Below are positions 1 to 64,000 of a stretch of DNA of 64,000 bases, piece by piece. The DNA is taken from positions 14,434 to 78,433 of the forward strand of contig JACOVG010000021.1 of NCBI GenBank assembly GCA_016177405.1, in the 5' to 3' direction. The notes beneath the pieces were generated by a model. The model did not search any database. It had not been told where the DNA came from and saw only the letters and a list, made by a program, of their open reading frames with translations. The stretch is from Candidatus Omnitrophota bacterium. GTDB lineage: Bacteria > Omnitrophota > Gorgyraeia > 1-14-0-20-64-10. The stretch's first letter is position 1. Every line of letters starts with the position of its first letter. A program made the translations under genes and the position numbers.

Positions 1-780
1 CTTGGTTTCGCCCGGCTTCAAAACAAGCTTCCCCTGCAAAACCCCCACCATGTCCTCCCCGCGGACCTCGTGGCCCCCCAGCTTCTTGGCGGCCAACCCG
101 CCCATCTCCTTGAACGACCCGTAGGGTCCGAAGAAGCTCTCCCGGCGGCACTCGAAGCTCTCGATCGGGAACGAGGCCGAGAAGAAGCCGAAACCGGTCT
201 TGTGCCAATCCTTGAAGGGATGCTTGAAGGCGACGATCGCCTGGGCCGACTTGTCGAAGACCGCCTCGTTGTAGAGGCAGAGGATGTTCCGGTAATGGGT
301 CTCCAGCGCCACATCGCCGCAGACGAGCTCGACAAACGGATAAACCTCGATCTCCCGGCGCTGGCCGGTGGTGTTCTTAAGGGAGGTCAGCCACAGCTCC
401 ACCGGGGCCTCCTTGGCCACGAAGTAAGTGACCGACCCCTTGATCCCGTGGCGGCTGGCGCTGATCTTGGTGTAGCCCAGGCCGTGCCGGCACTCCCAGC
501 CGTCCAGCTTCTCCCTGAAGGGCTGCCAGTTGAGCGACCAGATCCGTTTCTTGGCGGGCTCCTTCAGGAAAAGATAGCGCCCGGGCCGGTCGGAGCTTAA
601 GTGGTCGTAGCGCAGGATCCGGTAATACTTGGGGTCCTTGAAGTAGGAAAAGCCGCCGGCGGTCTGCGAGATCAAACAGTGGTAGACGTCGTTGAACAGG
701 TAATTGAACCACGGCCTGGGCGTGTCGGGCCGGGTGATGATGAACTCTTTGCTGTCTGGGCTAAAATGTCCGAAGCGCAT
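1..780 (-). CDS. Glycoside hydrolase family 94-type glycoside phosphorylase (cellobiose/cellodextrin phosphorylase-like), N-terminal ~260 aa. ATG at 778-780; the gene continues past the window start.
   Basis: Hand translation of the minus strand gives MRFGHFSPDSKEFIITRPDTPRPWFNYLFNDVYHCLISQTAGGFSYFKDPKYYRILRYDHLSSDRPGRYLFLKE...ECRHGLGYTKISASRHG with no stop to position 1. This matches the conserved GH94 N-terminal pattern (HFDD..EYVIT.P.TP.PWINYL...AGG.S...D....RY...GRY.Y...ARHGLGY). The ORF track omits it because it has no stop inside the window. An AAGGAAGG RBS lies just upstream. Confidence 0.7.
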   Translation of the reverse strand, partial: MRFGHFSPDSKEFIITRPDTPRPWFNYLFNDVYHCLISQTAGGFSYFKDPKYYRILRYDHLSSDRPGRYLFLKEPAKKRIWSLNWQPFREKLDGWECRHGLGYTKISASRHGIKGSVTYFVAKEAPVELWLTSLKNTTGQRREIEVYPFVELVCGDVALETHYRNILCLYNEAVFDKSAQAIVAFKHPFKDWHKTGFGFFSASFPIESFECRRESFFGPYGSFKEMGGLAAKKLGGHEVRGEDMVGVLQGKLVLKPGETK

Positions 781-819
781 AGGCCTTCCTTATATCAGCC
801 CCCTGGACTTACGGGATGG

Positions 820-2022
820 TTAAACCGAGGCGAAGACGTCGCGGATCACGAGGCTCGCCGCGCCCAGGGCCACGCAGTCCTCGCCCAGGCGGGCGGGAAC
901 GATCTTCACCGCGTTGGCCATCTCCTCGAAGGCGTAAAGCCTGACCATCTTCTTGATCGCCTCAATCAGCGCCGGGCCGGCGGCCTCGATGCCGCCGCCG
1001 ATCACCACCGCCCCCGGGTTCATGAGGTTGACGAGAAAGGAGATCCGCACCCCCAGCCGCTCGCCGGCCTTCTGAACCATCTCGATGGCGAGCTTGTCGC
1101 CGTCCCGGACGGCTTCGAAGACGGTCTCCAGGGTGATCTTGTCCAGTTTTCCGGAAACCAGCTCCGAGATCCTGGACAGGCCCCCCTTCTGGATCGCCTC
1201 CCGGGCGTCGTCCGGAATTCCCAGGTGGGCCGCCCAGGGCTTCAAGGCGGTGAGGTTGCCGATCCAGACGTCCGAGACGTTCATCGAGTTCTTGATGGAG
1301 ACCTCGCCGGCCGTCCCGCTGATGCCGTGGTAGATCTCGCCGTTGATGATCATGCCGCAGCCGACCCCGGAATACATGAAGAGCATGATGTCCACATCGG
1401 TCCCGGCCCCCAGCGACCATTCGCCGTAGGCGGCGGTGGTGACGTCGTGCTCGAGCTTCACCGGCACCTTGAACTTCTCGGTGAGTAACCCCGCGATCGG
1501 CACGTAGATGGAGGCCACCCCCTCGGTGCAGCGGATCGTGCCGACCTCCCTGTCGATCACGCCGGAGGCGCCGATCTGGATGCCGCGGATCTTCTTGGCC
1601 TCCACCTGGGCGTTCTTGATCACCTCGCTGATGGCGTCGGTCAGGCTCTTCACCACGGAGTCGGCCGAGTCCCGCGGGCGGGGCGCCTTGGAGCGGGCCA
1701 CGACGTTCCCCTCCAGGTCCGCCAGGACCGCCTCGATCGAGAAAACGCCCAGATCCACCCCAACGACATAGGAAGATTTCGGATTCAGAACCACAATGGT
1801 CGGCCGGCGGCCGCCCGAGGAGATGTCCAGGCCCTTCTCGATCACGATCCCCTGCTCGATGAAGTTGTTGACGTAGTTGGAGACGGTCACGATGTTGAGC
1901 TTGGTGAGCTTGGAGATGTCGGTTCGGGAGATGGGCCCGTAACGCTTGATCGCTTCGAGGATGGAGACGTTCTTCCGTTCGCGGTCGGTCAGCGAATGCT
2001 CGTCCAGTTCCGCAGTCTTCAT
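820..2022 (-). CDS. ROK-family transcriptional regulator (NagC/Mlc/XylR-like) with an N-terminal HTH and a ROK sugar-kinase-like domain
   Basis: The 400-aa ORF has an N-terminal wHTH (ILEAIKRYGPISRTDISKLTKLNIVTVSNYVNNFIEQGIV). It is followed by glycine-rich ROK motifs (VGVDLG, IGASGVIDREVGTI, GVGCGMIINGEIYHGISGTAGEVS). The gene sits inside a sugar-utilisation locus. Confidence 0.85.
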   Translation of the reverse strand: MKTAELDEHSLTDRERKNVSILEAIKRYGPISRTDISKLTKLNIVTVSNYVNNFIEQGIVIEKGLDISSGGRRPTIVVLNPKSSYVVGVDLGVFSIEAVLADLEGNVVARSKAPRPRDSADSVVKSLTDAISEVIKNAQVEAKKIRGIQIGASGVIDREVGTIRCTEGVASIYVPIAGLLTEKFKVPVKLEHDVTTAAYGEWSLGAGTDVDIMLFMYSGVGCGMIINGEIYHGISGTAGEVSIKNSMNVSDVWIGNLTALKPWAAHLGIPDDAREAIQKGGLSRISELVSGKLDKITLETVFEAVRDGDKLAIEMVQKAGERLGVRISFLVNLMNPGAVVIGGGIEAAGPALIEAIKKMVRLYAFEEMANAVKIVPARLGEDCVALGAASLVIRDVFASV

Positions 2023-2075
2023 GATGGGGAGCCCCTTGGGTTAAGTCTGGCGGATGAGTTGCAACCCCGCGTGTT

Positions 2076-2094
2076 AAAACAACTAAACTGTTTT
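2076..2094. promoter_or_regulatory. AT-rich palindrome AAAACA-N7-TGTTTT just downstream of the putative promoter of the ROK regulator; candidate operator
   Basis: aaaacaactaaactgtttt is a perfect 6-bp inverted repeat in the only AT-rich stretch of the 166-bp intergenic region upstream of the regulator start (2022). Confidence 0.35.
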
Positions 2095-2124
2095 ATAAAT
2101 ACCTTCAAGAAGGCCCCTTGTCAA
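2095..2124 (-). promoter_or_regulatory. Sigma70-like promoter candidate for the ROK regulator (TTGACA-17-TATTTA read on the minus strand)
   Basis: The reverse complement of 2119-2124 is a perfect TTGACA. A 17-nt spacer leads to a weak TATTTA -10 element. This is about 70 nt upstream of the GTG/ATG at 2022. Confidence 0.3.
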
Positions 2125-2139
2125 TCATAAAAACAGAAC

Positions 2140-2202
2140 CCCCTGTCATCTCGAACGAGGCCTCTGTCATCTCGAACGAGACCCCTGTCATCTCGAACGA
2201 AG
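2140..2202. repeat. Three tandem direct 21-bp repeats cc(c/t)ctgtcatctcgaacga(g/a)(g/a), with degenerate partial copies on both sides
   Basis: cccctgtcatctcgaacgagg / cctctgtcatctcgaacgaga / cccctgtcatctcgaacgaag are read directly from the sequence. The third copy contains the stop codon of the upstream TIM-barrel gene. The array lies about 120-180 nt upstream of the ROK regulator start. Confidence 0.8.
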
Positions 2203-3194
2203 TGAGAGATCCCTGTAAGCGGCACTCAAAGTCTTCCAAACCGCTTCAGGATCTTCCGCCTTCAATTTGATGTAGGCCGCGCCGAAATAGCTCCAGGCGG
2301 CGAAGTTCCGGATCCCCTGGGCGTAACCCTCCTCTATCGCTTCCTTAATCTTGCCCTCTTCCCCTTTGGGAATATTGAAGTTCAGAATCCAAAGCTGGGC
2401 CTCCTTGCCGAATTGCCGGCACAGATCCTGGACGCGCCGGGCGAAGGGCCGGACACGCCCGGCCGCGTCCGGGGTGTGGGGCCTCCAGTAGGGGTCGGTC
2501 CCGAAGATCGAAAGCGAGGCTATCGAAGCGACCTTCGCCCAGTCGTTGACCGTCGAGGAGTTCTCGAAGGGAAGCTGGCAGAGCGCCGCCGTGAGCCCGG
2601 CCTTCACCGTGGCGTCGCAGAGGAATCGGGTGAAATCCACGAGGCATTCCTCTTTGAAGGCGCGAACCTCGGGCGTAAGGGTTTCGGGAAGCGCGCCGCC
2701 GTGCCGCTCCTTGAACCGCTGGGCGCAGGCCCCGCAGCGGCAGGCCCACAGGAGCGGATCGCCGGGCCCCTCCTTCTCTTCGGGATAGATCATGAAGTGG
2801 GGCTCGTCCCAGAAAAGGACGTCGGCCTTGATCCGCTGGGCGGCCTCGATCCACCGCAGGAGGTACTCCCGGACGGCCGGCTGGTTGGGGCAAGCGATGG
2901 GAAGGGATTCGCCCCGGGAGCTCACCTGCCGAAGCGAAAGCTCCCTGGCGATCAGGCTGGAGTAGGTTTCCCCGCCGAAAAGCTGGCCCACCCCCCAGGG
3001 GTCCAGCCAGACCTGAAGCCCCAGGGCGCGCGAGTCCTCCACGATCCGAGCCAGCGCCCCCTCGTAGAACTCCAGGTCCTCCTCGCTCATCGTGTGGACC
3101 ACGTAGGTGCAGCCGGCCTTCCGGATCTCTTCCAGATCCTCCTGGACCCGCCAGGGAATCCGGTTCCCGTAGTAGCTGACGCCGAGCGCGGTCA
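2188..3194 (-). CDS. TIM-barrel protein, putative glycoside hydrolase-like (clan GH-A-like?). The likely start is a TTG overlapping the stop of the symporter gene.
   Basis: Only the C-terminal ~335 aa of the 851-aa track ORF reads like protein (LTALGVSYYGNRIPWRVQEDLEEIRKAGCTYVVHTMSEEDLEFYEGALARIVEDSRALGLQVWLDPWG...FWDEPH...). The upstream part is an out-of-frame shadow of the SSS gene. In ctggaTTGAcc the TTG and the TGA overlap, suggesting translational coupling. Confidence 0.5.
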
Positions 3195-4991
3195 ATCCAG
3201 AGGGACGGGATCTTCCTGCTCGGACCAGTCGAGGTAGCCCACCGCCTTCAGCAGGATCGCGGCGGAGACCACCATCACGACGCCCGCGATGATCGCCTCT
3301 TTGAAGAGGCCGATGAAGGCCCACTGCAGACCCATCATGGCCGCGTAGACGGTGGCGATGCCGGAGAGCCAGCAGATGACGTTGCTTACCCGAAACTGCT
3401 GGGCGGTCAGCCCCGGCCAGCGGACATGGGCTTCCTTGGCGATGGGACCCCACCACCCCGGCGGCCGGGCCCGCCGGTAGAAGTTCAGCAGGACCTCCTT
3501 GTCCACCGGCTTGGTGAGGAAGGTCACCACGAGCCAGATGACGGTGCACAGGATGATCGTCAGGACCACCTGAATCGAGTACCATTCGCCGGTCTGGATC
3601 TTGGGCACGAGGAGAAGGGCGTTGGAGATCACGAAGCTCGCCACCAGCGACCAAAGCTCGGACTTGGCGGAGACGCGCCACCAGTACCACCGCAGCAAGG
3701 GCACCAGCACCCCGCCGGCCATCATCGCCGAGAGGAACAGCCACGCCCGGTAGACCGAGTTGAGCCGCCAGGCGCCGTAGGCCCCCATCAAGACCACAAC
3801 CACCGACATGATCTTGGAGACCACCACGTAGTGGCTCTCGGAGCCGCGGCGCACCACAAACCGCTTGTAGAGGTCGTTGACCAGGTACGAGGCGCCCCAG
3901 TTGATGTGGGTGGCCACGGTGGACATGAAGGCCGCCAGCATCGCCGCCACCATCAGCCCCCGGAATCCCACGGGCAGGAACATCACCATCATCTTGGGGT
4001 AGGCCATCTCCGGGTCGGCCAGGTTGGGCAGGTAAATGAGGCTGGCCAGGCCGACGAGCACCCAGGGGACGGCCCGGATGGCGTAATTCCAGATGTTGTA
4101 CCAGAGCAGAGCCCCGACGGCGTGCCGGCCGTTCTTGCAGGAGAAGAGGCGCTGGGCCAGGAAACCGCTGCCGTCGGCCCCGCCCCACCAGTTGATGAAG
4201 ATGAAGACCAAAAAGGTGAAGACCGCCAGGTCCGAGCCGGCAAAATTCGGAACAAACTTGATGATCTGGTCGGGGTCGGCCACCGGGGAGCCCAGCGTCG
4301 GGTCGGCGTGCAGAACCCGGGCCGCCTCCACCGCCTTCTGGGCCAGGGCGGCGGGGCCCCCGACATCCGCCACCACGATCCAGGCCAGCATGACCACGCC
4401 GATCATCGCCACGATGAACTGCATCAGATCGGTGTAAGCCACCCCCCACATCCCGGAGAGGGTCGTGTAGAACAGAGTCAGCGTGACCAGGATGACGATG
4501 GCGGTGAGCTTGGGCCATCCGAAGACCTCGGTGCAGATCTTCTGCATCCCGAGGAACACCCACGCCAGGGTGATGGTGTTGGCGATGACCGAGCGGAAGC
4601 AGGCGTGGAACATGCGAAGGCCCGCCGCGGTTTTCCCGCCGTAGCGCAGCTCCACGAGCTCCACGTCGGTCAGGATCTTGGAGCGCTGCCAGAGCTGGGC
4701 GAAGAAGAAGGCGGCCATCGTGGTGCCGATCAAGCCGCTCCACCAGTACCAGTTCCCCTGGAAACCCTGGGTGCGGACGATGCGGGCGATGGCCAGCGGG
4801 GTGTCGGCCGCGAAGGAGGTGGCCACCATCGAGGTGCCGGCCAGGAACCAGCCGAGTTTCCTGCCGGCTACGAAATATTCGCTAAGATTTTGAGAGGCGC
4901 GCTTGGTGAAGAGGAGGCCGATCCACAGGGAGGCGACGCCGTAGACGGCGATGACCGCCCAGTCCAGCGGGGCGAGGGCTATGCCGTCCAA
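3192..4991 (-). CDS. Sodium:solute symporter family (SSS) transporter
   Basis: The 599-aa ORF has about 13-14 predicted TM helices and SSS-like motifs (YFVAGRKLGWFLAGTSMVATSFAADTPL, GGPAAL). It sits between the ABC permease and the hydrolase-like gene. Confidence 0.8.
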   Translation of the reverse strand: MDGIALAPLDWAVIAVYGVASLWIGLLFTKRASQNLSEYFVAGRKLGWFLAGTSMVATSFAADTPLAIARIVRTQGFQGNWYWWSGLIGTTMAAFFFAQLWQRSKILTDVELVELRYGGKTAAGLRMFHACFRSVIANTITLAWVFLGMQKICTEVFGWPKLTAIVILVTLTLFYTTLSGMWGVAYTDLMQFIVAMIGVVMLAWIVVADVGGPAALAQKAVEAARVLHADPTLGSPVADPDQIIKFVPNFAGSDLAVFTFLVFIFINWWGGADGSGFLAQRLFSCKNGRHAVGALLWYNIWNYAIRAVPWVLVGLASLIYLPNLADPEMAYPKMMVMFLPVGFRGLMVAAMLAAFMSTVATHINWGASYLVNDLYKRFVVRRGSESHYVVVSKIMSVVVVLMGAYGAWRLNSVYRAWLFLSAMMAGGVLVPLLRWYWWRVSAKSELWSLVASFVISNALLLVPKIQTGEWYSIQVVLTIILCTVIWLVVTFLTKPVDKEVLLNFYRRARPPGWWGPIAKEAHVRWPGLTAQQFRVSNVICWLSGIATVYAAMMGLQWAFIGLFKEAIIAGVVMVVSAAILLKAVGYLDWSEQEDPVPLD

Positions 4992-5027
4992 CGGCGGGAA
5001 ACCCCGGCGGGGAGCATGGGGGGTATC

Positions 5028-6320
5028 TTAACCGACCGTTGAGCCGCGTGTCAATCCCTCGATGATGTACCGCTGAAAGCAGAGAAAGACGATGATCACC
5101 GGCAGAGCGGTGATGGCCGACCCGGCCATCAGGTGGACCCAATCGACCCCGGTGATCGACTTGTAGAGGGCCAGGCCCACCGGCAGGGTGCGCATCTCGA
5201 CCGTGTTGGTCAGCAGGAAGGGATAGAGGAAGGTGTTCCAGGCCCCCATGAAGGTGTTGATCCCGACCACCGCCAGCGCCGGAGAGGACAGGGGCAGCAC
5301 CACCCGGGTGAAGATGGCGAACTCCGAGGCGCCGTCGATCCGGGCCGCCTCCTCCACCGCCGGCGGCAGCTTGGAGATGTACTGCCGCATGAGGAAGATG
5401 TTGAAGGGGGTGACGAGGTTCGGAACGATCAGCGCCCAGTAGGAGTTGAGCCACCCGATGTGCTTCATCAGGATGAAGACCGGCACCATCAAAACCTGCG
5501 GCGGGATGGCGATGGAGCCCACGACCATGAAGAACATCGCTCGCTTGAAGGGAAAATCGCGGCGGGCGAAGGCGTAGCCCACCATGGCCGAGAAGAGAAG
5601 GTTGCCCAGGGTCACCAGCAGGGCGATCGCCGTCGAGTTGGCCGCGTAGCGGCCGAAGGGGCCGCTCACCAGAACGTCCCAGTAGTTGTTCCAGGTCCAG
5701 CGGCGGAACTCCAAGCGGACGTCGTCCAGGTGAAGGGTGCCGGCCCCCTCGGGAAAGGAGAGCGCGAGCGCTTCGGCCTGCCGCTCACGCAGCCCCGGGG
5801 AGAGGGCCTGCAGGAAAAGGGACTCCATCGGGACCCTGACCGTTTCCCATCGGGTGGTCAACCCGCCCCGAAGGAACTGCTGGAGGTCGACGCTTGCCCG
5901 GCGGCCCTTCAGGTCCGCCATCTCCACCATGAAGGTCTCGCCCCCTTTGTCGCCGCGAACCCGAAACGACAAGTGGGAGAATTTCCGCAGGTCCTGGGCG
6001 ATCCGGGTGGACCACCGGGCCGGCCCCTCCCCCTTGAGATACCGGATTGTCAGGAAGCGGTTCTGCTGGGGGGCGGGTTCCGGGGGCGTGAAGAGCATCT
6101 CCACCTTGGAGTCCGCGCCGGTTTCCACGCCGATGGGTCCGCCGATCGAATTCAAGGCGCCAACCTCGAAGTCGGCCACCAGGACCTCGCGGGAGCGCTT
6201 AAACAGGGTGCCGGTGGGCTTGAAGGAGGCGTGGAACATGAGGGCCAGCGGCGCCAGCGTCGCCGCGAGCATGACGGTCAGCACCGCCACCGCGAAGGCC
6301 GTCACCAGCCGCTCGCGCAT
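5028..6320 (-). CDS. ABC sugar transporter permease (MalG/UgpE type) with a ~170-aa CBM-like domain inserted in the first periplasmic loop
   Basis: The C-terminal part carries the EAA-loop permease signature (AARIDGASEFAIFTRVVLPLSSPALA) and six TM helices. Between TM1 and TM2 lies a module (VADFEVGALN...LSFRVRGDKGGETFMVEMADLKG...TRWETVRVPMESLF...GTLHLDDVRLE) that is paralogous to the domain in five secreted proteins at 29.5-34.4 kb. The likely start is the ATG at 6318-6320, overlapping the TGA of the upstream gene (TGATG). Confidence 0.8.
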   Translation of the reverse strand: MRERLVTAFAVAVLTVMLAATLAPLALMFHASFKPTGTLFKRSREVLVADFEVGALNSIGGPIGVETGADSKVEMLFTPPEPAPQQNRFLTIRYLKGEGPARWSTRIAQDLRKFSHLSFRVRGDKGGETFMVEMADLKGRRASVDLQQFLRGGLTTRWETVRVPMESLFLQALSPGLRERQAEALALSFPEGAGTLHLDDVRLEFRRWTWNNYWDVLVSGPFGRYAANSTAIALLVTLGNLLFSAMVGYAFARRDFPFKRAMFFMVVGSIAIPPQVLMVPVFILMKHIGWLNSYWALIVPNLVTPFNIFLMRQYISKLPPAVEEAARIDGASEFAIFTRVVLPLSSPALAVVGINTFMGAWNTFLYPFLLTNTVEMRTLPVGLALYKSITGVDWVHLMAGSAITALPVIIVFLCFQRYIIEGLTRGSTVG

Positions 6321-8605
6321 CAGACCCGATCCTCCATCTTGAAGAGACGCATCTGGACCCACGAGAAGCTCATCGTGATGAAGAAAAGGAGGTACCCGAC
6401 CGCCGCGGCCCGCCCCATCTCAAACCGGTGGAACCCGGTCTCGTAGAGGTACCAGACCACCGTGGTGGTGGAGCCCAGGGGCCCGCCCTGCGTCATCGCG
6501 AAGATCTCCGGGAAGACCTGAAAGGCGTGGATGGTGTTGACCACCGTCGCCACCAGAAGAATCGGCTTCAGCTGCGGCAGGGTGATGTGCCTGAACTTCT
6601 GCCACTCGTTGGCCCCGTCGATGGCCGCCGCCTCGTAGAGCTCCGAGGGGATCGTTTGCAGGCCCGCCAAGAACAGCACCATGTAATAGCCGAAGCTCGC
6701 CCAGACGTTCATCATCATGATGGAAAGCAGGGCCAGCCGGGTGTTGAGGAGCCAGTTCGGCGTGGGCGGCGGCAGACTCAGCGCCCGCAGCCCCAGGTTC
6801 ACCAGGCCGCCGGGGGAATAGAGGTAGGTGAAGATGGTGGCGATCACGATGACCGAGGTGGCCACCGGCAGGAAGAGGCCCGCCTGGTAGAGGCCCTTCA
6901 GGGGAACCTTGGTGTTGATCAGAACCGCCGCGAAAAGGGCCAGCGCCATGGTGGGCGGGATGGTCCCCGCCGCGAAGAAAAACGTGTTCGCCAGGGCCCG
7001 GAGGAACTCGGGGCTGCGCCCGATCTCCAGGAAGTTCCTCAAGCCCACAAAGGTGAATTCGGAGCTCAACAGGTTGTAGCGGGCAAAGCTCAAGACGAGC
7101 GAATGCACGAGCGGCGTCAGGCTGAAGACCAGAAAGATGGCCAGCCAGGGCGACAGAAAAATCAGGCTCACCGCCAAATCCCGGGGCGAGCGGGAAACCC
7201 TCGCCGCGATCCCCCGCCCCCGCCGCCTGGCCAACAGCCAGAGGAACATTCCGGCCAGGCCCGCGGCCGCCAGCAGGCCGAACACCACCGCGTCGCTCAC
7301 CCCCGTCTTCACCTCGGGGCTGGCCAGGATTTCGTTGATGGCGGCGGCGGCCTCGGCCAGGGCCGCGCTGGGGCGGCGGTCCTTCAAGACGACCTCCTCC
7401 ACCGCGCGGGTGATCCACTCCTGCATCTCCACCCACCGGGGATGGGCCGGGGGGGCCACCGCGAACCGGACCTGGTCAAAAAAGAGCTTCTGCTCCGGGT
7501 GGGTCTTGTAATAAGGATGGTTGAGGGCCGACTTGGCGGTGGGGACGATGTTGCGCTGGGCCTCCACAATGGCCATCGCCTGCTCCTCTTCCATCAAGAA
7601 GAGGGCCAACTTGAGGGCCGCCTCCGGGTGCTTGGCGCTTTTTAAGACGGACAGGATCTCCCCGCCGGCAAAGGAGGCCGGCGTTCCCCGGAGGGCCGCC
7701 GGCCGGGGGCACAGGCCCACGCCGAAATTGAGCGTGGGATTCATCTGGGGAATCAGGGAGAAGTTCCAGGAACCGGAAATTTGGATGCCCACCCGGCCCT
7801 GGGCGAAGAGCTGGTTCACCTGGGTCTGACGCTCCACCAGCGCGTAGGGCTTGAGCATCCGGTAGAACTCCAGGGCCTCCACCACCGGCGGCTGGTCCAG
7901 CAGACAGCGCTTCCACCGCGAATCCAACACCTCGCCGCCGTTGCCCCAGGCGAAGGAAAGGAACTCCTGCCAGGGGGCGTACGGCTCCGCCACGTGGATG
8001 CCGATCCCGTAAACGTCCGGCCCCAGGGCGTCAACGGCGCTGGCGGCCTGGAGAAGCTCTTCCCAGGTGGCCGGGGGACGGTCCGGGTCAAGCCCCGCCC
8101 GGCCGAAGAGATCCCGGTTGTAAAAAAGGATGCGGGTCCCGGCCAGCCACGGCAAGCCGTAGATCCGCTCCTTGAAGGCGGCCGGCTCCCAGAGGAAATA
8201 CCGGTCCCGGATGTCCCGTGAGGCCTCGGTCAGATCGGTCAGGACGCCGGAGGAGGCGAACTGCGGCACCCAGTCGGTCCCCAGCTCGCACAGGTCCGGG
8301 GCGTTGCCGGCGGCGATCGAGGTGATGATCTTGTCCAGGCCGTAGTCCCAGGCCAGCTGTTGAAACCGCACCCGGATGCCAGGATTCTGGCGCTCGAACT
8401 TGGCCAGGAGGCCGCGCATCAGCTCCTCGCCCACCGAAAGCTCCCAGAAATCAATGGTGACTTCGGAGGCGAAGGCGGGTGCGGGCTTAAGGGCGAGGGG
8501 TGAAAGGAGAAGGAGCGTCATGGCGAGCCCGCCAAAGAATTTCGGCGGGCGAAGCAATCTCTCGATCACGGGGCTAAGTCTACCGCCGGAGGAATAGATT
8601 GACAA
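6320..8605 (-). CDS. Fused extracellular solute-binding protein (family 1, MalE-like) plus ABC permease (MalF/UgpA type)
   Basis: The 761-aa ORF is a single continuous frame. The N-terminal ~430 aa look like a periplasmic sugar-binding protein with the shared LAMT leader. The C-terminal ~300 aa form a six-TM permease with an EAA loop (AAAIDGANEWQKFRHITLPQLKPIL). The track start is a TTG at 8605; a GTG at 8567-8569 would give MIERLLRPPKFFGGLAMT, which is more plausible. Confidence 0.75.
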   Translation of the reverse strand: MSIYSSGGRLSPVIERLLRPPKFFGGLAMTLLLLSPLALKPAPAFASEVTIDFWELSVGEELMRGLLAKFERQNPGIRVRFQQLAWDYGLDKIITSIAAGNAPDLCELGTDWVPQFASSGVLTDLTEASRDIRDRYFLWEPAAFKERIYGLPWLAGTRILFYNRDLFGRAGLDPDRPPATWEELLQAASAVDALGPDVYGIGIHVAEPYAPWQEFLSFAWGNGGEVLDSRWKRCLLDQPPVVEALEFYRMLKPYALVERQTQVNQLFAQGRVGIQISGSWNFSLIPQMNPTLNFGVGLCPRPAALRGTPASFAGGEILSVLKSAKHPEAALKLALFLMEEEQAMAIVEAQRNIVPTAKSALNHPYYKTHPEQKLFFDQVRFAVAPPAHPRWVEMQEWITRAVEEVVLKDRRPSAALAEAAAAINEILASPEVKTGVSDAVVFGLLAAAGLAGMFLWLLARRRGRGIAARVSRSPRDLAVSLIFLSPWLAIFLVFSLTPLVHSLVLSFARYNLLSSEFTFVGLRNFLEIGRSPEFLRALANTFFFAAGTIPPTMALALFAAVLINTKVPLKGLYQAGLFLPVATSVIVIATIFTYLYSPGGLVNLGLRALSLPPPTPNWLLNTRLALLSIMMMNVWASFGYYMVLFLAGLQTIPSELYEAAAIDGANEWQKFRHITLPQLKPILLVATVVNTIHAFQVFPEIFAMTQGGPLGSTTTVVWYLYETGFHRFEMGRAAAVGYLLFFITMSFSWVQMRLFKMEDRV
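8517..8564 (-). repeat. Leader cassette copy (variant cgtcatggcgag...cgaagcaatctctc) encoding the signal peptide of the SBP-permease fusion
   Basis: cgtcatggcgag-cccgccaaagaatttcggcggg-cgaagcaatctctc; the core is the inverted repeat cccgcc/ggcggg. Confidence 0.7.
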
Positions 8606-8645
8606 GCCTCTCCTCTTAAACGGATAATTAAATTCCTAACCTAAG

Positions 8646-9299
8646 ATGAAACCTAAGCTTCTGATCGCTTGCGATTTCGACGGAACGCTCACCCGGCAGG
8701 ACACCCTGGTGACGATCCTGGATTCCTTCGGCTCCCCTTCCTGGAGGGAAGTCCAGCAAAAGGTCGTTTCCGGTGAAATCCCGATCCGGGAGGGGCTCGC
8801 GGCGGAGATGGCCTCTGTCCGGGCCAACCGCGAGCAGTTGATCGAGCTTTTGACCCAGCAGGTTGGCGTGGATCCGGCTTTTTCCGGCTTCCTTCATCTG
8901 ACGCGGCGGGAGGGGGTGCCCCTGGTCTGCCTGACCGGCGGCTTCGACCTGTGCGTGGAGACGGTTCTCAAAAAGGAGGGGCTCTGGCCTCTGCCTTATC
9001 TTGCCAACCGGCTCCTGAAGGATAACGGCTCCTGGCATGTGGAGTTTCCGTACCCCTCGGCCACCTGCGCCGCCTGCGGCCACTGCAAGGCCGATCCGAT
9101 CCGCGGCTGGAACGAGCAGGGCTACACCACCGTCTTTGTGGGCAACGGGGTAACCGACCGCTGCCCGGCCCGGGTGGCCAACCTCACCTTCGCCAAGGAG
9201 GAGCTGGGCCAGTGGTGCCAAAGCCAGGGTCTGCCCTGGGTGCCTTACGAGAATTTCTCTGACGTCGAGCAGGAATTAAGGAGGAGGGAATGGATATAA
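8646..9299 (+). CDS. HAD-superfamily subfamily IB phosphatase, MtnX-like (2-hydroxy-3-keto-5-methylthiopentenyl-1-phosphate phosphatase family)
   Basis: Begins with the DFDGTLT HAD motif I, has the C-x-x-C-G-H-C-K Cys motif typical of MtnX-like proteins, and ends with the GNGVTD motif. Confidence 0.6.
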   Translation: MKPKLLIACDFDGTLTRQDTLVTILDSFGSPSWREVQQKVVSGEIPIREGLAAEMASVRANREQLIELLTQQVGVDPAFSGFLHLTRREGVPLVCLTGGFDLCVETVLKKEGLWPLPYLANRLLKDNGSWHVEFPYPSATCAACGHCKADPIRGWNEQGYTTVFVGNGVTDRCPARVANLTFAKEELGQWCQSQGLPWVPYENFSDVEQELRRREWI

Positions 9300-9973
9300 A
9301 AACGAGATTGCTTCGGGCCCTTGGGGCCCTCGCAATGACGACCACTTTTCTTTCGCCCCTCACCCTTGACCCTTCATCCGCTTACGCCTCGGTCAAGCAG
9401 GAGGTGTACGTCAGCGGGACGGTGGAGTCCTTCGGCGGCTACACCTTCACCGAGTCGCTCACCTTCACCGTGGACAAGCCCGGCTCCCGGGAGATCGGCG
9501 CCATCACCATGGAAGGCGTCTACAACGGGGAATACCCCTGGATCCTTCGGGCCTACACCGACAACTTCCACTACACCGGAATCGGGGGCGCCAGCCGCCC
9601 GGCGAGCGCCGCGGGGCTCGTGTCCAAGGACGGCCGCTTCGCGATCCCACTGGAGGTTCACTCTCCCCTGTACGACGAGGGGATCTGGCGCCGGGTCCCG
9701 GATCTAAGCGATCCGGATCCCATCCCCTACCAACCCGAGCCGGATCTGCGGCCGACGGTCTACACCGACTGCGTTCTGATGGGGATAGACCCCCGGAACG
9801 GCGCCTGGGTGGCGGGCCCGGACGGGGTGCTCTTCACCGCCGACGACTCGCTGCTGGGCGACTTCACCGCCAAGACCCCCTGCGAGATCCTGGTCCGGGC
9901 CAACGCCGACGCCGCCGCGGCCGCCGGCGAATATGAAACCTTCCTTTATCTCGAGATCGTCCCCGCCCCGTGA
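9290..9973 (+). CDS. Secreted protein of unknown function with the shared LAMT leader; paralog of 10881..11912
   Basis: The signal peptide is MDIKTRLLRALGALAMTTTFLSPLT. The block AAGLVSKDGRFAIPLEV is shared with 10881..11912 (AGLVSADGRFAIPLKL). The G.Y..F/L.LE-V/I C-terminus resembles a beta-strand terminus of pilin or spore-coat-U-like subunits. Confidence 0.6.
   Translation: MDIKTRLLRALGALAMTTTFLSPLTLDPSSAYASVKQEVYVSGTVESFGGYTFTESLTFTVDKPGSREIGAITMEGVYNGEYPWILRAYTDNFHYTGIGGASRPASAAGLVSKDGRFAIPLEVHSPLYDEGIWRRVPDLSDPDPIPYQPEPDLRPTVYTDCVLMGIDPRNGAWVAGPDGVLFTADDSLLGDFTAKTPCEILVRANADAAAAAGEYETFLYLEIVPAP
9304..9340 (+). repeat. Leader cassette copy (gagattgcttcg-gggcccttggggccc-tcgcaatgacg)
   Basis: Identical over ~38 nt to the reverse complement of 29509..29546. 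Confidence 0.8.
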
Positions 9974-10884
9974 AAAACCGGTGGTCATCGCGAGGCCCGG
10001 AGGGCCGTGGCGATCTCGCTTTAAAAACGGGATTGCTTCGTCCGCCAAAAATCATTGGCGGACTCGCAATGACGTTTTTATTTCTCACGACTGCCTTGGC
10101 GGTGGAGGTCAGCCCCACCCGGCTCGAGCAGGCCATCTCCGCCGACCAGCCGACCCTGGGGACCTTGGAAATCTCCAATCCCTCCTCCCGGGCGGCCCGC
10201 GTCCAGATCCAAACCGGGCCCTACCGCTACCTCGAGCCCAAGTTCAGGCTCCCCTCGGCCGAAGATTGGTTTCAATTCGAGCCGGCCGCCTTCAGCCTGG
10301 CCCCCGGAGCGTCGCTTACGGTTTCGTACACGATCACCCCGGCGGCCAACGTCCGGGACGACGCGGCCGCCGAGTACCTGGCCGCAATCCTGGTGGACCA
10401 GCTGCCGGAAGAGCCCAACGTCATTGCGAGGAGCAACAGCGACGAAGCAATCTCGCAAGCCTCGCCACAGAACGTTGGCGGGCAAGCCAAGGTCACCTTC
10501 GTGCCCCGCTTCGCCGTGCCGGTTTACCTCACCCTTCCGGAACGGGAGAAAAAGGAGCTGGAGCTTGCGGGGCTCACCGTCCGGGTCGGAGAATCGCCGG
10601 ACCTCTTGAGGTTCGGCGTCGCGCTTAAAAACACCGGCACGGTTCACCTTCGGCCAGCGGGCTCTTTGGTGATCCTCTCCGAGGCGGGGACAGCCGTCGA
10701 ATCCAGAACCCTGGGCAGATCCCTCCCCATCCTTCCGGGCGCCACCCTGGAGCTCCCGGCCCTGGTTCCCATGCCCGGGAGCGCGGGCCGGTACCGGGCC
10801 GCCGTCACGGTCCAAGCCGACGAAGCTCTCCTTCTGCAAAAAGAGATCGGCTTCGAGGTGACGCCCGAGGGGGCCGTGAAGTGA
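9970..10884 (+). CDS. Secreted two-domain beta-sandwich protein, PapD/pilus-chaperone-like fold candidate
   Basis: Has the LAMT leader, followed by two ~110-aa repeats with the chaperone-like pattern (VEVSPTRLE...TLEISNPSS.RAARVQI...FEPAAFSLAPGASLTVSYTI, and a second copy VTFVPRFAVPVYLTLPE...). The GTG start overlaps the stop of 9290..9973 (GTGA). Confidence 0.45.
   Translation: MKNRWSSRGPEGRGDLALKTGLLRPPKIIGGLAMTFLFLTTALAVEVSPTRLEQAISADQPTLGTLEISNPSSRAARVQIQTGPYRYLEPKFRLPSAEDWFQFEPAAFSLAPGASLTVSYTITPAANVRDDAAAEYLAAILVDQLPEEPNVIARSNSDEAISQASPQNVGGQAKVTFVPRFAVPVYLTLPEREKKELELAGLTVRVGESPDLLRFGVALKNTGTVHLRPAGSLVILSEAGTAVESRTLGRSLPILPGATLELPALVPMPGSAGRYRAAVTVQADEALLLQKEIGFEVTPEGAVK
10030..10074 (+). 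repeat. Leader cassette copy (gattgcttcg-tccgccaaaaatcattggcgga-ctcgcaatgacg, followed by tttttatttctc)
   Basis: Core inverted repeat tccgcca/tggcgga. About 60 nt are nearly identical to 10893..10950. Confidence 0.8.
10419..10455 (-). repeat. Inverted-orientation leader cassette copy embedded in-frame in CDS 9970..10884
   Basis: cgtcattgcgag-gagcaacagcgac-gaagcaatctcg is the reverse complement of the leader consensus. It is translated as NVIARSNSDEAISQA in the inter-domain linker. Confidence 0.7.
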
Positions 10885-11912
10885 AAAAAATGAGATTGCT
10901 TCGTTCGCCAAAGTTCATTGGCGGACTCGCAATGACGTTTTTATTTCTCCCCCCGGCTTTCGCCCAGAAGGCCCTGCGGATCGGGTCGGTCTCTTACGAT
11001 CAGCACGTCCACTCCACCGAGCTGATTAAGTTCACCGTGGCCGTCAAGAACAATGAGGCGACCACCCAGTTTGCCGAGGTGGACATCACCTTGACCAACG
11101 TGGAGACCGAGCAGGAGCTCACCCTGGTGCCCGTGCTCACCGGGAATGTCCTGGCCGGCCAGGAGTCTGTCCTGGTCACCACTTACCAGAACATCCCTGA
11201 CGGCACCTACACAGTCAGCTTTCCCCTTTTTGACGGCGACGGTGTCCGGGTGGACCGGGTCACCGGGTCCACCCCCATCCACATCGGCACCGAAACCGAA
11301 ACCCTGCAGGTCTTTCCGGAGGTGATTCATTTGGGAACCCTGCCGCCGGGCCGCGCGATGTTCCCGACGCCCATCGAGGTGCGCTGGGCTTTCTACCGGT
11401 TCAACCGTTTAAGACTCGATCAGCCCTTCTACATCCGGATTTACTCCGACAACGCCGCCCGCTACCGCGGCGTCCGGGGCGCCCTGCGGCGCAACTCGCC
11501 GGCCGGCCTGGTCTCCGCGGATGGGCGCTTTGCCATTCCGCTGAAGCTCTGGAACCTGAACTACGGCCCGGACATGCAGGAGGGGGGCTGGGACGCCGCC
11601 CTGGCCGGGCCGCCGCCTGTGGACGACGACGCCTTCTGGATCGGCCCGGAGCTTCTGGAGGGGGGCCGCAACCTCGGCTCGGCCAACTGGGTGAGGATCC
11701 CGGATCTTTCGGAGATGACCTCGGACCCGGTGAGCTGGCGGCGGCTGATCGGCCAGGACCCGTTCGACAACCGGTATGTCTCCGACTCCAATCAAACCGG
11801 AGACTTCACCCTAAAGAGCCCCTTCACCCTTTATCTGGCCGCCGAGGCGGGACCCACCGCCGTGGAAGGGGCCTACACCGCCAACCTCGTGGTGGAGCTG
11901 TGGGACCCGTAG
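10881..11912 (+). CDS. Secreted protein of unknown function with the LAMT leader; paralog of 9290..9973
   Basis: The signal peptide is MKKMRLLRSPKFIGGLAMTFLFLPPAFA. It shares the blocks named above and the C-terminal pattern GAYTANLVVELWDP. Confidence 0.6.
   Translation: MKKMRLLRSPKFIGGLAMTFLFLPPAFAQKALRIGSVSYDQHVHSTELIKFTVAVKNNEATTQFAEVDITLTNVETEQELTLVPVLTGNVLAGQESVLVTTYQNIPDGTYTVSFPLFDGDGVRVDRVTGSTPIHIGTETETLQVFPEVIHLGTLPPGRAMFPTPIEVRWAFYRFNRLRLDQPFYIRIYSDNAARYRGVRGALRRNSPAGLVSADGRFAIPLKLWNLNYGPDMQEGGWDAALAGPPPVDDDAFWIGPELLEGGRNLGSANWVRIPDLSEMTSDPVSWRRLIGQDPFDNRYVSDSNQTGDFTLKSPFTLYLAAEAGPTAVEGAYTANLVVELWDP
10893..10938 (+). repeat. Leader cassette copy (gagattgcttcg-ttcgccaaagttcattggcgga-ctcgcaatgacg, followed by tttttatttctc)
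   Basis: Read directly from the sequence. Confidence 0.8.
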
Positions 11913-13906
11913 GCGTCATGGCGAGGCGCAGCCGAAGCCATCTCGTTTTTGGATTGCTTGGGGCCCTTGCAATGACGGCGGGTCTGCTCACGACCGCTTC
12001 TGCGCAGGAGATCACGAGTCAGGAAACCCTTTCCCTGGGACGGGCCGACCAGCTTCTCCGCCAGAAGGCGTTCGATCAGGCCATGGAAGAGCTGGGGCGC
12101 CTGCCCAAGGAGTTCCACGAGGATCCGCTCTTCCGAGGCCATCTGGGCCGGGCCGCGGGCGCCCTTTACCGGACCGCCCGGAGAAGAACCTACCGGGAGG
12201 GGCTGGCCCCTTTTCGCGGGCGGGCGGCGGCCAGCGTCCGGGTGACCCACCGTAAGCAGGACTCCGGCCGGAATTCCGACCAGACCTCGGACAACCGCGG
12301 CTGGCAGATCAACGAGCGGCTGGAGACCACGTTGGGGCGGGAGGGCAGGATTAACGCCCGTTTTCTCCAGGAGGCGGACGGTTTCAAGAACGGCCACCGG
12401 GATCTTCGCTACCGCACGCTCCTGGTCGATTTCTTCAACGGTTCCTCCCACCTGGCCCTGGGAGATTCCGCCAGCTATGGCAGCCCCTACTTCCTGCGGG
12501 GCTCCCGGCTCCGGGGGGCCGACCTCCTTTTGCGCGGCGAAACCCACGAGCTTCAGTTGGTGGCCGGCGGCTACCCCTTCTGGCTGGAGTCCCGGGACGA
12601 GTACATTTATCCTCGGACCGTCTGGGGCTTCCGGGACAAATGGAATCTGATGGGAGAGCGCGTGAGCCTGGGGGCCGGCCTCATGCAGGCCAGAGATTCC
12701 GAGAAGATCCGGACGATCGACACGGCCAACCGCCCCCGGGACAATGTCGTCTACTCCCTGGAGCAGGCCGTGAGACTCGTCCCCGACGTCTGGTGGCTCA
12801 AGGCCTACGAGGCCTACAGCGTCACCGACGACGACCTCCTTGAGGAGCGCTTCGGAAACGCCCGGAAGCTCAAGGACACCGCCTTCCGGCTGGAGTCGGA
12901 CCTGATCCAGCCCTTTTTGAGATGGAGAAGCCGCTACGAACGGACCGGCCCTGAATTCCGGCTCCTCACCGATATCCCCTCCGGCTCGGTGGTGAACGCC
13001 AAAGGGATCACGGCCGACCGGGAATTCATTCAGCAATATCTGGATCTCGCCCCGCTGGGTCCGCTGGACCTGGACCTGGAGGCGAGCTGGTACCGCAACA
13101 GCCTGGACGGGCGGGACAACGTGGAGCAGACCCGCCAGCGGTGGGCCACGGTGGAGGCCGGCTTCCTGGTGCCCGAGGGCTGGCCCAAACCCAGGGTCCG
13201 CGGCACCGCCACCGAAACCCTCTCAAGCCCCGGTTCCGCCACCCGGGCCTCGCAAACCAGAACCTTTGATGTAAGAACCGATCTCACCCATCGCCTGGGG
13301 GACTGGTCCCTAAACGGCTTCGGCACCTTCAAGGCGGAGCACCCCCTCAAGGACAAAACCGCCTTTGACGAGCAAACCTCCTGGTCGGCCGGCTCCCAGA
13401 TTTCGCGCCCGCTGGGAAAACGCCTCTACTGGACGAGCCGCTACGAATTCCGTTTCTTCGATGAGGTCTTCGATGAGACGCGGATCCGGGACCACAGCGA
13501 CGAGATCAACAACAACCTCTCGGTCCGCCTCTGGAGCACCGCCTCGCTGGGGCTTCACCACAGCTTTCTCCGGGGAATGCTTCGGGGAACCGCCAGCGCC
13601 AAGAAGATCGAGGCCAACCGCCACACCGGAAGCGCCTCCCTCTCCTGGCCGTACGTCTGGACCAGGGCGGACAAGCGCCGCCGGCTGACCATTCACCCTT
13701 CGCTCGCCTACTACGTCAGCAACGTCACCAACAGCCTGGAAAGGCGGCCCATGGCCAGCGGCGGGCTCCGGCTGGCCTACGAGGCCTACCCGGACTGGAA
13801 GCTGGAGTTAAACGGCAATTTCCGCTGGGACGATGACGGCGAGGCCGACGAGGTCCGCACCGAGGAATCCCGCGTCTGGCTTTCCTTCACCACCCTCTGG
13901 CCGTAA
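11900..13906 (+). CDS. Large secreted protein, candidate outer-membrane beta-barrel (usher/porin-like)
   Basis: Has the LAMT leader (MARRSRSHLVFGLLGALAMTAGLLTTASA). The 668-aa sequence is rich in alternating aromatic/polar strands and Arg/Tyr/Trp, and the C-terminus (SRVWLSFTTLWP) is barrel-like. The true start may be the internal ATG near 11918. Confidence 0.45.
   Translation: MGPVGVMARRSRSHLVFGLLGALAMTAGLLTTASAQEITSQETLSLGRADQLLRQKAFDQAMEELGRLPKEFHEDPLFRGHLGRAAGALYRTARRRTYREGLAPFRGRAAASVRVTHRKQDSGRNSDQTSDNRGWQINERLETTLGREGRINARFLQEADGFKNGHRDLRYRTLLVDFFNGSSHLALGDSASYGSPYFLRGSRLRGADLLLRGETHELQLVAGGYPFWLESRDEYIYPRTVWGFRDKWNLMGERVSLGAGLMQARDSEKIRTIDTANRPRDNVVYSLEQAVRLVPDVWWLKAYEAYSVTDDDLLEERFGNARKLKDTAFRLESDLIQPFLRWRSRYERTGPEFRLLTDIPSGSVVNAKGITADREFIQQYLDLAPLGPLDLDLEASWYRNSLDGRDNVEQTRQRWATVEAGFLVPEGWPKPRVRGTATETLSSPGSATRASQTRTFDVRTDLTHRLGDWSLNGFGTFKAEHPLKDKTAFDEQTSWSAGSQISRPLGKRLYWTSRYEFRFFDEVFDETRIRDHSDEINNNLSVRLWSTASLGLHHSFLRGMLRGTASAKKIEANRHTGSASLSWPYVWTRADKRRRLTIHPSLAYYVSNVTNSLERRPMASGGLRLAYEAYPDWKLELNGNFRWDDDGEADEVRTEESRVWLSFTTLWP
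11913..11975 (+). repeat. Composite of an inverted leader-cassette copy (cgtcatggcgag-gcgcagc-cgaagccatctcg) immediately followed by a direct copy (ggattgcttggggcccttgcaatgacg)
   Basis: Read from the sequence. The inverted half begins at the stop codon of 10881..11912, and the direct half encodes the FGLLGALAMT of the next gene. Confidence 0.65.
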
Positions 13907-13910
13907 CGTC

Positions 13911-16900
13911 TTACGCGGCGGTGCGCAGGGGTTCGATCTCTTCGAGGATTCTTTCCGGGGTAAGGCCGCGGACGCCGAGTTCCTTAAGGGCGGCCAGGTA
14001 CCACTCGATCCAATTCTGATCCACTTCTCGAATCACAAAGTCAGGCGAGGGAAGCTGGACGCGCGCCATGGCCTCGTTGAGCGCTCTCCGGTGATCGGCC
14101 TCATCGCCGGGAAGGTAAACGTAGGTTACCGCTTCCAGGAGGCGCCGGGCCAGAGGATCGGAAAGCCGCGCTTGGGCCTGGGCCAGCTCCTGGGCCGTGG
14201 CCACCCCGGCCGCCCGGATAGGAAGCTCCTGCTCGCCTAGTCGAAGCTGAACCGCCAGCCGCAGAAGCTCCAGCACCCGCGCATCCCCCTTCCCCGTATC
14301 CACCACAAACCTCATCGGTTTCGTCACCGGTTCGGCAACCGGCGCCTGAACCCCCACCGGCTTCTCCTCCAGGCCGGATTCGTAACCGATCAGGGGATAA
14401 ACTAGAAGGGCAGCATTGAGGGGCCTAAAGGGCCGCTCCACCCCCTTGCCTCCTGCCGGCTGAGGGCGACGAGGAGAAGAACGGAGGTTGGTGCCGTCCC
14501 ACTGGTTTACATCTTGGCTGCCGCCAAGAAGCAAAGCGTCTCTGGCGCCCAACTCCTTAAGAAGAGAAGCCAACTGATGTACCGTTACGCCAGAAAGCCG
14601 CTCGCCCATTCTTTCTCCAAACATCGAAAGGAAGATAAGTTTCCCCGCGGGGTCAATCCCAATGGCAGAGAAGGAAGCCTGCGTCGTCTTGGGATTCCAT
14701 CCCACTCGGTCAGGCCGCCAGTCCAGTCCAAGAGGACGGCCTCGTTCATCACGCTTTATAACCTCAGCTTCCTCGATCTGATCCGCCACAAGCTCTCCAT
14801 TTCGAAGCAGTGCCGGGCCGGAAATCGCATGAGAGATACCGCCTGTAACGAGCTGATTATTCTTGATCTCAACGGTCTCAAGGCCCAGGCGCTCTAATGG
14901 CGCTAACACAAATACGGTAAAGCGGCCATCCAGGGGGCGATATTCACTTTGAAAGAGACCCCTCTTCTTATCCGTCTTTCGAATCAGTCGGCCATCTACA
15001 ATCAGAAGCCCAAGCGGCTGCCAGAAGTTGGATTGGAAGCTGTTGGAAGCGTAGATGAGGCGCGGGGCTTGTTCTTCTTCGGCTGATCCTCTGCCTTCCT
15101 CAATAATCTCTTGGAAATGCCGGCCAGGCAGCTGATCGTCGGAAAGGGCGGGATCCCCCAGCATCTGCGGGAGTGTATCTCCCGGCAAATCTTGATCTAG
15201 AATTTCGGGGTTAAACCAGGAGACCACCTGAACCTGGCGCGAATCGACTAAGAAAACCTGACCGCTGGCTTGCTGGGTTCCGGTTCTCAAAGTCACTGAT
15301 CGAATGGCACCGATTCCGCTGGGGTCAGATTTGGGGTCCCCCACAACGAACTCCTCCAGGCCAGCGGAGGGAGGTCCTTGATTCTTCGGAGGGCTCGAGA
15401 GAGGAGGCATCTTCTCGAGAAAGGAAAGGGCCACCCAGCCGCTCATCCCTTGCAGCCGAGCTCGTTTGCCCTGGACATCCACCTCTTCCACAACCCACTC
15501 TCGAAGTCGGCGATCATGAACACGATCGCCCGCTTGGATCGGCAGCTCGGCGGGCGGGGAGGGTTTCGTGTCCGCCGCGGTTCCCCCCAATTGAAAGTGA
15601 GCATCGGCCCTGCGAATCGCCTCCCCTAAGGAGGCAGAGGTCCTGTCCGATACTGCCTGGTTGAGGTATTCGACGGCTGCTGCAAGAGCCCGCTCCTGGG
15701 AAGGGCTTCCTTCTCTGACGGCCATCTTGAAGCCCGCCGCGTAGGCCAGGCCGCCCAGGGCCGAACCGGTGAGATCGCCCAGAGAACCCTCCTGAACCTC
15801 CGTGTCTCCTCTTTCCGGCGCACGCAACATCTCGGCTCGGACGCTTGAGATGATCCGCTCAAGCTGGTTGGCGCGCTGTTCGGCGGAGAATTCTTTTTCT
15901 CCTATCTCGCGGCCCTCCGCGAAGACCCTCATCTTTGCCAGCAGCCAGGGAAAAATGATGGGCAGCCCATAAGGACCGCGCAACGTCTTTTCTTCCTGGA
16001 AGGCACCGCTTCGAACAAAGAGGAGCATCTCCATGGCTCCGGCAAACCAATCCGCTGCCTTGCCTTTATCCGCCTGCAGGATTCTGGCAATCTCCCTGCC
16101 GTATGCGGCCGCCATTCGATCCACAGGGAGGGCATTCGCCACCCAGACAGACCAAGCCGCCTCTCCGGGTCCCAATCTCTTCCTGCGAGAGCCCATTCCG
16201 TCTGCCGTGAGAAACTGCCTGGACTTCACCGCAAGTTCCTGAATCAGACGTCCTTGTTCTGCTTCTGATGGCTGCCCTTCCTTCCAGGCCTCTTCAATCG
16301 CGGGTAGGTTCATCTCGGCATAAGCGGCCAACCCTAAGGGGCGGGGCTCCGAATCAATCAGGCCGTTGGCAAGAGCCCTCCTTTGGACGGTTCCCGCTTC
16401 ATCGCCGGGAAACAGGGCAGCCAAGACCCACTCCCGGGTTTCGCGAAGCGATCCCTTTTCCTCTTCCGTAAAACCCTCGCTTGCCGCCTGGAAGAGCACC
16501 GCCAGCAACTGGGGGCTTATCCCCAGGGATTCTATGCCATGCTGCAGATACCACCGCCGAACCAAGGCCGCCTCCCTTATTCCCTCCTGTACAGCCCTTC
16601 GGCAAGCCTGGGAAAACTTCGGGTGGTGGGTCTTCACGTATTCCAACCAAGCTTGATCCGCCTGCCGAAGGCGGCCGTGAAAGGCCCTGCCGGTCCTCAT
16701 CGCCCTCTCGCTGAAATAGGCGCCCGACAGAGAAGCTCTTCCCGTCACGACCTGCTCATCGCGCTGGGGGCTGACCTCAAACGCCTCGCGCATCTTCGTA
16801 ACAAGCTCAGTCAGCATGCGCCGGTAGGCAAGCGCCTCTCGGCCATGGCCCGCGGCGTAGCGCGCCAAAGAGGCCGTATCTCCCATAAAAACCGCGTACG

Positions 16901-19900
16901 ACTCCTCCAATTCAATAAGCTTTTCCAGCAAGAGGGCGACTACCAGGGGATGGGTTTTCGAAAAGAGCTCTTTAAGAAAGGCCTCCCGGTAGTAGGTGTA
17001 GGATTGGATCAGCGCCTGGCGGTCAGGCAACCGGATGGCACCGGACGGCACCGCTCCTCCCTCTTCTGCCGCACGCGCAAGACGCATCCTCCCCAAGGTC
17101 TCCAGGACGCCAGCGGCCATCTGGCCCATCATCTGCACCGAAGGGCTCTCTCGGAGCACCTCGGGATGTGACGTAAAGCGCTTCCAATTCTCTGCTCTCG
17201 TCAGGAAAATCCGCTGAAGCGCTTCGGAGGCCTTGATGTTTTGGGGGGTAACGCCGGTGTGGGATACCTGGGCCTCTTGCTGTAACTTCGGAATACGGGC
17301 CTGCTCTATGGCATCGCGAACATAGATGGCCAACAGCATGCGTATAACCGCCAGGGGACCCCCTTCACCCTGAAGCCGTTCGGTCTGATCAAGAATTTGA
17401 AGCGCCTGCTCGTTGGGTAGCCTGCCCACCATCCTGCCGAAAGCCCACAGGAGGCGATCCGTGCCGTCGTGCATCATGGACAGCAGGAGATCATCCAGCA
17501 AGATCGCCCTGACCGATTCCGCTGGAGGATCTTTGCCGAGGAAGACCTCGGACACAAATCGCTGGATCTCCGGATCGTCGACCATCCACGACAAACCCTC
17601 CAGAAATAAAACCCTTTGGAATGAAGCCGCCTGGGAGAGCTCTTCGGACGTTTTCTTCATTCGCTGGTTCGGCTCTTTCACGGTGCGAATCTCCCTTAAA
17701 AGGGATTGCGTCTCGGCATCTACCATCGCATTCGCGTACAGCTCAAAGGGGAGAACCCCCAGCCCGTATTGAAGCCCCCTGGAGAGGACGTAAAGCCGGT
17801 TGGCAGCCGCGGCTCGTTCCCCGGCATGGTGGCGCATGGCCATCGCCGTCTCCGAAGTCCGGCCCATCGAAAGCACCTCCCCAGCCACTCCATGAATCTC
17901 GATAAGCTTTTCCAATTTCCGAAAACGGGCAAAGGAAGCGAGGTCGCCCTCTAATGCCTCCGTGAGAGACTGCTGTACCTCTGTGCAATAGCGAACCACC
18001 TCGGCAATGGTCTCTATGGCCCGCTGGACCTTCTCTTGGAGCTCTTCCTTTTTGAGCCGGCCCTCCTCTGCGGCCAAAATGGTTTCCATGATCTGGGCTC
18101 TCAAGCGGGCCACATAGGAATCGTTTCTAAGGGCGCTCACGACGCCATCGTAAAGATCGCCAAGCCCGCTCCAGATGCGCACCCTTTCTTGATACAGCGC
18201 CTCTATCTTGAGGTAGTGGGAGGGTTCGATGGGCCCTCGCTTGGCTTCGAGCTCGCGAATCTGGGACTCCTTGACTCCATCAAGAAGATAGGCCAAGAGC
18301 AACTGCCCGTGAGCTTTCCATGGAACTCCTCCTGAAAGGCGCAGCGCCGCTTTCACCGCGGCATGAACCCGAATACCGTCCTGGACTGGAAGGTCCCGAA
18401 CCGCAAGGGCCAGGGAGGACAAGGCCTCATCGGAGTGTTCCTCCTGGGAGGAACTCAACACCGCATGGAGGATGGCGTCTCTCAACAGCTCCGCCTGTGG
18501 TGTCCCTGCAAGAAAAATATCTACCAGCCACGCCTGCACCTCTGGGTGTTCTCTTACCCAAAACAGCGCCTTAAGAAAAGCGGCCCGCTGGCTCTCATCG
18601 AAGGTCGGCAGACGCCTCTCCGTTAAATCCAGTCTGCGGTTCGCGTCTTTCTCTGCAACCAAATCCCCAATCAACTCCTTGACCCTCTCATCCCATGGAG
18701 CGCTCCCTGATCCCTCCTCCTGCTCCTCCAGGCCGGAGGGGGGAGACGGCGTTGGCGCGTGACGGATGAGGACCCGAGAGAGCTTTCTGACCAATTGATC
18801 CCGCGTTACCTTATTCTTGGGATCCGGATTTACCAAGTTCTTCCATCTAAAAGTAGACCGTTCCTTCTGAAGACGGAAATCATCCTCGTCTTTTTCCATT
18901 CTAAGGGTGAGGAAATGATCCCCTAACAGCCCCCCCAAACTCAACTCCCCTTGAGCATTTCGGATTCCCCGGCCTTTCCTTGCCTCCATCACCCACCCCG
19001 AACGGAGCTCAACCCCCTCTTTTTTTAAGCCATTGATGCCGGCCACAAAATCCTTGGGCCTCCTGCTGTCAATCACGATATCCCCAATATGAAGCCGAAG
19101 TTTTCGTTCAACGGGAAGCAAGGGAAACCAGGGTTTTTGCTCAACGATTTCGACCTTAACCTGGGGGATCTCCACACTCGGTGAGGGCGGCTGCGGCGGC
19201 GCTGCAGGCTTGGCCACCGGCGCTGGGGGTTTAAGGAGTGCCGCTTTGGGGATGTGCCTCGGTGTAACTTGTTGACCTTCGCTCGCCTTCTTGTACCAAA
19301 CCCAGTGTGTTGAAAGAAATTCAAACACCTCTTGGGCACTCTGTTGGTCCAGGATTTCCTTTTCTTGCCTGATGTGTGTCAGCCAATCCCACGCCGAGAT
19401 GGCAGCCTGCTCATGATCTGAGTTAGGCGCGGGCGGCGCTGCCGCCGCCACCCTTAAGCTCATCTCGGTGGCTTTCGCGTGCACATACTCCAAGAGCGGT
19501 ATCCAGCCGTCCACACGGTACCGCTTCCCCTCCTCCAGGCCGGATAAAAATTCTCTGGCAAAATCCCGAAGCTGTTCCGGCGTTACGCTGACTTCCCGGA
19601 GCATCTTCTGGGCATCGTCGGTTTTCATCGCTTGGTAGGTTTTTTCATTTCCTGTTATGATGACTCCTCCCATCTCGATGGACGCAATGCCGATTCCATC
19701 CAAATGCCTTTCCTTAGCCCACGAGGAGGCATAACTCACCCTGGGAAATATGAAGATTCTGGCCGCCCCTTCCTTTGGCCCACGGGCGAAAAGGACGTTG
19801 TAACCCAGCATTTCCCTCCTCGCAATTCTCCCGTCCAAAAGTCTCAAAAACCGATTCCCGGCATCTGCCAAATCATCTCGCAAAGAGCCTTCCAGCACCA

Positions 19901-21974
19901 AAACCTGAGCAGGGTATCCCTTCGCCGCGAAGACGCTTACCGAGCGCAGGTCTCCAACTTTCTCCAGGGAGGCATCCTCCACCGGCAGCCTGTCGGTAAT
20001 GCCCTGGAAATGTTGATGCTTGGGGACGCTGACACCCACCTCCAGGCCGTTGTGAAAGACGCGATAGGCCGGGGCAAGAAGGAGGAGATCGATGACATCC
20101 TGGATCTCCGATAAGTTGATCTGCTGATCTCGATGATCCTTCCAAGCCAGGGTGATGTGGTCTTGAAAAACAGGAAACGGATTGGGCCAGATATTAAATC
20201 CCCGCCACCGGTAGGCCTTGAGTCCAGGAAAATTCACGGCCACCGTATCCTGACATAACGTGCAGCGCCGGTGATCTGCGAAACTACCTTCCAAATAACT
20301 CATTCCGCTGGTGTCTCGAGCCGGCCTAAACTGGACCCGCAGAGAAGTTCCCGGAAACAATCTCGGTGGATGCCCCTCGGCAGCCTGGGGGTCTTTCAGG
20401 GGGGGCAAGGCACGGGGAGCCATCCTCTGATGCCGCTGAATCGCCAAGAGCACATCGCCTAGGTTAGAAACTGTGCCGCGAGGCAATGGATCGTCTTCTT
20501 GCAGCAACCCTGAATTCAGAATTTCGTTCAGAAGGCGGAGGTTCTCTTGGTAAGGATGATTTTGACCCTCCGCCCATTCTCTGACCCGACTGACAACCGA
20601 CGGTGGCAGCTCCTCGAGACCACCATAGACCAAAAGATGGGCACCCTCCGGGAATTCATTCCGAATCAGCTCCGGCTTCTTCACCTGGAGAAGGAAGAAT
20701 ACATCTTTGGTCAAGGCGTTGTACCTCAAGTTCTCCCAGGTTCCCTGGCCTTTTGCAATCCGAAGATCTGCCCCCAACCACGCCTCTGTGAACTCGGGGG
20801 TCGCCCAGCGAAGATCCGTACCGGCAATATCCGACCCGCTGGAGATAACGGCGAGCCGACTTCTCCAATCCGGAATCTCTCGGAAGAAACGATCTATCTC
20901 AAGGCGCCCCAGCAAACCCTCGATGTCCTGTTTCGTCACGTCGTTGACCACCGGCCTGCCACGTCCAACCAAGGTAACCGAATGTCCCTGGGCCAGCATT
21001 TGCTTGATGAAAAGAAGATCCAAGACGGCTTCTCCCGCATTGTCCATAAGGAAAAGGACCTTCTGGTTCTGGCGCGACAGCTTGTCTCTTAATGGAGAGA
21101 AGTCGCTTCTGAAAAACCAGGAGGAACCTTGAGATGACGCCTCTCGGAGGCGCTCCTCGGTAACCCCCAACAGAACCGTGAGATCCCGGCTCGGTGCGGG
21201 ACCTTGGTCCAGCGCATTGCCAATGATTCCTGCCTGAAGACTTGCCAAAAGAGGGTTTTGGCTCGAACGAATGAGCTCTTCCAGTTTAGGTAATAAACCT
21301 AAGGCAATCTCATTGTCTTGCTTCTTAAGCGTCTTATAGGGATCTGGTTCTCCTGTGGCAACGCGGATCAGCTCATAGTGGATGGCCGCTGCCTGAGGAA
21401 AAGGCAGATCCTCTCCGCGAAGGGGGATGCCGGGAGAGATCTGACCTTGAAGCCTCGCAGAGAGCGCTTCCAGGAGACGATTGGCCAGATCCCGTTTGCG
21501 GGGATCGTCGGTAGACAGTTCAACCAGCTTACGGGAGACGGCTTGCAGGGGGTAAACCTTCTCTGAAACCTCTCTATGCTTAAGCGGACTTAAGATAAAA
21601 GGGGTTCCGGGCTGAATAAATCCTTCGGGAGGCCGTGGAAGCCGGGAGGGATGAAATGGCTCCAGGACGCGATCCAGGATTTCTCTTGGCGCAGCCCCTC
21701 CTGCAAGCGCCTCATCCCGGAGGGCTTGGCTCTCCCTCAAATCATCACTTAGATACCTCCCCTCCTCCAGGCCGGCCTGGAGGGACTCTTCGAGGCCGGA
21801 GAGCTTGGGCGGAGACTCGACGGTTTCCAAATCGCGCAGGCCTGCCTGCCGAAGCTCCGGCGAAGGCAGGGCCCTTCGACCAAACACAGGGTAAACTCCG
21901 GCGGAGGGCGGGAGGGTCAGTGAAATGCTGATCACAAACGAGACAAGGCGAGCAAACCATTTGCCTGGGTTCAT
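13911..21974 (-). CDS. Giant secreted or membrane-anchored multidomain protein (2687 aa). Contains a signal peptide, a DUF89 (ARMT1-like sugar-phosphate phosphatase) domain, a GalT/HIT-like HxHxQ nucleotidyltransferase/phosphorylase domain, a long alpha-helical repeat region, and a C-terminal phosphodiester-glycosidase-like (DUF2233/NAGPA-like) domain.
   Basis: Uninterrupted 8 kb ORF with natural amino-acid composition. DUF89 motifs: LFLMDNAGEAVLDLL and RIAKGQGTWENLRYN (about 20.5-21.2 kb). GalT-like Cys/His motif HRRCTLCQ...VPKHQHFQG (about 19.8-20.25 kb). PDG-like C-terminal domain ...NPKTTQASFSAIGIDPAGKLIFLSMFGE...LLGGSQDVNQWDG (about 14.45-15.0 kb), paralogous to a domain in giant 2. Confidence 0.75.
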   Translation of the reverse strand: MNPGKWFARLVSFVISISLTLPPSAGVYPVFGRRALPSPELRQAGLRDLETVESPPKLSGLEESLQAGLEEGRYLSDDLRESQALRDEALAGGAAPREILDRVLEPFHPSRLPRPPEGFIQPGTPFILSPLKHREVSEKVYPLQAVSRKLVELSTDDPRKRDLANRLLEALSARLQGQISPGIPLRGEDLPFPQAAAIHYELIRVATGEPDPYKTLKKQDNEIALGLLPKLEELIRSSQNPLLASLQAGIIGNALDQGPAPSRDLTVLLGVTEERLREASSQGSSWFFRSDFSPLRDKLSRQNQKVLFLMDNAGEAVLDLLFIKQMLAQGHSVTLVGRGRPVVNDVTKQDIEGLLGRLEIDRFFREIPDWRSRLAVISSGSDIAGTDLRWATPEFTEAWLGADLRIAKGQGTWENLRYNALTKDVFFLLQVKKPELIRNEFPEGAHLLVYGGLEELPPSVVSRVREWAEGQNHPYQENLRLLNEILNSGLLQEDDPLPRGTVSNLGDVLLAIQRHQRMAPRALPPLKDPQAAEGHPPRLFPGTSLRVQFRPARDTSGMSYLEGSFADHRRCTLCQDTVAVNFPGLKAYRWRGFNIWPNPFPVFQDHITLAWKDHRDQQINLSEIQDVIDLLLLAPAYRVFHNGLEVGVSVPKHQHFQGITDRLPVEDASLEKVGDLRSVSVFAAKGYPAQVLVLEGSLRDDLADAGNRFLRLLDGRIARREMLGYNVLFARGPKEGAARIFIFPRVSYASSWAKERHLDGIGIASIEMGGVIITGNEKTYQAMKTDDAQKMLREVSVTPEQLRDFAREFLSGLEEGKRYRVDGWIPLLEYVHAKATEMSLRVAAAAPPAPNSDHEQAAISAWDWLTHIRQEKEILDQQSAQEVFEFLSTHWVWYKKASEGQQVTPRHIPKAALLKPPAPVAKPAAPPQPPSPSVEIPQVKVEIVEQKPWFPLLPVERKLRLHIGDIVIDSRRPKDFVAGINGLKKEGVELRSGWVMEARKGRGIRNAQGELSLGGLLGDHFLTLRMEKDEDDFRLQKERSTFRWKNLVNPDPKNKVTRDQLVRKLSRVLIRHAPTPSPPSGLEEQEEGSGSAPWDERVKELIGDLVAEKDANRRLDLTERRLPTFDESQRAAFLKALFWVREHPEVQAWLVDIFLAGTPQAELLRDAILHAVLSSSQEEHSDEALSSLALAVRDLPVQDGIRVHAAVKAALRLSGGVPWKAHGQLLLAYLLDGVKESQIRELEAKRGPIEPSHYLKIEALYQERVRIWSGLGDLYDGVVSALRNDSYVARLRAQIMETILAAEEGRLKKEELQEKVQRAIETIAEVVRYCTEVQQSLTEALEGDLASFARFRKLEKLIEIHGVAGEVLSMGRTSETAMAMRHHAGERAAAANRLYVLSRGLQYGLGVLPFELYANAMVDAETQSLLREIRTVKEPNQRMKKTSEELSQAASFQRVLFLEGLSWMVDDPEIQRFVSEVFLGKDPPAESVRAILLDDLLLSMMHDGTDRLLWAFGRMVGRLPNEQALQILDQTERLQGEGGPLAVIRMLLAIYVRDAIEQARIPKLQQEAQVSHTGVTPQNIKASEALQRIFLTRAENWKRFTSHPEVLRESPSVQMMGQMAAGVLETLGRMRLARAAEEGGAVPSGAIRLPDRQALIQSYTYYREAFLKELFSKTHPLVVALLLEKLIELEESYAVFMGDTASLARYAAGHGREALAYRRMLTELVTKMREAFEVSPQRDEQVVTGRASLSGAYFSERAMRTGRAFHGRLRQADQAWLEYVKTHHPKFSQACRRAVQEGIREAALVRRWYLQHGIESLGISPQLLAVLFQAASEGFTEEEKGSLRETREWVLAALFPGDEAGTVQRRALANGLIDSEPRPLGLAAYAEMNLPAIEEAWKEGQPSEAEQGRLIQELAVKSRQFLTADGMGSRRKRLGPGEAAWSVWVANALPVDRMAAAYGREIARILQADKGKAADWFAGAMEMLLFVRSGAFQEEKTLRGPYGLPIIFPWLLAKMRVFAEGREIGEKEFSAEQRANQLERIISSVRAEMLRAPERGDTEVQEGSLGDLTGSALGGLAYAAGFKMAVREGSPSQERALAAAVEYLNQAVSDRTSASLGEAIRRADAHFQLGGTAADTKPSPPAELPIQAGDRVHDRRLREWVVEEVDVQGKRARLQGMSGWVALSFLEKMPPLSSPPKNQGPPSAGLEEFVVGDPKSDPSGIGAIRSVTLRTGTQQASGQVFLVDSRQVQVVSWFNPEILDQDLPGDTLPQMLGDPALSDDQLPGRHFQEIIEEGRGSAEEEQAPRLIYASNSFQSNFWQPLGLLIVDGRLIRKTDKKRGLFQSEYRPLDGRFTVFVLAPLERLGLETVEIKNNQLVTGGISHAISGPALLRNGELVADQIEEAEVIKRDERGRPLGLDWRPDRVGWNPKTTQASFSAIGIDPAGKLIFLSMFGERMGERLSGVTVHQLASLLKELGARDALLLGGSQDVNQWDGTNLRSSPRRPQPAGGKGVERPFRPLNAALLVYPLIGYESGLEEKPVGVQAPVAEPVTKPMRFVVDTGKGDARVLELLRLAVQLRLGEQELPIRAAGVATAQELAQAQARLSDPLARRLLEAVTYVYLPGDEADHRRALNEAMARVQLPSPDFVIREVDQNWIEWYLAALKELGVRGLTPERILEEIEPLRTAA

Positions 21975-22001
21975 CGGGGAGCGGCCCTCTCTTTCAACGC
22001 A

Positions 22002-22031
22002 AGCTTACCCGATGTGAGGTGTTTTTGTCAA
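22002..22031 (-). promoter_or_regulatory. Sigma70-like promoter candidate upstream of giant gene 1 (TTGACA-18-TAAGCT)
   Basis: The reverse complement of 22026-22031 is TTGACA, and the reverse complement of 22002-22007 is TAAGCT. They lie in the only AT-richer stretch of the 90-nt gap, with a GAGAGGG RBS-like element before the ATG at 21974. Confidence 0.3.
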
Positions 22032-22064
22032 GAGTGCAAAACTAGGTTTTTATACTTTTACAGA

Positions 22065-24044
22065 CTACGCGGGAGAGGGGGTGGGGTTGGGCTTGAGGGG
22101 GGCGGGGCCTTTGGGCAGGGAGGCGATCAGCTTTTCCACATCGGACTTAAGCTGCTGGGTCACGGCCCAGGTTTCCTTCACGAAGGAATCGCTGCCGGCC
22201 GGCGGATGGGCCTCGTGGTAATCCTCGATCACCTCGGCGCCCCGGTGGTCGTCCTTCTCCTTGGAGGTCTGGACGTCCTGGGCGATTTTTTCCTGCATCT
22301 GAATCAACTGCCTTAGAAGGTCGGCCGCGCCGCCGTTGGGAAATTCGTGGAAAAGGAGCCGCCTCTCATGCTCCCAGCGGGGGTTGGCGCTCGGCTGTTC
22401 CAAAAGCCGGGCAAGGTCAGCGGGCTTCCTGCCCCCGGCCAGCGCCGAGAGTTCCCGCTTCAAGCCGAGCAAGGCGTAGTAGCGGATGTAGAAGGTGTAG
22501 GTTTCGATCGCCTTCCTGCGGGAGTGCTCCAGGAGGTAGCTCTTGCCCAGCCCCTCCACATCCTTGGAGGTGTAAAGCTCCTTCACCTTGCCCACCTGAA
22601 GCCGCCGGCGGGCGTCCACCATCATCTCCACCAGCTCCGGCCGGAAAACCTCGAAGTCAAACTTGGAGCGCTTGGCCTTGTTCCGCTTGGCGTACTTGCC
22701 CTCGTTTCGCTTCACCATGTAAATGTTGTCGGAGAGCACCCACGCCGGCATGATCTCGGTGTAGGCCGGCGAGACGCCGGGGTACGCGGCCGCCGGGGTG
22801 TTGATGAGAGAGAAGGGGAAGCGCGCCTTCTGCGGAAGCATGGCGACCCCGCTGGCGATGATCGTGTAGGGGGAGCCGGTCAGGTCGGTGGGAAATTTGA
22901 TGTTGGCCCCCAGGCCGAAGAAGGTCCCCTCGCCCGGCCAGATCTCCTGATCCGGGGCCTTGGCGGTGTGGTTGGAGCCGATGTTGGCGCCGTAGCCGAC
23001 GTTCCCCTTCCCCTCCGGCCAGAGGGCGGCGATCAGCAGGGCCTGGTGATGGAAGCCGACGAACGGCCCCAGCAGGGCGCTCGTCACCTCTCCCTCGCCG
23101 ACACCGGTGTTGGGGCCTAAAATCGAATGGGTCACCTTGCCGTGGCGCTCCACGTGGGAATGCTCGGCAAGGAGCGAGGAGTCCACGATCGCCCCGGTGG
23201 TGACCTCGCTCGCCCATTGGAGGATGCTGGATTTGACGATCGCACCGTTGCCGATCTCGGTTTCCTCTCCCTCGGCGCTCAAGACCGTGGCCTCTTCCAC
23301 GGAGACGGCGTTGGCCACCTGGCCGGCCTGTCCCAGGAAAACCCCTTTCAACCTTGGCGTGTGAAGAATTCTGGCGGAGGCGCCGATCACGTTGCAGGGG
23401 CAGGTGACCGCCTTCACGTAGGCCGCCAGCGCGGCCGCGTAGTCGGAAAGAAGCTTGGTGTTCCCCCGCGAGCGGGCCAAGACCCAGGCCCCGTCCACGG
23501 TGAGCTCGGCAAAGAGGGGAACCTCCCGGCCGCCGGTTTCAATGGCGATGGCGGTTTCCAGGCCGTTGGCGAAGGAGGTTTCCTTCTCCAGGGTAAGACT
23601 TCCGACATCAAAGAGAACCGCCCCCTCGCCTACCACCGTCGCGTTGAGGAGCCGGACGTTGCGGATCAGGGCGTTCTTACCCACCACCACCCGGTCCAGC
23701 GTGGCGTGCGAGAGGCCGGCCGGGAACGCGGTTCCCTCAATCTCGACCGAGCCGGCCGCCCCGGAAAGAAGAACGGGCCCGGCAAAATGGCACCGGGAAA
23801 CCCTCTTGGGATCAAAGCCGCTTCCCGCCCCCACCGACTTCCAATCGCGGGCGGTGTTCCCCTGGGCGGTCAGGAGCTTGATCTGCGCGGGGGTAAGGGG
23901 TTTGAAGCCGGCCTTGCGGCGCTTTTCGGGGGAGACAGACAGCAAGGTGAAGAGGGCCCTGGCCTTGCCCGCCTCGCGAACGAACTCGGAGGCCGAAGAG
24001 GCCTCGCGCAGGGCCCTCACCACATCAAAGGATGGAACAGCCAA
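22065..24044 (-). CDS. DUF4954-like protein with a left-handed beta-helix (hexapeptide-repeat-like) region
   Basis: 659-aa ORF with repetitive [LIV]-G-x-x-x segments (NALIRNVRLLNATVVGEGAVLFDVGS..., GNGAIVKSSIL..., GVGEGEVTSALLGPFVGFHHQ) and a lysine-rich C-terminal half. It is immediately downstream of, and co-directional with, nagB (4-nt gap). Confidence 0.4.
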   Translation of the reverse strand: MAVPSFDVVRALREASSASEFVREAGKARALFTLLSVSPEKRRKAGFKPLTPAQIKLLTAQGNTARDWKSVGAGSGFDPKRVSRCHFAGPVLLSGAAGSVEIEGTAFPAGLSHATLDRVVVGKNALIRNVRLLNATVVGEGAVLFDVGSLTLEKETSFANGLETAIAIETGGREVPLFAELTVDGAWVLARSRGNTKLLSDYAAALAAYVKAVTCPCNVIGASARILHTPRLKGVFLGQAGQVANAVSVEEATVLSAEGEETEIGNGAIVKSSILQWASEVTTGAIVDSSLLAEHSHVERHGKVTHSILGPNTGVGEGEVTSALLGPFVGFHHQALLIAALWPEGKGNVGYGANIGSNHTAKAPDQEIWPGEGTFFGLGANIKFPTDLTGSPYTIIASGVAMLPQKARFPFSLINTPAAAYPGVSPAYTEIMPAWVLSDNIYMVKRNEGKYAKRNKAKRSKFDFEVFRPELVEMMVDARRRLQVGKVKELYTSKDVEGLGKSYLLEHSRRKAIETYTFYIRYYALLGLKRELSALAGGRKPADLARLLEQPSANPRWEHERRLLFHEFPNGGAADLLRQLIQMQEKIAQDVQTSKEKDDHRGAEVIEDYHEAHPPAGSDSFVKETWAVTQQLKSDVEKLIASLPKGPAPLKPNPTPSPA

Positions 24045-24048
24045 TGCC

Positions 24049-24816
24049 TTACGCCAGAACGAGGACGTGCGGTTCGGCCGGGTATTCCCGCGTCAGCTTG
24101 GCGGAGGCCGGCTTGTCCACGATGATCGTCGCCTTGGGATGCAGCTGAACGATCGTGGCCGGCACAATCGCCGTGATCGGTCCCTCGCAGGTGTTGGCGA
24201 TCGCCTCGGCCTTGCCCGCGCCGTTGGCCAGCAGGATGAGCTGGCGGGCGTCCATGATCGTGCCGATTCCCATCGTGATGGCGTACCTGGGAACCTCGTT
24301 CATGTTGCGGAAGAAGCGGGCGTTGTCCTGCCGGGTCCGGTCGTCCAGGGTCTTGACGCGGGTCCGGGAGCCCAGCGACGAGCCCGGCTCGTTGAAGGCG
24401 ATGTGCCCGTTGCCGCCGATCCCCAGAAGCTGGAGGTCCAGGCCCCCGGCCCGGATGATGTCCTCTTCGTACTTGCGGCAGAATTCCGGGATGTCCTTCG
24501 CGGTGCCGTCGGGGATATGGACGTTCTTGGCGTTCACGTTCAGGTGCTTGAAGAGGTTCTCCCACATGAAGAAATGGTAGCTCTGGGGATGCTCGTGGAC
24601 CAAGCCCACGTACTCATCCAGGTTGAAGGTGGTCACCTTGGAGAAATCCAGACCATCCTCTTTGTGCAGGCGGATGAGCTCCTTGTAGGTCCCCAGGGGG
24701 GTCGAGCCGGTGGCCAGCCCCAAAACGGCCCGGGGCTTGCGGCGGATCAAATCGGCGATCAGCTCCGCCGACAGGCGGGATACCTCGTCGTACGATTCCT
24801 TGACAATGACTTCCAT
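24049..24816 (-). CDS. nagB: Glucosamine-6-phosphate deaminase
   Basis: The 255-aa ORF has canonical NagB blocks (LGLATGSTPLGTYKELI, FNLDEYVGL, IGGNGHIAFNEPGSSL, ITMGIGTIMDARQ). Confidence 0.9.
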   Translation of the reverse strand: MEVIVKESYDEVSRLSAELIADLIRRKPRAVLGLATGSTPLGTYKELIRLHKEDGLDFSKVTTFNLDEYVGLVHEHPQSYHFFMWENLFKHLNVNAKNVHIPDGTAKDIPEFCRKYEEDIIRAGGLDLQLLGIGGNGHIAFNEPGSSLGSRTRVKTLDDRTRQDNARFFRNMNEVPRYAITMGIGTIMDARQLILLANGAGKAEAIANTCEGPITAIVPATIVQLHPKATIIVDKPASAKLTREYPAEPHVLVLA

Positions 24817-24911
24817 GGCTTTAGGGCGACTCCTTCTTTTGTTGGTTGTTGGGTTCTGATAATAAGGCTTTAGCGCGACCGTTCGCGAGGGGCCTTACGA
24901 GGCGAAACCTT

Positions 24912-24941
24912 ATTATATAAGGAGACTCCCGGAGCCGTCAA
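24912..24941 (-). promoter_or_regulatory. Strong sigma70-type promoter candidate for nagB/DUF4954 (TTGACG-18-TATAAT), with the -10 element inside the palindrome CCTTATATAATAAGG
   Basis: On the minus strand the sequence reads cccTTGACGgctccgggagtctccttaTATAATaagg. The -35 overlaps the stop of the TPR gene. An AAGGAG RBS lies 9 nt before the nagB ATG, and a CA-rich leader (cccaacaaccaacaaaag) precedes it. Confidence 0.5.
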
Positions 24942-26578
24942 GGGCTGGCCTTGGTCCGGCGCGCTTCCAGCAAGCCCTGAAGCTTGAGAAGCTCGGGATC
25001 TTCGGGGTGCACCTTGAGGGTCAGGTGAAGCTTCCGCTGGGCCTCGTCCAGCTCTCCGCGGCGGATCGCCAGCTCCACGTCGATCAGGGCCCAGTGGATC
25101 TCTTCCCGCGCCCCCCGGGGGACCATCGAACGCAGGCGGACCTGAGCTTCGTCCAGCCGGCCGGAGCGAAGATCCAGCGCGATCAGGTTGAAGGCGGCCG
25201 GGGTGAAGGAAGGGTCCGCTTCCAGGGCCCGGACGTATTGCTCCCGGGCCAGCGATTCCCGCCCGGCCCGATCGTAGGCCGTGCCCAGGTTGTTCAAGGC
25301 CTCGGCGTAGCGGGGTTGGCCGCGCAGCGCTTCCTGATAGTGCTGGATGGCTTGCTCCACGCGGCCGCGGCTTAACAGGATGTTTCCCAGGTTACTGTGA
25401 ACCTTGGCGCTGCCCGGAGGAAAACGGAGGGCCTCCTCATAAACCCGGACCGGCTCCTGCCAGACCCAGATCCGGTGAAGGCTGATGCCGCTTAAAAAAA
25501 GAATCCACAAGCCCGCCTCCAGGCCGATCCATTTGCGCCAGCGGGGCCGCGCCGCGGCCAGCCGGGCCTTGGCGGCCGCTGTCACCAGCGCCAGCCCCGC
25601 CAAGGGAAGATAGAGCCAGTGGTCGGCCATGTTCGGATCCAGCTGAACCACCAGCCCCGAAACCGGAAGCCAGGTCAGGAAGAACCACCCTGCCCCAAAG
25701 AGGAGGGCCCTGTCCCTTCGGAACCGCCACGCGAGCCAAAGAACCGCCGCCAGCGCCGCCGCCGGAAACCACACCGCCCCAGCGAACCAGGAGGTGACCC
25801 AAGGGATCCGGCGCTCCATGTGGAGATCCACCGGAAGAAGGAAGATTCGAAGGTAAGTGACGAGCATCCGGGGAACCGTGAAAATCCGGCCGGCCCATTC
25901 CAAGGGAGGCTGGTGCCCGCCGAATCCCAGATGGGCGCGGACAGCCAGGTAGAGCAAGAAAAGAAAGACGAGGGGCGCGAAAGGAATCCAGCGCTTGGCC
26001 CAGGGGATCGGCCGGCCCTGGTTCAGCGCCGTCCGATCCGCCCAGAGGAGAAGCAGGGGAAGGATGAGGCCGGCCTCCTTCGAAAGCCAAGCCGCGAGGG
26101 CGCCGGCCAGCGCCGTCAGGTACCAGAAAAAAGCCGAGGGCCCCGCGCCGCGCCGGAACTTGAGCCAGCCGATTACGCCCAGCAGAACCCCGCAAGCCGC
26201 CAAGGGATCCGCCCGCCCGGAAAGGTACCCGACCGCGGCGACCTGGACCGGGTGAACCAGGAAGATCAAGCCCGCGAAGAAGGCCGGGATGGACACACCC
26301 AGCAGAGTCCAGGCCAGGTAAAAGACGAGCGCCGTGTTGACAAGATGAAGGCTCACGCTCGTCAGGTGAAAGCCCAGCGGATTCAACCCCCAGAGCTGGT
26401 AATCCACCAGGAAGCTCACGCCCTGCAGGGGCCGGTAGTAGCTCTGATGAAACACCTCCTGATAAAAGGAGGGCCCAAAGAGGTCCGGAAAAAACCTCCA
26501 GGATCTTAGGAACCGGTCTTCGACGATCAGGAGCTTATCGTCCCAGAGGAAGGGGATTTGGAAGCTGGGCAGATACAA
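24938..26578 (-). CDS. Polytopic membrane protein with a C-terminal TPR-repeat domain (TMTC/DUF1736-like, PMT-type glycosyltransferase-like)
   Basis: The N-terminal ~380 aa contain about 9-11 TM helices and a DUF1736-like WDD motif. The C-terminal ~160 aa carry TPR repeats (AKVHSNLGNILLSRGRVEQAIQHYQEALRGQPRYAEALNNLGTAYDRAG...). The track start is a TTG; the in-frame upstream sequence is also hydrophobic, so the true start is uncertain. Confidence 0.65.
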   Translation of the reverse strand: MYLPSFQIPFLWDDKLLIVEDRFLRSWRFFPDLFGPSFYQEVFHQSYYRPLQGVSFLVDYQLWGLNPLGFHLTSVSLHLVNTALVFYLAWTLLGVSIPAFFAGLIFLVHPVQVAAVGYLSGRADPLAACGVLLGVIGWLKFRRGAGPSAFFWYLTALAGALAAWLSKEAGLILPLLLLWADRTALNQGRPIPWAKRWIPFAPLVFLFLLYLAVRAHLGFGGHQPPLEWAGRIFTVPRMLVTYLRIFLLPVDLHMERRIPWVTSWFAGAVWFPAAALAAVLWLAWRFRRDRALLFGAGWFFLTWLPVSGLVVQLDPNMADHWLYLPLAGLALVTAAAKARLAAARPRWRKWIGLEAGLWILFLSGISLHRIWVWQEPVRVYEEALRFPPGSAKVHSNLGNILLSRGRVEQAIQHYQEALRGQPRYAEALNNLGTAYDRAGRESLAREQYVRALEADPSFTPAAFNLIALDLRSGRLDEAQVRLRSMVPRGAREEIHWALIDVELAIRRGELDEAQRKLHLTLKVHPEDPELLKLQGLLEARRTKASP

Positions 26579-26628
26579 AAGGGCCCCGGAAAGAAATAGG
26601 GCCGCGAGGAAGAAAGGGTGGGCGCGTT

Positions 26629-27174
26629 TTACCAGGGCTGGCGGCTCTCCTCGCCGGGGACGGCCCCGAAGGTCTTGTCCGGCTTGCCGTCGAAATCTTC
26701 GTCCACCCGCCCCCCGGCGATCTTGGTGCCCCCCAGGGCATAGTAGAACCAGGCGTCCGGTTTGCCATCGTGGTTCTTGTCCATGATCATGAGGTCCTTG
26801 ATGCCCTCTTTATAGTAAGACCAGGCGTCGGGTTTGCCGTCGAAGTTGAGATCCGCCCGTTCCCGAATCGCCAAGCCCTTCTCCATCTGACGCAGGAGGT
26901 CCGGCTTGCCGTCGCCGTTGCGGTCCACCTCGGAACGCTCCGGTTTTCCATCCTTGAAGTAGATCACGATCTCCCGCTTGCCGTCCCCCTGCCGGTCCCT
27001 CTCCACCCGGACCAGGAGATCCCCCTCGTAGAACTTCCACTCATCCGGTTTGCCGTCCTTGTTCGTGTCCAGGGCCTCAACCCGCTCCTTGGCCGCGAAA
27101 GCGGCGGAAGGCAAAAGAAACAGCGCCGTCATTGCGAGGACGCGAAGCGGACGAAGCAATCTCTCTTTTTTCAT
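26629..27174 (-). CDS. Secreted calcium-binding-like repeat protein with six D-x-[DN]-x-DGKPD repeats
   Basis: Has the LAMT leader (MKKERLLRPLRVLAMTALFLLPSAAFA). Repeats: DTNKDGKPDEW, DRQGDGKRE, DRNGDGKPD, DLNFDGKPDAW, DKNHDGKPDAW, DEDFDGKPD. These are EF-hand/excalibur-like DxDxDG loops. Confidence 0.65.
   Translation of the reverse strand: MKKERLLRPLRVLAMTALFLLPSAAFAAKERVEALDTNKDGKPDEWKFYEGDLLVRVERDRQGDGKREIVIYFKDGKPERSEVDRNGDGKPDLLRQMEKGLAIRERADLNFDGKPDAWSYYKEGIKDLMIMDKNHDGKPDAWFYYALGGTKIAGGRVDEDFDGKPDKTFGAVPGEESRQPW
27127..27165 (-). repeat. Leader cassette copy (cgtcattgcgag-gacgcgaagcggac-gaagcaatctctc)
   Basis: Read directly from the sequence. Confidence 0.75.
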
Positions 27175-27740
27175 TCTAGGAACCTCAAGGTTTCGTTCAG
27201 GTAATTGACCTTACGGTGGATCTCCTGCCCCGCCGAGGGCAGCCGCTGAAGATCGCTGCGCAGGGCCGAGGCGGTCGACTGCAAAGAGGCCACCAGATTC
27301 TTGCGCTCCTTGTTGCGGGGGCCCAGTCCCGAGGTGATCTCGTTGATCAGCTGGGCCACCTCCTTGAGCTCATCGAAGCGCCTAAGGCTCAAGGGGGCCA
27401 GATCGAACTCGCCGCGCGCCATCAGGTGGAGGTAGCGCTTGATCCGAACCAGGGGCCCGGCGATGGTGTGCGAGATGAACAGCGTCACCAAAAGCGCCAC
27501 CGGCACCAACAGGAGAAAACCCAGCGCCAGGCGCATGTAGATCAAACGGAGAACCTCCACCAGGCGCCCCTGCGGATAGACGTTGGCCAGCCGCTCCACC
27601 AGGTGCGACCACCCGGTGACGTAAACCACCCAGACCGAGATCCCAAAGAAAACAGCCAGAAGCAGGAAGGTCACCAGCATCATGCGCAGCTGCAGGGAAC
27701 TGTCCGTGACAAACTGCGTGCGCTTGAATTTGTCCGCCAT
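27171..27740 (-). CDS. Small membrane protein with a HAMP domain
   Basis: Two TM helices are followed by a HAMP-like segment (SHTIAGPLVRIKRYLHLMARGEFD) and a short coiled-coil tail. Its stop overlaps the start of 26629..27174 (ATGA). An AAGGAG RBS lies 8 nt upstream. Confidence 0.6.
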   Translation of the reverse strand: MADKFKRTQFVTDSSLQLRMMLVTFLLLAVFFGISVWVVYVTGWSHLVERLANVYPQGRLVEVLRLIYMRLALGFLLLVPVALLVTLFISHTIAGPLVRIKRYLHLMARGEFDLAPLSLRRFDELKEVAQLINEITSGLGPRNKERKNLVASLQSTASALRSDLQRLPSAGQEIHRKVNYLNETLRFLE

Positions 27741-27766
27741 CTAAGGCACTCCTTTTATTATTATCA

Positions 27767-28657
27767 TTACTGCCGAACCACCCGAAGGTCCCGGTGAACG
27801 GTCAAGGTCAGCCCTTGGCCGCGGGACTTCTCCACCTGAAGCTGAACCTCCTTGAGGGGCAAGTAGCGGGTCGCCTGTCCGTCCACGGCGGCGACACGGT
27901 CGCCGGCGAGCAATCCCGCGCCCGAGGCGGAACCTCCCGGGTCCACCGCGGCCACGGTCAACCCCATCCTCTCCGTGGAAAACCGGAAGCCCGGCCAGGC
28001 AGGCTGCGCGGGGCCGGCGGGGATGAGTTCGATCCGCCGCGCGAGGGTGATCTTGGCCATCGACCCGCCGGGCCCCAGGAGGAGATACGCCGCCTCCCGA
28101 ACCGGCAAGAAGGCCAGCGACTCTCCCCAGACCGCCGTCAACCGGTCGCCGGCGGCGATTCCGGCGCGCTGGGCCTGCGACCCGGGCTCCACCGACTGGA
28201 CCTCGGGGTATCCCTCGCCGGCCTTCAACCGCAGGCCCCAGCGCGTCAAGAGCTCGCCGGACAAATCGGCGGACAGCGTAAGCGAAGGGACGCCGCGCTT
28301 GGCTTTGAGATCGGCCGCCCGGTTCAGGGCGTCATCGGCCTCCTGAAATTCCGGGTAAATCTGCAGGGCCTTGCGAAAGAGCCCCTGGGCAACGGTGAAA
28401 TCGCCGCCGGCCAGCGACCGGTTTCCCAGGTACAGGTAGTTGCGCTCCGGATCGTCAAAGAAGATCTCGTCAATCTCGCCGCGCGCGATCACCCGTTCAC
28501 CGTCCACGGTGCTGACCACAATCCTGTCCCGGTGTTCCTCCACCACCAGCCCCTTCAGCTCCTCGCCGGAGGTGAAGTAGATCGCGTCCGCGAAAGCGGT
28601 GGAAAGAAATAAGAACGACATTGCGAAGGCCCCAAGCAATCTTGTTTTCATTCGCAC
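27767..28657 (-). CDS. Secreted tandem-PDZ-domain protein
   Basis: Leader MRMKTRLLGAFAMSFLFLSTAFA. Two PDZ-like segments (VEPGSQAQRAGIAAGDRLTAVWG and VDPGGSASGAGLLAGDRVAAVDG) follow an N-terminal TPR-like helical region. Confidence 0.6.
   Translation of the reverse strand: MRMKTRLLGAFAMSFLFLSTAFADAIYFTSGEELKGLVVEEHRDRIVVSTVDGERVIARGEIDEIFFDDPERNYLYLGNRSLAGGDFTVAQGLFRKALQIYPEFQEADDALNRAADLKAKRGVPSLTLSADLSGELLTRWGLRLKAGEGYPEVQSVEPGSQAQRAGIAAGDRLTAVWGESLAFLPVREAAYLLLGPGGSMAKITLARRIELIPAGPAQPAWPGFRFSTERMGLTVAAVDPGGSASGAGLLAGDRVAAVDGQATRYLPLKEVQLQVEKSRGQGLTLTVHRDLRVVRQ
28617..28645 (-). repeat. Degenerate leader cassette copy (cgacattgcgaaggccccaagcaatcttg)
   Basis: Read directly from the sequence. 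Confidence 0.6.
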
Positions 28658-29556
28658 AGCTTCTTGTAGCTTTCGTAGTGGTGAATCGCCAGGCCGCCGA
28701 AGCCCGCTTGGCCGCCCACGGCGTTCACGATCTTCTTGAGCTCCCGGCTCATCACGTTGCAGGTGGTCCCCCCGAAACTCACGTACGCGGGGAAAAGGTC
28801 CTCCTGGGTTTCCTGGCCGATCAAGACCGGCTTGCCCACTTGGCCCCCGTACTCCAGTTCCAGCCGCACCAGGCGCAGGGTTCCATCCGATCCCTCGGCG
28901 AAATTCCGGTAAGCCATGACGGTGACGGTGTCCACCGTGTCCAGGATGTGCTGGGTGGGGCTCTTGACCGAGCCTCGCCAGAGAATCCGGTAGCTGGCGT
29001 CGTCGTCAAACCAAAAGGGAATGTCCACCCCGAAAATCACGGGAACCGGCTCCTTCCGTATCGCTTCGGCCATCTTCGCGTTCAAATCCAGGTAGCCCCC
29101 CAGAAGCTCGCCCGGCCGTTCGTTCCAGGCCTGGGTCAGCAAATACACCTCCACATCGGAGTGAATCCCGTCGAAGCGCTCCTCGGGCGGGGCCTGGCGG
29201 TTCATCTGAAGGACCGCGCCGGTCCAGGCCATGGGAAGGGTGTGGTAGCGGCTCTTCCCCCAGCGCGGGTCGCCCGCCAGGGCATGGACCGAAAGCCCCA
29301 TCTCGTGGGCCTGGCGGTTAAAATCGCGGTACGTCCGGTCCCAGGGGGGCTCCAGGTTGTAGGCCGACAGGTACAGCGTGCCGATTTGGTGCCTTCGGCA
29401 GAAAGCCAGGAGTTTTGCCTTGGATTCTGGTTTGGCGGCGATGCGGGCGTCCCAGACCCACATCGCCCGGGGCGGCTCCTCGGCGAAAACGGAGGGGAGA
29501 AATAAAAACGTCATTGCGAGGGCCCCAAGGGCCCGAAGCAATCTCGTACCCCTCAC
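28648..29556 (-). CDS. Secreted TIM-barrel glycoside-hydrolase-like protein (GHL/DUF4015-type, family uncertain); paralog of the central domain of 32083..34419
   Basis: Leader MRGTRLLRALGALAMTFLFLPSVFA. Conserved blocks shared with 32083..34419: MWVWD/SWVWKYD, AHEMGLSVHALAGDPRW/AHEAGVHVEALQGNPLW, GKPVLIGQETQ/GKKVVIGVETQ, GFGGLAIHHYESYKKL/SFGGLAVHAYDSYRLL. Confidence 0.6.
   Translation of the reverse strand: MRGTRLLRALGALAMTFLFLPSVFAEEPPRAMWVWDARIAAKPESKAKLLAFCRRHQIGTLYLSAYNLEPPWDRTYRDFNRQAHEMGLSVHALAGDPRWGKSRYHTLPMAWTGAVLQMNRQAPPEERFDGIHSDVEVYLLTQAWNERPGELLGGYLDLNAKMAEAIRKEPVPVIFGVDIPFWFDDDASYRILWRGSVKSPTQHILDTVDTVTVMAYRNFAEGSDGTLRLVRLELEYGGQVGKPVLIGQETQEDLFPAYVSFGGTTCNVMSRELKKIVNAVGGQAGFGGLAIHHYESYKKLCE
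29509..29546 (-). repeat. Leader cassette copy (cgtcattgcgag-ggccccaagggccc-gaagcaatctcg); exact reverse-complement match to 9304..9340, preceded by gagaaataaaaacg
   Basis: Read directly from the sequence. Confidence 0.8.
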
Positions 29557-30266
29557 TCGAGGGTGATGTCGTCGAGGTAAACGGTTCCCAGCCCCGCCCC
29601 CTCGGGATAAAGTTCCCCCTCGAAACAGATCGAGATGGAAGCCAATTTGGTGTAGTCAATGAAGTAGGAGGACAACGGAATCACCGCCTTCTGCCATTCG
29701 GCCGTCAACCGGCCCGCCGGCAGGTACTTGCCGATCTCCTCGGACTTGACCGAATCCCCCACCCGGTCCCAGTGCCGGTCGGCCAGCCCCACCATAAAGT
29801 TCTCCTCCCCCTTGTCTCCGCGGACCCAGAAGGTGACTGCCTGGTAGCCGGAGGCGTCAAAATACTGCTCCCCCACCATCGGGGGGCTGGGTTGGTCGGT
29901 GGTGGGCGCCACCAGATAACCGCTTGTCTTTAGAAGGGTGTAATAGCCGCACCAACCGCCCATGCCGTAGGGTCCGCCCTCTGACTGCTTGTCGTAACGG
30001 ATCAGGAGCACGCTGCTCTTGGCGCCGTTCACCTCTTCCTCCACCCGGCTCATCATGATCCGAGAGGGGGCCTTCACATAAACATTGGCCCGCCCGCCGG
30101 CCCGGTTCTGGATCTCCTCCCCTTCAAAATCGTCCACGAGGAGCGGCTCCGCCGCGAAAGCGGTCGTGAGTCGCGCGTCGTGAGTCGTGAGTAGAAAGAC
30201 GCAGAAGGCAAGCCCTACAGTCCTTACCCATGACCCATGACCCATGACCCATGACTTTTTCTTCAT
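29553..30266 (-). CDS. Secreted single-domain protein carrying the recurrent CBM-like beta-sandwich module
   Basis: Module motifs: PLLVDDFEGEE..., GGWCGYYTLL, VTFWVRGDKGEENFMVGLADRHWDRVGDSVKSEEIGKYLPAGRLTAEWQKAVIPL, GTVYLDDITLE. Two heptanucleotide repeat tracts lie in the signal-peptide codons. Confidence 0.65.
   Translation of the reverse strand: MKKKSWVMGHGSWVRTVGLAFCVFLLTTHDARLTTAFAAEPLLVDDFEGEEIQNRAGGRANVYVKAPSRIMMSRVEEEVNGAKSSVLLIRYDKQSEGGPYGMGGWCGYYTLLKTSGYLVAPTTDQPSPPMVGEQYFDASGYQAVTFWVRGDKGEENFMVGLADRHWDRVGDSVKSEEIGKYLPAGRLTAEWQKAVIPLSSYFIDYTKLASISICFEGELYPEGAGLGTVYLDDITLE
30164..30191. repeat. Heptanucleotide tandem repeat (tcgtgag x3 plus variant tcgcgcg) inside the signal-peptide codons of 29553..30266
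   Basis: tcgtgag tcgcgcg tcgtgag tcgtgag, read from the sequence; it encodes LTTHDARLTT. Confidence 0.75.
30226..30253. repeat. Perfect heptanucleotide tandem repeat (cccatga) x4, 10 nt downstream of the start codon of 29553..30266
   Basis: cccatgacccatgacccatgacccatga; on the coding strand this is (TCATGGG)x4, encoding SWVMGHGSWV. Each unit is 7 nt, so it is frame-shifting and carries out-of-frame ATGs. Confidence 0.8.
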
Positions 30267-30275
30267 TTTGTCCTC

Positions 30276-30899
30276 CTACTCCAGCTTAAGATCATCCAGG
30301 TAAACCGTCCCCCTGCCCACACCGCCGGGGAAAAGGGTGCCTTCGAAGCAGATGGCGACGGAGGCCGTCTGCTTGTGATCCAGGAAGAAGGCCTCCACGG
30401 GAATGACGGCCTTCTGCCATTCCGCGGTGACCTTCCCGGCCGGCAGGTACTTCCCGATCGGTTCGGACTTCACGGAGTCCCCCACCTCGTCCCAATGGCG
30501 GTCGGCCATTCCCACCAGGAAGTTCTCATCGCCGGCGGCCCCCCTCACCCAAAAGGTGAGGCTCCGGTAGCCGGAGGCGTCGAAGTAGCGGCTGCCGCTC
30601 TTCAGCAGGGTATACCAGCCGCACCAGCCCCCGGAATCGTAAGGGCCGCCCCGCCCCTTCTTGTCGTACTTCAACATCAGGGAACCGGAGCCTTGATGGG
30701 CCGGGTCCTTCACCAAAAGGGCCAGCGACCGTGAGGGCTCTTTCAGGTAGGTGCTGGCGCGCCCGCCCAGCTTATTGACCGAAGCCCCCTCGAAGTCGTC
30801 AATCAACAGGGGCTCCGCCGCGAAAGCGGCGGTAAGCGGTAAGCAGTAAGCAGTAAGCAAAACAGCGGTCATCGCGAGCAATCTCTTTCTCATTCCCAT
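30276..30899 (-). CDS. Secreted single-domain protein carrying the recurrent CBM-like module; close paralog of 29553..30266
   Basis: PLLIDDFEGASVNKLGGRAS..., GGWCGWYTLL, LTFWVRGAAGDENFLVGMADRHWDEVGDSVKSEPIGKYLPAGKVTAEWQKAVIPV, GTVYLDDLKLE. Confidence 0.65.
   Translation of the reverse strand: MGMRKRLLAMTAVLLTAYCLPLTAAFAAEPLLIDDFEGASVNKLGGRASTYLKEPSRSLALLVKDPAHQGSGSLMLKYDKKGRGGPYDSGGWCGWYTLLKSGSRYFDASGYRSLTFWVRGAAGDENFLVGMADRHWDEVGDSVKSEPIGKYLPAGKVTAEWQKAVIPVEAFFLDHKQTASVAICFEGTLFPGGVGRGTVYLDDLKLE
30831..30858. repeat. Heptanucleotide tandem repeat (ggtaagc x2, agtaagc x2) in the signal-peptide codons of 30276..30899
   Basis: ggtaagcggtaagcagtaagcagtaagc, encoding LTAYCLPLT on the coding strand. 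Confidence 0.75.
30868..30886 (-). repeat. Truncated leader cassette copy (gtcatcgcgagcaatctc)
   Basis: Read from the sequence; it lacks the central hairpin. Confidence 0.5.
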
Positions 30900-32086
30900 T
30901 CCTCCAACAGCTCTTCCTGGGTTTTACGGATAAAGATCAAATCATCCAGATAGACCCTGCCCTTCCCCGGGCGGTGGAAATTCACCACGAAAGAGCCCAT
31001 CTGCGTCCAATCCAGTTTACCAAATTGGGCAAGCGGTATCACCACTTCCTGCCAGCCGGCGGTGAGCCCGCCGGGCAGGAACTTCTCAATCGTTCCGGCC
31101 TTCACCGAATCCCCGATGGTGAGCCACGACTTGTCCGACAGGCCGATCTCGAAGGTCTCCCCTCCCTTTTCCCCGCGCGCCCAAAAGGAGAGGGCCTTGA
31201 AGGGGCTCAAATCGTAGTAGGCGCCGTCGATCTGGTTTAAGAGGGTGTAATAGCCGCACCAGCCGGTGGCCTGCTTGTCGAAATCGAGCCGGAGGGATCT
31301 GCCCTGCTCCCCCCGCCGGGACTCCAGGACCCTCTTCGCCAAACACACGGAGGGAGGCCTCTTATAGGTCCCGGTCTTGCGGCCCAGGAGATTGATGTCG
31401 CTGTGGTCAAAATCGTCCAGGAGCAGAAACCCCTGCCGCTGGGCGGGTTCCTGGACCGAAACCAGCGGCTCCGTGTCAAACCGCAGTCCGTCAATCCAGA
31501 AGGCGCCTTCCCCTTCCTCGTTGAAGTTAAAGACCAGGCTGTAAACGCGGCTTAGATCCACCCCGAAGAAATCCTCCAGGGGCACGCGGACCTCCTGCCA
31601 GTCCGTGGTGATGCCGCCGGGCAGATACCGGTGGATCGAGCCGATGAAAACAGCGTCCTCCCGCTTGTTGGAAATGGTGTCGTTCATGCCGATCTCGAAG
31701 GTTTCTCCCCCCCTGGCTCCCTTCACCCAAAAGCTTAACGCGGCAAAGCGGGACAGGTCCCCCAGCACGATGAGGTAGGCCCCGCAGAAAAAGGGGTCCT
31801 TCGCCCGCCGGTAGCGGTATCGAACGGCCCCCGGCGAGGCCGGATCCTGCTTCACCCTCTCGTCCAGATAACAGCCGTACTTCGAGGGCTTCATGGCGAA
31901 GCCGCCGGTCTTGCCCCTCTTGGCAAAGCGCTCCTCGGCCGGAAGGAGCTTCGTGCCCAGCGGCAGGGGGGCGGCTTCGTCGAGAGAAACCATCTCCGCG
32001 AAAACAGCGGTAAGCAGAAGGAGGGACGCTCCAAAAAGGGACACACCTCGGCAAGAGTGTCCCCAAATGGAGCGTCCCCTTTTCAT
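30890..32086 (-). CDS. Secreted protein with two tandem copies of the CBM-like module
   Basis: Copy 1 has ...LSFWVKGARGGETFEIGMNDTIS...WQEVRVPLEDFF...FWIDGLRFD. Copy 2 has GFLLLDDFDHSD..., GWCGYYTLL, LSFWARGEKGGETFEIGLSDKSW..., RVYLDDLIFI. The likely start is the ATG at 32084-32086 (MKRGRSIW...), overlapping the TGA of the upstream gene (ATGA); the track start of 32125 is probably too far upstream. Confidence 0.6.
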   Translation of the reverse strand: MKRGRSIWGHSCRGVSLFGASLLLLTAVFAEMVSLDEAAPLPLGTKLLPAEERFAKRGKTGGFAMKPSKYGCYLDERVKQDPASPGAVRYRYRRAKDPFFCGAYLIVLGDLSRFAALSFWVKGARGGETFEIGMNDTISNKREDAVFIGSIHRYLPGGITTDWQEVRVPLEDFFGVDLSRVYSLVFNFNEEGEGAFWIDGLRFDTEPLVSVQEPAQRQGFLLLDDFDHSDINLLGRKTGTYKRPPSVCLAKRVLESRRGEQGRSLRLDFDKQATGWCGYYTLLNQIDGAYYDLSPFKALSFWARGEKGGETFEIGLSDKSWLTIGDSVKAGTIEKFLPGGLTAGWQEVVIPLAQFGKLDWTQMGSFVVNFHRPGKGRVYLDDLIFIRKTQEELLEEWE

Positions 32087-34419
32087 TCGAGGGTCAGCTC
32101 GTTGAAGGTGGTCGGGTCGCCCCACTGGCGCTCGCCGGAGGTGGAGATCAGCGCCTTCTGGGGAAATTTGGCGTGGTCGGTGTCGGAGCCGTCAATCATG
32201 ACCCCCAGCCGGAAGCCCGGCTTGAACCGCTTGCTCGAGAGCACCTCCTCCTGGGCGGGAGAAATCTCCGGCGCCGGTCTCGGGCGGGGCGAAACCTGGC
32301 GGGGATCCACCCCCACCCGCTTGCCCAGGGTCTGGAACAGGAAGCCGCTGGGCAGACGGACCTCCAGCGTGTAGCCGTTGCCGGCGCGGGCGGCGCCGAT
32401 CCGGACGTCGGCCAGCGAGGCGGGGTCCACGGAAGGGACCCAGACCCAGATCTCCGGGGGCCGCTCGCTGAAGTTGCCCGGGCTCAAACCCAGCTGGAAG
32501 TCGTCCAGGGAATTGACCGCCTCGGTGTAGTCCCCCAGGAGATCCACATCCAGCCACAGCTCCACGTGGTCCCCCTGCCACAGGTCGCCGGCGGCCCACT
32601 CCTGAACCAGGGCATCGTCCGCCACCTCTATCGCCAGGTACAGGGCCTCCGGGCTCCACTGAAACGCCGCCTTGAAGCTCAAGTCCTGGGGCGATTTCCA
32701 GGCGCCGGCCCCGTAGACCACCTGGCCGCGATGGTCGAAGGTGTACCACCGGGCCCCTTCCCACTCGTCCAGGTTTCCGTCGGCGGCAATCGGAATGGGC
32801 GCGGGCCGGGCGGTCAAGGGCGCGACCTTTCCGGTCCTCTCGCGGGTGGGGACGTTGCGCCCCTTTTGAAGAAGCCGGTAGGAGTCGTAGGCGTGGACGG
32901 CAAGCCCCCCGAAGGAGGGCTCTCCCTGAAAGGCCTCCACCACCTGGGCCAGCTGGCGCTCCATCTCCTCCCAGCCCTCCTCGTGGAAGGTGTTGCGCCG
33001 CTTGCCCTGCGACATCTGGACCAGGTCCTGGGTCTCCACGCCGATCACCACCTTCTTGCCCAGCCGCTTGGCCGTCTCCAGGTGGAAACGGGCGTTCTTC
33101 ACGATGTCGACGGCGGAATCGTAATAATCCATGAGGGCGGCATAGTCCACCTGCTTCAGCAGACTGGCCTCGAACTCCGGCTCCCGGTCGTAGAAGACCG
33201 GGATCGCCAGGCCCATCTGGAAGGATCCTTCGGCGCCCTGCTCGCTGTTGATCAGTTTCCTCAAATCAACCATCAGCTCCACGAATTCCGCCTGGAGCTT
33301 GGCGCGGTCGCCGGTTTCCCAATCGGCGGTCAGATACGGCTCGATGTCCAGCGAAACGCCGTCGATACGCTCCTGGGCGGGGCGTGCGCGGTTGAAGGCG
33401 AGAAACCCCGAAACCCATTCCAGGACCCTGGGGTGGTACTCCTTCAAGGCCCAGAGGGGATTGCCCTGCAGGGCTTCCACATGAACCCCCGCCTCGTGCG
33501 CCTGGGCCAGAAACTGGGCAAGCTTGGCCTGATAATCGGCCGGCATTTCCAGGATGGGGCTCTCCCCGAGATAGACGAAGAGGGTTTCCAGGGCGGCGCG
33601 CCGGGCGAAATCCAGGAGATCCCTGCGCACCCTCAAGTCGTTCACCGGATCGTACTTCCAGACCCAGGAGAAGCGGGGGGCGCGCGGATTGGCCGCGGCG
33701 CGGGGCGCGTTCTCCTCCTGCACGCGCTCCACCCCCTCGTCGTAGGTGAAGGCGACGTCGTCCACGTAGACCGTCCCCCGGCCCTCGTACCTGAACCAGA
33801 GAACCAGAGAGCCCATCCGGGTCATGTCCATGTCGGTCCGCAGACCCGCCAGGGGCACCTTGACCTGCTGCCACTGGGTGGTGACCCCATCGGGCAGGAA
33901 GGCCATGATCGGCCCGGCAAAGATCGCGTCTATCTCGAGCTCCTGCATTTTCTCGTCGGCGAAGCCGATGTCAAAGCGCTCGCCCCCCTGCTCGCCCTTC
34001 ACCCAGAAGGTGAGGGCGTTGTGCCGGCTGACATCGATCCCATTGAGGAGGGTGTACCACCCGCACCAGCCGCCCAGCTTGGCGTACTCCAGCCGAAGAC
34101 AGGAGGAGCCGCCGCGGCCGGGCCGGGTGTCATCGGCCTTGGTGATCACCGTGTAGGAGGGCCTTCTGGCCCAAGTCCCCTGGAAGGCGTCCAGCCGGTT
34201 CTTGCGCTCGGCGAAGATTCCCTGGGTGGCGCCCACCTCAAAATCGTCCACCAGGATCGGCTCCAGGATTCGCGGAGCCGGCGGCGCGGGACGAGCGGGG
34301 GCGGGAGGCAAGGCGGGGGGCCGAGGAGAAAAGAACCGCGCGGCCGCCCATCCCGCGCCGACGGCCGCGGCCACAACAACGCAAATCAGGAGAATCTTTC
34401 TTCTCGGCATCGCCCCCAT
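32083..34419 (-). CDS. Secreted multidomain protein: CBM-like module + TIM-barrel GH-like domain + C-terminal CBM9-like (DOMON-like) carbohydrate-binding domain
   Basis: The likely start is MGAMPRRKILLICVVVAAAVGAGW (ATG 34417-34419) rather than the track start of 34641. Module motifs: ILVDDFEVGAT, GGWCGWYTLL, LTFWVKGEQGGERFDIGFADEKM, GTVYVDDVAFT. The central domain is paralogous to 28648..29556. The C-terminus (DGNLDEWEGARWYTF...LSFKAAFQWSPEALYLAIEVADDALV...LWQGDHVELWLDVD) resembles CBM9-like domains. Confidence 0.65.
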   Translation of the reverse strand: MGAMPRRKILLICVVVAAAVGAGWAAARFFSPRPPALPPAPARPAPPAPRILEPILVDDFEVGATQGIFAERKNRLDAFQGTWARRPSYTVITKADDTRPGRGGSSCLRLEYAKLGGWCGWYTLLNGIDVSRHNALTFWVKGEQGGERFDIGFADEKMQELEIDAIFAGPIMAFLPDGVTTQWQQVKVPLAGLRTDMDMTRMGSLVLWFRYEGRGTVYVDDVAFTYDEGVERVQEENAPRAAANPRAPRFSWVWKYDPVNDLRVRRDLLDFARRAALETLFVYLGESPILEMPADYQAKLAQFLAQAHEAGVHVEALQGNPLWALKEYHPRVLEWVSGFLAFNRARPAQERIDGVSLDIEPYLTADWETGDRAKLQAEFVELMVDLRKLINSEQGAEGSFQMGLAIPVFYDREPEFEASLLKQVDYAALMDYYDSAVDIVKNARFHLETAKRLGKKVVIGVETQDLVQMSQGKRRNTFHEEGWEEMERQLAQVVEAFQGEPSFGGLAVHAYDSYRLLQKGRNVPTRERTGKVAPLTARPAPIPIAADGNLDEWEGARWYTFDHRGQVVYGAGAWKSPQDLSFKAAFQWSPEALYLAIEVADDALVQEWAAGDLWQGDHVELWLDVDLLGDYTEAVNSLDDFQLGLSPGNFSERPPEIWVWVPSVDPASLADVRIGAARAGNGYTLEVRLPSGFLFQTLGKRVGVDPRQVSPRPRPAPEISPAQEEVLSSKRFKPGFRLGVMIDGSDTDHAKFPQKALISTSGERQWGDPTTFNELTLE

Positions 34420-34450
34420 CTTACCACAACCTCGACGCCGCCCTTTTCCG

Positions 34451-37400
34451 CTACAGCTGCGTTGAAACGGCGGCGGAATCTTCCAGGCCGGACTCAACGG
34501 AAGGCTCCTGCCCCGCGCTCGGCAGCCTCCTTTCCAGATCAATGCGGGCCGCCGCCGCCTGAAGACCCTTTTCCACCTCCAAGCTGACGATTTGCGGGTC
34601 GATCCCAAAGATGTCCAGGAACCCTCTAACGTGAAGCTCATTCAGAAAACCGACCGCCCTGAAACTGAAGGGATAGGTCGCGGCGAAAAGCCGGCGCAGC
34701 CACTCCTCCAATTCTGCCCTTGTCTTCTGCTTCTCCTCTCCTTCCGGGATTCCCTCGCCCCAGTCCGTCAGGTTCTCCACCAGGATTCTAATCTCCCTCC
34801 AGGAGGCCCTCTCCTCCGGCCGATTTTCCGGGTCGAACTCCATCCTTTCAATCACCATGCGGCGGATGATCCGAAAGAGGTAGCCCCACGGCTTGCTCTC
34901 CCGCAGGGTGGCCGAAGAGGTCCCGAGGATCAACGGACGCTTTTCTTCAAGCGATCTCAAGGCCCCATAGGGATCCAGGAGAATCGCTTTTTGCGGGTCG
35001 GCCGGATGGGGCAGCAGAACCATCATCTCGGCGGCCAGCATCAGCTTTCCCTGGTAGGGGTCGCCCTTCCCGGCGGCATGCTCGGTGATCCGCAATCCCG
35101 CCGGGTCCAGCAGGCCTCCCCAAAGCTCCACGATCTTTTCCTCGCTTCCCCTGCCAAAGGTGGGTTGTTTCAGTCCCGCGTCTTGGGCCAGGCCAGGGAA
35201 AAGCGCCCGCGGGTCGGACACGCCCAAGACTTGACACAACCCTTTGATCTTGGGCGCCAGGCGCTCCAGGCGCCAGGCCTCCTCCGGGCTTTTCGCCTCC
35301 GGCAATAGATTGATCTCCTCCTGAACCTCCCAGGCCTCTTCCTTCTCCGCCACCAGCACGAGGTCCAGATCCTTAAAGGCCCGCTCGGCTCTGCCCCCTT
35401 CCGCCAAAAGACTTAGCACGCTTCCACCGTGCAGCCCAATCCGGAAGAGCCCATTTTGATGAAGCATCTGCAGGAAGCGCTTCGCCGGGTGATAGGCGAA
35501 CCGCCTTAAGTCCATCTCATAAAGACCATCGGCCAGCGGCACGACGGCCTGATGAAAGAGCCGGGAGCGAACCACGAACTGGCTTATGGCGAGCCACCCT
35601 TGAGGATCCTGCCGGAATTCCGTCGGATACCCTATCAGGGGAGCCAGCGGCCCCCCCGGCCCCTGCAGCATCCAAACCGGCAGGGAGTAGCCGCGGATCT
35701 CCGGATCCATCACCGGCGGAACATTGAGCCGGAGGGTTCGGGGGTCCAGCAGCCAGGCCAGATCATCCCAGGCCGCGTCGTCCCATTGGTCCACCCCTTT
35801 CAGGACCAGCCTCATCTGCCGGTCCCTCAAGAAAAGCCAAAGCCCTTCCGGCAGCCACACCTCCCTTAACAGGTTGAGGGAACCCCCTTCCGCGCTCAAG
35901 TAGTGGACTCCCGATCCGCTAAGCTCCAGCACAGCCGCCTTCGCGGCCCTCGCCGTTGGGCGGATGGTTTCCTGGACAAATCTCCTGTAGCCTTCAAAAG
36001 GGGCGCCGGAGCCAGCCGGCGAAGCGACAAGCTCCATCCTGCCGGAGCCCAGCCAGCGGAGCTCCAGGCCCCAAACTCCTTTCAGGGGAGGAAAAGGCTC
36101 TCCCCGCTGCAGGGCCTCCAGATCCACCGTGCCGATCTTAGAAAGGAGAGAGGAGATTTGCCTTGAGAGGGCTGGATCGCTCTTTACCTCGTCGGGAACG
36201 TCGAGGTGAAACACCCTTCTTTCCTGGAGGGATTCCTCCAACCGCGCCAGGGAGGCATCCGCCTCTATTCCTCTTGGAGGAAGGCGTCTCAATCTGGATT
36301 CATAGAGATCAACCTGGTTGGGAGAAGGAAGGCCGCCCAGCATCACCCGGTCGGCTTCATCTCCAACCGTGGAAGAAACAAAGCTGTTGGCCAGGGTGTT
36401 TCGGTTGAGGTCCAGAGGGACTCCCGCTCCCTGCCCGCGATAACGCTCCAGCCGCTCGCTGAATCCGCTCTGAACCGAAGGGATCATCAGCTCGCTCAAG
36501 CCCGGCCTCGTGCTTCCCAGCACCACGTAATCCGGCCACTCGAATCGTTCCCGGAAAATCGATCGGGTCTCCATGAGCCAGACGGCCAAGGCGATTCCCA
36601 GCTCTCTGCCGGATTCCCAAATGGCCGTCTTGGCCGGATTCTCCCCTCGCTCTTTTTCAGGCCTGTTCGCGGCAGCCACGAGCCCGCCCAGCGTCAGTTG
36701 ATCGGCCTTCAAGAGCTCCCTGGCGCGCGCCAGGATCCTGGCGATGCTGACCCTATCCTCCAGGTCCTGCTCCCCAGGGGCCAGGGTGGGATGAAAACCT
36801 TTCGTTTCCCTGGCAACATAACGATAGTCGGGGCTCCCCGGGTTTCCGGTGAAAATCAGATGGTGGGGCGCCTCGCTGTGGTAAAGGATCTCCGGCTCTC
36901 CCTGAAAGGATTTTCCGTTGACAACCATCTGGGCGGCAATGCCGTTTCCAATGTGAACAAACAACAGATTGTCTACTCCCGGACAAGTCCCCCTTAGGCC
37001 TACTTCCCCCCTTGCCCCTGCCCGCGCGTTGGAGACCACATCTACCTCCAGGCGGCCCAGGGAGGGATCGCGTTTGCCCTCGTAGAGTTGGTCCAGTCTT
37101 TTTTGGACCTCTTCCTTGAAAGAGAATCCTTTCGGGAACACGGGGAGCCAGGAGATTCGCTCAACCAGCGCGCCGTCCGAATCCACAAAGCCGGGAACAG
37201 AAAAATAGACGTACATGACCCTGTCGGGCCCATACCGCTCGACCACCCGCCGGATCGCCTGGACGAGGCGCTCGACAATCTCGCCGGGCGCGTCGCTCCG
37301 GTCCGGTTTGAGAAAAATGCGTTCGTGCTCGGCCGGCCCCCAAAAGCCCTGCGGGATACCGGCCCGGAAGACGATTGCCTGGTCCTCCCCGACGCCCATC

Positions 37401-40400
37401 TTGCCGACGACGGCCACAGGCCCTTCATAATCCGCCACGCGGGCCACGTGGCGGCTGGCCGACGACCGCTCCTCCAGGCCGGCACCGAGCGGAGCCGAGG
37501 GGCCGGCACCGCCGGAAACGGTGCCGGTTTCGTAGCCGGCGAGCGCGGCGACAAGCGGCCGGCCTATCTGCCCGCGCTGTTTCGAACCCAAATCGGCGGC
37601 GGCTTTTAAGATGGGATGCGTTCCAAACAGCTCCTGCTGGGTGTCGGCCGACCCGCCCCAGAGACTGCCGGAAACGGCGCCCGCCTCAAGTAGGAGCCGG
37701 GCCATCTCCCGCGCCGTCACATGGGCCGTCACCCAAAGGAGGATGATCTGGCCGTCGTCTCTTACCCCGATGGCCGACATCGCCCCGGCCCTTTCCCGCG
37801 GGTTCCAAACCAATTCGTTGGGCCGCACCTTAAGAGGGATCCCGTCTTCGCGAACGCTCCAACGAAGCTGTCCCGAGACGTCCTTCCCGTCGAGGACAAG
37901 CGGCATGCCGGAGACGGCATGGAGAATCTCGGAAGGCCGCGCTTCCCGCGCCACCGCCCTTCCCCCCTCAATCTGGGCGTCCACCAGCTCTTCGATGCCG
38001 GGCGAATCTCCCCGGTTGGAACCGAACCGCAAGGCCGCCATCCGGGGCGGGCCCGGCTCCAGGACAAAGGCCCAGAAGGAGTCGTCGTATCCCCTCTCGC
38101 GCAGCGTTTGGACATCCAAGGGGTATTTTTCCCAAGCCCAGTGAGGCCGGATCACCCGGCCGAGCGCCACCAGGAAGCCGTAGGGCTCCTTGAGATTATG
38201 CTGGCCGCTGTTGGAGAGATAAACCCTTTGGGCCCCCGGCGGCAGACCCTCGGGAGGCGCCTTCGCTTTCTCCTGCCAGGCCTCAAGCGTGAGCCCGGCC
38301 CTCCTGAACCTCTCCAGAAGCGCCGGGTCAACCGGCCCGGTCTGGAACTCCGGAAAAGCTTCTCCTTCCACCTCCGGATCCCAGGCGGACACGAGCTTCA
38401 ATCTGGAAAGATCCGGCAGAACCACCCGCCCAGCCGGCTCCCCCTTCCCATCGAGGACCGGCCGGACAACCCCGATCGGCCCCCCCAGAGCCCCCTGCCA
38501 CGCCTCCTCCTTCCCCAGCCGCAGCTCCTCCAACCCCGCGTCGGGTTTGAGAAGCTCCGCGCTTTGCTCTCCTGTAATCCTGATGAGCAAGAACCCCGTT
38601 TTCTCAACAAAGGCCTTATCGGCAAGCAACTCCTTGATGAGAACGGTGGTGAGGAAGGTTTTATCCCTTTTGAGCCGGCCTTGGAACGCTTCCCAGGCCT
38701 TTCGGTCCTTCACAATGACCACCAGGGTATGGTCCTTGCGAAATCGGCGGTGGTCGGCGCGCCAATTGCTTAAGGCAGCTTGGCCCCGCTGGATCTGGCC
38801 AACAGATTCGGCCGTAGGCTGGATGTACCAAACTCCCTCCTCGCCTTGGAGGTCATCTTCCACCCAGCTTGTCGCGAGGGCGCCGTCAGGAACTCCGTCC
38901 AGCGTCAGGTTGAGCCGCTCACCGTTAAGCCGAACCTCTTTCACCGAAACCCCGGGACTGCCGCCCTCCTTGGCTTGCGCTGAAGCCGTCCATCGCGGCG
39001 CCTGGCCGGCCACCTTCATCTCCCGATCTGGCAAGACGTTGAGGTAGTCGTCGGCCGGCAGCCCCTCCTGAAGGAGATCGTCCAGCACAATCCCCTGGTG
39101 ACCATTGGAGGCGACGGCCAGCATGGTGTTGAAGAAACCTCGGATGTCCAGGGTGGCGTAAGGAGCCCCGCCGTAGATCTCGGCGAGGCGCAGCATGGAA
39201 CGGATCAGCTTTTGGGCCAGGGCGTAGGCCCACTCTCTTTTTTCAAGGTCGGCCGCGTAATAGCCAAACTGAACCAAGCGGAAGATGATGCTCCAGGTGA
39301 TCTCCGGCTGAAGCATCCTGTCGTAATTCTCGTTGGGTGGAACATGGGGATCCTTAAAATTCGGGTCAAAGAAGATGACGCCTGTAAACTCCTCCTTGGG
39401 ATCAACCCCTTGGGGAAGGTGGCTGAACCCTTGGGCCTTCAGGGTTCTCAAGAAATGCCGCTCAACATTTTTGAGTTCGTTCTCGGCCATCTCCGGGTCG
39501 TAGGCGCCCTGGGGGGACCAAACCTCGTTGTCGGCAGCCCAGGAAAGGTTGAGCGTTCCATCCGGATCCATGCCGGTCGCCCAACGCCTCTTACCGGGCA
39601 GCCCCTGGATGATCTGCGCCACCCTCTCATGTTCCTGCCGAACACCCTTCTCCAGATTGCCTCCGGCTTCCAACTCCAGGCGCCTTAACTGGGCCTTCAC
39701 CTTTTCCGGCGTAAGAAGCAATCTCTTGCTTTCCTTCATCGCCAGCTCATGCCTGGAGGCAATCTCTCTAAGAAACGGCGATTGGAAATCTGCGGTTTGG
39801 TTGGCCCGGTAGGCCAGCCGGAGGGCATCGATGTAATCCCAGTTGTGCTCGGTGGTGATCTCTTCCCGCTGGAGATTGGATTTCTCAAAATCGGACTCGT
39901 TGCCGGTTCCAAAGCCGGCCCGAAACAGGCCGTAGCGGGGATCGGCCGGATCCGTCACCTGCTGGGCGAAGGCCGTCTCCGCCAACTTCGTGTTGATCCC
40001 ATTCAGGAACTTCGGATCTTTCGTTTCCAAGGCCAGGAGGTAGAGCCCCTTAAAAACCCAGGCGGTTCCGCCGCTCATGGCCCGGGCATCGGTGAAGGTG
40101 GTCCCGTAAGAGAAGCGCCAGCCCCCCTTTTGCCCCTTGGCCTCCATCTGTCGGGCGATGTCGATCATCCGACCGGCCAGCCACTGGGCCTCTTCCATCT
40201 CTCCCCGGCCCACCAGGTATTTGAGCGTCACCCCCATGTCGTAGGCCCAGAAGCGCTCCACCCCCAGATATCGATCAAAGGGATGCCGGGGATCCGACTG
40301 GTAGCTTTGGTATCCTTGGACTCGAAAACCCTCCGGGGCCTTGACAGGACCTTCCATCTTCTGGGCGGTAAAGAAATCTCTGGTCTTCTGCCTCCAGAGG

Positions 40401-40948
40401 GTCATCCGCTTGACCAGCCCGGCATCCAGGTTTTCGATGAAGCGCCGCGTGGGAGGTTGGGCCGGCCCAGGAGAGGGGGCCTCTTGCCCCAAGATGGGCC
40501 TGGGTAACCCAAGGAAGGCCGCGCCGGCCCAAAAGAGGGCGCGCCTGCCAAATTCCCTTCGATCCATCCAGCCGGCGGGCGTTGGCTGGCCGGAACGGAG
40601 GGCCTCTTCAAGCCCCACAGCCACGGGATTGCGAAGTCGGTCGTCCGCGGGCTGGATCTGCTTTAAAGAGCCGGCGAAGTCTGAAACCTCGTCCGAGATG
40701 ACGGATGGCAGGCCGGCCTTTTGGGCCTCCAGTTCCTGAAGGGCCTTCTCCTCCAGCTCAACGTTCCACCCCTTGGACCAGGAGTGGCTGGAAATACCCC
40801 CTGCTGTTTGCTTCTTTTCCGCGGCGGAGGGCGGGGAATCCTCCCCGTCAGCCGCCCTCGCGGGAAGAGGCAGAGAGGTCCACTCAAAGGTGAGCGCCAG
40901 AAGAAGCGCCAGGAGACGGCGGGATCTGCTTCGCATTCCCTTAGGCAA
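34451..40948 (-). CDS. Giant secreted multidomain protein (2165 aa). Contains a signal peptide, an N-terminal helical (alpha/alpha)6-glycosidase-like region, a phosphodiester-glycosidase-like domain, a ROK/ASKHA sugar-kinase-like domain, and a C-terminal Pol-beta-type nucleotidyltransferase motif.
   Basis: Continuous 6.5 kb ORF. The PDG-like domain (NPRERAGAMSAIGVRDDGQIILLWVTAH...REMARLLLEAGAVSGSLWGGSADTQQ) is paralogous to the C-terminus of giant 1. ROK/ASKHA-like motifs: VAVVGKMGVGEDQAIVF... and LLFVHIGNGIAAQMVVNGKSFQGEPEILYHSE. NTase motif: IGLHGGSVLSLLAEGGRAERAFKDLDLVLV, near 35.4 kb. Confidence 0.7.
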   Translation of the reverse strand: MPKGMRSRSRRLLALLLALTFEWTSLPLPARAADGEDSPPSAAEKKQTAGGISSHSWSKGWNVELEEKALQELEAQKAGLPSVISDEVSDFAGSLKQIQPADDRLRNPVAVGLEEALRSGQPTPAGWMDRREFGRRALFWAGAAFLGLPRPILGQEAPSPGPAQPPTRRFIENLDAGLVKRMTLWRQKTRDFFTAQKMEGPVKAPEGFRVQGYQSYQSDPRHPFDRYLGVERFWAYDMGVTLKYLVGRGEMEEAQWLAGRMIDIARQMEAKGQKGGWRFSYGTTFTDARAMSGGTAWVFKGLYLLALETKDPKFLNGINTKLAETAFAQQVTDPADPRYGLFRAGFGTGNESDFEKSNLQREEITTEHNWDYIDALRLAYRANQTADFQSPFLREIASRHELAMKESKRLLLTPEKVKAQLRRLELEAGGNLEKGVRQEHERVAQIIQGLPGKRRWATGMDPDGTLNLSWAADNEVWSPQGAYDPEMAENELKNVERHFLRTLKAQGFSHLPQGVDPKEEFTGVIFFDPNFKDPHVPPNENYDRMLQPEITWSIIFRLVQFGYYAADLEKREWAYALAQKLIRSMLRLAEIYGGAPYATLDIRGFFNTMLAVASNGHQGIVLDDLLQEGLPADDYLNVLPDREMKVAGQAPRWTASAQAKEGGSPGVSVKEVRLNGERLNLTLDGVPDGALATSWVEDDLQGEEGVWYIQPTAESVGQIQRGQAALSNWRADHRRFRKDHTLVVIVKDRKAWEAFQGRLKRDKTFLTTVLIKELLADKAFVEKTGFLLIRITGEQSAELLKPDAGLEELRLGKEEAWQGALGGPIGVVRPVLDGKGEPAGRVVLPDLSRLKLVSAWDPEVEGEAFPEFQTGPVDPALLERFRRAGLTLEAWQEKAKAPPEGLPPGAQRVYLSNSGQHNLKEPYGFLVALGRVIRPHWAWEKYPLDVQTLRERGYDDSFWAFVLEPGPPRMAALRFGSNRGDSPGIEELVDAQIEGGRAVAREARPSEILHAVSGMPLVLDGKDVSGQLRWSVREDGIPLKVRPNELVWNPRERAGAMSAIGVRDDGQIILLWVTAHVTAREMARLLLEAGAVSGSLWGGSADTQQELFGTHPILKAAADLGSKQRGQIGRPLVAALAGYETGTVSGGAGPSAPLGAGLEERSSASRHVARVADYEGPVAVVGKMGVGEDQAIVFRAGIPQGFWGPAEHERIFLKPDRSDAPGEIVERLVQAIRRVVERYGPDRVMYVYFSVPGFVDSDGALVERISWLPVFPKGFSFKEEVQKRLDQLYEGKRDPSLGRLEVDVVSNARAGARGEVGLRGTCPGVDNLLFVHIGNGIAAQMVVNGKSFQGEPEILYHSEAPHHLIFTGNPGSPDYRYVARETKGFHPTLAPGEQDLEDRVSIARILARARELLKADQLTLGGLVAAANRPEKERGENPAKTAIWESGRELGIALAVWLMETRSIFRERFEWPDYVVLGSTRPGLSELMIPSVQSGFSERLERYRGQGAGVPLDLNRNTLANSFVSSTVGDEADRVMLGGLPSPNQVDLYESRLRRLPPRGIEADASLARLEESLQERRVFHLDVPDEVKSDPALSRQISSLLSKIGTVDLEALQRGEPFPPLKGVWGLELRWLGSGRMELVASPAGSGAPFEGYRRFVQETIRPTARAAKAAVLELSGSGVHYLSAEGGSLNLLREVWLPEGLWLFLRDRQMRLVLKGVDQWDDAAWDDLAWLLDPRTLRLNVPPVMDPEIRGYSLPVWMLQGPGGPLAPLIGYPTEFRQDPQGWLAISQFVVRSRLFHQAVVPLADGLYEMDLRRFAYHPAKRFLQMLHQNGLFRIGLHGGSVLSLLAEGGRAERAFKDLDLVLVAEKEEAWEVQEEINLLPEAKSPEEAWRLERLAPKIKGLCQVLGVSDPRALFPGLAQDAGLKQPTFGRGSEEKIVELWGGLLDPAGLRITEHAAGKGDPYQGKLMLAAEMMVLLPHPADPQKAILLDPYGALRSLEEKRPLILGTSSATLRESKPWGYLFRIIRRMVIERMEFDPENRPEERASWREIRILVENLTDWGEGIPEGEEKQKTRAELEEWLRRLFAATYPFSFRAVGFLNELHVRGFLDIFGIDPQIVSLEVEKGLQAAAARIDLERRLPSAGQEPSVESGLEDSAAVSTQL

Positions 40949-43900
40949 GACTTTCCAGGTAGGTTTGAACTTCCTCCAGGCCGACCGCGATCCCGGAGAG
41001 GTTGTAGATCACGACTCCATGCCCCTCAAGAAATCTCAACAGCGCCTCGATATCCGCGACAACGGGCACGGTCTGAAGAATCACCCCGGGCAGCCCCGCG
41101 GGAAGATGCCGATTGAAATGCTCGGCCAGGGCCTGCTCGGCCAACGCCCTGTTCCCCCTGTGCCATTCCAGGGCCTCAACGGCATAGCGGGTGCTGGGAG
41201 TGCCGCTGGCTTCAAACAGCTCCTCAAGTGCCGCGGCTTCTTCGGCGGTCTTGGTCAGCACCGCCACCGGCGCGAGCTGGGCGATGAAGGGAGCCAGCCG
41301 CCAGCTCTGCGGGTTATCAAAAAGAAAGATTTTCGCTCTGGGACCTTCATTCACAACGCTAAAACCAAAGATTCCGTCGGAATCGAGAACGCCCAAGGCA
41401 GCCCTCTCCAGCGCGGTGAGCTGTCCCAGGCGCTTGGACAGCTCTTCCAATCCCGCCTCCCCTTTGCGTGAGGTTTCTTCCAGCTCTCGGGCCTTCTGCT
41501 TTAACTGGCCAACCAAAGCCCAGAGCTCCCCATTTTCCTTCTCCAACCCCCCAACCTTCTTTTTCAAATCTATCTTTTCGCCCTCCCAATCCCCGAGATC
41601 CGCCCACCTCTTCACTTGATGGTTAAACGCTTCTTCGAAGGCCGCTTGCGCTTCTAGATGCCCTCTCACATCGCTCTGGAGCTCTCCTATCTGGGTCTTG
41701 AGGGCGGCGGCCTCCTCCTGGTGGGCTCGCTGCCTCTTTCGAATCTCTTCCTTAATAGCCCTCCGGACTCCGGCAAGCTGGCCCTCCAGTTTGGCCACCT
41801 GCTCTTGATGCGCGTTACCCTCTTCTCGAGCTTCGTTCTGCAATTTCAAGACTTCTCTTTCCAGCTCTTCTTGAGCTTCCTTCGCTGAAAGCAACAGGCC
41901 CTCGCGCGCCTCCAGCGCCTCAACCAGCTCCGCGAATTCTACCTGCCACTCTCGCGTAGTCTCATCGGCTTGCCGGAGGGCTTCCTCACGGGCACGGGCA
42001 GCCTGCACAGCCCGCTCCATCTGCTCCCTTAATTCCTGCAATTCGGGCGCCCGGTCCACCGGCGCTGCCTCGGGCGCCGCAGTAACAGGCTCCACCTTCG
42101 GCGGAACCGGGCCCTCCCCTGGCAACAGAGCGGGCCATATCCCGGCTTCCTTGAGCTTGGCTTCAAGAAGAGATCTCTTCTCCTCATCCGGCTTCTCCGC
42201 CCAGCCTGCCGCCTGGTCCGCACGCAGATCTTTCAGAAGCCCGAAGGCCTGTTGACGCCTCTGGGGGTCATCGAGAAGATCTTGTGGAACGCCCCAGCGG
42301 CCAAGGGTCCACTTCTCCAAAACTTCTGAACCCTCCTCCAGCCCGGCACCAGACGCGGATCTCCGAATCTCATCCAGGACCTGGCGCATGGCGGGTATCT
42401 TATTCAGCTCATCCACCAAGTCCAGAAAGTTTGCAAAGAACGCTTTCGGATCGCTCTTTAACGCCTGCAAGATCTGATCCTTAGAAGGCAAGCCCGGATT
42501 CGCGTGAACCGCCGCCTCCAGGGCCTGCTCTAAGGTCACCGTTGAATGGACAGCGCCGGCAGGAGCGGCGCCGCGCGTGTCGGCAATGGCGTAGGCCAAG
42601 CCCTGCCAGGGGTCTATCGGCGTGAGGGGCTTGTTTTTTTGCAGCTCCGGGACAGTATGGTCTCTAAAACGAGCCACCACAGGCGCCACTTCGGTGTCCC
42701 ACGCCTCCAGGGCTTCCTTCAGCCGGACCATCCGCCGCAAGAGCTGTTGGGTTAAATGGAGTCTCAAAACGGGTTTGACCCCCGTGGCAACCTGCGCAGC
42801 CAATTGTTGGCGCTGGGCTCGATCCCTTTGGCTATCCCCCAGCTTCTCGATGGGTCCGTACTTTCCACCCATGAAGTCGTTCATGCTCTTATTGCCTGTG
42901 GAAGCTCGGAGCTGGGTGTTGACCCCGTCCAGATGTGTCCTTAGTTGATCTGCGGTCATTCCGATCAACTGATCAAAAGTCCCGCTCCCTTGGGCTGGCG
43001 GACCCAGAGATGGACCCATGGCCATGGGACGGGACAGCAGGCGAGCTGTTTCTCGCAGATCCTTTTCCAGCGCCTTGCGCCCCTCCGGGAGGAAATCCGG
43101 CTCCATCAGCAGGGCGTAGTTGCCCTCGGCGTTCGAGTCTCCCGGCTTCTCGTTGACCCATTCGAAGTTCAGATGGCTCAACGTCCAGCCGCTTAAGACG
43201 TTGGAGAGGTTGGAGACCCCGTGCGCCAGGGCGGGCCAGCGCATCTGGAGCGTGTCGAAGGCCTTCAGCCCCCAGAGGTTCTCCTGCAAATGGTAGGGGG
43301 TGCTCAAGAAGCTGTCTTTATAGCGGTTCCCCGCGTTATCGGAAATCACCGAGGCATCTCGGTCTACCGTCAGGGTGACCGCCTGGGCAGCCGGCCCTTG
43401 CCCTATCAGGACCGAAAACTTACTTCGACCGGGAACTTCAGCGACCCGCGCAATTCCTGTGACGGTTACCTCGTGCCTGTAACCGTCCAAGGTGACCAAG
43501 ACCCCCTCATGCGCCGACTGGTCGCCTGTAAAGATCGGCAGGTTGAACATCCGCTGGTTGGCGTCTCTCAAGGCCTCACCCAGGCCAAACTCCGCCGCGC
43601 GAGAAAGGGCCGAATCCAACTGTTTGAGTTCGGCCGAAAGGTGCTGCATCTCCTGCTGGAAGATGGCCGCCGCCGGAGGAAGCGGGCCGCCGGGTGGGTT
43701 GGCCCCCCGCCGCCTGCGGAACCTTTGCCCTGTGACGAGCTCGTACCATATCTCCAGCGGGCCTCCTGTTATTCCCCGGAACTCCTCGACCCCCTCGTAG
43801 CCGCCCAGGGTATCCTCGGCCTTCAGGAGCTGTTCCAGGATGGCGTAAGCACGCCGCCAGGCCAGCACATTGAAGGCCGAGATCGGCGCCAGGTCAGGCG

Positions 43901-46900
43901 GAACCTCAAGTATCCGGATGGCCTGCAGGATGGTAAGGGGCGGCGCATCCGGCGGAATGACTCCGCCTCTCCACCACAAGGGAACCTTGGTGAAATAGCC
44001 CGTGCCTTCCGCCAAGGGAAGACCCAGCTTGAGCTGCCAGGTGGAAGAGTCCCAGAATCCGGCGAACTGGTTGGGCGTTCTGCCGAAGAGCCGCGCCAAG
44101 ATCCGGATGTCCCGGCTGTAAGGAGGCCCAGAGGCGCGCAGAAGCCGGAAGAGCCCCGCGATCACCGCGCCCAGCCCCACCGAGATGGTAAGCGCGAACC
44201 CAAGACCCAGCGCCGGGAAACCGAAGGGAATGAGGACGAAACCGATGAAGGCCGCGAGCCAACCCATCAAGATCGGCTGGCGGCTTCCGGTCATCCAGAG
44301 GGAAGGCAGGAAAAGGTTTGCCTTGGCGGCGATCAGCCCGGAGACGATGCCAAAGAGAATCGAACCCGCCAGCCAAAAGCTGGGAGCCAGGAAAAGAATG
44401 CCCAAAGACGCCGCGAGGCCGGCGTAACCCGCAAAAACTCGCCGGGGAGTTCGGGAAAGGGGGTCGGCGGCAGCCAAAAGATAGACCAAGGCACCCACCA
44501 TGCCAACGCCGACAGAAGCGGCCAGGATGAGCCCCATGGCTCCCAAAACCCCGCCAAGGGCAGGCAGGGTCGGCCAAATGGCCGGGGCAAGCCCAAGAAA
44601 TTTCGCCAGCCCCAGAAGGGTAACTCCGGAAAGCACCCCTACCGCCAAGCCCCTGGGGGCCCGGCGATAGCCAGAGAACAATCCACCACCGGAGGCCGGG
44701 GGCCAAGCGGTAAGGAAAGCCGTGGCGACACCGGCTATGGCGCCTGCCGCCAGGCCTCCGCCGGCTCCAAGGAAAAGCGCCGCCAGACCTCCAACCATCA
44801 GTCCTGTCAGAGCCCCGGTGACGGCCCTGTGGCCCGGGTCCCGAACGTCGTAGAGGTGCAGACGGCCCTGTCTGAATTCGTCAGAGAAATGCTGGGTATC
44901 CGGCATGGCCGCCTGCGCTTGAGGAACGGTTTGGCCGGTCTCCTGCGCCCACTGCCGGACAAAGTTGGTGTCGCCCACTCGATGGTGGAGCCCCGCTAGA
45001 ATGTCTCCCCACCGCGCCCCGGTGTTGGCCCGCGTGTCTCTTAGCATCGCCATGAGGGTCCCGGAATCCTGGTGAAGGGGGGAGAGAGATCGCAGATAGA
45101 GCTCGAAGGGAATCTCGGGCTCTCCTTTTTGGTGCCTTTGATTCATCTCGTCCGCGTATTCATTGACCACAATTTCGCCCAGACCGCCCGCGCTTAATCC
45201 CAGCAGTTCATCAATAACCCCGCCCAGAGTCACCGGCTCGGGCTCCCGCCCGTAGCGCTTGACCCTGAACCCCCATGCCTTGGGGCGTTCCACGGCGATC
45301 TGGAGCAGCCGGAAATAGGGCCAGGCCGGATCGGCCGTATCGGTGCCGTGGGTCAACTCGAGTTGCGAAGAAATCTCTTCGCTGACATGGGTGTGCAGGA
45401 AGACATTGGCGAAGGGGTGGTGCTTCAATCCCACCAGAAGGCCGCGGGCCGCCTGTTCGGCCGCGGTGATGGCTTGTGGATTGCCTCGGATATTCGCTCG
45501 AGTCAAGCCGGCCGGAACCGGTTCCTTGGCCTCGTCGGCCTCCCTGGTGTTCAGGGCCTTGCCCTGGCCCTGCAATCTGAAGAAGGAAGCGGCAGTCACC
45601 GCCTCTCGAAGGATTGCCCGAACCACCCTCGTCCCCCACCAGCGCGAGAGGCGGTCCTCGGCCGGCAATTGAGAGGAGGAGGTGTCATGCCCTCTCCTGT
45701 TCTCCGGCGAGTCGGCCAGAAGCTCCAGATGGAGGGCGGCGCGGTCGCCGGCCATCCCCCGGTAAGACTCGAGCGTAACGTCCAAGTGCCTCTTGACGCT
45801 GACGTGGGTCTCTCCTGGAAACTCATACTGCTCCTCGTTGGGACCGGGCCAGGCCAACCGGAGAGGCTCCTCAAGCCCTGTTCTGTGGAGGGCGAGGCGG
45901 CCGCTGTCCATGTACTGCCAGCCCCGCAGAGCGGCCAGCTTCATCCCCTTGCTCAAGCTCTCCGGATCGTCCCGCATGATAAACCGGTAGTCGGTTCGCG
46001 ACGGCAAGAGCTGAACGACCGTCCTTAGCCCATCCCCTTGAACTTTCTCGCCCTTTTCATTTACATGGTAAGTGTCCACCTTGTAAGGAAGGGAAAGACC
46101 TGGGGTAGACCACCCTTCCAAGTAGGTGATAAAGCGCCCGTCCGACCCCGCAAAACCCGGAGAGACATCGGTGTTGAGCTGGCGAATCAATCCTCCATCT
46201 CGCGCGGGATCCACGGGCCGAATCCCGATGATGGGCGGGCTCTGCCCCATGCCGGTCCACTTCTCGAGGTAAGGGTCCTCCATGAGCCGCCAGAGTCCGG
46301 AGGCGACCGCGTTCCTCTCCGTGCTTAGCATGAGCCGCTCGGCCAAATCGGTAAACTCCTCTGTCTTGTAAAACTTCTCGTGGACCAGCTCGGCCAGCGG
46401 AAACATGAGGCGATACCCCGCCCACTCCCGCAGCTTGGTGAGGATATCCCCTGTGTACCAGCGCCCTTTCTGGTCCAAGGCGTTGACCCATTCTGTCTCC
46501 GGCTCGGAAAGGGTCATGACCGCTCCGGAGGAGTCGCGCACCAGGAAGAGAACGTCGGTCAAGCCGTGGAGTTTGGAGGGAAGGGTGTCCAGAATCGTTC
46601 GAAGAAATTTCTTTTTGAATGGCTCCTTTTCCTCCGCCTTTGGCTTATTGAGGATCCCGGTGAGCCGGGATTCTGCGGACTCATGATTAAAAACGGTCCA
46701 ATGGCCGCTTCTCATCCAAAAGCTCAGCAATTCCTTGGCGATGCTGTTGGCGGGGTTGGCTGGATCCAAGAGGGCTCTTTGTAAATCGCTCGCCCTAACA
46801 TTTGGAGCATAGGCTTTGGCTTGAGGACTTAAGGTGTCAGAAATTCTTCTGTCTTCCGTCAGCCACGTTAAAAATCTTTTCGCATATTCATGATCTGGAT

Positions 46901-49900
46901 GCGAGGAGTCCCCCAAAACACTGATAAAACCATTGATATTCCGTATAGCCCCCGAGACAAAACCCCATCGGTGGACAACCGACAAGATGCCCCTCGGAAG
47001 ACCCCAGACCCAGACCGCTAGGGCAGGAAGGAGGTGGACCCCAAGAAGCGTCCCGCCGATGATGGCAAGGGCGTGAGCGCCCACAAAGCCCGCCACCACC
47101 TGCGGCAAGAAAAACAGAGCCGCCGCGAATGCCGGAAAGATGAGCCAGCGAAGGTTGAGGAGGCGGCCGGCATCCTGATCCTCCCAGGCCCAGAGGATGT
47201 TGAAGACAAAAGCGGCCAAGCCGGCCACTCCAAGAATTGTCGCCCCAAAGGTCGGCCAGGCGATAAAGACGGTCAATAAAGCGGCCAAAAGCCCCGCTCC
47301 CAAAGCCAGGGGGTGCTCCACATTGGGCCTCTCCCCGACGAAGTCCATGAAGCGGCGCATCATCATGGAGAGGGTGTAGCCGCCCACCTGCCAGAGGACG
47401 ACGAGCGGCACCAGAAGGTCGTACTTGGCCCAGTGGAATTTCTGGGAGAAGCTCTTCAAGGTTCCATCCCTGTCCTCTCCGCCGAAAGCCGCCATGGGGA
47501 GAACCCCCAGGAAATATGGAATCGCGCGCAGGGCAAGCTCCACAGAACTCACCAGGTAAAAGAGGGCCATGAGGGTAAGCCGCCCGCCCAAGATCAGCCC
47601 CGCTCCCGCGATGATCCAAGGAGAGGCGTGAGCCACGACAAGCGCCGGCACGACCCACTTCAGGTAGGGGACAAGAAGAGCCCCCCAGGGCAGCCAGTTT
47701 CTAAGCATGAGCCCTGGGCCCCATTTCTCCTTCCGCATGGCTGGGCGGTCTCGCTTCTCCAGGCGCCAGCGGACCAGCCACAGGATTCCACGTTTTACCG
47801 AGGAGCGGTATTTATCGTTTTCGGGCTTATAGGCCCCCTGAACCACGGTCCAGGGCCGCCAATCCAGGTGGATGGGGGGCGCGGTGACGCCTTTTTTGAT
47901 CCATTCCTCCACCGGGCCGTACATCTCGGCCATCAGGTCCTGGTTGATCCAGAGGCCCTGCCGGCGCTCCGGGGTCAGCCGCTTGGCCGATTCCACATAG
48001 AGCCGGGCGAAGAGCTCCTCGATATTGCCCACCTGAAGGAAATGGTGATCCACCGAGATCCGCCGGGTGGCCGGGTTGACCCGGATCATCGCCGCCCCGA
48101 GCAGGCGCCGAAGGTATTTGACCTTTCGCATGAGATCCGCCGTCACTTCAGGCGGCAGGGCCATCTGAACATCCATCCATCCCGACGCGGGAATAGGGCC
48201 ATTCTGAAGAGCGGCTACCTGGGCGGCCGGATCGACCGCTTTTATGGCTTCCGCCACCGCCTGCCGCCAGGCGTCGTTGACGTATCCTCCGCCCAGCGGC
48301 ACTTGTGCCGCCATCCGGCCCGGCGCCGCGGGGGTCAAGGCCCGGCCCACCGACTCTTGAGCGAAGGTGCCAAGCTCCGCCAGATCATCCGGTAGAGGAA
48401 GCTTGTCGGGAGGCGGCACATTGCTGGACTGCATCGTTGCGCTTCGCTTGGCGAATCCCCAAGTGGGAAGGTTAAAGACGGTGCCGGCCTCCACCAGTCC
48501 CCGGAAGCGCTCCACGCGGCCGCCACTTCGGGCAACCTCCTTCTGCCGGATCCCATACACCTTCGCCGCGACAAGGTTTTCGATCTTGACCGGAGCGGCC
48601 TCCTCCAGGCCGGTCAGGTGGGGGTCTCCTGTGCTGGCCGAGGGCACTTGCCGGAAGGAAACGGCGCCCGGGGTCCGGGGCGGAGGACGAGAGCGCCAAT
48701 GGGCCGCGGCGTAGACCAAACTTGCCAAGGCCCATCTGACCGACAGCCACGCCAGCCAGAGGGCGCCGCTGCCCAAGAGGAAAATCCAGCCGCGGATCAT
48801 AGCGCCGCGGTAACTGTCCCGCGGTTTCTCCGGGGCCAGCTCCAGGGGCTCTCCCGGTTTCTTTTCCTTCCGCGCCTGCTCCTCCACCGACCGCTCGAGG
48901 GCCGCGCGAAACTCCTTCTTGCTCTTGGGAACCAGGGTAAGGCTCGCCTTGCCATCCGCAGCGGTCTGCTCGACCACCCTCGCCCAAAGGCCGAACCGAT
49001 CCTCCAGGAGCTCTTTCATCTGCCGGGAATCCGGCTTCCCCGCGGCGCCGCCCAGCGCTTCCCTCCAACCGTTCCAATAGCCCAGCTCTTTCCGAAAGAT
49101 CTCAAGCTCTTCTTCGATCTGGTCTCTTGGGAAGCTGTCGGCCGGTTTGGCCTCCGGGCTGACCACCTCCACAATCCCCTGCGTCCTGGAAAGGAGGCGT
49201 TCCGGCGTGACGAAACTGCTCACCCGGCCGCGGATTCCCTCCAGGTCCCAGCGAAGCGCCGCGGCGGACCAGCTTAGCCTGCCCCGGGGGAAATCCTTGA
49301 GCCACAAAACAATCCGCCGGGGATGCCCCTTCTTAAGATCGACCACCGCCTCCCACTCGTACCGCCTGCCGGTCGAGTGGTGATAGGCCGTCAGAACAAT
49401 CCGGTAGAGGGTTTCTTCCGCGCTGCCGTGGTGGGTCAACTGAAGCGCCACCGGAACGGCCTCGCCCTCGACCGCGTCCTGGTGGGAGGGTGCCGCCCCT
49501 TGCACCCTGGCGAATCCCCAGCCGGCATGGACCATCGGCAAGCTGGGCATATTCCCCACAAAGACCTCCTCGAACCCTTCCAGATCGGTGACAAAACGGG
49601 GTTTCTGCGGGCTGTCGGCGATCCGGGCCAATTCCTCTTCCCAGGCCCGCGCCAACGCCTTGGCTTTTTCATGATCGTCGTTCTGGGGATCGCGGAGGGC
49701 GTCGCTGAAATCACCGAAGCTCCGATGCCCGTTCAACAAGGAACCGGCGTAGGCCTTCACCAGGGCGGGACTGGCGGCGCCCTGTCTCAACAAGGCTTCG
49801 TCGGTGGGAACCATCAGCCGCTCAAAGAGATCTTCCTGGACCTGCTCATCGCCGCCAACCGTCGGAAGCGGCTCCAACTGGGCGACTGTTTCAGAAAGCC

Positions 49901-52900
49901 TGCCGCCGCCGATGATGACCGCCTTCTTCCAGCGATGTCCGAAGGCCTTCTCCCGTGGTTCCTTCATGTCCGCCAGATCCTGAAGTTTCTTGACCGCCGC
50001 GGCAGGATCGGTCAAGGAGACCTCGGCGGCCTGGAGACTTTCCTTGCTGGACGCCATGGAATCCCCCGCGAAGATCAGGGGGGTGTTCAGCTCGCCCACC
50101 ACCACCCGTTCCAGCTCCTCGCGGGCCTCTTTCCCGGCGCCAGTGATCAGAATCCCTTTCGCGCCGAAGCCGTTCTCCTGGTTCAGAAGCAGAAGGACCC
50201 GCAGGGCCGCCGGCAGGGTATCCTGGCGCCTGCCCTTGAGGCGCTCCGCGCTCTCGCGCTGTTGGGCCAACTTGGAAATCTTCAATTGAGAGAGGATTCC
50301 CGCGTCCAGCTCAAAGTAAACATCAAAACCCTCCTCCAGGGCGCGGCCAATCACCTGGCCGGCCTTTTCCATGCCGCCCAAGAGAGCCCCTCCGGGGCGG
50401 GCGGTCTTCTCGGCCCTCTGGGCCAGGGCCTGAAAAAGCTCCCCCTCCAGAGCCGGAATCCTCAAGGAGATCGAGGTCACCCCGCTCGCCCGCAGGTACT
50501 TGAGGGCGTACGTGAAGGCATCCGGATCGTCCGCCTCCTGAAGCTCCATCCGCGCCACCGTCTCCATCCGGCCGGACGCCGCCAAGCCGATCCTGTTCTG
50601 ACGCAGCACGCGCAAGGCCGCCGCCTCCTCCAGCCGCCCCTCGGCAAGCAGTCTCCCTTCCTTCTCTCCCGGCAGTCCCTGAAGGATCTTCCCGAATCTT
50701 TGCCGCGCCTCTCGGACAAGGTAAGGCCAGTATTGGGACACGACAGAGAGATCCGTGCCGGGACCCACCGATTCCTCCACATATCCCTCCGGGCCAAAGA
50801 GGCGGATGTTATAAAAGTTCACCCCCTGCACCAATTGTGGAAACGGTATCTCCACAGCCCCCTCTTTCTCCCCCGGCGGCATGTTGACCTGCCCCCATTC
50901 CTCCGGCTGAACCTTCTCACCGGAACCGCCGTAGCCCTTGCCGAATCGGACCGCCACGGCCGCGTTGCCGCCGCGGCTCTGGCGCCACGCCTTCAGCCAC
51001 CAGGGATCGTTGGGGTCTTCCACATAATCCCGCTCGACGGTCACGCGAAGAGAAAGCTTCTCGTCTACCGTGGGAACGTGGAGGTCGGCGCTGGTTCCCA
51101 GGACATTGGTCGTTAGAACCTCGGTCTTGCCGTCCTTCGCGCGGAGGATCTCCACCTTCTTCACCCGGAGGGCTCCTGGCGAGGAGAGAGTACTTTGGAG
51201 CTGGCGGATGGGCTTCAGCCAAATCCCCTCTTGCGCCGCCGGCCAGGCATCCAGCTCAAACCGGAACTTCCCTTCGGCCGTGTTGACAATCATCCTCATC
51301 AGGCGATGGGGAACAGCCCCGCCCACCGTTCCGGCCGCCTGCCCTTGGGCGAGACTCCTTCCGAAATCCCAGAACTTATCCCAGAAAGTCCTTGGCCTTG
51401 GCTTCTCAACCCGCTCCCAAAGACTGGACTCTTGGCTGTCGCCAATCATGAAATAGACAAAATCGGAGAAGTGGCCGGCCTGTTCGGAAAACTCCGGCGT
51501 CAAGGCCCATCCCTCCGGGCCGGCGATCACCCTCCGGCCAGGCATCCCCAGGGCCAGGAGGGCGCCGGTGCCGGTGATGTTCACCACAACACTGGGCGCC
51601 TGACTTTCTTCAACCACCTCCTTGAGCCTGGCCTCTGTTCCGGCAGGGTCCTTGGCAAATTCATCTTGCAGGGTAGCCGTGCGCTCTTGGAGGGCCGGCA
51701 TGAGATTCACCGCCAGCGCCATTCTCTCTTTCGGCACCCCGGGAAGCTGCACCTTCCCGAGGGAGGCGCCCATTTGATCCAGATCCGCCGCCGCCATGAC
51801 CACCGGAACGATTCGCCGATCCATCTCCTTCACGCCGCGCTCCTCCAGAACCTCGGAAAGAATCCGGCCAAAGGGATCCAGCTCGGCCGAGGGAATAAAG
51901 GTATGAAGCTTGAACTCCCAGGGAAACTGCAGGCGCTTGAGGGCCTCCAGGTGCCACTCGTACCAGCGCCAGGCCAAGCTCTTCAAAAGCTCCGGGTTTT
52001 TCGGCTGCCCATTCGCGTCGGCGGCCGAGGCCTCCTTCCACTCCGGCGTGGTCCAGATCCGGTTTCTCACGTAGGCCTGATCCCAGTCGAAATCGGGGTA
52101 GGCGAGGTAGGCCTCGACGTAATGGAGAAGAGCGCTGTCTCGTCCGGAGGGATGAACGCAGTCGGCCACATCCACCAAGGGGGAAACCTTGGCTCCCTTG
52201 GCGCGCGCGGTGTGAATATCCCGGACAAAGACCTCGTGGATCGCCCTCTTGTTCGGATAGGCCTCGAACCCTTTAAAATCGACGGCGGCCTCGGTTGCCA
52301 GCAGGACCCTTCCCTCAACCGCACCCACACCCTGGAAGATTCTCTCCTTGACTGCCTGACCGGCCAGATCCAGTCGAGCGTAATCCCAGATGGGCACCAC
52401 CAGTTTCCCTCTAGGGGCAACCTGGGGCGCCTCCCAGGTTTCCGCGGAATCCGCTCCTCCGGGCGCCCAGGCCCAGACGCGCGCCAGGTTTCCCATTATC
52501 TCGGAATTCACAGAGGGCCTGAACATGGTCCGGGGGACAATCCCCCGGCTGCGCTCTGGAAGGGTGCCCGCGAGGGCCGTCTCCCTGCCTTCCTCTGGCT
52601 GTTTGAAGATGATCTCCGCGTTCAGAACATCCGGATCCGGCTCTCCCTCCTCGAAAGAATCCAGAGCGAAGAACCTTATCGGCAGTTGATCCGGCGAGAA
52701 GGGATATTTGACTTCACCCTTGGTCACAATGGGATCCCCAGGCCCGGCCTGTCTCAAATAAATTGGGAACAGCCCTGGAACGAGAACTCCGGATTCGGGC
52801 GCGGCCTGATCCGACGGCTGTCCCTGAACCGGTTCGGCCGCGGCCCCATGGGAAAAACCGAGGAAGGCCGCCAGCCCCACCGCCGCCAGAGAAGCCCATT

Positions 52901-53957
52901 TCAAACCGCGGCGTGCGAACCTTTTCTGCTCCTCTTCCTCCCTGGCTTCTTCTTGGGCGCGCGCCTGCTCCAATTGACCGCGCCTGGCCAGGGCCTGCTT
53001 AACGGCGGGGATCTCAAGATAATGCCTGGCCACCCTCCCATAGGACCGGGGCGACTTCTCGAGCGCCAGCTGCAGCGCGTACCGGTCTTCCAAGCGAAGG
53101 GCAGCCGCCGCGGCGATACCCAGGTTAAAGCGATCGCTGAACCGCTCCATGAGGGGATCGTTGGTTGCCTGCACGGCCAATCGAACGCCCTGGCTCCAAC
53201 GGGACGGCTTGGCCTTGGACGGAACGGGGACCACGACGGTCAAATAGCCCAAGGGGGTGTTGGGTGACGACTTCTTCGAGGAAACCCCCTCCGCGATAAG
53301 CTCACCGACTACCTTGGGAGAATCAAAGGCGCCCAGAACCAAGAGGGTCACATTCACCCCTTTTTGGCGCAGTTGGGCAACCTTCTCCAGCGTCTCTCTC
53401 GTAATACCCGACGGCTCCAGAAGCGGCTCGCCGGCCTGCCGGTCCTCCTGCCAAGGAGTCCCAAGAGAGACAACAACTGCTTTATCAAATTTGCTTTCAA
53501 AGAGAAGGTATCCCTGCCGCTTGAAGGCGCGCGGCGCGGGCACCAAGAAAGCGGCGGAACGAGAGGGCTTGGGAACAATGTTTTCCTTGGGAGGCGGCTC
53601 GACCGTCGCCCCTCGCTTCACCCAGAAATTCACCGTCGGGCTGGAAACCGTCGGCTGCTTGGGTGAGGCAGACTCCGTTTGGACCGGGACATGAAGGGCC
53701 TCTTCCAGGCCGGATTTGACGCTGCCTGGGGTTGATGCTTCCGCCTGCTCGACACGCAGGTGGGTTTCCACGGGGACAGTCCCCGTTGCCCAGCCCGCGG
53801 GAAGGAGGGTGGTGACTGTGAAGGCGAAGGCGGTCGCGGCGGCTAGCCCCTTGAGGATCGGCTTAAAACGGGGTTTCTGGGAGGTCAGCAAGACTCCTCC
53901 ATCAGCTTCAGGAGAAGCTTTTTTAATCGTCCCTAAGAACTCTGTAAAGTTAAACAT
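40941..53957 (-). CDS. Giant polytopic membrane protein (4338 aa) with large soluble domains and a ~250-aa C-terminal coiled coil
   Basis: Continuous 13 kb ORF whose start overlaps the stop of giant 2 by 8 nt. There are several clusters of TM helices. Examples are GLKWASLAAVGLAAFLGF, WLPWGALLVPYLKWVVPALVVAHASPWIIAGAGLILGG...LIFPAFAAALFFLPQVVAGFVGAHALAIIGG, and the region ALTGLMVGGLAALFLGAGGG...GFPALGLGFALTISVGLGAVIAGLF. The coiled-coil region is ELQELREQMERAVQAARAREEALRQ...LEKENGELWALVGQLKQKARELEE. No enzymatic motif was confidently recognised. Confidence 0.7.
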   Translation of the reverse strand: MFNFTEFLGTIKKASPEADGGVLLTSQKPRFKPILKGLAAATAFAFTVTTLLPAGWATGTVPVETHLRVEQAEASTPGSVKSGLEEALHVPVQTESASPKQPTVSSPTVNFWVKRGATVEPPPKENIVPKPSRSAAFLVPAPRAFKRQGYLLFESKFDKAVVVSLGTPWQEDRQAGEPLLEPSGITRETLEKVAQLRQKGVNVTLLVLGAFDSPKVVGELIAEGVSSKKSSPNTPLGYLTVVVPVPSKAKPSRWSQGVRLAVQATNDPLMERFSDRFNLGIAAAAALRLEDRYALQLALEKSPRSYGRVARHYLEIPAVKQALARRGQLEQARAQEEAREEEEQKRFARRGLKWASLAAVGLAAFLGFSHGAAAEPVQGQPSDQAAPESGVLVPGLFPIYLRQAGPGDPIVTKGEVKYPFSPDQLPIRFFALDSFEEGEPDPDVLNAEIIFKQPEEGRETALAGTLPERSRGIVPRTMFRPSVNSEIMGNLARVWAWAPGGADSAETWEAPQVAPRGKLVVPIWDYARLDLAGQAVKERIFQGVGAVEGRVLLATEAAVDFKGFEAYPNKRAIHEVFVRDIHTARAKGAKVSPLVDVADCVHPSGRDSALLHYVEAYLAYPDFDWDQAYVRNRIWTTPEWKEASAADANGQPKNPELLKSLAWRWYEWHLEALKRLQFPWEFKLHTFIPSAELDPFGRILSEVLEERGVKEMDRRIVPVVMAAADLDQMGASLGKVQLPGVPKERMALAVNLMPALQERTATLQDEFAKDPAGTEARLKEVVEESQAPSVVVNITGTGALLALGMPGRRVIAGPEGWALTPEFSEQAGHFSDFVYFMIGDSQESSLWERVEKPRPRTFWDKFWDFGRSLAQGQAAGTVGGAVPHRLMRMIVNTAEGKFRFELDAWPAAQEGIWLKPIRQLQSTLSSPGALRVKKVEILRAKDGKTEVLTTNVLGTSADLHVPTVDEKLSLRVTVERDYVEDPNDPWWLKAWRQSRGGNAAVAVRFGKGYGGSGEKVQPEEWGQVNMPPGEKEGAVEIPFPQLVQGVNFYNIRLFGPEGYVEESVGPGTDLSVVSQYWPYLVREARQRFGKILQGLPGEKEGRLLAEGRLEEAAALRVLRQNRIGLAASGRMETVARMELQEADDPDAFTYALKYLRASGVTSISLRIPALEGELFQALAQRAEKTARPGGALLGGMEKAGQVIGRALEEGFDVYFELDAGILSQLKISKLAQQRESAERLKGRRQDTLPAALRVLLLLNQENGFGAKGILITGAGKEAREELERVVVGELNTPLIFAGDSMASSKESLQAAEVSLTDPAAAVKKLQDLADMKEPREKAFGHRWKKAVIIGGGRLSETVAQLEPLPTVGGDEQVQEDLFERLMVPTDEALLRQGAASPALVKAYAGSLLNGHRSFGDFSDALRDPQNDDHEKAKALARAWEEELARIADSPQKPRFVTDLEGFEEVFVGNMPSLPMVHAGWGFARVQGAAPSHQDAVEGEAVPVALQLTHHGSAEETLYRIVLTAYHHSTGRRYEWEAVVDLKKGHPRRIVLWLKDFPRGRLSWSAAALRWDLEGIRGRVSSFVTPERLLSRTQGIVEVVSPEAKPADSFPRDQIEEELEIFRKELGYWNGWREALGGAAGKPDSRQMKELLEDRFGLWARVVEQTAADGKASLTLVPKSKKEFRAALERSVEEQARKEKKPGEPLELAPEKPRDSYRGAMIRGWIFLLGSGALWLAWLSVRWALASLVYAAAHWRSRPPPRTPGAVSFRQVPSASTGDPHLTGLEEAAPVKIENLVAAKVYGIRQKEVARSGGRVERFRGLVEAGTVFNLPTWGFAKRSATMQSSNVPPPDKLPLPDDLAELGTFAQESVGRALTPAAPGRMAAQVPLGGGYVNDAWRQAVAEAIKAVDPAAQVAALQNGPIPASGWMDVQMALPPEVTADLMRKVKYLRRLLGAAMIRVNPATRRISVDHHFLQVGNIEELFARLYVESAKRLTPERRQGLWINQDLMAEMYGPVEEWIKKGVTAPPIHLDWRPWTVVQGAYKPENDKYRSSVKRGILWLVRWRLEKRDRPAMRKEKWGPGLMLRNWLPWGALLVPYLKWVVPALVVAHASPWIIAGAGLILGGRLTLMALFYLVSSVELALRAIPYFLGVLPMAAFGGEDRDGTLKSFSQKFHWAKYDLLVPLVVLWQVGGYTLSMMMRRFMDFVGERPNVEHPLALGAGLLAALLTVFIAWPTFGATILGVAGLAAFVFNILWAWEDQDAGRLLNLRWLIFPAFAAALFFLPQVVAGFVGAHALAIIGGTLLGVHLLPALAVWVWGLPRGILSVVHRWGFVSGAIRNINGFISVLGDSSHPDHEYAKRFLTWLTEDRRISDTLSPQAKAYAPNVRASDLQRALLDPANPANSIAKELLSFWMRSGHWTVFNHESAESRLTGILNKPKAEEKEPFKKKFLRTILDTLPSKLHGLTDVLFLVRDSSGAVMTLSEPETEWVNALDQKGRWYTGDILTKLREWAGYRLMFPLAELVHEKFYKTEEFTDLAERLMLSTERNAVASGLWRLMEDPYLEKWTGMGQSPPIIGIRPVDPARDGGLIRQLNTDVSPGFAGSDGRFITYLEGWSTPGLSLPYKVDTYHVNEKGEKVQGDGLRTVVQLLPSRTDYRFIMRDDPESLSKGMKLAALRGWQYMDSGRLALHRTGLEEPLRLAWPGPNEEQYEFPGETHVSVKRHLDVTLESYRGMAGDRAALHLELLADSPENRRGHDTSSSQLPAEDRLSRWWGTRVVRAILREAVTAASFFRLQGQGKALNTREADEAKEPVPAGLTRANIRGNPQAITAAEQAARGLLVGLKHHPFANVFLHTHVSEEISSQLELTHGTDTADPAWPYFRLLQIAVERPKAWGFRVKRYGREPEPVTLGGVIDELLGLSAGGLGEIVVNEYADEMNQRHQKGEPEIPFELYLRSLSPLHQDSGTLMAMLRDTRANTGARWGDILAGLHHRVGDTNFVRQWAQETGQTVPQAQAAMPDTQHFSDEFRQGRLHLYDVRDPGHRAVTGALTGLMVGGLAALFLGAGGGLAAGAIAGVATAFLTAWPPASGGGLFSGYRRAPRGLAVGVLSGVTLLGLAKFLGLAPAIWPTLPALGGVLGAMGLILAASVGVGMVGALVYLLAAADPLSRTPRRVFAGYAGLAASLGILFLAPSFWLAGSILFGIVSGLIAAKANLFLPSLWMTGSRQPILMGWLAAFIGFVLIPFGFPALGLGFALTISVGLGAVIAGLFRLLRASGPPYSRDIRILARLFGRTPNQFAGFWDSSTWQLKLGLPLAEGTGYFTKVPLWWRGGVIPPDAPPLTILQAIRILEVPPDLAPISAFNVLAWRRAYAILEQLLKAEDTLGGYEGVEEFRGITGGPLEIWYELVTGQRFRRRRGANPPGGPLPPAAAIFQQEMQHLSAELKQLDSALSRAAEFGLGEALRDANQRMFNLPIFTGDQSAHEGVLVTLDGYRHEVTVTGIARVAEVPGRSKFSVLIGQGPAAQAVTLTVDRDASVISDNAGNRYKDSFLSTPYHLQENLWGLKAFDTLQMRWPALAHGVSNLSNVLSGWTLSHLNFEWVNEKPGDSNAEGNYALLMEPDFLPEGRKALEKDLRETARLLSRPMAMGPSLGPPAQGSGTFDQLIGMTADQLRTHLDGVNTQLRASTGNKSMNDFMGGKYGPIEKLGDSQRDRAQRQQLAAQVATGVKPVLRLHLTQQLLRRMVRLKEALEAWDTEVAPVVARFRDHTVPELQKNKPLTPIDPWQGLAYAIADTRGAAPAGAVHSTVTLEQALEAAVHANPGLPSKDQILQALKSDPKAFFANFLDLVDELNKIPAMRQVLDEIRRSASGAGLEEGSEVLEKWTLGRWGVPQDLLDDPQRRQQAFGLLKDLRADQAAGWAEKPDEEKRSLLEAKLKEAGIWPALLPGEGPVPPKVEPVTAAPEAAPVDRAPELQELREQMERAVQAARAREEALRQADETTREWQVEFAELVEALEAREGLLLSAKEAQEELEREVLKLQNEAREEGNAHQEQVAKLEGQLAGVRRAIKEEIRKRQRAHQEEAAALKTQIGELQSDVRGHLEAQAAFEEAFNHQVKRWADLGDWEGEKIDLKKKVGGLEKENGELWALVGQLKQKARELEETSRKGEAGLEELSKRLGQLTALERAALGVLDSDGIFGFSVVNEGPRAKIFLFDNPQSWRLAPFIAQLAPVAVLTKTAEEAAALEELFEASGTPSTRYAVEALEWHRGNRALAEQALAEHFNRHLPAGLPGVILQTVPVVADIEALLRFLEGHGVVIYNLSGIAVGLEEVQTYLESLA

Positions 53958-54083
53958 CTTCGTCAGATGCGTCCCTCCTTTACAGATACCCCTACATCAG
54001 AAAGTTTACCTGATGCGCCGCCAATTATCAAATTTTATAACTAAGTATATTCTGCTACTAACTATTAGCCAGATCTCTCTTCG
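53958..54083 (-). promoter_or_regulatory. AT-rich intergenic island between giant genes 4 and 3, with a promoter-like TTGATA-17-TAAACT, an AAGGAGG RBS and a CATCAG/CTGATG hairpin
   Basis: The only AT-rich (~40% GC) segment in this part of the window. The minus strand reads ...TTGATAattggcggcgcatcaggTAAACTttctgatgtaggggtatctgtAAAGGAGGgacgcatctgacgaagaATG. Confidence 0.35.
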
Positions 54084-57000
54084 TTATACGCCCCTGCCGA
54101 TGACCGGCTCGGCGGCCAGCGCCTCAGTCAGCCGGTTCAACTCCTGGCGGATCGTCTTCTCCGGCACTCCTAAGGCACGGCCCAGCATCCAGAGAAAGTC
54201 CTGCAGGCCTCCGGTTACCGGCCTGGCGGTCACCGCCCGGCTAAGGAGTCTTGAGAGCTCACGGACGAGTGGATCGTCCTCGCCGACACCTACCACCTGA
54301 ACGGCAGCCCCAGCCGGAAGGGTGGCCGCCAGGGAGCTCATCTCCGGAACCACCGTCAGAGCGGGATTCCGCCGGGCCATGTCAAAGCTCTCCCAGCCGG
54401 CCCCCAACAGCCGCACCCGGGAGGCCAAGCCGGCCGGCAAAACAGCCAGGGCGTTGAGCGCTTCCTCGGAAATCCGATCCAGCAGGAGATCCGGCAGAAC
54501 CACGATCTCGTTCCTCTCAAGGATCTCAAGCTTGGCCTGCCACCGGATGAAGCCGGCGTGGGCCGCGATCACCGCGTCCGGCGTCCTGGACTCCTCACTC
54601 GGGGAGATCGGCCTGGGGTCAAACGGAACGCTCACCATCCAGTGGATCAGCTCCGCCGTCTGGGCGCTGGATCTGCCGGACGATTCGATCGTGGCGCCCG
54701 CCTTCTTCAGGGCCTCTTCGAGCTCCCGGCGTCCGGCCTCTTTGCCGAGAGCCGCCAGGGCCCGGCTTAGCTCCGACTTGCCGTTGGCCAGCCGCATCGC
54801 CTGAACCGGCACGCTGATCCTGTCGAACGAGATGTCTTGTACCCCCTGGCCGCCGGGCAGGATCCTTCGGGTGACGCGCGTGGCGACCAGGTGCTTGCCC
54901 TTCTCCTCCAGGCCGGCCAGCTCCAGAAGGTGGGAGCCGTCACGCTGCCTGGAGATCCCCATGGGCCGAAGCTGGGATAGATGGATGACGGCTGGGCCCC
55001 CTGTCCATCCTCGTTGGGCCATCAGCCGACGCATCGTCTCGGGGTTGACCCGTTCCTCAAGGCCGGCCCACTGCAAGGAGGCGCCCTCTCCCATCTCCAG
55101 GGGATTGAGGGAAGGCACGCCGGTCGCACGGAAGGTTCGCCCCTGGAACTTCCCCTTCAGGAAGACGTCCCGGGTGAAGGCGCTGGTGCGGCCCACGTAA
55201 AGCTCGGCCGTGATGCCATAACCATTCAGAATCCGGCGCAGATGCTCATTGATCTCGGCGCAGTCAAGGGCCCGCTTCCTTCGGCCGTCCTTCAGGTAAA
55301 GGACCAGCTTGCCCTGGCCGTCCTGCCGGTAGACGCCGCCATCCTGCTGGAGGGAATCTTCCCAGCCGTACCACTGCTCCGACAGCTCCTGGACCGAGCT
55401 CAAGAATTCGCGGAACGATTGCTCGGTCACCCCGCCGGAAAGGTAGACGCCGGCCAATTTCTTCATCTCCCGGTTAAGCCAGCTTGGGTCGCCGCGCTCC
55501 TCTAAAATGACCGCCGTCGGTTGGGGCCGCGGCGCCCCGACGCCAAACAGTTCAACGTAGGCCTCGGAGAAGGAAGCGCCTGCCTCCACCAGATCCCCCA
55601 GCCGATTCGCGATGGAATCGTAGCCGTCCCCGGCTGGGAGCCAGCCGTTGGGGCCGGCGGCCGCCTCCATCAGAACCCGCGCCATTTCCTGGGCAGATGG
55701 ATAGGGGTCGGGGCGCTGCTCTTTCAGCTCGGCCACTATTTCATCAAAGTACCTCAAGACAAGACCCCTCCTTCTCTCCTCGCCAACCTTCTTGAGCTCT
55801 GTCAGGGCATAGGCAAACCGTTGTCTCAACTCTCCCATGAAGGCCTTTCGGGAGGGCTTCCCCTTCCTGTCCCGTTTCTTGCCGCTTAAGTCTCCCAGGC
55901 CCCGGGGAGGAGGCGTGCTTTCCACCACGGGCGGACGCTCCATCACCCCCAGAAGGGCCCGGATAACCTGGTACGCCTTGGGTTTCACCACGTTGGCCAC
56001 ATTGCCCGGCTGCGGCGCGGCCAGGACCGACCGCCCAATGGCGGCCGGAGCCGGCAGGATGGCCGGAACCGCCGGCGCCGGGGCAAGCGGCGCCAACCCG
56101 GCGGCCGAAACCATCTTTCCGTCGTCGAACTGGAAGATCGCCGGCCCCTGCACCCAGAGGGGCCGCGCCGGCCGATCATGAACCCGCGCCATTCTCTGCC
56201 GCAGCTCCTCGCCGACAGCCATGAGGGTGACGGCATGCCCAAAGGCCGGGGTCTGAAGGTGGGCGACGGCCGGGCCGGTCATCCCCTCCGCCAGGAAGTA
56301 GAGGGTCTGCTGTCCATCCGAGCCGGTGTCGGCGTACCGTGAATAGACCGCCCCTGGTACGGTGCCGAAGGGACCGCCCTGCTCCACAAGATCCACCGAC
56401 TGGGAGAGTGGGACCGGCGCCTGCCAGAGATCAAGTCGGTAGTCGTGCGTCGCCTTAAGAAGCGGCGCGATGAGGGCATAGGGCACCCGGACCGCCGGTT
56501 TCTCCATTCCGGCCAGGCGGTAGAGGAGCGACTTGCCTCCCCGCTCGCCCTCGACCGCGTGCAGGAGAAGCAGGATGGTGAGGGTACGCGCCATCTCCTC
56601 CACCTGATCCGGCTGGCTCCGAACCATGGAGCCGATCTCAAGCCCTTGGCGCAGCTCCACATAATGAAGAGCCGCCTCCAGGCCGCAGTTGAGCGCCGCG
56701 AGGGTAAGCGGCTGGCGCATCGCCCCGGCCACCCCCTCCACCACGCCTGGCGGAAGCACCGGCATCCCAAGAATCTTCGGCAGTTTCTCCGGCCGCAGGA
56801 CCTCGGCCACCGCCCGCTCGATCACCCCTGCCCGCCCCGCCGCCGGCGGCTCCATCACCGCGGCCGCCCCCTCCTCCAGCCCGGCCGCCGCGCCGGCGAG
56901 CTTGGCTTGGTATTCGGTAAGCTTCGACATCGAGTCAAGTTTAAGGATGAATTCGTCGGCGTGCTGGTTCGGCCCATACTTATTCTCCTGACCAGCGTGA

Positions 57001-60000
57001 TGGACGACCGCGCCCGCTGGAATGGAGTCGCCGTAGAGCTTCTTCATCCAGTCATTCTGCATGAGAGGACCGGGTTTTCCGACCTCGCCCTGCGGCTCGC
57101 CCTTCACCTGCTCGTCGTATCCGATCTTCCGGGCGTGAGCCGCCACCTGGGCAGCGCCCAGCTTCTGGACCTGGTCCAGCCAGGCCAGCCGCACCGTCTG
57201 GCCCGCCCCCTTGATGCCCCGCTTCTGCGCCTCCGAACCCCAGAAGGAGAGATAATAAGTTCCCTTCAGCTCATCCGCGGTGAAGCTCTTGACGAATTCA
57301 TCCGGAGCGGCCGGGTGGCCGATCGTGCTGGCCAGGATCTGGCCGGTCGCCTTATCCACCGCGATCAGATGGACGCTGTCCGCAGCTTCATGAATTCTCT
57401 TCCAGCCCTCCACGGTGTTGTAAAGCGCGAACCGGCTGATTCCGGCATCCAGGGCCTGCTCCGTTTCAGGGGCATCGGCCTCCAGCATCTTTTGGCCCTT
57501 GAGAAGGGCAAGGGCTTTCTTCAAGTCGCCGCCGGCCGCTTGAAGGACCTGCTCCTTGTAGGCAGGCACCTGGCGCCGGGCAAACTCCCAGGCCACATTC
57601 TGCAAGCCGCCCGCGGCCAGAAGAACCTCCCAATCGGCCTTCTTCTGGCCGCCGGCGGCCAGGTGGAACTCAACCGTGACCGGATTGCCGTCCTTGTCCT
57701 TGGTATCCAGCGTATCCACAACCTTCCCAAACCGCTCCGCCGCGGGGGCGTAGCGGTAATCCTGGGCACTCGCCGGCTCAAACTCGCTCCAGAGCGCCTT
57801 GCCGGCGAGATCCTGCATCAGGGCCTCCGCCGCCTCCGGGGTCTTGGCCTGCTGGAGGCCGCCCAAAAGGTCTTGGCCGGAGTCTCTGGCCGCTTGATCA
57901 ACCGCCCGCAGGTTGTGGTGCACGCGCACCCAATAGGCCTCGTCGGTATTCCCCGCCATCAAATTCTCCAAATCCTCGCGGATGGCCCGCAGAGCCGAGT
58001 CGCCCTCCGCCATTCTTGCCAGACCGGCTTCGGCCTCGAACAGCCCCTGGGCGGTTTCGAAGCGGCCGGGGCGCGCGCCCAGGATGTTCTTGGCAACAAC
58101 TCCTCGCGCCACCCTTCCAATCCAGCTTGTCCAAAGCGACCGGGTATCCTTGGCCGCTTCTTGTCCCAAGGCCCGCGCGGCCTGGGCGAAGCGGTCCCGG
58201 TGCCGGGTCTCCTCGGCATCCCGCGTGGACTGGGCATGGGTCCGGGCCCACGGGCGTTCCCATCCCCTAAGTTTCTCGAGGTGCGGGATCAGCGCCCCCA
58301 AGAGCTTCTCCAGCGGCTTCACGTATTGGTCATAGCGCTTGGGATCCGCGGCCTTGAGGCGATCCAGATACCCTGCCTCGAATCCGGGCTGGGCAATCCG
58401 TTCCGCGCGGCTGCGGGCGGTGGCATCGGACAAAACGGCGTAGGGACCGCTGTTGAAGGAACCGCCTTCCGCCAGGCGAAGTCCGATGGTGATATTGCCC
58501 GGATGGGCTTGGGCATCCCGCGGCGGCGCCACGATGCCGCCTGTGACGGAGCCGGAAACCTCGCTCACAAAGACCGCCAGGCCCTGCGGCTGAAGGAACT
58601 TGCCTGTGAGGGTCTCCAGGAGCGGCTGGAGATCGGTTACCCGGAAATTCCCATCCGGCAGTTTCAGCGCGTCGGCCGCTTCTTTGGGCAGGCCGGCCAG
58701 GCGGACCGCCTCCATGAGCGATTTCTGCAGTTTGGCCTTCCCGTTTTCTGAAAGGACGGCATCCGCTTTACCCTCGACGGATCCGAGCGCTTCCTTCACC
58801 GCCTCCTCAACGGCCGGCACCACCACAAAGGCCTGCGGGATCTTGCCCTGAACCATCTGATCCAGAACCTTGTTGAGAGCCAGCAGGGATTCCTGATCCA
58901 CGCCGGGATCCTGGGTCCACTGGGCCAGCATACCCTTCATCGTTCGAATGGCCGCCTTGACCGCCAGGGTTTCGGGTGTCTCCTGGACCGTCTGGGTGGC
59001 CGCCTCTTCAGCCCCCGCCTTCGCCAGATGAGCTGTTGGAGGCCGCTGCAGCCAGACCATCTCTCCCTTCGGCGTCTGGGCCAGGAGATTCAGCGCCTCT
59101 GAACCGAGGGAGGCGGCGCCCGGCTTGGCGCCCTCCTTGGCCAACAGGTGAATCGCCCTGGCCACCGGCAGGATGGCCTGATCCACCTTGAGGTCGGCGG
59201 GCTTGTTTTCATCGTCGTCGCCTGAGCCGCCGCTCGCGGCATCCTTCTTGGGCGGCGCCGGCATCATCCGCCTTAAGACATCGCCTATCGTCCGAGCACG
59301 CTGGAGGACCGCCGTTTCTTGACCATCCCGAATCTCCGCTCCGCGGGGAGCCGCTTGCCCCTGCACCTGCAAAACGCTTGAATCTTTAGCGAGCGTCAGC
59401 GTTAATCCCAGCGCTTCGTTCTCCAGGTGAAGAGTCTCGTTGCTGGAGGCCCTTACGGCGGCTCCCGCCACGAAGGCATCCAACGGCAAGCCGGTCTGCT
59501 GTTCCACCTTCGCCCGGGCATCCGGCGACAGCGCGAGCAACCGCCGGGCGTCATTACCCTCGATCTTCCGGGCGGACATCGCCTGCTTCAACCGGTCATT
59601 GGTCTGCACCCCTTGCTCTCCGGCGGATGGCCGGTAGCTTATCCCCTTCCAAGAATCCTTCCTGGCTTGGGAGACCGCTAGGGCAAACCGGTCAATCTCC
59701 TGCCGGTCGGCAGGGGTCAGGTAATGATACTCGTCGTTGGACTCGATCGCCTGCGCCACCAGCGCCACAACCGTCTCCTGATCGAGCGCGCCCAAGAAGG
59801 CCTCAACCGGCATGACCTTCGCCACGAAGAAGAAAGCCCCAAAGGCGGCGTGAAACTCCGCTTTGTCAAACAGCCGGTGGATCGTCCAGTTGGCCTGCTG
59901 CTCATTCCTGGCGTGCCGCACCAGGACAAGCCGCTCGGAAAGCTTGGCCAGATGCTGGACGTTATCGGGATCGATCCGCCCGCCCAGCTCCCCTTCCAGC

Positions 60001-63000
60001 TTCTCGATCTCCGCCCAGATCTTATCCGGCTTCATCCCCTCCGCGTGCTGATCGAGTTTATGGACATGGAGAAGCACATTCCGTTCGAGTTCGGAGTTCC
60101 GGTCGGTCATCCGATCCCGGGAGATGGCAATGGAGCGGGCCGCCTGCAAGGCCTGCAGGCCGTGCGTCAACTCGTGCGGGACCAGGAAGGTGGCGTAGAG
60201 GGCCGCCAGACTCTTTTGCTGAAGCTGTCCTTTGGCATTCACCCACTGGACCGGGAGGTTGGCCAGACCCGACTTCTGAAGGGCATGGAGGATCTTGGAA
60301 TCCACGGTGATCACCAAGGTCCCGTCCGGATCCTGATGAATGGCCGCGGCGCCCACCTTCGCCTCGAGATCACCCACCGCTACCCGGATGAGCGGCTTCC
60401 GGGAAGTCCCCTGGGGAGCAAGAAGCTCCTCTGGATCAACCCCCTCCAGCCCGAAGGTTGCCAAGAGTTCCGGCCGGGTCCGAAGCAGGGCTTCAACGAC
60501 CGCCTGGGCGAGATTTCGGACCTCCTGGGTCGCCTCCTCGCCTTCTGGAATGGCCTGCTCTGCTTGAGAAAGTTGCTCAATCCCAAAGAGACTCTCCGCC
60601 ATGGTCGGCGCTCGGCCTGTGGTTTCCGCTGTGGTAACACGCTCATCCATTTTGTCAACCATGGTTCTAAGCAAGTCCGCGTAAGCCCGATTGCCGGAGC
60701 CAAGCTCATTGAGTTTCGCCGCGCGCTGATCCGCGCCCAAACGCCAGACGGCACCCGCGTCCCCGATGAGCCGCTGAAGCGGATTCTCCCCGGGCTGGAG
60801 GTTCAAACTGCTCAAGTCAACCCCCGTGGCTTGCGCGATAACCTTCTCCACGACCGGGGCCGCTATCCTCTCCGCGGCTTGGGCCTGGGGCGAGTTCGGC
60901 TCGGCCAGCGGCGCGCTTCCGGCAAGCTCGGCATCTCCAATAACCTGCTGCGCTTCGAGTAACTGTCTGACCTCTTTATCCATCCCCCAAATCTGGTTCT
61001 TCATCGCCGCCTGTCGGGCTTCCCGGACAGCCTCGCGCCGCTCGCCCCGGCTGCCGGCGGGATCGTGCGCCGCCTGACCCCTGGCCAGCGCCAGGGAAAG
61101 CTCACGCCCCTCTGGATCGGCAAGAAGCCCGGGATCCGCGGGGAGAAGCTGAAGGAAGAGCCCCTGCTGAATCGGGGTGAGGTTTACCTGTTCAAGCAAG
61201 CGGGCGCGAATGTCCTTGGCGTTGAACAGGACAGCGCCCGGGACAATCGCCGCCTCGAAGTCGTGGCTAAGGGCCGCGTCTGCCTTGCCACCTTTGGCTG
61301 CCTCCCCAGCCAGCATCTGATGGACCAACGACTTGCTCCACCCGGCCGGATCCTCAACGGTGGGGGAAACCTGCTTCACCAGCAGGGTCAAGAGCTGGAC
61401 AAGCTGGTCGGCATTGGCCTGGGGCGCCAACCGCTTGGCCTGCGCCACCAACTCTGAAGCCACTACTTTCAGCAGATGCGCCTTTCCGGCAATCGCCTTC
61501 TTAAGCTCTTCTTGTTGAGATTCAGTCAGCCCCTCTCCGGTCACACCCAGATTCCGCAGGCGGCTTTGGACCCATTCCACCAACGGTTGAGGAAGGCCTT
61601 TGTGCCAGGCGCTTGGATACGCGACGATGGACTGAACGATCTGGCCAGCCGCCTCCTGCGCGGTTTCTTTGTTCCTCATGGCCTCCGCGGCAGTCAGAAG
61701 CGCCTGGCCAGCACCCGGAGCCATGAGGCGCGGGAGTCTTTCCTTAAATTCACCCATCCATTTTTCGACCGCCTGGGGATCCTCCGGCTCTTTCTTGTCC
61801 TGGAAGGCGCGGGCTTTTTCCTCCGCCTTTTTCAGAACCTCCTTCACATTGCCATTCTGCTGGCGGTCCACCTCGTGCTGGAGGGTCTGGATGGCCGAGG
61901 CCAGCCGCTGGTTGGCCTTCAGCGGTGGCTCTTTTTTCTGTTTTTCTTCATCCACCTGGACAATCTGTTCCAGCGTACCCAAGGGTTTATCCAGGTAGTC
62001 GGCCAGCTCTTTTACGCCGGCGAGCTGGCCTGTCCCCTGGGCAGCCCAGATCAGATCCTTCCAAGCAGTCAGAAGATCGACGCCAGGCACGTTCGCCCAC
62101 CGGGCAAGCCTCGGTTCCACCAGGGCCAACAGCACTTCCGGATTCACCCCGTTGGCCCGGGCAAGCTCCTTTACCTTCTCGGGCGTCCAGATCTTCAGTT
62201 TTTGCTCGAGCTGTTCCTTCAGATGGGCTTCCTCGGTCTTCACCTGCCCGCTCTCAATCTCAAGGACGGCGCGATCCTGCGGGTTGGTCGTCTCCTTGGC
62301 CCGCTCGCCAAGCTCCTTGGCCGACGTCTCGACCCGTTCCAGATCCACGCCGATCTCGCCCAGCTCAAGGAAGTCACGCAGATCACCGCTTATCGCCGCG
62401 GAATTCTTCTCAACACCCTGGGCCGCCAATCCCTGAATGCCGGCCGGCTCGGTGAGAGCCCTGCCAATGGCCTCGGCCCCAAAGAGCGGGGCCTGCCCCT
62501 GATGAACCCCCTTGAAGAAATCAACCACCTGGGCCGCCTGCCGGTATCTCTCCGGATCGGCAAAGGAGCTGCTAAGCGGATTCAGGAAGTTCTTCAGCGC
62601 GAAGAGGAAGAGATCGCCTTCGGCGGCGGTATATCCCGCGTCGCTCGCCAGGGTCGTTATCCAGCCCTTGAGGGCGGAATCCTCTTCGTCCTGGTATTGA
62701 TGGTGAAGGGCCAGCACCATCCTGCCGGTGAGGGTCAACTGGCCGGCGGCTCCCACCATGTTGTTCGCCGTAAGGTAAGGCGCCAGCGCGGCGCTCTTCG
62801 GATCGGCCTTGGCCTGATCGATCGTGCGCGCGGTCCCGCTCAACCTGGCCTCCAGCGGTTTGGAAAGAGGCCCGGCGCGGCGGGAGGTGAGCCAATTGGC
62901 GGTGCGCCTGGCCCAGACCACCGCCTCGGCAACGGTGCCTATCTCCAGCGCCCCTCTCGTTTCCGTGCCGGCCTCAACGCTTCGAGCCAGGGAGTCGTAT

Positions 63001-64000
63001 CGGGTGAGATCATCGGTCATGAACAACTTGTCCACCTGTTTGGCAACCTCACCCGGCAGGAGGCTCTTCAAGCGGCCAATGGTGCCGTCCTTGCCGTCCT
63101 TCATCTTCCCCAGGAGGGACTCACGCCAGCCCTGATAGATCCCCTCGTAATTATCCAATCCTCGAAGGGTCTCTCCGGTGATCGCCTCCTCCCCATAAAG
63201 GGACTGATCGTTCAGGAACTGCCGGTATTGCGCCTCCACCACCTGGCGCGCGGCGGCGTTGCCCTTGACCTCCCTAAGCAGCGCCTTGAAGGCGTTGTTC
63301 GTCATCCGGCGCAGGACACGCTGTGAGAAGGTGTGGACCAGAGACTCGGAGTTCTCCTTCACCCGCCTGACTTCACCCAGGAGCTTGACCCGCTCGTTCA
63401 GGGTGAGCGGCTGGCTTGGATTCTTCCACTTCTTCAAGAGGTCCAGGTTGTCTTGAACATTCCGCTGGGCTGAAGGTAAGCCCCCTCCTTCCAGGCGGTT
63501 CTTCTCCAACGCGAAGATTCCATCGAGGTCCCCCGCCAGGGGCTGCTGTTCCTTGGGGCTTCCCAGGAACTCCGTCTCCAGCTTGGCCAGCTCCCTCCGG
63601 CCGTAGAAGAGGTGCGCCTCGCCGTTGGCGGTCTGGCCTTCCACGCGGTTCACCCTTCGGATCATCTGGGCCAAATCCAGAGAGGAGTACTCCTCCGCGT
63701 GGACCGCGATGAGATCGGTCCCGGCGGGGGCATCGGTCGGGTCAAAGGCCTGCTTGGCCCGGCGGTTGGTGATCAAGAGCTGCCGGCCTTGGCCCAGCTC
63801 CCTGCCGGCCTGAAGGAGCTTGCCGGCATCCGGGGTATCCAGGACCACATGGATCTTGTCAAACGCCCGAAGATCCTCCATCCCCTGAATCATCCCTTTC
63901 TGAACCTTGCCGCTTTCCGGCAGGATGATGATGAGAGACTTGTCTGGGTTCTTCGCCTTCCAGGCCCTGACAAAATTGATAACGTCCAGGGCGGCGTCGA
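54084..64000 (-). CDS. Giant multidomain protein (at least 3300 aa in the window; N-terminus beyond the window end), predominantly alpha-helical, with an SF2-helicase-C-like segment at the window edge
   Basis: The track gives 54084..63893 from an internal Met. The frame stays open to position 64000 with no stop (...DAALDVINFVRAWKAKNPDKSLIIILPESGKVQKGMIQGMEDLRAF...). Residues encoded near 63.6-64.0 kb resemble a helicase C-terminal domain (LIAVHAEEYSSLDLAQMIRRVNR, cf. motif VI QxxGRxxR). A single HExxH (FLVPHELTHGLQ) occurs near 60.1 kb. No TM segments were seen. Confidence 0.65.
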   Translation of the reverse strand, partial: DAALDVINFVRAWKAKNPDKSLIIILPESGKVQKGMIQGMEDLRAFDKIHVVLDTPDAGKLLQAGRELGQGRQLLITNRRAKQAFDPTDAPAGTDLIAVHAEEYSSLDLAQMIRRVNRVEGQTANGEAHLFYGRRELAKLETEFLGSPKEQQPLAGDLDGIFALEKNRLEGGGLPSAQRNVQDNLDLLKKWKNPSQPLTLNERVKLLGEVRRVKENSESLVHTFSQRVLRRMTNNAFKALLREVKGNAAARQVVEAQYRQFLNDQSLYGEEAITGETLRGLDNYEGIYQGWRESLLGKMKDGKDGTIGRLKSLLPGEVAKQVDKLFMTDDLTRYDSLARSVEAGTETRGALEIGTVAEAVVWARRTANWLTSRRAGPLSKPLEARLSGTARTIDQAKADPKSAALAPYLTANNMVGAAGQLTLTGRMVLALHHQYQDEEDSALKGWITTLASDAGYTAAEGDLFLFALKNFLNPLSSSFADPERYRQAAQVVDFFKGVHQGQAPLFGAEAIGRALTEPAGIQGLAAQGVEKNSAAISGDLRDFLELGEIGVDLERVETSAKELGERAKETTNPQDRAVLEIESGQVKTEEAHLKEQLEQKLKIWTPEKVKELARANGVNPEVLLALVEPRLARWANVPGVDLLTAWKDLIWAAQGTGQLAGVKELADYLDKPLGTLEQIVQVDEEKQKKEPPLKANQRLASAIQTLQHEVDRQQNGNVKEVLKKAEEKARAFQDKKEPEDPQAVEKWMGEFKERLPRLMAPGAGQALLTAAEAMRNKETAQEAAGQIVQSIVAYPSAWHKGLPQPLVEWVQSRLRNLGVTGEGLTESQQEELKKAIAGKAHLLKVVASELVAQAKRLAPQANADQLVQLLTLLVKQVSPTVEDPAGWSKSLVHQMLAGEAAKGGKADAALSHDFEAAIVPGAVLFNAKDIRARLLEQVNLTPIQQGLFLQLLPADPGLLADPEGRELSLALARGQAAHDPAGSRGERREAVREARQAAMKNQIWGMDKEVRQLLEAQQVIGDAELAGSAPLAEPNSPQAQAAERIAAPVVEKVIAQATGVDLSSLNLQPGENPLQRLIGDAGAVWRLGADQRAAKLNELGSGNRAYADLLRTMVDKMDERVTTAETTGRAPTMAESLFGIEQLSQAEQAIPEGEEATQEVRNLAQAVVEALLRTRPELLATFGLEGVDPEELLAPQGTSRKPLIRVAVGDLEAKVGAAAIHQDPDGTLVITVDSKILHALQKSGLANLPVQWVNAKGQLQQKSLAALYATFLVPHELTHGLQALQAARSIAISRDRMTDRNSELERNVLLHVHKLDQHAEGMKPDKIWAEIEKLEGELGGRIDPDNVQHLAKLSERLVLVRHARNEQQANWTIHRLFDKAEFHAAFGAFFFVAKVMPVEAFLGALDQETVVALVAQAIESNDEYHYLTPADRQEIDRFALAVSQARKDSWKGISYRPSAGEQGVQTNDRLKQAMSARKIEGNDARRLLALSPDARAKVEQQTGLPLDAFVAGAAVRASSNETLHLENEALGLTLTLAKDSSVLQVQGQAAPRGAEIRDGQETAVLQRARTIGDVLRRMMPAPPKKDAASGGSGDDDENKPADLKVDQAILPVARAIHLLAKEGAKPGAASLGSEALNLLAQTPKGEMVWLQRPPTAHLAKAGAEEAATQTVQETPETLAVKAAIRTMKGMLAQWTQDPGVDQESLLALNKVLDQMVQGKIPQAFVVVPAVEEAVKEALGSVEGKADAVLSENGKAKLQKSLMEAVRLAGLPKEAADALKLPDGNFRVTDLQPLLETLTGKFLQPQGLAVFVSEVSGSVTGGIVAPPRDAQAHPGNITIGLRLAEGGSFNSGPYAVLSDATARSRAERIAQPGFEAGYLDRLKAADPKRYDQYVKPLEKLLGALIPHLEKLRGWERPWARTHAQSTRDAEETRHRDRFAQAARALGQEAAKDTRSLWTSWIGRVARGVVAKNILGARPGRFETAQGLFEAEAGLARMAEGDSALRAIREDLENLMAGNTDEAYWVRVHHNLRAVDQAARDSGQDLLGGLQQAKTPEAAEALMQDLAGKALWSEFEPASAQDYRYAPAAERFGKVVDTLDTKDKDGNPVTVEFHLAAGGQKKADWEVLLAAGGLQNVAWEFARRQVPAYKEQVLQAAGGDLKKALALLKGQKMLEADAPETEQALDAGISRFALYNTVEGWKRIHEAADSVHLIAVDKATGQILASTIGHPAAPDEFVKSFTADELKGTYYLSFWGSEAQKRGIKGAGQTVRLAWLDQVQKLGAAQVAAHARKIGYDEQVKGEPQGEVGKPGPLMQNDWMKKLYGDSIPAGAVVHHAGQENKYGPNQHADEFILKLDSMSKLTEYQAKLAGAAAGLEEGAAAVMEPPAAGRAGVIERAVAEVLRPEKLPKILGMPVLPPGVVEGVAGAMRQPLTLAALNCGLEAALHYVELRQGLEIGSMVRSQPDQVEEMARTLTILLLLHAVEGERGGKSLLYRLAGMEKPAVRVPYALIAPLLKATHDYRLDLWQAPVPLSQSVDLVEQGGPFGTVPGAVYSRYADTGSDGQQTLYFLAEGMTGPAVAHLQTPAFGHAVTLMAVGEELRQRMARVHDRPARPLWVQGPAIFQFDDGKMVSAAGLAPLAPAPAVPAILPAPAAIGRSVLAAPQPGNVANVVKPKAYQVIRALLGVMERPPVVESTPPPRGLGDLSGKKRDRKGKPSRKAFMGELRQRFAYALTELKKVGEERRRGLVLRYFDEIVAELKEQRPDPYPSAQEMARVLMEAAAGPNGWLPAGDGYDSIANRLGDLVEAGASFSEAYVELFGVGAPRPQPTAVILEERGDPSWLNREMKKLAGVYLSGGVTEQSFREFLSSVQELSEQWYGWEDSLQQDGGVYRQDGQGKLVLYLKDGRRKRALDCAEINEHLRRILNGYGITAELYVGRTSAFTRDVFLKGKFQGRTFRATGVPSLNPLEMGEGASLQWAGLEERVNPETMRRLMAQRGWTGGPAVIHLSQLRPMGISRQRDGSHLLELAGLEEKGKHLVATRVTRRILPGGQGVQDISFDRISVPVQAMRLANGKSELSRALAALGKEAGRRELEEALKKAGATIESSGRSSAQTAELIHWMVSVPFDPRPISPSEESRTPDAVIAAHAGFIRWQAKLEILERNEIVVLPDLLLDRISEEALNALAVLPAGLASRVRLLGAGWESFDMARRNPALTVVPEMSSLAATLPAGAAVQVVGVGEDDPLVRELSRLLSRAVTARPVTGGLQDFLWMLGRALGVPEKTIRQELNRLTEALAAEPVIGRGV

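Follow-up and report, generated by a model that had tools for sequence, protein, structure and literature searches.

Heptanucleotide arrays in the signal-peptide codons of two adjacent Omnitrophota genes: a candidate portable signal-peptide cassette

Three tandem tracts with a 7-nt period lie in the signal-peptide codons of two adjacent paralogous genes, here called A and B. We lean towards the view that these tracts are part of a portable signal-peptide cassette of short-period arrays, of a kind that typifies this conserved gene cluster of Omnitrophota. The comparative evidence, drawn from sequences, favours such a length-constrained signal-peptide/hairpin cassette over a contingency switch, and we do not think that the tracts act as an ON/OFF switch.

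Genes A and B come from a Candidatus Omnitrophica MAG (Omnitrophota), of which a single 64-kb stretch of DNA was analysed as a whole (the window). Gene A (29553..30266, minus strand, as are all window features below) encodes a secreted, single-domain protein of 237 aa with a CBM11/CBM30-like beta-sandwich and is identical to MBI1953367.1. It matched CBM30 in Pfam (E 9e-6), and its AlphaFold model (pLDDT 90) gave CBM11 6r3m as the top Foldseek match (E 1.4e-8). Gene B (30276..30899; MBI1953368.1) is a paralogue of gene A with 61% identity. Its product has 207 aa if translation starts at the ATG at 30899, and 205 aa with the NCBI start, the ATG at 30893. Both are real genes. The ATG at 30893 and the upstream stop codon overlap as ATGA, and the GTG start of a 302-aa gene downstream of gene A overlaps the gene A stop as GTGA. 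Given these stop-start overlaps (30890-30893 and 29553-29556), the operon is tightly packed. The GGAGGA Shine-Dalgarno sequence of gene A (30271..30276), as read from the sequence, lies 4 nt 5' of the ATG and overlaps the TAG stop of gene B. Exact-protein look-ups gave no match for gene A, gene B (207-aa form) or the 302-aa neighbour (with two alternative starts); contigs were obtained by this route only for P0001, P0122 and P0104.

Tract 1 of gene A (30226..30255) consists of four perfect TCATGGG units. It starts 12 nt 3' of the ATG, covers codons 5-14 (SWVMGHGSWV) in the n-region and forms the 5' arm of a predicted hairpin. Tract 2 (30163..30192), the 3' arm, has CTCACGA as its first, second and fourth units and CGCGCGA as its third, and covers codons 26-35 (LTTHDARLTT). 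The gene B tract (30831..30858), (GCTTACT)x2 (GCTTACC)x2, covers codons 14-23 and encodes LLTAYCLPLTA, the hydrophobic core of the B signal peptide. TRF assigned a period of 7 to each, with 4.3 copies and 100% matches for tract 1 (30226-30255), 4.3 copies and 82% matches for tract 2 (30163-30192), and 4.0 copies and 95% matches for the gene B tract (30832-30859). Each tract is four units long, and two of the three are impure. These are the only heptamer tracts with at least three copies in the 64 kb according to a perfect-repeat scan (unit 4-12). TRF and sequence reading therefore bear out the initial annotation, which had reported three such tracts in signal-peptide codons; its coordinates were correct, and its register of tract 1 was off by a trivial single base. 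The signal peptide (LLLLTAVFA) of an upstream 411-aa two-domain paralogue contains a lone GCTTACC unit (32002..32022), the one-unit state of the gene B tract. Rfam matched no family in the window.

By inspection, the signal peptide of gene A reads MKKK.../VGLAFCVFLL/AFA|AE and that of gene B MRKR/LLAMTAVLLTAYCLPLTA/AFA|AE. Both N-termini have the features of predicted Sec (type I) signal peptides, namely a basic n-region, a hydrophobic core and a predicted small-x-small cleavage motif. Residues 10-36 of the gene A model form a lone helix (pLDDT 65-79) outside the beta-sandwich. The earlier statement that the repeat builds the hydrophobic core holds for gene B, but not for gene A, where tract 1 forms the n-region and tract 2 encodes a polar stretch 5' of the AFA|AE site. 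The VGLAFCVFLL core sits between the two tracts, and the loop or interior of the cassette (30192..30225) encodes the true hydrophobic core, RTVGLAFCVFLL. A protein search with the gene A signal peptide alone returned zero candidates.

Tracts 1 and 2 are approximate reverse complements, with five Watson-Crick pairs, one G.U pair and one A.C mismatch per unit. Starting 12 nt 3' of the start codon, the two arms can pair in a predicted hairpin of about 28 bp with interruptions (MFE -48 kcal/mol, z -2.37), while the gene B tract lacks an inverted partner (z -0.39). Among the array regions of the comparison described below, 17 of 26 had a fold z below -2. The z values were -8.9, -10.4 and -6.4 in loci L011, L039 and L001, and -2.4 and -2.0 for gene A of the window, with none for gene B. 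The consensus hairpin was retained in five of the six cassettes homologous to that of gene A. The stems overall contain 124 G.U pairs against 18 A.C mismatches, an excess which could reflect selection on the protein, through U in hydrophobic codons, and not selection on the RNA; compensatory change within one cassette type was almost absent (3 of 34 pairs). In locus L008 the 5' arm is short by three units, the region does not fold (z +0.9), and the gene is intact. Hence, the hairpin is inessential. This intact gene, the unpaired array of gene B and the many orthologues without the signature all weigh against a hairpin-cassette reading.

The comparison set comprised 85 related loci (794 kb), every one of which was picked for carrying this gene cluster, so the counts describe the cluster and are not genome-wide. 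Period 7 accounted for 61 of the 92 arrays that TRF detected with at least 2.8 copies. On the 69 non-redundant loci, a lag detector found 21 arrays of period 7, eight of period 10 and four of period 14, and at most one at any other period (one at period 6, zero at period 9). No array of any period occurred in 622 kb of locally shuffled sequence at the stringent threshold. Sixteen of the 21 stringent heptamer arrays lay in the 5'-most 150 nt of a greedy-called gene, compared with a background of 12%, and the remaining five also lie in signal-peptide codons after the starts were corrected by inspection. Most often the arrays form an inverted pair that is predicted to fold into a long hairpin; the basic n-region is then encoded by a purine-rich arm and the distal part by its pyrimidine-rich complement. 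A 7-residue signature was present in only about 17-37% of family members; thus most orthologues manage with ordinary signal peptides. We also discarded a heptad repeat at the protein level, since the arrays have a 7-nt period and not only one of 21 nt. Our literature search found no account of heptamer arrays in Omnitrophota signal peptides.

Within single loci, cassettes of 55-170 nt are common to non-homologous genes (four times in L002, and in L001, L007, L039 and L023). Near-identical copies in one locus numbered four in L002 and two each in L001, L007 and L039. The heptamer cassette of gene A occurs once in the window, and the units vary from genome to genome. The gene A cassette could be aligned in six genes, which represent four families and five genomes, and five of these six copies have 4+4 units. 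In L011 the two cassettes are swapped: an A-type cassette stands on a B-type protein and a B-type cassette on an A-type protein. The arrays are homogenised in the window and in L011, and degenerate in L001 and L027. Length differences among relatives were 21 nt or 3 nt. The only difference in unit number was seen in L008, a 91%-identical orthologue with one TCATGGG unit instead of four (21 nt, three units, in frame). The expectation of variable unit counts among relatives was therefore right in that the count has changed in evolution, but this single change keeps the frame.

These data also bear on a neutral origin, in which replication slippage and gene conversion would make short-period arrays everywhere, and these would survive only in signal peptides, where nearly any sequence that is first basic and then hydrophobic is tolerated, and only in frame-preserving states; neither repeat nor hairpin would have a role beyond coding. 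The absence of arrays from most orthologues, the harmless loss of the arm in L008, the small covariation within a cassette type and the degenerate arrays of many genomes are in keeping with it. However, it predicts periods of 3, 6 and 9 in coding DNA, which are nearly absent, and it leaves unexplained both the arm complementarity across cassettes with unrelated units and the constant 4+4 arm length despite unit homogenisation. We regard it as rather unlikely.

The initial annotation had proposed slipped-strand phase variation. Frequent single-unit slips would then switch two CBM-like proteins on and off, or shift translation to internal ATGs, as a form of bet-hedging. The three arrays do have units that are not divisible by three and lie in frame in 5' coding sequence. 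As had been claimed, a gain or loss of one unit shifts the frame and abolishes the full-length product, which is cut to 11-61 aa from the annotated ATG. Tract 1 is perfect and lays down ATGs in all three frames, so the remark on out-of-frame ATGs was also correct. L008 and its orthologue differ by one versus four units, and the homogenised versus degenerate states of the arrays show that arrays turn over. It should be further pointed out that a Logan contig from the same population stops inside tract 1, which could reflect copy-number heterogeneity.

On the other side, four units are few for efficient slippage, a reservation already voiced in the annotation with which we agree, and, with 82% and 95% matches in tract 2 and the gene B tract, the repeats are not long and pure. 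The count has been held at four across deep divergence, and its sole change is the three-unit in-frame step. Where two loci from different samples had identical flanks, their lengths did not differ. Neither the array-bearing genes nor the 168 family copies that are intact and have an in-frame signal peptide included an allele out of frame at an array, so OFF alleles are not common in these natural sequences. When alternative unit counts were combined with the alternative ATGs, tract 1 at three or more units retained an in-frame ATG (MGHGSWVR...). There would thus be no clean off switch, and the OFF state would be leaky. The comparisons lend phase variation no support, and we consider it quite improbable at this locus, though rare slips may occur.

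The copies that lack an in-frame signal peptide were internal domains, linkers, contig edges, the chimeric L085 and a TGA-bearing copy in L052. P0122 (182 aa) was examined as an OFF allele and discarded, since the 5' end of its contig, L085, is unrelated sequence, the reverse complement of the homologue of an 852-aa gene. L085 is hence a chimera or a rearrangement and not a frameshift. The L052 copy was likewise discarded as an array-linked OFF allele; it carries one in-frame TGA (TGT to TGA) at a place with no array. Programmed -1 frameshifting was rejected by inspection, because no unit fits the X XXY YYZ slippery pattern.

Two well-known systems are precedents for a contingency reading. In the opa genes of Neisseria, CTCTT pentamer repeats lie in the signal-peptide coding region, and this pyrimidine-rich unit is hydrophobic in every frame. 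The opa tracts are long, pure, variable from cell to cell and often out of frame. The arrays of genes A and B are similar in that their repeat, too, lies in signal-peptide codons, has a unit length not divisible by three and shifts the frame upon a one-unit change. They differ in having four units, in being impure in two of three cases, in a count that is conserved between genomes with none seen out of frame, and in the inverted pair of gene A, which opa is not known to have. The second precedent, neuO of E. coli K1, carries 2-93 copies of the heptanucleotide AAGACTC just after the start codon, where three units encode a 7-residue heptad and the gene is ON only at a frame-keeping count (PMC3046976). 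Although both have a 7-nt unit in the 5' coding region, neuO undergoes frequent single-unit changes and its repeat encodes a cytoplasmic N-terminal domain, whereas here four apparently stable copies encode a signal peptide and have a complementary partner array. Should the cassette reading prove right, it would also be a warning not to call phase variation on the strength of repeat architecture. Were reads to reveal unit-number heterogeneity instead, Omnitrophota would have its first proposed contingency loci in these tracts.

The portable signal-peptide cassette would work as follows. In gene A, the 5' arm supplies the n-region, the loop the hydrophobic core and the 3' arm the stretch before the predicted cleavage site. 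Since a 7-nt unit passes through all three frames, a purine-rich arm would give an n-region that is basic and polar, and the pyrimidine-rich arm complementary to it would give hydrophobic or small residues; in this way, two inverted arrays may serve as a generic signal peptide. Any slip by one unit destroys the frame, so purifying selection would freeze the unit count, and only three-unit steps and point changes would survive. Recombination or gene conversion would have spread the cassette among the genes of the cluster. Our best guess for the RNA, and the least certain step, is that an mRNA hairpin near ATGA/GTGA-overlapped or closely spaced starts limits independent initiation and thus ties translation to the upstream cistron.

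More tentatively, the arrays may represent an undescribed class of genome-specific inverted-array cassettes (mostly of 7 nt, sometimes of 10 nt), each encoding a complete Sec signal peptide and an mRNA hairpin after a coupled start and exchanged among unrelated secreted-protein genes. Such cassettes would generate or replace signal peptides and, for the secretome, regulate translation coupling or dosage in cis. We hold this wider proposal to be possible but doubtful. If the portable-cassette reading holds, it would offer a concrete way, open to testing, in which signal peptides can arise, be replaced and come to be common to unrelated genes. With an inverted repeat, a polar arm and a hydrophobic arm would come automatically, and the reading frame itself would protect a unit that is not a multiple of three from single-unit slippage. 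It would also provide a signature by which some of the secreted proteins of this phylum, which is uncultured and has host-dependent members, could be recognised from sequence, and it would point to a candidate mRNA element in operons with tight coupling.

Other repeat classes were compared as well. REP/BIME elements are short extragenic palindromes of operons whose sequence is genome-specific, and a hairpin close to the start of a downstream gene can render its translation dependent on the upstream cistron. Unlike these elements, the hairpin of gene A is part of the coding sequence, 3' of the start codon, and any role in coupling is putative. STRR repeats are a lineage-wide excess of heptanucleotide tandem repeats in heterocystous cyanobacteria, mostly in non-coding DNA. 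To our knowledge they have no established function, and we know of no report of them as inverted pairs encoding signal peptides. Our arrays share the 7-nt unit with STRR but occur in signal-peptide codons of an Omnitrophota host, and do not belong to that class. The term STRR (short tandemly repeated repetitive) is used in PMC4748335 and PMC5088731.

The cassette might also descend from a mobile palindromic element of the REP, RPE or MITE kind, a selfish family whose in-frame copies at gene starts were kept as signal peptides. This explanation concerns origin and is compatible with the portable cassette. The gene A cassette is an inverted repeat with a predicted hairpin, while the gene B tract has no partner. 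The sequences are much alike inside one genome but diverge from one genome to the next, and inverted heptamer arrays also occur between genes (9638-9727 and 10530-10642 in L007, 14861-14936 in L077). Genome-specific, hairpin-forming repeats have in-frame precedents in RU-2, which contributes to the signal peptide predicted for Y. pestis YPO1552, and in the palindromic elements (RPE) found within Rickettsia genes (PMC2759123). Those, however, are isolated MITE-like insertions of 100-170 bp, whereas here tandem arrays of 7 nt (or 10 nt) span the whole signal peptide and recur at the starts of consecutive genes in one cluster. In addition, a scan of all loci for the HUH...Y..NP motif, a crude test, yielded zero RAYT/IS200-type transposases, target-site duplications and element ends are undefined, and the gene A cassette is single-copy in the window. 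The start codon and the predicted cleavage site are always the exact limits of the cassettes, so gene conversion between signal-peptide segments fits better than random insertion. A mobile origin thus appears unlikely to us.

A second palindromic element, GAGATTGCTTCG..CTCGCAATGAC, which would speak for mobility, occurs at least five times in the window and forms at least eight signal-peptide n-regions. Its deleted remnant GAGATTGCTCGCGATGAC (RLLAMT; 30868..30885) makes up the n-region of gene B, and an intact copy in L011 lies 5' of ACTTACAx4. The palindromic element GAGATTGCTTCGGGCCCTTGGGGCCCTCGCAATGAC (29510..29545) encodes the n-region (RLLRALGALAMT) of the downstream 302-aa gene. Finally, a small GC hairpin, CCGCCGC-TTTC-GCGGCGG (30815..30832), encodes the AAFAAE cleavage region of gene B, and a shorter form is present in gene A (30143-30158).

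Period-7 arrays were checked by reading the window sequence and by TRF, with units given on the gene strand. Gene A (29553..30266, minus strand, 237 aa) carries four perfect TCATGGG units in tract 1 (30226-30255, minus strand) and the units CTCACGA CTCACGA CGCGCGA CTCACGA in tract 2 (30163-30192, minus strand). Gene B (30276..30899, minus strand, 207 aa, or 205 aa from an ATG overlapping the upstream stop) carries two GCTTACT units and then two GCTTACC units (30832-30859, minus strand). Both approaches thus confirmed the three heptamer tracts that the initial annotation had placed in the signal-peptide codons of these adjacent paralogues. The unit count is exactly four in every tract, and a perfect-repeat scan revealed no further heptamer tract with at least three copies in the 64 kb. 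The 411-aa paralogue in the window has one GCTTACC unit at the position matching the gene B tract. When three units (21 nt) are taken out of each tract, gene A gives the textbook signal peptide MKKKSWVRTVGLAFCVFLLTTAFA ahead of AEP, and gene B gives MRKRLLAMTAVLLTAAFA ahead of AEP. The n-region of gene A comes from tract 1; its hydrophobic core follows, and tract 2 then supplies a polar stretch ahead of the cleavage site. The gene B tract forms part of the hydrophobic core. Hence the suggestion that both cores are built from the repeat holds for gene B and fails for gene A.

The two proteins share 61% identity and are identical to MBI1953367.1 (A) and MBI1953368.1 (B), each from a Candidatus Omnitrophica MAG; their relatives are annotated as Omnitrophota. 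Pfam CBM30 matches were weak for both. The AlphaFold model of gene A (pLDDT 90) matched CBM11 and CBM30 beta-sandwiches most closely (6r3m, E 1.4e-8), and CBM30 was also reached by a sequence-profile search of the PDB. Outside the fold, residues 10-36 of the model make up a single helix of lower confidence, which is what is expected of a signal peptide. Both genes belong to a compact cluster encoding secreted proteins (window G+C 62.5%), together with an 852-aa protein with CBM and CBM9 domains, the 411-aa two-domain paralogue, a 302-aa protein, a PDZ protein, a HAMP-like membrane protein and an EF-hand-like protein. The stop-start overlap ATGA (30890-30893) joins the 411-aa gene to gene B, and GTGA (29553-29556) does so for gene A and the 302-aa gene; in the related loci L001, L002, L007 and L011, the repeat-built signal-peptide segments (cassettes) likewise begin with these overlaps. 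The window also holds very long ORFs of 2165 and 3269 aa (34451..40948, minus strand, and around 56850), in agreement with the giant proteins reported for Omnitrophota.

Collection scans of genomes and metagenomes yielded 84 related loci, and exact-protein look-ups added L008, L085 and L086. Array statistics covered 85 loci, 794 kb in total, in which 61 of 92 TRF arrays with at least 2.8 copies had period 7, the remainder being mostly of period 10, 14 or 21. A lag-based detector run on 69 non-redundant loci (622 kb) found 21 arrays of period 7, eight of period 10 (all in L002) and four of period 14, compared with 0-1 for any other period from 4 to 15 and none in locally shuffled sequence. The first 150 nt of greedy-called genes, 12% of bases, hold 16 of the 21 heptamer arrays; the other five likewise lie in signal-peptide codons and were misplaced by over-extended or wrong-strand ORFs or by a contig end. 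At the protein level, lag-7 runs of at least three identical residues occurred in the N-terminal region of 15 of 89 family members, with counts of 0-7 for other lags. Arrays extend beyond the CBM-like paralogues to the neighbouring 300-aa (EPPRAMWVWD) family, to the genes for the PDZ and EF-hand-like proteins and to a few others. L002 uses the 10-nt units CAGGGGTTAG, CCCCTGCTCT and CTGACCCTTG in place of heptamers, in a cassette of 150-170 nt at the start of four consecutive genes (4990-5159, 6391-6559, 7399-7551 and 8960-9129). Both unit lengths, 7 and 10, leave a remainder of 1 after division by 3.

Architecturally, the tracts match a translational contingency locus, in which unit number would phase-vary. 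As the initial annotation had argued, a one-unit change breaks the frame: with one or two units gained or lost, translation from the annotated ATG yields only 11-61 aa. With at least three units in tract 1, an in-frame ATG persists in the third-from-last unit and leads into MGHGSWVRTVGLAF. However, switching is unproven and, on present evidence, unlikely, as the four-unit count is conserved, two tracts are impure, the only unit-number change seen is in frame, and OFF alleles are absent. That change lies in P0001 (Logan contig L008), a 91%-identical gene A orthologue with one TCATGGG unit and four tract 2 units (CTCACGA CGCACGA CGCACGA CTCACGA). Flank-anchored comparison among loci gave array length differences of 21 nt (window versus L008) or 3 nt, and none between different-sample pairs with 100%-identical flanks, some of which may share one population.

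By tblastn, 273 domain copies were located, none out of frame at an array. An in-frame signal peptide precedes 168 of them; 39 are the second, internal domain within a two-domain protein, 45 align only past the N-terminal part of the domain, and 10 lie at contig edges. The other 11 comprise further internal domains, long linkers, a masked stretch, the chimeric contig L085 and an in-frame TGA in L052. The 5' end of L085 (ENA contig, 1-51) is not an OFF allele of the array; there a reverse-complemented part of an 852-aa gene homologue runs into the middle portion of an orthologue of gene A, which is an assembly chimera or a rearrangement. The TGA in L052 (8-110) stands at the Cys codon of relatives, between signal peptide and mature part and with no array involved; it is a nonsense allele, a sequencing error or recoding. 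The sole hint of heterogeneity is L086 (Logan SRR12113421, same population; 1047-1077), which is identical through gene B, including its tract, and ends after 2.6 units of tract 1. This could reflect copy-number heterogeneity or, equally, low coverage. The complete gene A protein is absent from the Logan contigs.

The tracts instead match a cassette of constrained length, whose 7-nt arrays would be guarded against single-unit slippage by the reading frame itself and whose inverted array pair would supply a polar and a hydrophobic arm. Tracts 1 and 2 are approximate reverse complements, each unit pairing in RNA through five Watson-Crick pairs and one G.U pair with one A.C mismatch. The 5' 141 nt of gene A fold into a long interrupted hairpin from 12 nt past the ATG (MFE -48 kcal/mol; z -2.37, with 3 of 200 shuffles folding equally well; second estimate z -2.0). 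Folding of the gene B 5' region was not unusual (z -0.39 and -0.2), and the hairpin does not form in L008 (z +0.9). In most cases among related loci, the basic n-region comes from a purine-rich array and the hydrophobic or distal part from the reverse complement of that array, as in GGTGTAG with CCTACAC (L025), AAAAGTC with ACTTTTT (L007, L048), GGCAGTC with TTCTGCC (L013, L028, L049) and GTTCGTG with ACGAACT (L002, where a 10-nt pair, CAGGGGTTAG with CCCCTGCTCT, is also present). A z below -2 was obtained for 17 of 26 array regions, the extremes being L011 (-8.9) and L039 (-10.4). In the stems of 22 hairpins, A.C single mismatches numbered only 18, compared with 703 Watson-Crick and 124 G.U pairs; this G.U excess agrees with pairing in the sense RNA, with selection for U in hydrophobic codons as a confounder. 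Some inverted heptamer arrays lie between genes, on either side of a nagB-like gene in L007 (9638-9727 and 10530-10642) and between convergent genes in L077 (10689-10746 and 14861-14936), and may represent hairpins of this repeat class that resemble terminators or REPs. The common denominator is therefore the hairpin and not the coding role. The putative function we favour is throttling of independent initiation beside the coupled start codons; any hairpin role would be dispensable, given L008 and many array-free orthologues.

Segments of 55-170 nt from start codon to cleavage site are common to non-homologous genes of one locus, with four copies in L002 (86-95% identical) and two each in L001 (89%), L007 (93%), L039 (86%) and L023 (80%); the mature parts of these genes gave no alignment. 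Cassette units vary from genome to genome. The gene A cassette could be aligned in six genes of four families and five genomes (window gene A, L008, L011, L001 twice and L027), five of the six having four units in both arms. RNAalifold recovered the hairpin from this alignment, with double changes in only 3 of 34 pairs. Both arms are perfect in L011, the 5' arm is perfect in the window, and those of L001 and L027 are degenerate. Such homogenised versus degenerate arms, together with the four-to-one change, show that array turnover does occur on an evolutionary timescale. One 21-nt deletion is the simplest account of that change, as four units are present in the window, L011, L001 and L027 alike. 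In the close relative L011 (mature-part identity 83% and 94%; cassettes at 655-790 and 1326-1420), the gene A cassette with 4+4 units is joined to a B-type protein, and the A-type protein carries another cassette, an intact GAGATTGCTTCG...CTCGCAATGAC hairpin (LAMT) followed by four ACTTACA units. Gene order also differs there, the upstream gene being homologous to window ORF 10881..11912.

Several known systems share single features with these cassettes. The opa CTCTT repeat is a precedent for the repeat-in-frame design, and cyanobacterial STRR sequences show a lineage-wide heptamer excess. The neuO AAGACTC repeat has the same in-frame design (PMC3046976), and palindromic elements are likewise present inside genes as Rickettsia RPE and as the RU-2 of the signal peptide of Y. 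pestis YPO1552 (PMC2759123). None of these systems unites tandem arrays, inverted pairing, coding of the whole signal peptide and sharing among unrelated genes, and our searches of the Omnitrophota and broader literature found no description of such cassettes.

A second palindromic element, GAGATTGCTTCG(N12-21)CTCGCAATGAC, has at least five copies in the window versus 0 expected (9304-9339 and 10892-10936, plus strand; 10420-10454, 27128-27163 and 29510-29545, minus strand), with partial copies at 9984-9994, 10063-10073 and 30868-30878. In frame it reads RLLR....LAMT and forms the n-region of at least eight window signal peptides on unrelated secreted proteins, for example those of 6320..8605, 26629..27174 and 28648..29556 (minus strand) and 9290..9973, 9970..10884 and 10881..11912 (plus strand). 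This points to a general tendency of the genome to build signal peptides from hairpin repeats. Elsewhere in the window, a 21-nt tandem repeat, CCCCTGTCATCTCGAACGAGR (2.9 copies, 2140-2200), is located between ORFs 2188..4743 and 820..2022 (both minus strand) and ends in GTCATCTCGAACGAAGTGAGAGATC, another repeat-like hairpin motif.

Follow-up and report, generated by a model that had tools for sequence, protein, structure and literature searches.

The window, by which we mean the whole 64,000-nucleotide stretch of DNA analysed, carries on its minus strand a single open reading frame at 34451-40948, exactly where the original prediction had placed it. Its product, giant 2, is matched with 100% identity by the NCBI entry 'MAG: hypothetical protein HYS41_04525 [Candidatus Omnitrophica bacterium]', where translation begins at an ATG four codons downstream and yields 2,161 aa. 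The start of giant 2 lies 4 nt past the stop codon of an upstream giant of 4,338 aa (40941-53957), and because only these 4 nt separate stop and start we assign the two genes to one operon. The locus also encodes CBM proteins, a sugar ABC importer, a NagB-like gene and a ROK regulator. Both strings quoted in support of the predicted nucleotide-dependent domains were located in giant 2, LLFVHIGNGIAAQMVVNGK..GEPE at residues 1328-1352 and GLHGGSVLSLLAEGGRAERAFKDLDLVLV at residues 1838-1866. From the N-terminus onwards, the modules and the short motifs between them follow one another in this order:

34451..40948 (-), giant 2, complete ORF; 2,165 aa from TTG, 2,161 aa from ATG at 40936
40850..40936 (-), Sec-type signal peptide, residues 5-33; MRSRSRR, hydrophobic core, ARA|AD, by inspection
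40604..40618 (-), first delimiter V-G-L-E-E, residues 111-115; ends a short N-terminal segment of ~80 aa
40481..40567 (-), second signal-like hydrophobic stretch, residues 128-156 (MDRREFGRRALFWAGAAFLGLPRPILGQEA)
38954..40441 (-), conserved all-alpha N-domain, residues 170-665
38669..38953 (-), small domain, residues 666-760; second copy in P0003, residues 1417-1513
38525..38539 (-), delimiter A-G-L-E-E, residues 804-808; N-border of the PDG module
37499..38521 (-), phosphodiester-glycosidase (NAGPA/PDG)-like module, residues 810-1150
37469..37483 (-), delimiter A-G-L-E-E, residues 1156-1160; between PDG and ROK-like modules
36281..37468 (-), module A, divergent ROK/ASKHA, residues 1161-1556; degenerate, predicted pseudokinase
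36260..36271 (-), degenerate delimiter G-I-E-A, residues 1560-1563; C-border of module A
35549..36259 (-), module B1, residues 1564-1800; GWGLEL ... FLxDR ... LDPRTL
34529..35548 (-), module B2, class II (CCA-adding/poly(A)-polymerase/TENT5-like) nucleotidyltransferase (NTase), residues 1801-2140; catalytic motifs intact
34478..34489 (-), C-terminal delimiter variant G-L-E-D, residues 2154-2157; 8 residues ahead of the stop

Both the ROK-like and the NTase module turn up again, in shuffled arrangements, in some 40 further large proteins, nearly all of them with signal peptides; individual homologues are cited by P-number. The delimiter is far more frequent than composition predicts: the four giants (12,459 aa) contain GLEE 19 times against 0.87 expected, with a maximum of 5 in 2,000 shuffles, and Ala occupies position -1 in 54 of 94 instances. 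It is also positioned at module borders. The AGLEE at residues 804-808 aligns with one at residue 2205, at the paralogous PDG module of the giant encoded at 13911-21974; G[LMQ]EE stands at the N-border of module A in 11 of 23 homologous instances, and the GIEA of giant 2 aligns with AGLEE at the C-border in 8 of 20. In these module-A instances the motif falls within 4 residues of the border, where chance would give about 6% even for a span of ±25 residues. The terminal arrangement is repeated in the giant at 40941-53957 and in P0002, with 9 residues each. In another Omnitrophota genome, AGLEE occurs in neighbouring signal-peptide-bearing multi-enzyme proteins and is absent from the housekeeping genes. 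The literature searched holds no description of the motif, of the specific modules of giant 2 or of an AGLEE-delimited architecture, and the use of A-G-L-E-E to bound modules appears to be new here. We regard the motif as a candidate for a hinge or for a site of processing.

The ROK/ASKHA-like segment proposed for giant 2 is borne out at the level of the family. Module A has about 35 homologues; Pfam ROK is matched by 17 of 19 aligned members (best E 1.8e-14), and the family profile finds the ROK glucokinase 3vgk in the PDB (1.3e-13) and aligns with the ROK regulator encoded in the window itself (98.2% probability in hhalign, E 5.5e-14). Giant 2 alone remains below the Pfam ROK threshold (full-length E 0.086, module-only E 0.0028; score 17.6 bits where 22.9 is required). 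Module A is akin to the ROK family (PF00480; 3vgk of Streptomyces griseus, Mlc/NagC) in its ASKHA fold, at profile level, and in length and motif order, but differs in residing within a signal-peptide-bearing multi-module protein. When the ATP-binding loops were compared across homologues, motifs kept by 22-24 of 24 relatives were found to be lost without exception from the giant 2 copy: PHOSPHATE-1 GGT has become G-VGE-DQ, the catalytic HD (and with it the catalytic Asp) SN, PHOSPHATE-2 GTG GNG and the ADENOSINE motif G(S/G)GV GSTR, and TSGP is gone. Because none of its family's nucleotide or catalytic motifs remains in it, this module is predicted to be a pseudokinase and, as is the case for Mlc/NagC, would be a ROK protein that is not a kinase. 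The whole exported family carries Lys at the position of the PHOSPHATE-1 Asp and lacks the CxCGxxGCxE zinc motif; ATP motifs are retained in most exported relatives.

Module B1 (8 homologues) matches no known family; it usually precedes B2, but stands alone in P0029, P0030, P0034 and P0039. B2 matches no Pfam family either, and the structure search that had been suggested (Foldseek) points to class II NTase folds, retrieving FAM46C and the human CCA enzyme; B2 would thus share the fold of the CCA-adding, bacterial poly(A) polymerase and A-adding enzymes (PF01743) and of TENT5/FAM46 (PF07984). With human TRNT1 it is collinear in GG..DxD, in the third acidic residue, which lies on a later strand, and in the 'DPxGGxxDL...R..vG' and basic-helix motifs. 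The predicted G-G-S-x(9-13)-D-L-D signature is real, being kept as G-G-[SNAG]...D-[LH]-D in all seven homologues, but its spacing had been misjudged: 16 residues separate Ser from the first Asp in giant 2, compared with 11-14 in the homologues (14 in P0028), and this spacer also sets giant 2 apart from class II NTases. B2 further differs from that class by a helical insertion of about 70 residues that separates the DxD strand from the following one, by the preceding B1 domain and by the lack of the EDxxR templating motif (motif D of CCA enzymes), of a motif B (RRD) counterpart recognisable by inspection and of tRNA-binding body or tail domains. Across 1.84 billion cluster representatives, all proteins in which B2 was found bear signal peptides. 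Every family-invariant residue is retained in giant 2 (G1841, G1842, D1860, D1862, D1992, F2025 and R2030), and the third acidic position, nearly invariant in the family, still holds Glu (E1941); conservation of the NTase acidic residues is thereby confirmed; the enzyme appears intact.

It could be envisaged that giant 2 is a non-catalytic surface scaffold, its ROK-like and NTase modules being ligand-binding remnants (for a sugar, and for a nucleotide or RNA) in a glycan-binding or adhesive part of an amino-sugar acquisition locus. The clear degeneracy of module A, with Lys replacing the PHOSPHATE-1 Asp throughout the exported family, the CBM-rich locus and the missing NTase motifs and Pfam match would all accord with this. 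Nevertheless, seven B2 sequences that share only 28-34% identity vary little or not at all at GG, DxD, the third acidic residue, LLDPYG and FRIxRRM, which argues for selection on catalysis, and we hold a scaffold to be quite improbable. The earlier suggestion of catalytically dead modules accordingly applies to the ROK-like module but not to the NTase.

The PDG-like module falls under the gathering score of Pfam NAGPA, the 'uncovering enzyme' domain (PF09992; E 1.3e-3, 19.4 bits against 25). Its homology is established through a paralogue: in BLASTP it matches residues 2202-2540 of the giant encoded at 13911-21974 (6e-18), and the copy there scores above the Pfam NAGPA threshold (2.1e-13). No similarity was found to the adjacent giant at 40941-53957; hence the asserted paralogy to 'giant 1' holds if the giant at 13911-21974 was meant, and fails for the adjacent one.

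The apparent Sec leader, with its n-region (MRSRSRR, charge +4), core and cleavage-type end, could be recognised by inspection, and P0002-P0004 possess equivalent leaders. The segment of about 80 residues that precedes VGLEE bears a conserved SHSWSKGW motif. The N-domain is common to P0002-P0004 at 54-59% identity; Pfam and PDB sequence searches gave no match, its AF2 model is poor (pLDDT 51.9) and Foldseek returned only non-significant alpha/alpha-toroid hints. Among full-length multi-module homologues, the N-terminus resembles a signal peptide in about 25 of 28. The ROK-like module of P0008 and P0018 comes straight after the signal peptide with no further hydrophobic segment, as does the NTase block, B1 and then B2, of P0005, P0009, P0022 and P0032, while in P0028 and P0031 B2 lies about 90-140 residues beyond it. 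From these signal peptides and the modules directly behind them, a cytoplasmic body seems unlikely for the module family, contrary to one option of the original prediction.

For giant 2 itself that option retains some force, as residues 128-156 might stop transfer or contribute to a hairpin. Either a hairpin with the first segment, or a cleaved signal peptide followed by stop-transfer, would leave only about 100 residues outside and keep the ROK-like and NTase modules in a cytoplasm supplied with NTPs. The two hydrophobic segments, about 100 residues apart, are conserved in P0002-P0004; in a 2026 Omnitrophota preprint, TM-only architectures with predicted cytoplasmic bulk make up 46% of long proteins; and passages of West-Roberts et al. 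(10.1101/2023.11.21.568195) suspect missed TM segments behind 'extracellular' metabolic domains. We nonetheless judge a membrane anchor unlikely. The core of the second stretch spans only about 12 residues and its basic residues lie on the N-side, a polarity of signals and not of stop-transfer segments; at least six proteins bear homologous modules straight after a signal peptide without a second hydrophobic segment; and PDG/NAGPA domains, like the neighbouring CBM proteins, are typically extracytoplasmic.

The second stretch also raises the prospect of a polyprotein cut at AGLEE before or during export, whereby signal-led pieces would leave the cell and the signal-less PDG, ROK-like and B1-NTase pieces would remain as cytoplasmic enzymes. 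AGLEE sits at module borders, and the stretch opens 13 residues past VGLEE. In giant 2 it scores below the TAT-signal models, which equivalent segments of P0002 do reach: two internal P0002 segments, starting 0 or 6 residues after GLEE, resemble these models (TIGR01409, 16.5 and 17.9 bits where the cut-off is 16.7; PF10518, 22.2 and 19.6 where it is 22.7). Moreover, three consecutive segments of signal polarity cannot all insert in a single uncleaved chain, and cleavage of Omnitrophota giants, at sites not known, is proposed in passages of the same work (10.1101/2023.11.21.568195). Yet a signal-like stretch follows only about 8 of some 94 GLEE sites (6 by threshold, plus 2 in P0002), and every N-terminal signal peptide is followed 30-110 residues later by a GLEE at which a cytoplasmic cut would strip the signal of its cargo and make it pointless. 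As no protease for AGLEE was identified, and a PDG domain in the cytoplasm would be unusual, we find this scheme improbable too.

The account that we favour, tentatively and at somewhat under even confidence for the whole, is that giant 2 is a Sec-exported multi-module protein, one of a class with shuffled modules delimited by A-G-L-E-E, that combines a dead sugar-binding ROK module with a live NTase acting at a prey or host. Its body would lie outside the producer's cytoplasm, and the N-domain, the PDG-like domain and the dead ROK module, kept for sugar binding, would act on amino-sugar glycans. Such a role fits the locus because of its CBM proteins, sugar importer, NagB-like gene and ROK regulator. 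The NTase would work where NTPs are present, most plausibly inside a prey or host cell or at its breached surface, with the AGLEE linkers serving, by analogy to multi-effector toxins, as hinges or sites of proteolytic release. Against this account, NTPs are normally absent from periplasm and medium, and the ATP motifs retained in relatives have no explanation if exported ROK-like modules only bind. No delivery machinery was identified within the window, and no protease that would cut at AGLEE was identified either.

That cytoplasmic-type enzyme domains are predicted to be extracellular in Omnitrophota giant proteins is a published puzzle (West-Roberts et al. 2023, bioRxiv 10.1101/2023.11.21.568195), and the general phenomenon is thus not the new organisation that had been offered as a third option; what stands of that option is the specific modules and their delimited architecture. 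According to passages of that paper, these giants ('Archaeovorins', Dockerin-type) are linked to predation and cell-wall degradation, adjoin carbohydrate importers and are suspected of post-translational cleavage at points not known. Giant 2 shares with them the phylum, the large multi-domain build, the neighbouring carbohydrate import genes and the enzyme domains predicted outside, but at 2.2 kaa it is far from their at least 30 kaa, and it has neither a SecA-DEAD domain nor multiple TM helices nor a C39 or S8 peptidase domain. The passages that a term search finds there do not mention ROK-like or class II NTase modules or the AGLEE delimiter, and the word 'nucleotidyltransferase' is absent from the paper.

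MARTX-type toxins are very large exported chains with several independent enzymatic modules, some needing target-cell nucleotides, and with short linker motifs between modules that are cut for release. Giant 2 may resemble them in concept, as an analogy and not as a member: RTX repeats and a cysteine protease domain were not detected in it, and its delivery and cleavage are hypothetical. In giant 2 and large proteins like it, AGLEE may mark the cut points.

Giant 2 is encoded by a single ORF of 2,165 codons on the minus strand (window 34451..40948) and matches, at 100% identity, 'MAG: hypothetical protein HYS41_04525 [Candidatus Omnitrophica bacterium]'. The window contains four very large ORFs, giant 2 among them, all on the minus strand; the ATG of giant 2 lies 4 nt beyond the stop of the 4,338-aa ORF.

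Very large ORFs of the window
13911-21974, minus strand: giant of 2,687 aa
34451-40948, minus strand: giant 2, 2,165 aa
40941-53957, minus strand: giant of 4,338 aa
54084-63893, minus strand: giant of 3,269 aa

Both peptide strings quoted in the original prediction are present in giant 2 (residues 1328-1352 and 1838-1866), and the protein resolves into the following segments.

Segments of giant 2 (minus strand; residues numbered from a TTG start)
5-33: leader of Sec type (MRSRSRR and a hydrophobic core, then ARA↓AD)
34-110: short segment that contains SHSWSKGW, a motif kept in the homologues P0002-P0004
111-115 (window 40604-40618): VGLEE delimiter
128-156 (window 40481-40567): second signal-like stretch, DRREFGRR followed by a core of 12 residues
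170-665: all-alpha domain (N-domain), common to three homologues at 54-59% identity
666-760: small domain
804-808 (window 38525-38539): AGLEE
810-1150: phosphodiester glycosidase (PDG/NAGPA)-like domain
1156-1160 (window 37469-37483): AGLEE
1161-1556: module A, ROK-like
1560-1563: GIEA, degenerate delimiter
1564-1800: module B1
1801-2140: module B2, nucleotidyltransferase (NTase)
2154-2157: GLED, with the stop 8 residues further on

The N-domain and B1, the first half of the composite B module, found no match in Pfam, NCBIfam or PDB sequence searches. We draw no conclusion on the fold of the N-domain because its AF2 model, built on 4 sequences, was poor (pLDDT 51.9) and the Foldseek matches were non-significant alpha/alpha-toroid designs. 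The 3' end of giant 2 is overlapped by 190 nt by a mechanically called 852-aa ORF (32083-34641, minus strand; CBM9/CBM30/CBM11), the true start of which probably lies near residue 77 (MGAMPRRKILL...), before a signal-anchor-like segment and downstream of the giant 2 stop.

An exhaustive HMMER search with residues 1130-2165 against 1.84 billion cluster representatives returned 44 hits, about 35 of which contain module A at varying positions within host proteins of 350 to 6,200 aa. Taken alone, module A of giant 2 scores 17.6 bits against PF00480 (E 0.0028; gathering score 22.9). Pfam ROK is matched by 17 of the 19 aligned members (best E 1.8e-14), the module A profile finds ROK glucokinases in the PDB (E 1.3e-13) and hhalign pairs it with the canonical ROK regulator of the window (820-2022; probability 98.2%, E 5.5e-14); thus, the ROK assignment is sound at the family level. 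Alignment of the relatives revealed giant 2 as an outlier at every functional motif of its own family, the roles of these motifs being those established for ASKHA/ROK proteins.

Functional motifs of module A
PHOSPHATE-1: family GK(I/V)GGT; giant 2 GKMG-VGE-DQ
Catalytic base: family HDGT; giant 2 SNAR
PHOSPHATE-2: family GTG; giant 2 GNG
Conserved loop: family DRTSGP; giant 2 DRVSIA
ADENOSINE: family G(S/G)GVAQIG; giant 2 GSTRPGLS

Giant 2 lacks the motifs of active ASKHA kinases (DxGGT, N/H-D, GTG, GGGV/GSGV). Since the motifs that are gone are each retained in 22-24 of 24 relatives, we conclude that its module A is a predicted pseudokinase. The Gly-rich ATP loops are accordingly conserved in the homologues, but not in giant 2 itself. 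Viewed in its entirety, the exported ROK-like family differs from canonical ROK proteins in carrying Lys at the PHOSPHATE-1 Asp position, GGT, HD, GTG and GSGV being otherwise retained, and in lacking the Cys-rich zinc signature CxCGxxGCxE, no Cys motif being found in giant 2 or any aligned member. The zinc signature is also missing from some ROK kinases, such as the polyphosphate glucokinases. The exported relatives keep most kinase motifs. Partial motif loss was also seen in module A of P0011 and P0010 (alignment P0005-P0027).

The B2 module presents a different picture. The seven B2 sequences share only 28-34% identity with giant 2, and their alignment is invariant at G44, G47, G48, D66 and D68 (h-G-x-x-G-G ... 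D-x-D), V146, D198 (LLDPYG), F231 and R236 (FRIxRRM); the residue after V146 is E in five of the seven, D in one and A in one. The giant 2 counterparts are G1841, G1842, S1843, D1860, D1862, E1941, D1992, F2025 and R2030. The Ser1843 position varies (S/N/A/G) among the seven homologues, in which G1841, G1842, D1860 and D1862 are invariant and the E1941 position is acidic in six; E1941, the third carboxylate, falls in the next predicted strand after DxD. B2 thereby conforms to the Pol-beta superfamily pattern (hG[GS]x(9-13)Dh[DE]h plus a third carboxylate). The G-G-S-x(9-13)-D-L-D motif originally described is present and conserved across the seven homologues, although 16 residues separate G-S from D in giant 2 and 11-14 do so in the homologues.

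Structural comparison places B2 with the class II nucleotidyltransferases, whose head and neck fold it displays. The B2 profile reached the human CCA-adding enzyme in the PDB at a marginal E of 6e-4 with two collinear motifs, and the AF2 model (pLDDT 84.5, pTM 0.81) matched FAM46C (E 2.3e-4) and 4x4w (probability 1.00) in Foldseek. Unlike the CCA enzymes, none of the seven members has a Pfam hit (PF01743 included); no counterpart of class II motif B (RRD) was recognised on inspection, and motif D (EDxxR) is absent, ED..R not being conserved in the aligned region; a helical insertion of about 70 residues follows the DxD strand; and the spacer of giant 2 is longer, as noted. On the strength of the family-invariant residues and the fold evidence, the modelled NTase of giant 2 looks catalytically competent. 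Of the explanations first offered, that of catalytically dead binding modules thus suits the ROK-like module, which has lost all its motifs, but not the NTase, which keeps its invariant residues. We consider it improbable, more so than any other reading discussed here, that giant 2 is a fully non-catalytic scaffold.

Paralogy of the PDG-like domain with another giant of the window had been proposed, and it holds for the giant at 13911-21974: residues 802-1198 of giant 2 align by BLASTP with residues 2202-2591 of that protein (E 6e-18), and both modules have AGLEE at the start and GLEE at the end. The paralogue lies above the Pfam NAGPA (PF09992) threshold (E 2.1e-13, 51.3 bits), and giant 2 falls below it (E 1.3e-3, 19.4 bits; gathering score 25). 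Paralogy with the adjacent giants 40941-53957 and 54084-63893 was rejected, BLASTP against them revealing no similarity.

The apparent Sec leader of giant 2 stands up to inspection and a Kyte-Doolittle scan, which identified a basic n-region (MRSRSRR), a hydrophobic h-region (LLALLLALTF..LPLP; 7-15 residues required) and a small-x-small cleavage site (ARA↓AD). Approximately 25 of the 28 full-length multi-module homologues likewise possess a leader, in which a basic n-region precedes the hydrophobic core and the end, P-x-x-A-(L/F)-A-L-R, is strikingly conserved. Module A follows the leader directly in P0008 and P0018, with no hydrophobic segment between; the B1-B2 block does so in P0005, P0009, P0022 and P0032, and B2 lies about 90-140 residues after the leader in P0028 and P0031. 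Within the 1.84 billion cluster representatives searched, B2 was seen only in leader-bearing proteins; it is a class II NTase family found exclusively in proteins linked to predicted signal peptides. Stand-alone ROK-like relatives of 350-450 aa (P0021, P0023, P0042, P0043, P0045 and P0046) have no leader. A crude heuristic had called leaders in P0021 and P0043; these calls were false, the first beta-strand having been flagged, and were excluded by eye. Because of this comparative leader evidence, an extracytoplasmic location would be the straightforward reading for the module family.

In P0005, P0008, P0011, P0013, P0015, P0016, P0018-P0020, P0022, P0026-P0029 and P0032, and also in L001 16080-19787 and 24862-26096, strong conservation marks the leader end, P-x-x-A-(L/F/W)-A-L-R-(P/Q), usually with GLEE 5-80 residues further on, and the leaders of giant 2 and P0002-P0004 end in a variant, P-x-P-A-(R/F)-(A/S)-A. 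This leader end may constitute a lineage-specific sorting signal.

A membrane-anchored giant 2 with a cytoplasmic body, as the original prediction had also allowed, is compatible with the second signal-like stretch (residues 128-156), but the short core of this stretch and the basic residues on its N-side speak against such a topology, which we consider unlikely. Beyond the N-terminal region, giant 2 has no TM-like segment. The stretch was rejected as a Tat signal: the models TIGR01409 and PF10518 (S/T-R-R-x-F-L-K) gave no hit to residues 116-178, and the stretch is internal. The idea that a signal peptide starts separately at Met128 was likewise rejected, since this residue is not conserved in P0002-P0004. 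P0002 carries twin-arginine-signal-like stretches at about 142-165 and 823-850, directly after GLEE and within a continuous ORF, which match the Tat models at, or close to, their curated cut-offs (16.5 and 17.9 bits against TIGR01409, cut-off 16.7). A single uncleaved chain could hardly accommodate several consecutive segments of signal polarity. A 2026 Omnitrophota preprint explicitly dropped internal signal-peptide calls as chunking artefacts.

The modules are delimited by a single short motif. GLEE is the top tetrapeptide in the four giants (19 occurrences against 0.87 expected, and at most 5 in 2,000 shuffles), and [A/S/T/V]-G-L-E-E sits at module borders in the giants and in homologues from other genomes.

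GLEE positions in the other giants (residues)
13911-21974, minus strand: 60, 68, 452, 812, 1081, 2205, 2534
40941-53957, minus strand: 83, 1783, 2694, 3872, 4169, 4326
54084-63893, minus strand: 2338, 2944, 2994

Among 94 GLEE instances in the relatives of giant 2, Ala precedes the motif in 54 and the flanks are rich in Pro, Ala, Ser and Leu. When the borders of module A are projected onto the relatives, GLEE lies no more than 4 residues from the N-border in 11 of 23 instances and from the C-border in 8 of 20, against a chance expectation of about 6% even with a window of +/-25 residues; it also closes B1 where B1 stands alone, and occurs 8-15 residues before the C-terminus in several proteins. 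The CBM proteins downstream of giant 2 lack GLEE. In another Omnitrophota genome (GCA_023818545.1), an ALR-type leader and AGLEE are carried by two neighbours of P0005, a PP2C-like protein of 1,235 aa and a GH77+GT5 protein of 2,108 aa, both features being absent from the housekeeping genes.

At the nucleotide level, the 12-mer GGCCTGGAGGAG, which contains GGAGG, encodes 8 of the 19 sites (e.g. 37469-37480) against about 1.3 expected from codon usage, and Shine-Dalgarno-like GGAGG occurs at 12 of 19 against about 36% expected. Signalling at the DNA or RNA level, by internal Shine-Dalgarno sequences and internal starts, was nevertheless rejected: since 7 of the 19 are synonymous without GGAGG and start codons lie at no consistent distance, we treat the conservation as mainly at the protein level. 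Pausing of translation at module borders, or recent duplication, could account for the codon bias.

AGLEE is a candidate processing or hinge site; our literature search on 'GLEE motif'/'AGLEE' or Omnitrophota with polyprotein found no description of the motif. It is tempting to speculate that AGLEE marks the cleavage sites of secreted Omnitrophota polyproteins, from which a dedicated protease would free the modules, among them the class II NTase, acting as an effector against the RNA or nucleotides of prey, pieces such as those of P0002 bearing their own Tat signals; we regard this as possible but doubtful. Were it true, it would provide the first sequence rule for cut sites in Omnitrophota giant proteins. 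We judge it unlikely, too, that giant 2 is a polyprotein cut at AGLEE whose signal-less pieces stay in the cytoplasm.

The analysis establishes the architecture, the homologies, which motifs are lost and which kept, the link with signal peptides and the motif statistics. As regards topology, cleavage, substrates and a prey-directed role, we infer, tentatively and at somewhat short of even odds, that giant 2 is an exported multi-module protein segmented by AGLEE, the best supported of the readings. Its glycan-directed parts, working outside the cell, would be the N-domain, the PDG domain and, as a sugar binder, the dead ROK module; the NTase, being intact, would work in a place that offers NTPs, of which the most plausible is the inside or surface of a prey cell; and AGLEE would serve as hinge or release site. 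The Omnitrophota are ultra-small, apparently predatory bacteria. One study (10.1101/2023.11.21.568195) ties their giant proteins to predation and cell-wall degradation, beside carbohydrate importers; it describes giants in which domains of glycolytic enzymes and kinases have a predicted extracellular location and the cleavage points are unknown, and counts the export route, the cutting and the reason for external cytoplasmic-type enzymes among the open questions. The observation behind the original prediction is confirmed, and its interpretation as a new organisation holds only in part, cytoplasmic-type domains in apparently exported giants being a general phenomenon already known for Omnitrophota. 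Three things are added here: opposite verdicts on the two NTP-type modules, a class II NTase family linked exclusively to signal peptides, and AGLEE as delimiter. Giant 2 offers a small, tractable case of the giant-protein puzzle, with one NTP-type module degenerate, the other intact-looking and the modules bounded by one short motif, through which cleavage can be put to a direct test. Should AGLEE prove to be a site of cleavage or a hinge, it would supply a rule for splitting giants into units, aiding structure prediction, expression and proteome re-analysis. Giant 2 does not belong to the Archaeovorin/Dockerin-type giants, which run to 30,000 aa or more and have numerous TM helices and a SecA-DEAD domain or dockerin repeats, in contrast to its 2,165 aa without such Pfam domains; RTX repeats and an autoprocessing cysteine protease domain, which along with demonstrated cleavage between modules mark MARTX-like multi-effector toxins, gave no Pfam or NCBIfam hits in it.

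The window is a locus of amino-sugar or glycan-acquisition type.

Further features of the locus
820-2022: ROK-HTH regulator
5028-6362, minus strand: permease with an N-terminal CBM30-like domain, an unusual fusion
6320-8605, minus strand: fused solute-binding protein/permease in one 761-aa ORF, an unusual fusion
22065-24044: DUF4954
24049-24816: NagB-like gene
27767-28657, minus strand: double-PDZ protein with a weak match to the S41 peptidase N-terminal domain
Directly downstream of giant 2: four CBM30/CBM9/CBM11 proteins
Within the locus: TPR protein

Behind a hydrophobic leader, the giant at 13911-21974 (minus strand) combines an ARMT1-like damage-control phosphatase (E 1.6e-41), DUF4922 (3.8e-20) and a bona fide NAGPA domain (2.1e-13), so that cytoplasmic-type enzymes occur here, too, in a chain that is apparently exported. 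The 4,338-aa (40941-53957, minus strand) and 3,269-aa (54084-63893, minus strand) ORFs have no Pfam domain at all; the former has TM-like helices clustered in residues 2090-2330 and 3045-3250, and its residues 345-375 (RFARRGLKWASLAAVGLAAFLGFSHGAAAEP) form a signal-like stretch. After the last GLEE or GLED, giant 2 (34451-34480) and ORF 40941-53957 end in hydrophobic tails of 8-9 residues (..AVSTQL and ..YLESLA), as does P0002 (..AAVLVAA); such C-termini look like those that PDZ domains or tail-specific proteases take as ligands.

Follow-up and report, generated by a model that had tools for sequence, protein, structure and literature searches.

A predicted polytopic membrane giant with a recurrent linker motif in a multi-giant gene cluster of an Omnitrophota bacterium

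A 64,000-nt stretch (hereafter, the window) of contig JACOVG010000021.1 from a Candidatus Omnitrophota bacterium (assembly GCA_016177405.1) contains four giant genes, one of which, giant 3, was initially annotated from sequence as a membrane protein of 4338 residues. What kind of protein is giant 3, does it act as one chain, and what ties it to the giants encoded around it?

The giant 3 gene and its family

Giant 3 is a single ORF (Table 1), as the initial annotation had it. In Logan assemblies the called gene begins 22 codons further in, at codon 23, and its 4316-aa product (P0001) was found in identical form on five contigs, which stem from no fewer than four sequencing runs (SRR12113429, SRR12113428, SRR12113418 and SRR12113420 among them). 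An exact look-up with the 4338-aa version had no match, the gene called elsewhere being the 4316-aa one. No frameshift, the event that was to undo the initial reading, splits the gene in the identical Logan-contig copies. Compared with the ortholog in locus L001 (85% identity), mismatches amount to 12.8, 10.7 and 25.8% at the three codon positions (3819 codons); this pattern is of the coding type, and giant 3 is coding. Neither internal repeats in giant 3 nor paralogy between it and other window proteins could be found, and Rfam and tRNA scans across the window were empty. One might suspect an artefact, either a chimeric assembly or adjacent genes fused by sequencing errors, from the reading-frame shift near aa 795 in the L001 ortholog and from the internal signal-peptide-like segment of giant 3 (aa 355-375). 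However, the identical product in several runs, the coding-type substitutions along the ORF and four distant homologs that are likewise single ORFs of 3.8-5.4 k aa make this explanation barely credible.

The gene boundaries differ from those first described. The start of giant 3 was thought to overlap the stop of giant 2, and co-translation was argued from this overlap. Instead, a spacer of 126 nt with a promoter-like site separates the start (53957) from the TAA of the upstream giant. Spacing is tight at the 3′ end only, where the giant 3 stop (40941-40943) lies 4 nt before the ATG of the downstream secreted giant, and the overlap argument fails.

Table 1. Features of giant 3 and its immediate surroundings, in window coordinates.
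Feature	Residues of giant 3	Window position	Strand	Remarks
Upstream mega-giant, C-terminal 3.3 k aa		54084..64000	(-)	Extends past window edge; 3 GLEE
Spacer, giant 3/upstream giant		53958..54083	(-)	126 nt, AT-rich
Sigma-70-like (promoter-like) site		54031-54003	(-)	n=1; within the 126-nt spacer
AAGGAGGG box		15 nt before giant 3 ATG	(-)	In the 126-nt spacer
Giant 3 ORF		40941..53957	(-)	13,017 nt, 4338 aa, ATG start; uninterrupted
N-terminal signal-anchor TM	34-52	53802..53858	(-)	After K/R-rich aa 1-33
GLEE site 1	83-86	53700..53711	(-)	KSGLEEAL; in all six aligned family members; AGLEDAL in P0003
Weaker internal TM/signal-peptide-like segment	355-375	52833..52895	(-)	RRGLKW-ASLAAVGLAAFLGFSHGAAA-EP
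Region A, conserved soluble block	430-1700	48858..52670	(-)	31-33% identity to distant homologs
TM segment	1720-1752	48702..48800	(-)	One long helix or hairpin; two scales
GLEE site 2	1783-1786	48600..48611	(-)	P/S-rich linker; AGLEE at equal position in P0004, P0005
Region B, conserved soluble block	1790-2085	47703..48590	(-)	K/R-rich pre-membrane stretch at end
TM cluster 2	2091-2327	46977..47687	(-)	About 8 helices; two scales
Variable insert	2328-2450	46608..46976	(-)	Mostly deleted in L001 ortholog
Region C, conserved soluble block	2452-3040	44838..46604	(-)	
GLEE site 3	2694-2697	45867..45878	(-)	Conserved in L001 only
TM cluster 3	3045-3275	44133..44825	(-)	7-8 G/A-rich helices; two scales
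Region D, most conserved soluble block	3280-3770	42648..44120	(-)	YSRD..FGR.P.QF.G[FY]WD...W[RK]RAYA...KAEDT..GY; also kept in L012
GLEE site 4	3872-3875	42333..42344	(-)	G/S linker after region D
Probable coiled coil	3972-4190	41388..42044	(-)	Pro-free charged heptad-like helix
GLEE site 5	4169	41442-41453	(-)	Inside coiled-coil segment
C-terminal alpha/beta cap domain, ~140 aa	4198-4338	40944..41366	(-)	Ends ..AVGLEEVQTYLESLA (GLEE site 6)
GLEE site 6		40971-40982	(-)	C-terminal end of cap domain
Downstream secreted giant		34451..40936	(-)	Starts at ATG 40936, 2161 aa; has signal peptide; GLEE on both sides of NAGPA-like module

Relatives of giant 3 are few. An exhaustive phmmer (HMMER) search of 1.84 billion cluster representatives with aa 1783-2982 retrieved the identical protein, four other giants (P0002-P0005; 3,795-5,397 aa, 36-41% identity, each a single ORF) and two fragments; beyond these five giants no relative was detectable among the representatives, and giant 3 defines a membrane-protein family. 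The first metagenome scan was without relatives and the second yielded three loci; a distant family member of 40.7% GC is encoded in L012. A word-indexed homolog search (aa 2000-3320, aa 380-1700 and a six-sequence profile of block D) gave no match, and since it did not return the identical P0001 either, the index evidently lacks these Logan-derived proteins.

Pfam and NCBIfam gave nothing for giant 3 beyond coiled-coil noise (zero Pfam families at E ≤ 0.1), and Pfam found no family in the whole P0004 and P0005. PDB sequence searches, whether started from the protein itself or from profiles (blocks A, B, C+D, D and the cap), returned nothing below E = 0.01. In agreement with the first impression, these databases place giant 3 in no known family. 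In L012, Pfam identified NAGPA at the C-terminus and, below threshold, GH25. AlphaFold2 models were unusable both for aa 430-1629 (single sequence, pLDDT 39.3) and for aa 2452-3651 (four-sequence alignment, pLDDT 35.6). Giant 3 belongs to a very rare unannotated family whose genes are always located inside giant-gene clusters of PVC-group bacteria. The PVC-group label rests on a single MAG labelled Planctomycetia.

Membrane clusters, soluble blocks and the variable tail

Hydrophobic segments were scored on two scales, Kyte-Doolittle and a Hessa-type insertion scale. The hydrophobic helices of giant 3 number about 18-20 and fall into five clusters, the helix counts and the topology being heuristic, from hydropathy and K/R counts. 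On both scales, and with the same heuristic character, this agrees with the initial description of at least three separate TM-helix clusters divided by soluble regions of several hundred residues, the intervening stretches measuring about 300-1,340 aa. Hydrophobic segments of the four homologous giants have a similar layout. The three other window giants (8,100 aa in total) have N-terminal signal peptides and marginal hydrophobic peaks only; within the conserved multi-giant cluster, giant 3 alone is a polytopic membrane protein.

In a six-member alignment the conserved core spans aa ~450-3750, and its order, N-terminal anchor, block A, TM, block B, 8-TM bundle, block C, 8-TM bundle, block D with the motif YSRD...W[RK]RAYA...KAEDT, characterizes what we propose to call the GLEE-punctuated membrane giant family. 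Block A contains no detectable domain (Pfam on five block-A sequences; PDB sequence searches). Conservation of the first ~100 aa of region C extends to L012. In TM cluster 2, polar positions D2180, Q2190, Y2194, S2197, M2198, R2201, D2205, N2212, H2215 and P2216, and further D2260, D2262, H2308 and P2311, are invariant. Eight helices were drawn in TM cluster 3 by the low-confidence AlphaFold2 model. Because neither Pfam nor PDB sequences match them, the two 8-helix bundles and the four conserved soluble blocks may represent new folds or functions.

Invariant polar residues in each bundle and large conserved cytoplasmic blocks beside them could also be expected of a giant polysaccharide synthase/exporter or transporter, comparable to cyclic β-1,2-glucan synthase or BcsA, with the bundles as a conduit and the blocks as novel catalytic domains. 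Genes of sugar-phosphate/nucleotide-sugar type do occur in the window (Glucosamine_iso, DUF4954/LbH, HAD, ARMT1 and DUF4922), and an NTP_transferase-like gene adjoins L012. Nevertheless, whatever the threshold, giant 3 and the homologs P0004 and P0005, scanned whole, showed neither a glycosyltransferase, GH94 or PilZ nor a transporter family, and the PDB profile searches were empty, so we consider a synthase or transporter improbable.

The positive-inside K/R pattern across six homologs suggests that giant 3 after aa ~1755, coiled coil included, is cytoplasmic except for short loops. Block A is probably extracytoplasmic in the family, although its side is ambiguous in giant 3 itself because of the extra TM-like segment at aa 355-375, which sits in a poorly conserved N-terminal insert (aa ~100-400). 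In P0003 and L012, NAGPA-like modules lie C-terminal to the second bundle; such modules are usually extracytoplasmic, which is at odds with placing the tail in the cytoplasm.

Close orthologs differ in their C-terminal ~500 aa; the corresponding region of L001 carries an EDR1/CTR1 peptidase-like domain. Such variability, together with a short motif recurring in linkers, recalls polymorphic toxins or delivered effectors, in which a conserved N-terminal delivery region would insert its helices in a target membrane and pass on variable C-terminal payloads released by autoprocessing at the motif. Yet the sixteen-odd helices with short loops, the positive-inside pattern and the N-terminal signal-anchor are the usual marks of a resident integral membrane protein, ortholog divergence starts at no motif site, and neither RTX repeats, a CPD or a glucosyltransferase (Pfam) nor an immunity-like gene among the window neighbours was found. 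Toxin delivery is accordingly very improbable.

In giant 3, the tail includes the coiled coil of the initial annotation. It is present and heptad-like, with 234 Pro-free, highly charged residues (aa 3972-4205) and strict heptad windows at 3970-4049, but it lies at 41.39-42.04 kb rather than at 41.7-42.5 kb. Weak SMC/Rad50 coiled-coil matches at aa 3966-4182 scored 15 bits against cutoffs of 567-729 and were confined to the coiled-coil region, and SMC/Rad50 identity was therefore rejected. Other family members do not conserve the coil, which, being predicted cytoplasmic by positive-inside counts, is unlikely to span the periplasm. The small domain noted after the coil proved real and conserved (aa about 4198-4338): it also terminates P0003 and, in L008, the upstream giant.

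Neighbouring giants and the GLEE motif

The upstream mega-giant, cut by the window edge, reaches at least 7922 aa on Logan contigs beside an identical copy of giant 3; it has no clear TM and carries a conserved HExxH. L006 and L007 both run from an upstream mega-giant (8,495 and 15,744 aa) through the membrane giant to a further giant; in L007, CBM9/30/11 genes come next. Giants thus flank the giant 3 homolog on both sides, as the initially proposed tie to neighbouring giants would have it. A place between an upstream mega-giant and downstream secreted giant/CBM genes was found for the family in the window, L001, L002-L005, L006 and L007, L007 but not L006 showing the CBM genes as well; L008 and L009 show the upstream giant alone, since their contigs contain hardly any downstream sequence before ending or turning to unrelated genes. 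The C-terminal part of giant 2 is common to the upstream giants of L001, L006, L007 and L009, and the window CBM protein also has homologs in related loci.

The window has a glycan theme, with CBM9/30/11 proteins, NAGPA-like modules and two fusions to permeases, SBP_bac_1-BPD_transp_1 and CBM30-BPD_transp_1, encoded on the same strand at 5028-8605, about 32 kb downstream of giant 3. This theme stems from the neighbours, none of it from giant 3 itself.

What recurs across the giants is a short motif, [A/S/T/G/V]-G-L-E-E (GLEE). It occurs 19 times in the four window giants, where 0.87-0.9 would be expected (2000 shuffles gave 6 at most), and is their top-enriched tetrapeptide; G precedes 19 of their 33 LEE tripeptides. 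Non-giant window genes have no in-frame copy, and all other window frames together contain two chance matches. Since the codons vary and the motif is found in-frame only, an origin at the DNA level, as a repeat or uptake sequence, was rejected. Giants of four further loci are enriched in the motif as well, and in homologs it recurs at shared alignment positions (~83, ~1780, ~2817 and ~3800-3870). Among the giant 3 sites, 3, 5 and 6 are not positionally conserved in distant homologs; P0004 and P0005 carry GLEE in the site 4 linker, mapping to giant 3 positions ~3803-3829. It is absent from L012, present once in P0002 and represented by variants only in P0003.

GLEE sits in linkers, with flanks rich in P, S, T, G and A (p = 1e-4). 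It brackets the NAGPA-like module in giants 1 and 4, and a variant, AGAEE, starts the NAGPA-like module in P0003; modules move between giant ORFs and stay bordered by the motif. No paper on a GLEE motif turned up in a literature search. Most likely, GLEE linkers are recognition sites for a processing protease, implying polyprotein-like maturation, or for a docking partner; the conserved HExxH of the mega-giant would make it a candidate protease.

Docking would also serve a giant 3 that is never cut. It could be a scaffold or tether, much as the initial annotation likened it to envelope-spanning proteins of this kind, one intact chain of ~470 kDa anchored by its TM helices, with the coil as a spacer or oligomerisation rod and GLEE as a linker or docking motif, for instance for TPR or PDZ proteins, both of which are encoded in the same minus-strand gene run. 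The ORF is intact and conserved, a coil-like segment is present and Pfam detects no protease domain in giant 3. However, the coil is a non-conserved, predictedly cytoplasmic element, and because modules shuffle between giants with the motif at their borders, separable units fit better than one rigid scaffold. We regard an unprocessed scaffold as rather unlikely.

A proposed inner-membrane hub and its relation to known giant proteins

The explanation we favour, tentatively and at a little short of even chances, is that giant 3 serves a multi-giant envelope system as its inner-membrane hub and possibly undergoes processing at GLEE motifs. In such a hub, an N-terminal signal-anchor would be followed by the conserved, outward-facing block A of ~1,300 aa, then by a single TM or hairpin and by cytoplasmic blocks B, C and D interleaved with two ~8-helix bundles, which would act as anchoring or conducting elements. 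The tail would be cytoplasmic and lineage-variable, here a coiled coil and the small cap domain. GLEE linkers would join these modules and be cut by a protease or bound by a docking partner. The hub would couple the upstream TM-poor mega-giant to the downstream secreted NAGPA/CBM giants and CBM proteins, the whole cluster forming a glycan-binding and glycan-processing envelope machine. Labour is clearly divided among the four giants: the mega-giant is poor in TM segments, a single giant is a polytopic membrane protein, and the NAGPA/CBM giants are secreted.

A bolder version, which we think rather unlikely, makes the giants bacterial polyproteins: precursors of 2-16 k aa would be cut at [A/S/T/G/V]-G-[L/A]-E-E by a cluster-encoded protease, and the pieces, among them two separate 8-TM modules from giant 3, would reassemble into an envelope-spanning glycan-harvesting machine. 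The new ..[S/T]-G-L C-termini might then be ligands for the cluster PDZ protein. The [small]-G-L-E-E motif offers a cheap and concrete handle on this polyprotein idea, and natural unit boundaries for structure prediction.

Several known systems resemble giant 3 in part. MARTX and large clostridial toxins are modular proteins of several thousand residues with hydrophobic segments, whose modules are released by processing of inter-domain linkers. Giant 3 shares the size, modularity and hydrophobic segments, but Pfam finds in it no RTX repeats, Peptidase_C80 CPD or glucosyltransferase, and with its N-terminal anchor it looks like a resident protein. Cyclic β-1,2-glucan synthase (Cgs), defined by GT84 and GH94, domains that a Pfam scan would reveal, is an inner-membrane protein of ~3-4 k aa, built of TM helices and large cytoplasmic domains in alternation. 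Size class, alternation of TM and cytoplasmic domains and carbohydrate context are similar; in contrast to Cgs, giant 3 has no GT84 or GH94 (Glyco_transf_36) in Pfam or NCBIfam, and no PDB sequence relative.

For the motif, a parallel exists in the P97/P102 surface adhesins of Mycoplasma hyopneumoniae, which undergo endoproteolysis at S/T-X-F|X-D/E in disordered regions (PMC3322551). Both are short recurrent motifs in linkers of large envelope proteins, with a small or hydroxyl residue at -3, a hydrophobic one at -1 and an acidic one at +2, cleavage at GLEE being putative. Unlike giant 3, the adhesins are not polytopic and their cleavage has been demonstrated; they are not homologous and belong to another organism and protein class.

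The closest parallel by description is with the giant proteins of PVC bacteria, which have many TM regions, lie upstream of SBP/permease genes and are suspected to be cleaved to smaller polypeptides at points stated to be unknown (West-Roberts et al. 2023, bioRxiv 10.1101/2023.11.21.568195). Those of Omnitrophota (Archaeovorin and Dockerin types) are single ORFs of >90 kb and >30,000 aa with divergent SecA_DEAD/SecA preprotein-binding, GT, GH, methyltransferase, NUDIX, HEAT and dockerin domains and C39/S8 peptidases; Archaeovorin giants have a T2SS/T4P-like secretion locus upstream and solute-binding proteins with binding-protein-dependent permeases downstream (same source). They and the giant 3 cluster have in common an origin in PVC metagenomic lineages, groundwater among their environments, very long and mostly unannotatable ORFs, numerous TM helices (in giant 3, by the heuristic count), carbohydrate themes and suspected cleavage. 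The permease fusions about 32 kb downstream of giant 3 may correspond to the downstream genes of the Archaeovorin giants; on the upstream side the window ends inside the mega-giant. Compared by description only, giant 3 differs in being one of several giants and, at 4338 aa, far below the Archaeovorin size, as are the neighbouring mega-giants (7.9-15.7 k aa); Pfam detected none of the domains listed, dockerin included, in giant 3 (E ≤ 0.1), and no SecA_DEAD, GT, methyltransferase, GH, peptidase, NUDIX or HEAT domain in P0004 or P0005. Neither a GLEE motif nor the term "polyprotein" occurs in West-Roberts et al. (2023), and the polyprotein reading, if true, would supply the cleavage points called unknown there. 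PVC giant genes are a recognised blind spot, though expressed, and the locus described here, conserved in several environments, is a smaller and tractable version of such systems.

The giant 3 gene and its junctions

Giant 3 is encoded by a single open reading frame (40941..53957, minus strand), which starts with ATG and yields 4338 aa with no stop within the translation. Five Logan contigs encode the identical product (P0001), called 22 codons shorter (4316 aa); copies come from at least four runs, SRR12113429, SRR12113428, SRR12113418 and SRR12113420. The frameshift considered in the initial annotation is seen neither in the unbroken translation nor in its identical copies. An ortholog on contig CAYJSX010000001.1 (L001) is 77% identical across the alignment and 73–85% identical by segment, and the two genes mismatch at 12.8, 10.7 and 25.8% of codon positions 1, 2 and 3, respectively (3819 codons). 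Taken together, the identical copies, the ortholog and the codon-position pattern indicate that giant 3 is a real, intact gene under coding constraint. Near aa 795 (L001 12373–12384) the ortholog's reading frame shifts, possibly through an assembly error, and about 90 aa of the mid insert at 2324–2452 are missing from it (L001 16979–17088). In place of the coiled-coil tail it carries an EDR1/CTR1/ARMC3 peptidase-like domain (L001 21974–23102), followed at the contig end by a P-rich linker and AGLEE. The contig is titled 'uncultured Planctomycetia bacterium', and the taxonomy of the giant 3 family relies on this one MAG title.

The start of giant 3 had been thought to overlap the stop of another giant. 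Instead, a 126-nt AT-rich spacer, containing AAGGAGGG and one promoter-like site, precedes ATG 53957. At the other end, 4 nt separate the TAA (40943–40941) from the ATG (40936) of giant 4, which is 2161 aa long and has a classical signal peptide. An in-frame TTG further upstream accounts for the 8-nt 'overlap' that appears in the mechanical ORF list. Within giant 4 (window 40600–40936, minus strand, true start ATG 40936), the signal peptide is MRSRSRRLLALLLAL..ARA↓AD, and a second, Tat-like signal sequence, MDRREFGRRALFWAGAAFLGL, lies about 110 aa in, directly after the first GLEE motif (see below). The upstream mega-giant, giant 2 (54084–64000, minus strand), is stop-free to the window end. 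On Logan contigs its length is 7922 aa or more, and orthologous upstream giants measure 8495 and 15744 aa; no clear TM segment is present in the 3.3 k aa seen.

Membrane architecture of giant 3

TM-like segments were called heuristically with Kyte-Doolittle windows and a Hessa-type insertion scale. On both scales giant 3 has five hydrophobic clusters (Table), in keeping with the at least three separate TM clusters claimed initially. In the remaining three giants (8,100 aa) these scans gave N-terminal signal peptides and marginal peaks only; giant 3 is the sole polytopic membrane protein among the window giants. AlphaFold models were unusable (pLDDT 39.3 and 35.6); the unreliable AF2 model draws eight helices in bundle 2 too.

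The tail contains a proline-free charged segment of 234 residues (aa 3972–4205), with strict heptad windows at 3970–4049 and SMC/Rad50 matches, far below threshold, at 3966–4182, followed by a C-terminal domain of about 140 aa, the cap. The heptad-rich coil and small C-terminal domain of the initial annotation are therefore both present, but the coil lies at 41.39–42.04 kb rather than 41.7–42.5 kb. The earlier description of the architecture was essentially right, and the observation overall largely correct.

Across aligned loops from six members of the family, K/R counts alternate in the way expected were both flanks of each bundle cytoplasmic. The N-terminus would be inside, followed by the anchor, block A outside and a TM segment, after which blocks B, C and D, separated by the two bundles, and the tail would be cytoplasmic. 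This layout, which we infer, is consistent in three homologs (P0002, P0003 and P0004). The topology of giant 3 itself is ambiguous because of the extra segment at 355–375, and C-terminal NAGPA modules in P0003 and the distant member L012 challenge a cytoplasmic tail.

Features of giant 3, the GLEE-bearing giants of the window, cap domains and homologous loci
Feature	Location	Strand	Remarks
TM-like segment	giant 3 aa 34–52		both scales agree
TM-like segment, weaker	giant 3 aa 355–375		both scales; signal-peptide look (RRGLKW...SHGAAA↓EP)
Block A	giant 3 aa 430–1700		
TM-like segment	giant 3 aa 1720–1752		both scales
Block B	giant 3 aa 1790–2085		
Cluster (bundle 1)	giant 3 aa 2091–2327		about 8 helices; both scales
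Block C	giant 3 aa 2452–3040		
Cluster (bundle 2)	giant 3 aa 3045–3275		7–8 G/A-rich helices; both scales
Block D	giant 3 aa 3280–3770		
GLEE-bearing giants 1, 4, 3, 2	window 13911–21974, 34451–40948, 40941–53957, 54084–63893	−	
Cap domain	window 40944–41366	−	~140-aa alpha/beta, ending ..Y[LI]GSLA
Cap domain	L007 25796–26191; L008 1620–2000		as above
Shuffled modules	L007 10610–11884, 23051–23977; giant 4 aa 232–613, 796–1144; giant 1 aa 2202–2526		
Locus	L006		upstream giant of 8495 aa (runs off locus), P0002, proteins of 1434 and 532+ aa
Locus	L007 (groundwater, 135-kb contig)		15744-aa giant, 722-aa gene, P0003, 1919-aa giant, CBM9/CBM30/CBM11 proteins
Locus	L008		upstream 666-aa fragment, P0004, end of contig
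Locus	L009		giant of at least 3671 aa, 1457-aa gene, P0005

A rare family in a conserved locus

The view that giant 3 maps to no known family held: Pfam gave zero families at E<=0.1, NCBIfam coiled-coil noise only, and neither phmmer nor five profile searches matched PDB sequences. Word-indexed homolog searches with giant 3 segments and a block D profile found no relatives. Exhaustive phmmer with aa 1783–2982 against 1.84 billion cluster representatives returned seven proteins only: the identical P0001, two fragments and four giants of 36–41% identity (P0002, 3795 aa; P0003, 5397; P0004, 3908; P0005, 4846), in which the hydrophobic segments are similarly laid out. A metagenome scan added L012, on a 40.7%-GC contig, which has in common with giant 3 the end of bundle 1, the start of block C, bundle 2 and block D. 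Giant 3 represents a new family of polytopic membrane giants, one that is very rare.

In the family alignment, aa ~450 to ~3750 form a conserved core, with the highest conservation in block D (3280–3480, 41–56% identity); variable parts are the N-terminal insert (100–400), the mid insert (2328–2450) and the final ~500 aa. Invariant polar residues of bundle 1 (D2180, Q2190, Y2194, S2197/M2198, R2201, D2205, N2212, H2215/P2216, D2260/D2262 and H2308/P2311) suggest an active or conducting site and could be matched to no family.

Modules are exchanged among the giants. P0003 contains giant 4 aa 232–613 and the NAGPA module; the L012 giant ends in a NAGPA domain. The cap recurs as a C-terminal domain in giants at these loci: P0003 and the giant upstream in L008 end in it too. 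Neither PDB nor Pfam yielded a relative.

Synteny with the mega-giant and secreted giants is conserved (Table): the C-terminal 500–900 aa of giant 2 have homologs in the upstream giants of L001, L006, L007 and L009, and the window CBM protein (32083–34641) matches its counterpart in L007 at 64% identity. The same minus-strand run of the window encodes CBM30/CBM11/CBM9 proteins, a double-PDZ protein, a TPR protein and giant 1 (ARMT1-like, DUF4922 and NAGPA domains). Giant 1 (window 14001–22000; signal peptide) has a GC content of 0.56–0.59, distinctly below the 0.61–0.66 elsewhere in the window. Paralogous membrane-anchored proteins with CBM30/CBM11/CBM9-like domains form a run at 28648–34641 (minus strand), the largest at 32083–34641. 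Two unusual ABC-importer fusions lie at 5028–6362 / 6320–8605 (minus strand), one a BPD_transp_1 permease carrying a CBM30-like domain at its N-terminus; in the other, a solute-binding protein (SBP_bac_1) is joined to a permease. A five-gene plus-strand block (8646–13906) encodes one HAD hydrolase and four proteins without Pfam matches; 9290–9973 and 10881–11912 are paralogs, and several of its genes have N-terminal anchors in common with the CBM proteins.

The GLEE motif and its possible role

The tetrapeptide GLEE, new relative to the initial annotation, has six copies in giant 3 and a total of 19 across the four window giants, always after A/S/T/V/G. Composition predicts 0.87 copies, and the maximum in 2000 shuffles was 6. 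GLEE is the top-enriched tetrapeptide of the giants (22-fold), and G precedes 19 of their 33 LEE tripeptides. Ordinary genes of the window have none, and all its other reading frames contain the motif twice, by chance. The copies use different codons, which places the signal at the level of the protein. The motif extends to loci L001, L006, L007, L008 and L009, and giants beyond the window are enriched in GLEE as well: the L007 mega-giant has 7 copies in 2478 aa, the three giants of L009 have 5, 4 and 7, and P0004 has 4.

In most giants with an available N-terminus, including all six aligned family members, GLEE lies ~25–80 aa past the N-terminal signal or anchor. Within the family, GLEE is found repeatedly at alignment positions ~83, ~1780, ~2817 and ~3800–3870; at ~2817 giant 3 carries a degenerate AGLTR. 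Flanks are P/S/T/G/A-rich (0.465 vs 0.369, p=1e−4), and copies stand on both sides of the NAGPA-like module common to giants 1 (2205/2534) and 4 (805/1157). The simplest reading is that GLEE marks junctions between separable modules. P0003 has no GLEE and carries [A/S]-G-[A/I/V]-E-E instead, with one copy (AGAEE) exactly at the start of the NAGPA-like module and another in the C-terminal tail, aligned to the last GLEE of giant 3. Such a lineage-specific L-to-A switch would be the expected product of co-evolution with a recognising protein.

That protein may cut or bind: the sequence data agree just as well with GLEE as a docking site. We prefer proteolytic processing, by which the giants would mature through cuts at GLEE, because of a formal parallel with Mycoplasma hyopneumoniae adhesins, processed at S/T-X-F↓X-D/E sites in disordered linkers (PMC3322551), the cleavage suspected in PVC giant proteins, for which the cut sites are stated to be unknown (bioRxiv 10.1101/2023.11.21.568195), and the HExxH at aa 1240 of giant 2 (FLVPHELTHGLQ), which is kept in the L001 ortholog and possibly belongs to a zincin protease module. 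The specific polyprotein reading, with cutting at GLEE, seems rather unlikely to us. Giant 3 may act as a membrane hub joining the TM-poor mega-giant to the exported carbohydrate-binding giants; this hub-plus-modular reading, in which the hub role is conjectural, we hold tentatively, at somewhat under an even chance. With a conserved motif at the junctions, the question of cleavage can be tested directly.

The giant 3 family belongs to the PVC giant-gene loci, a class that was recognised recently and is functionally opaque. Omnitrophota/PVC giants were described as having numerous TM regions and carbohydrate-binding themes, with SBP/permease genes downstream (West-Roberts et al. 2023, bioRxiv 10.1101/2023.11.21.568195). 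In TM regions and carbohydrate-binding themes the giant 3 locus presents the same general picture; its SBP- and permease-type genes lie about 32 kb downstream on the same strand, and its sizes and domain sets differ.
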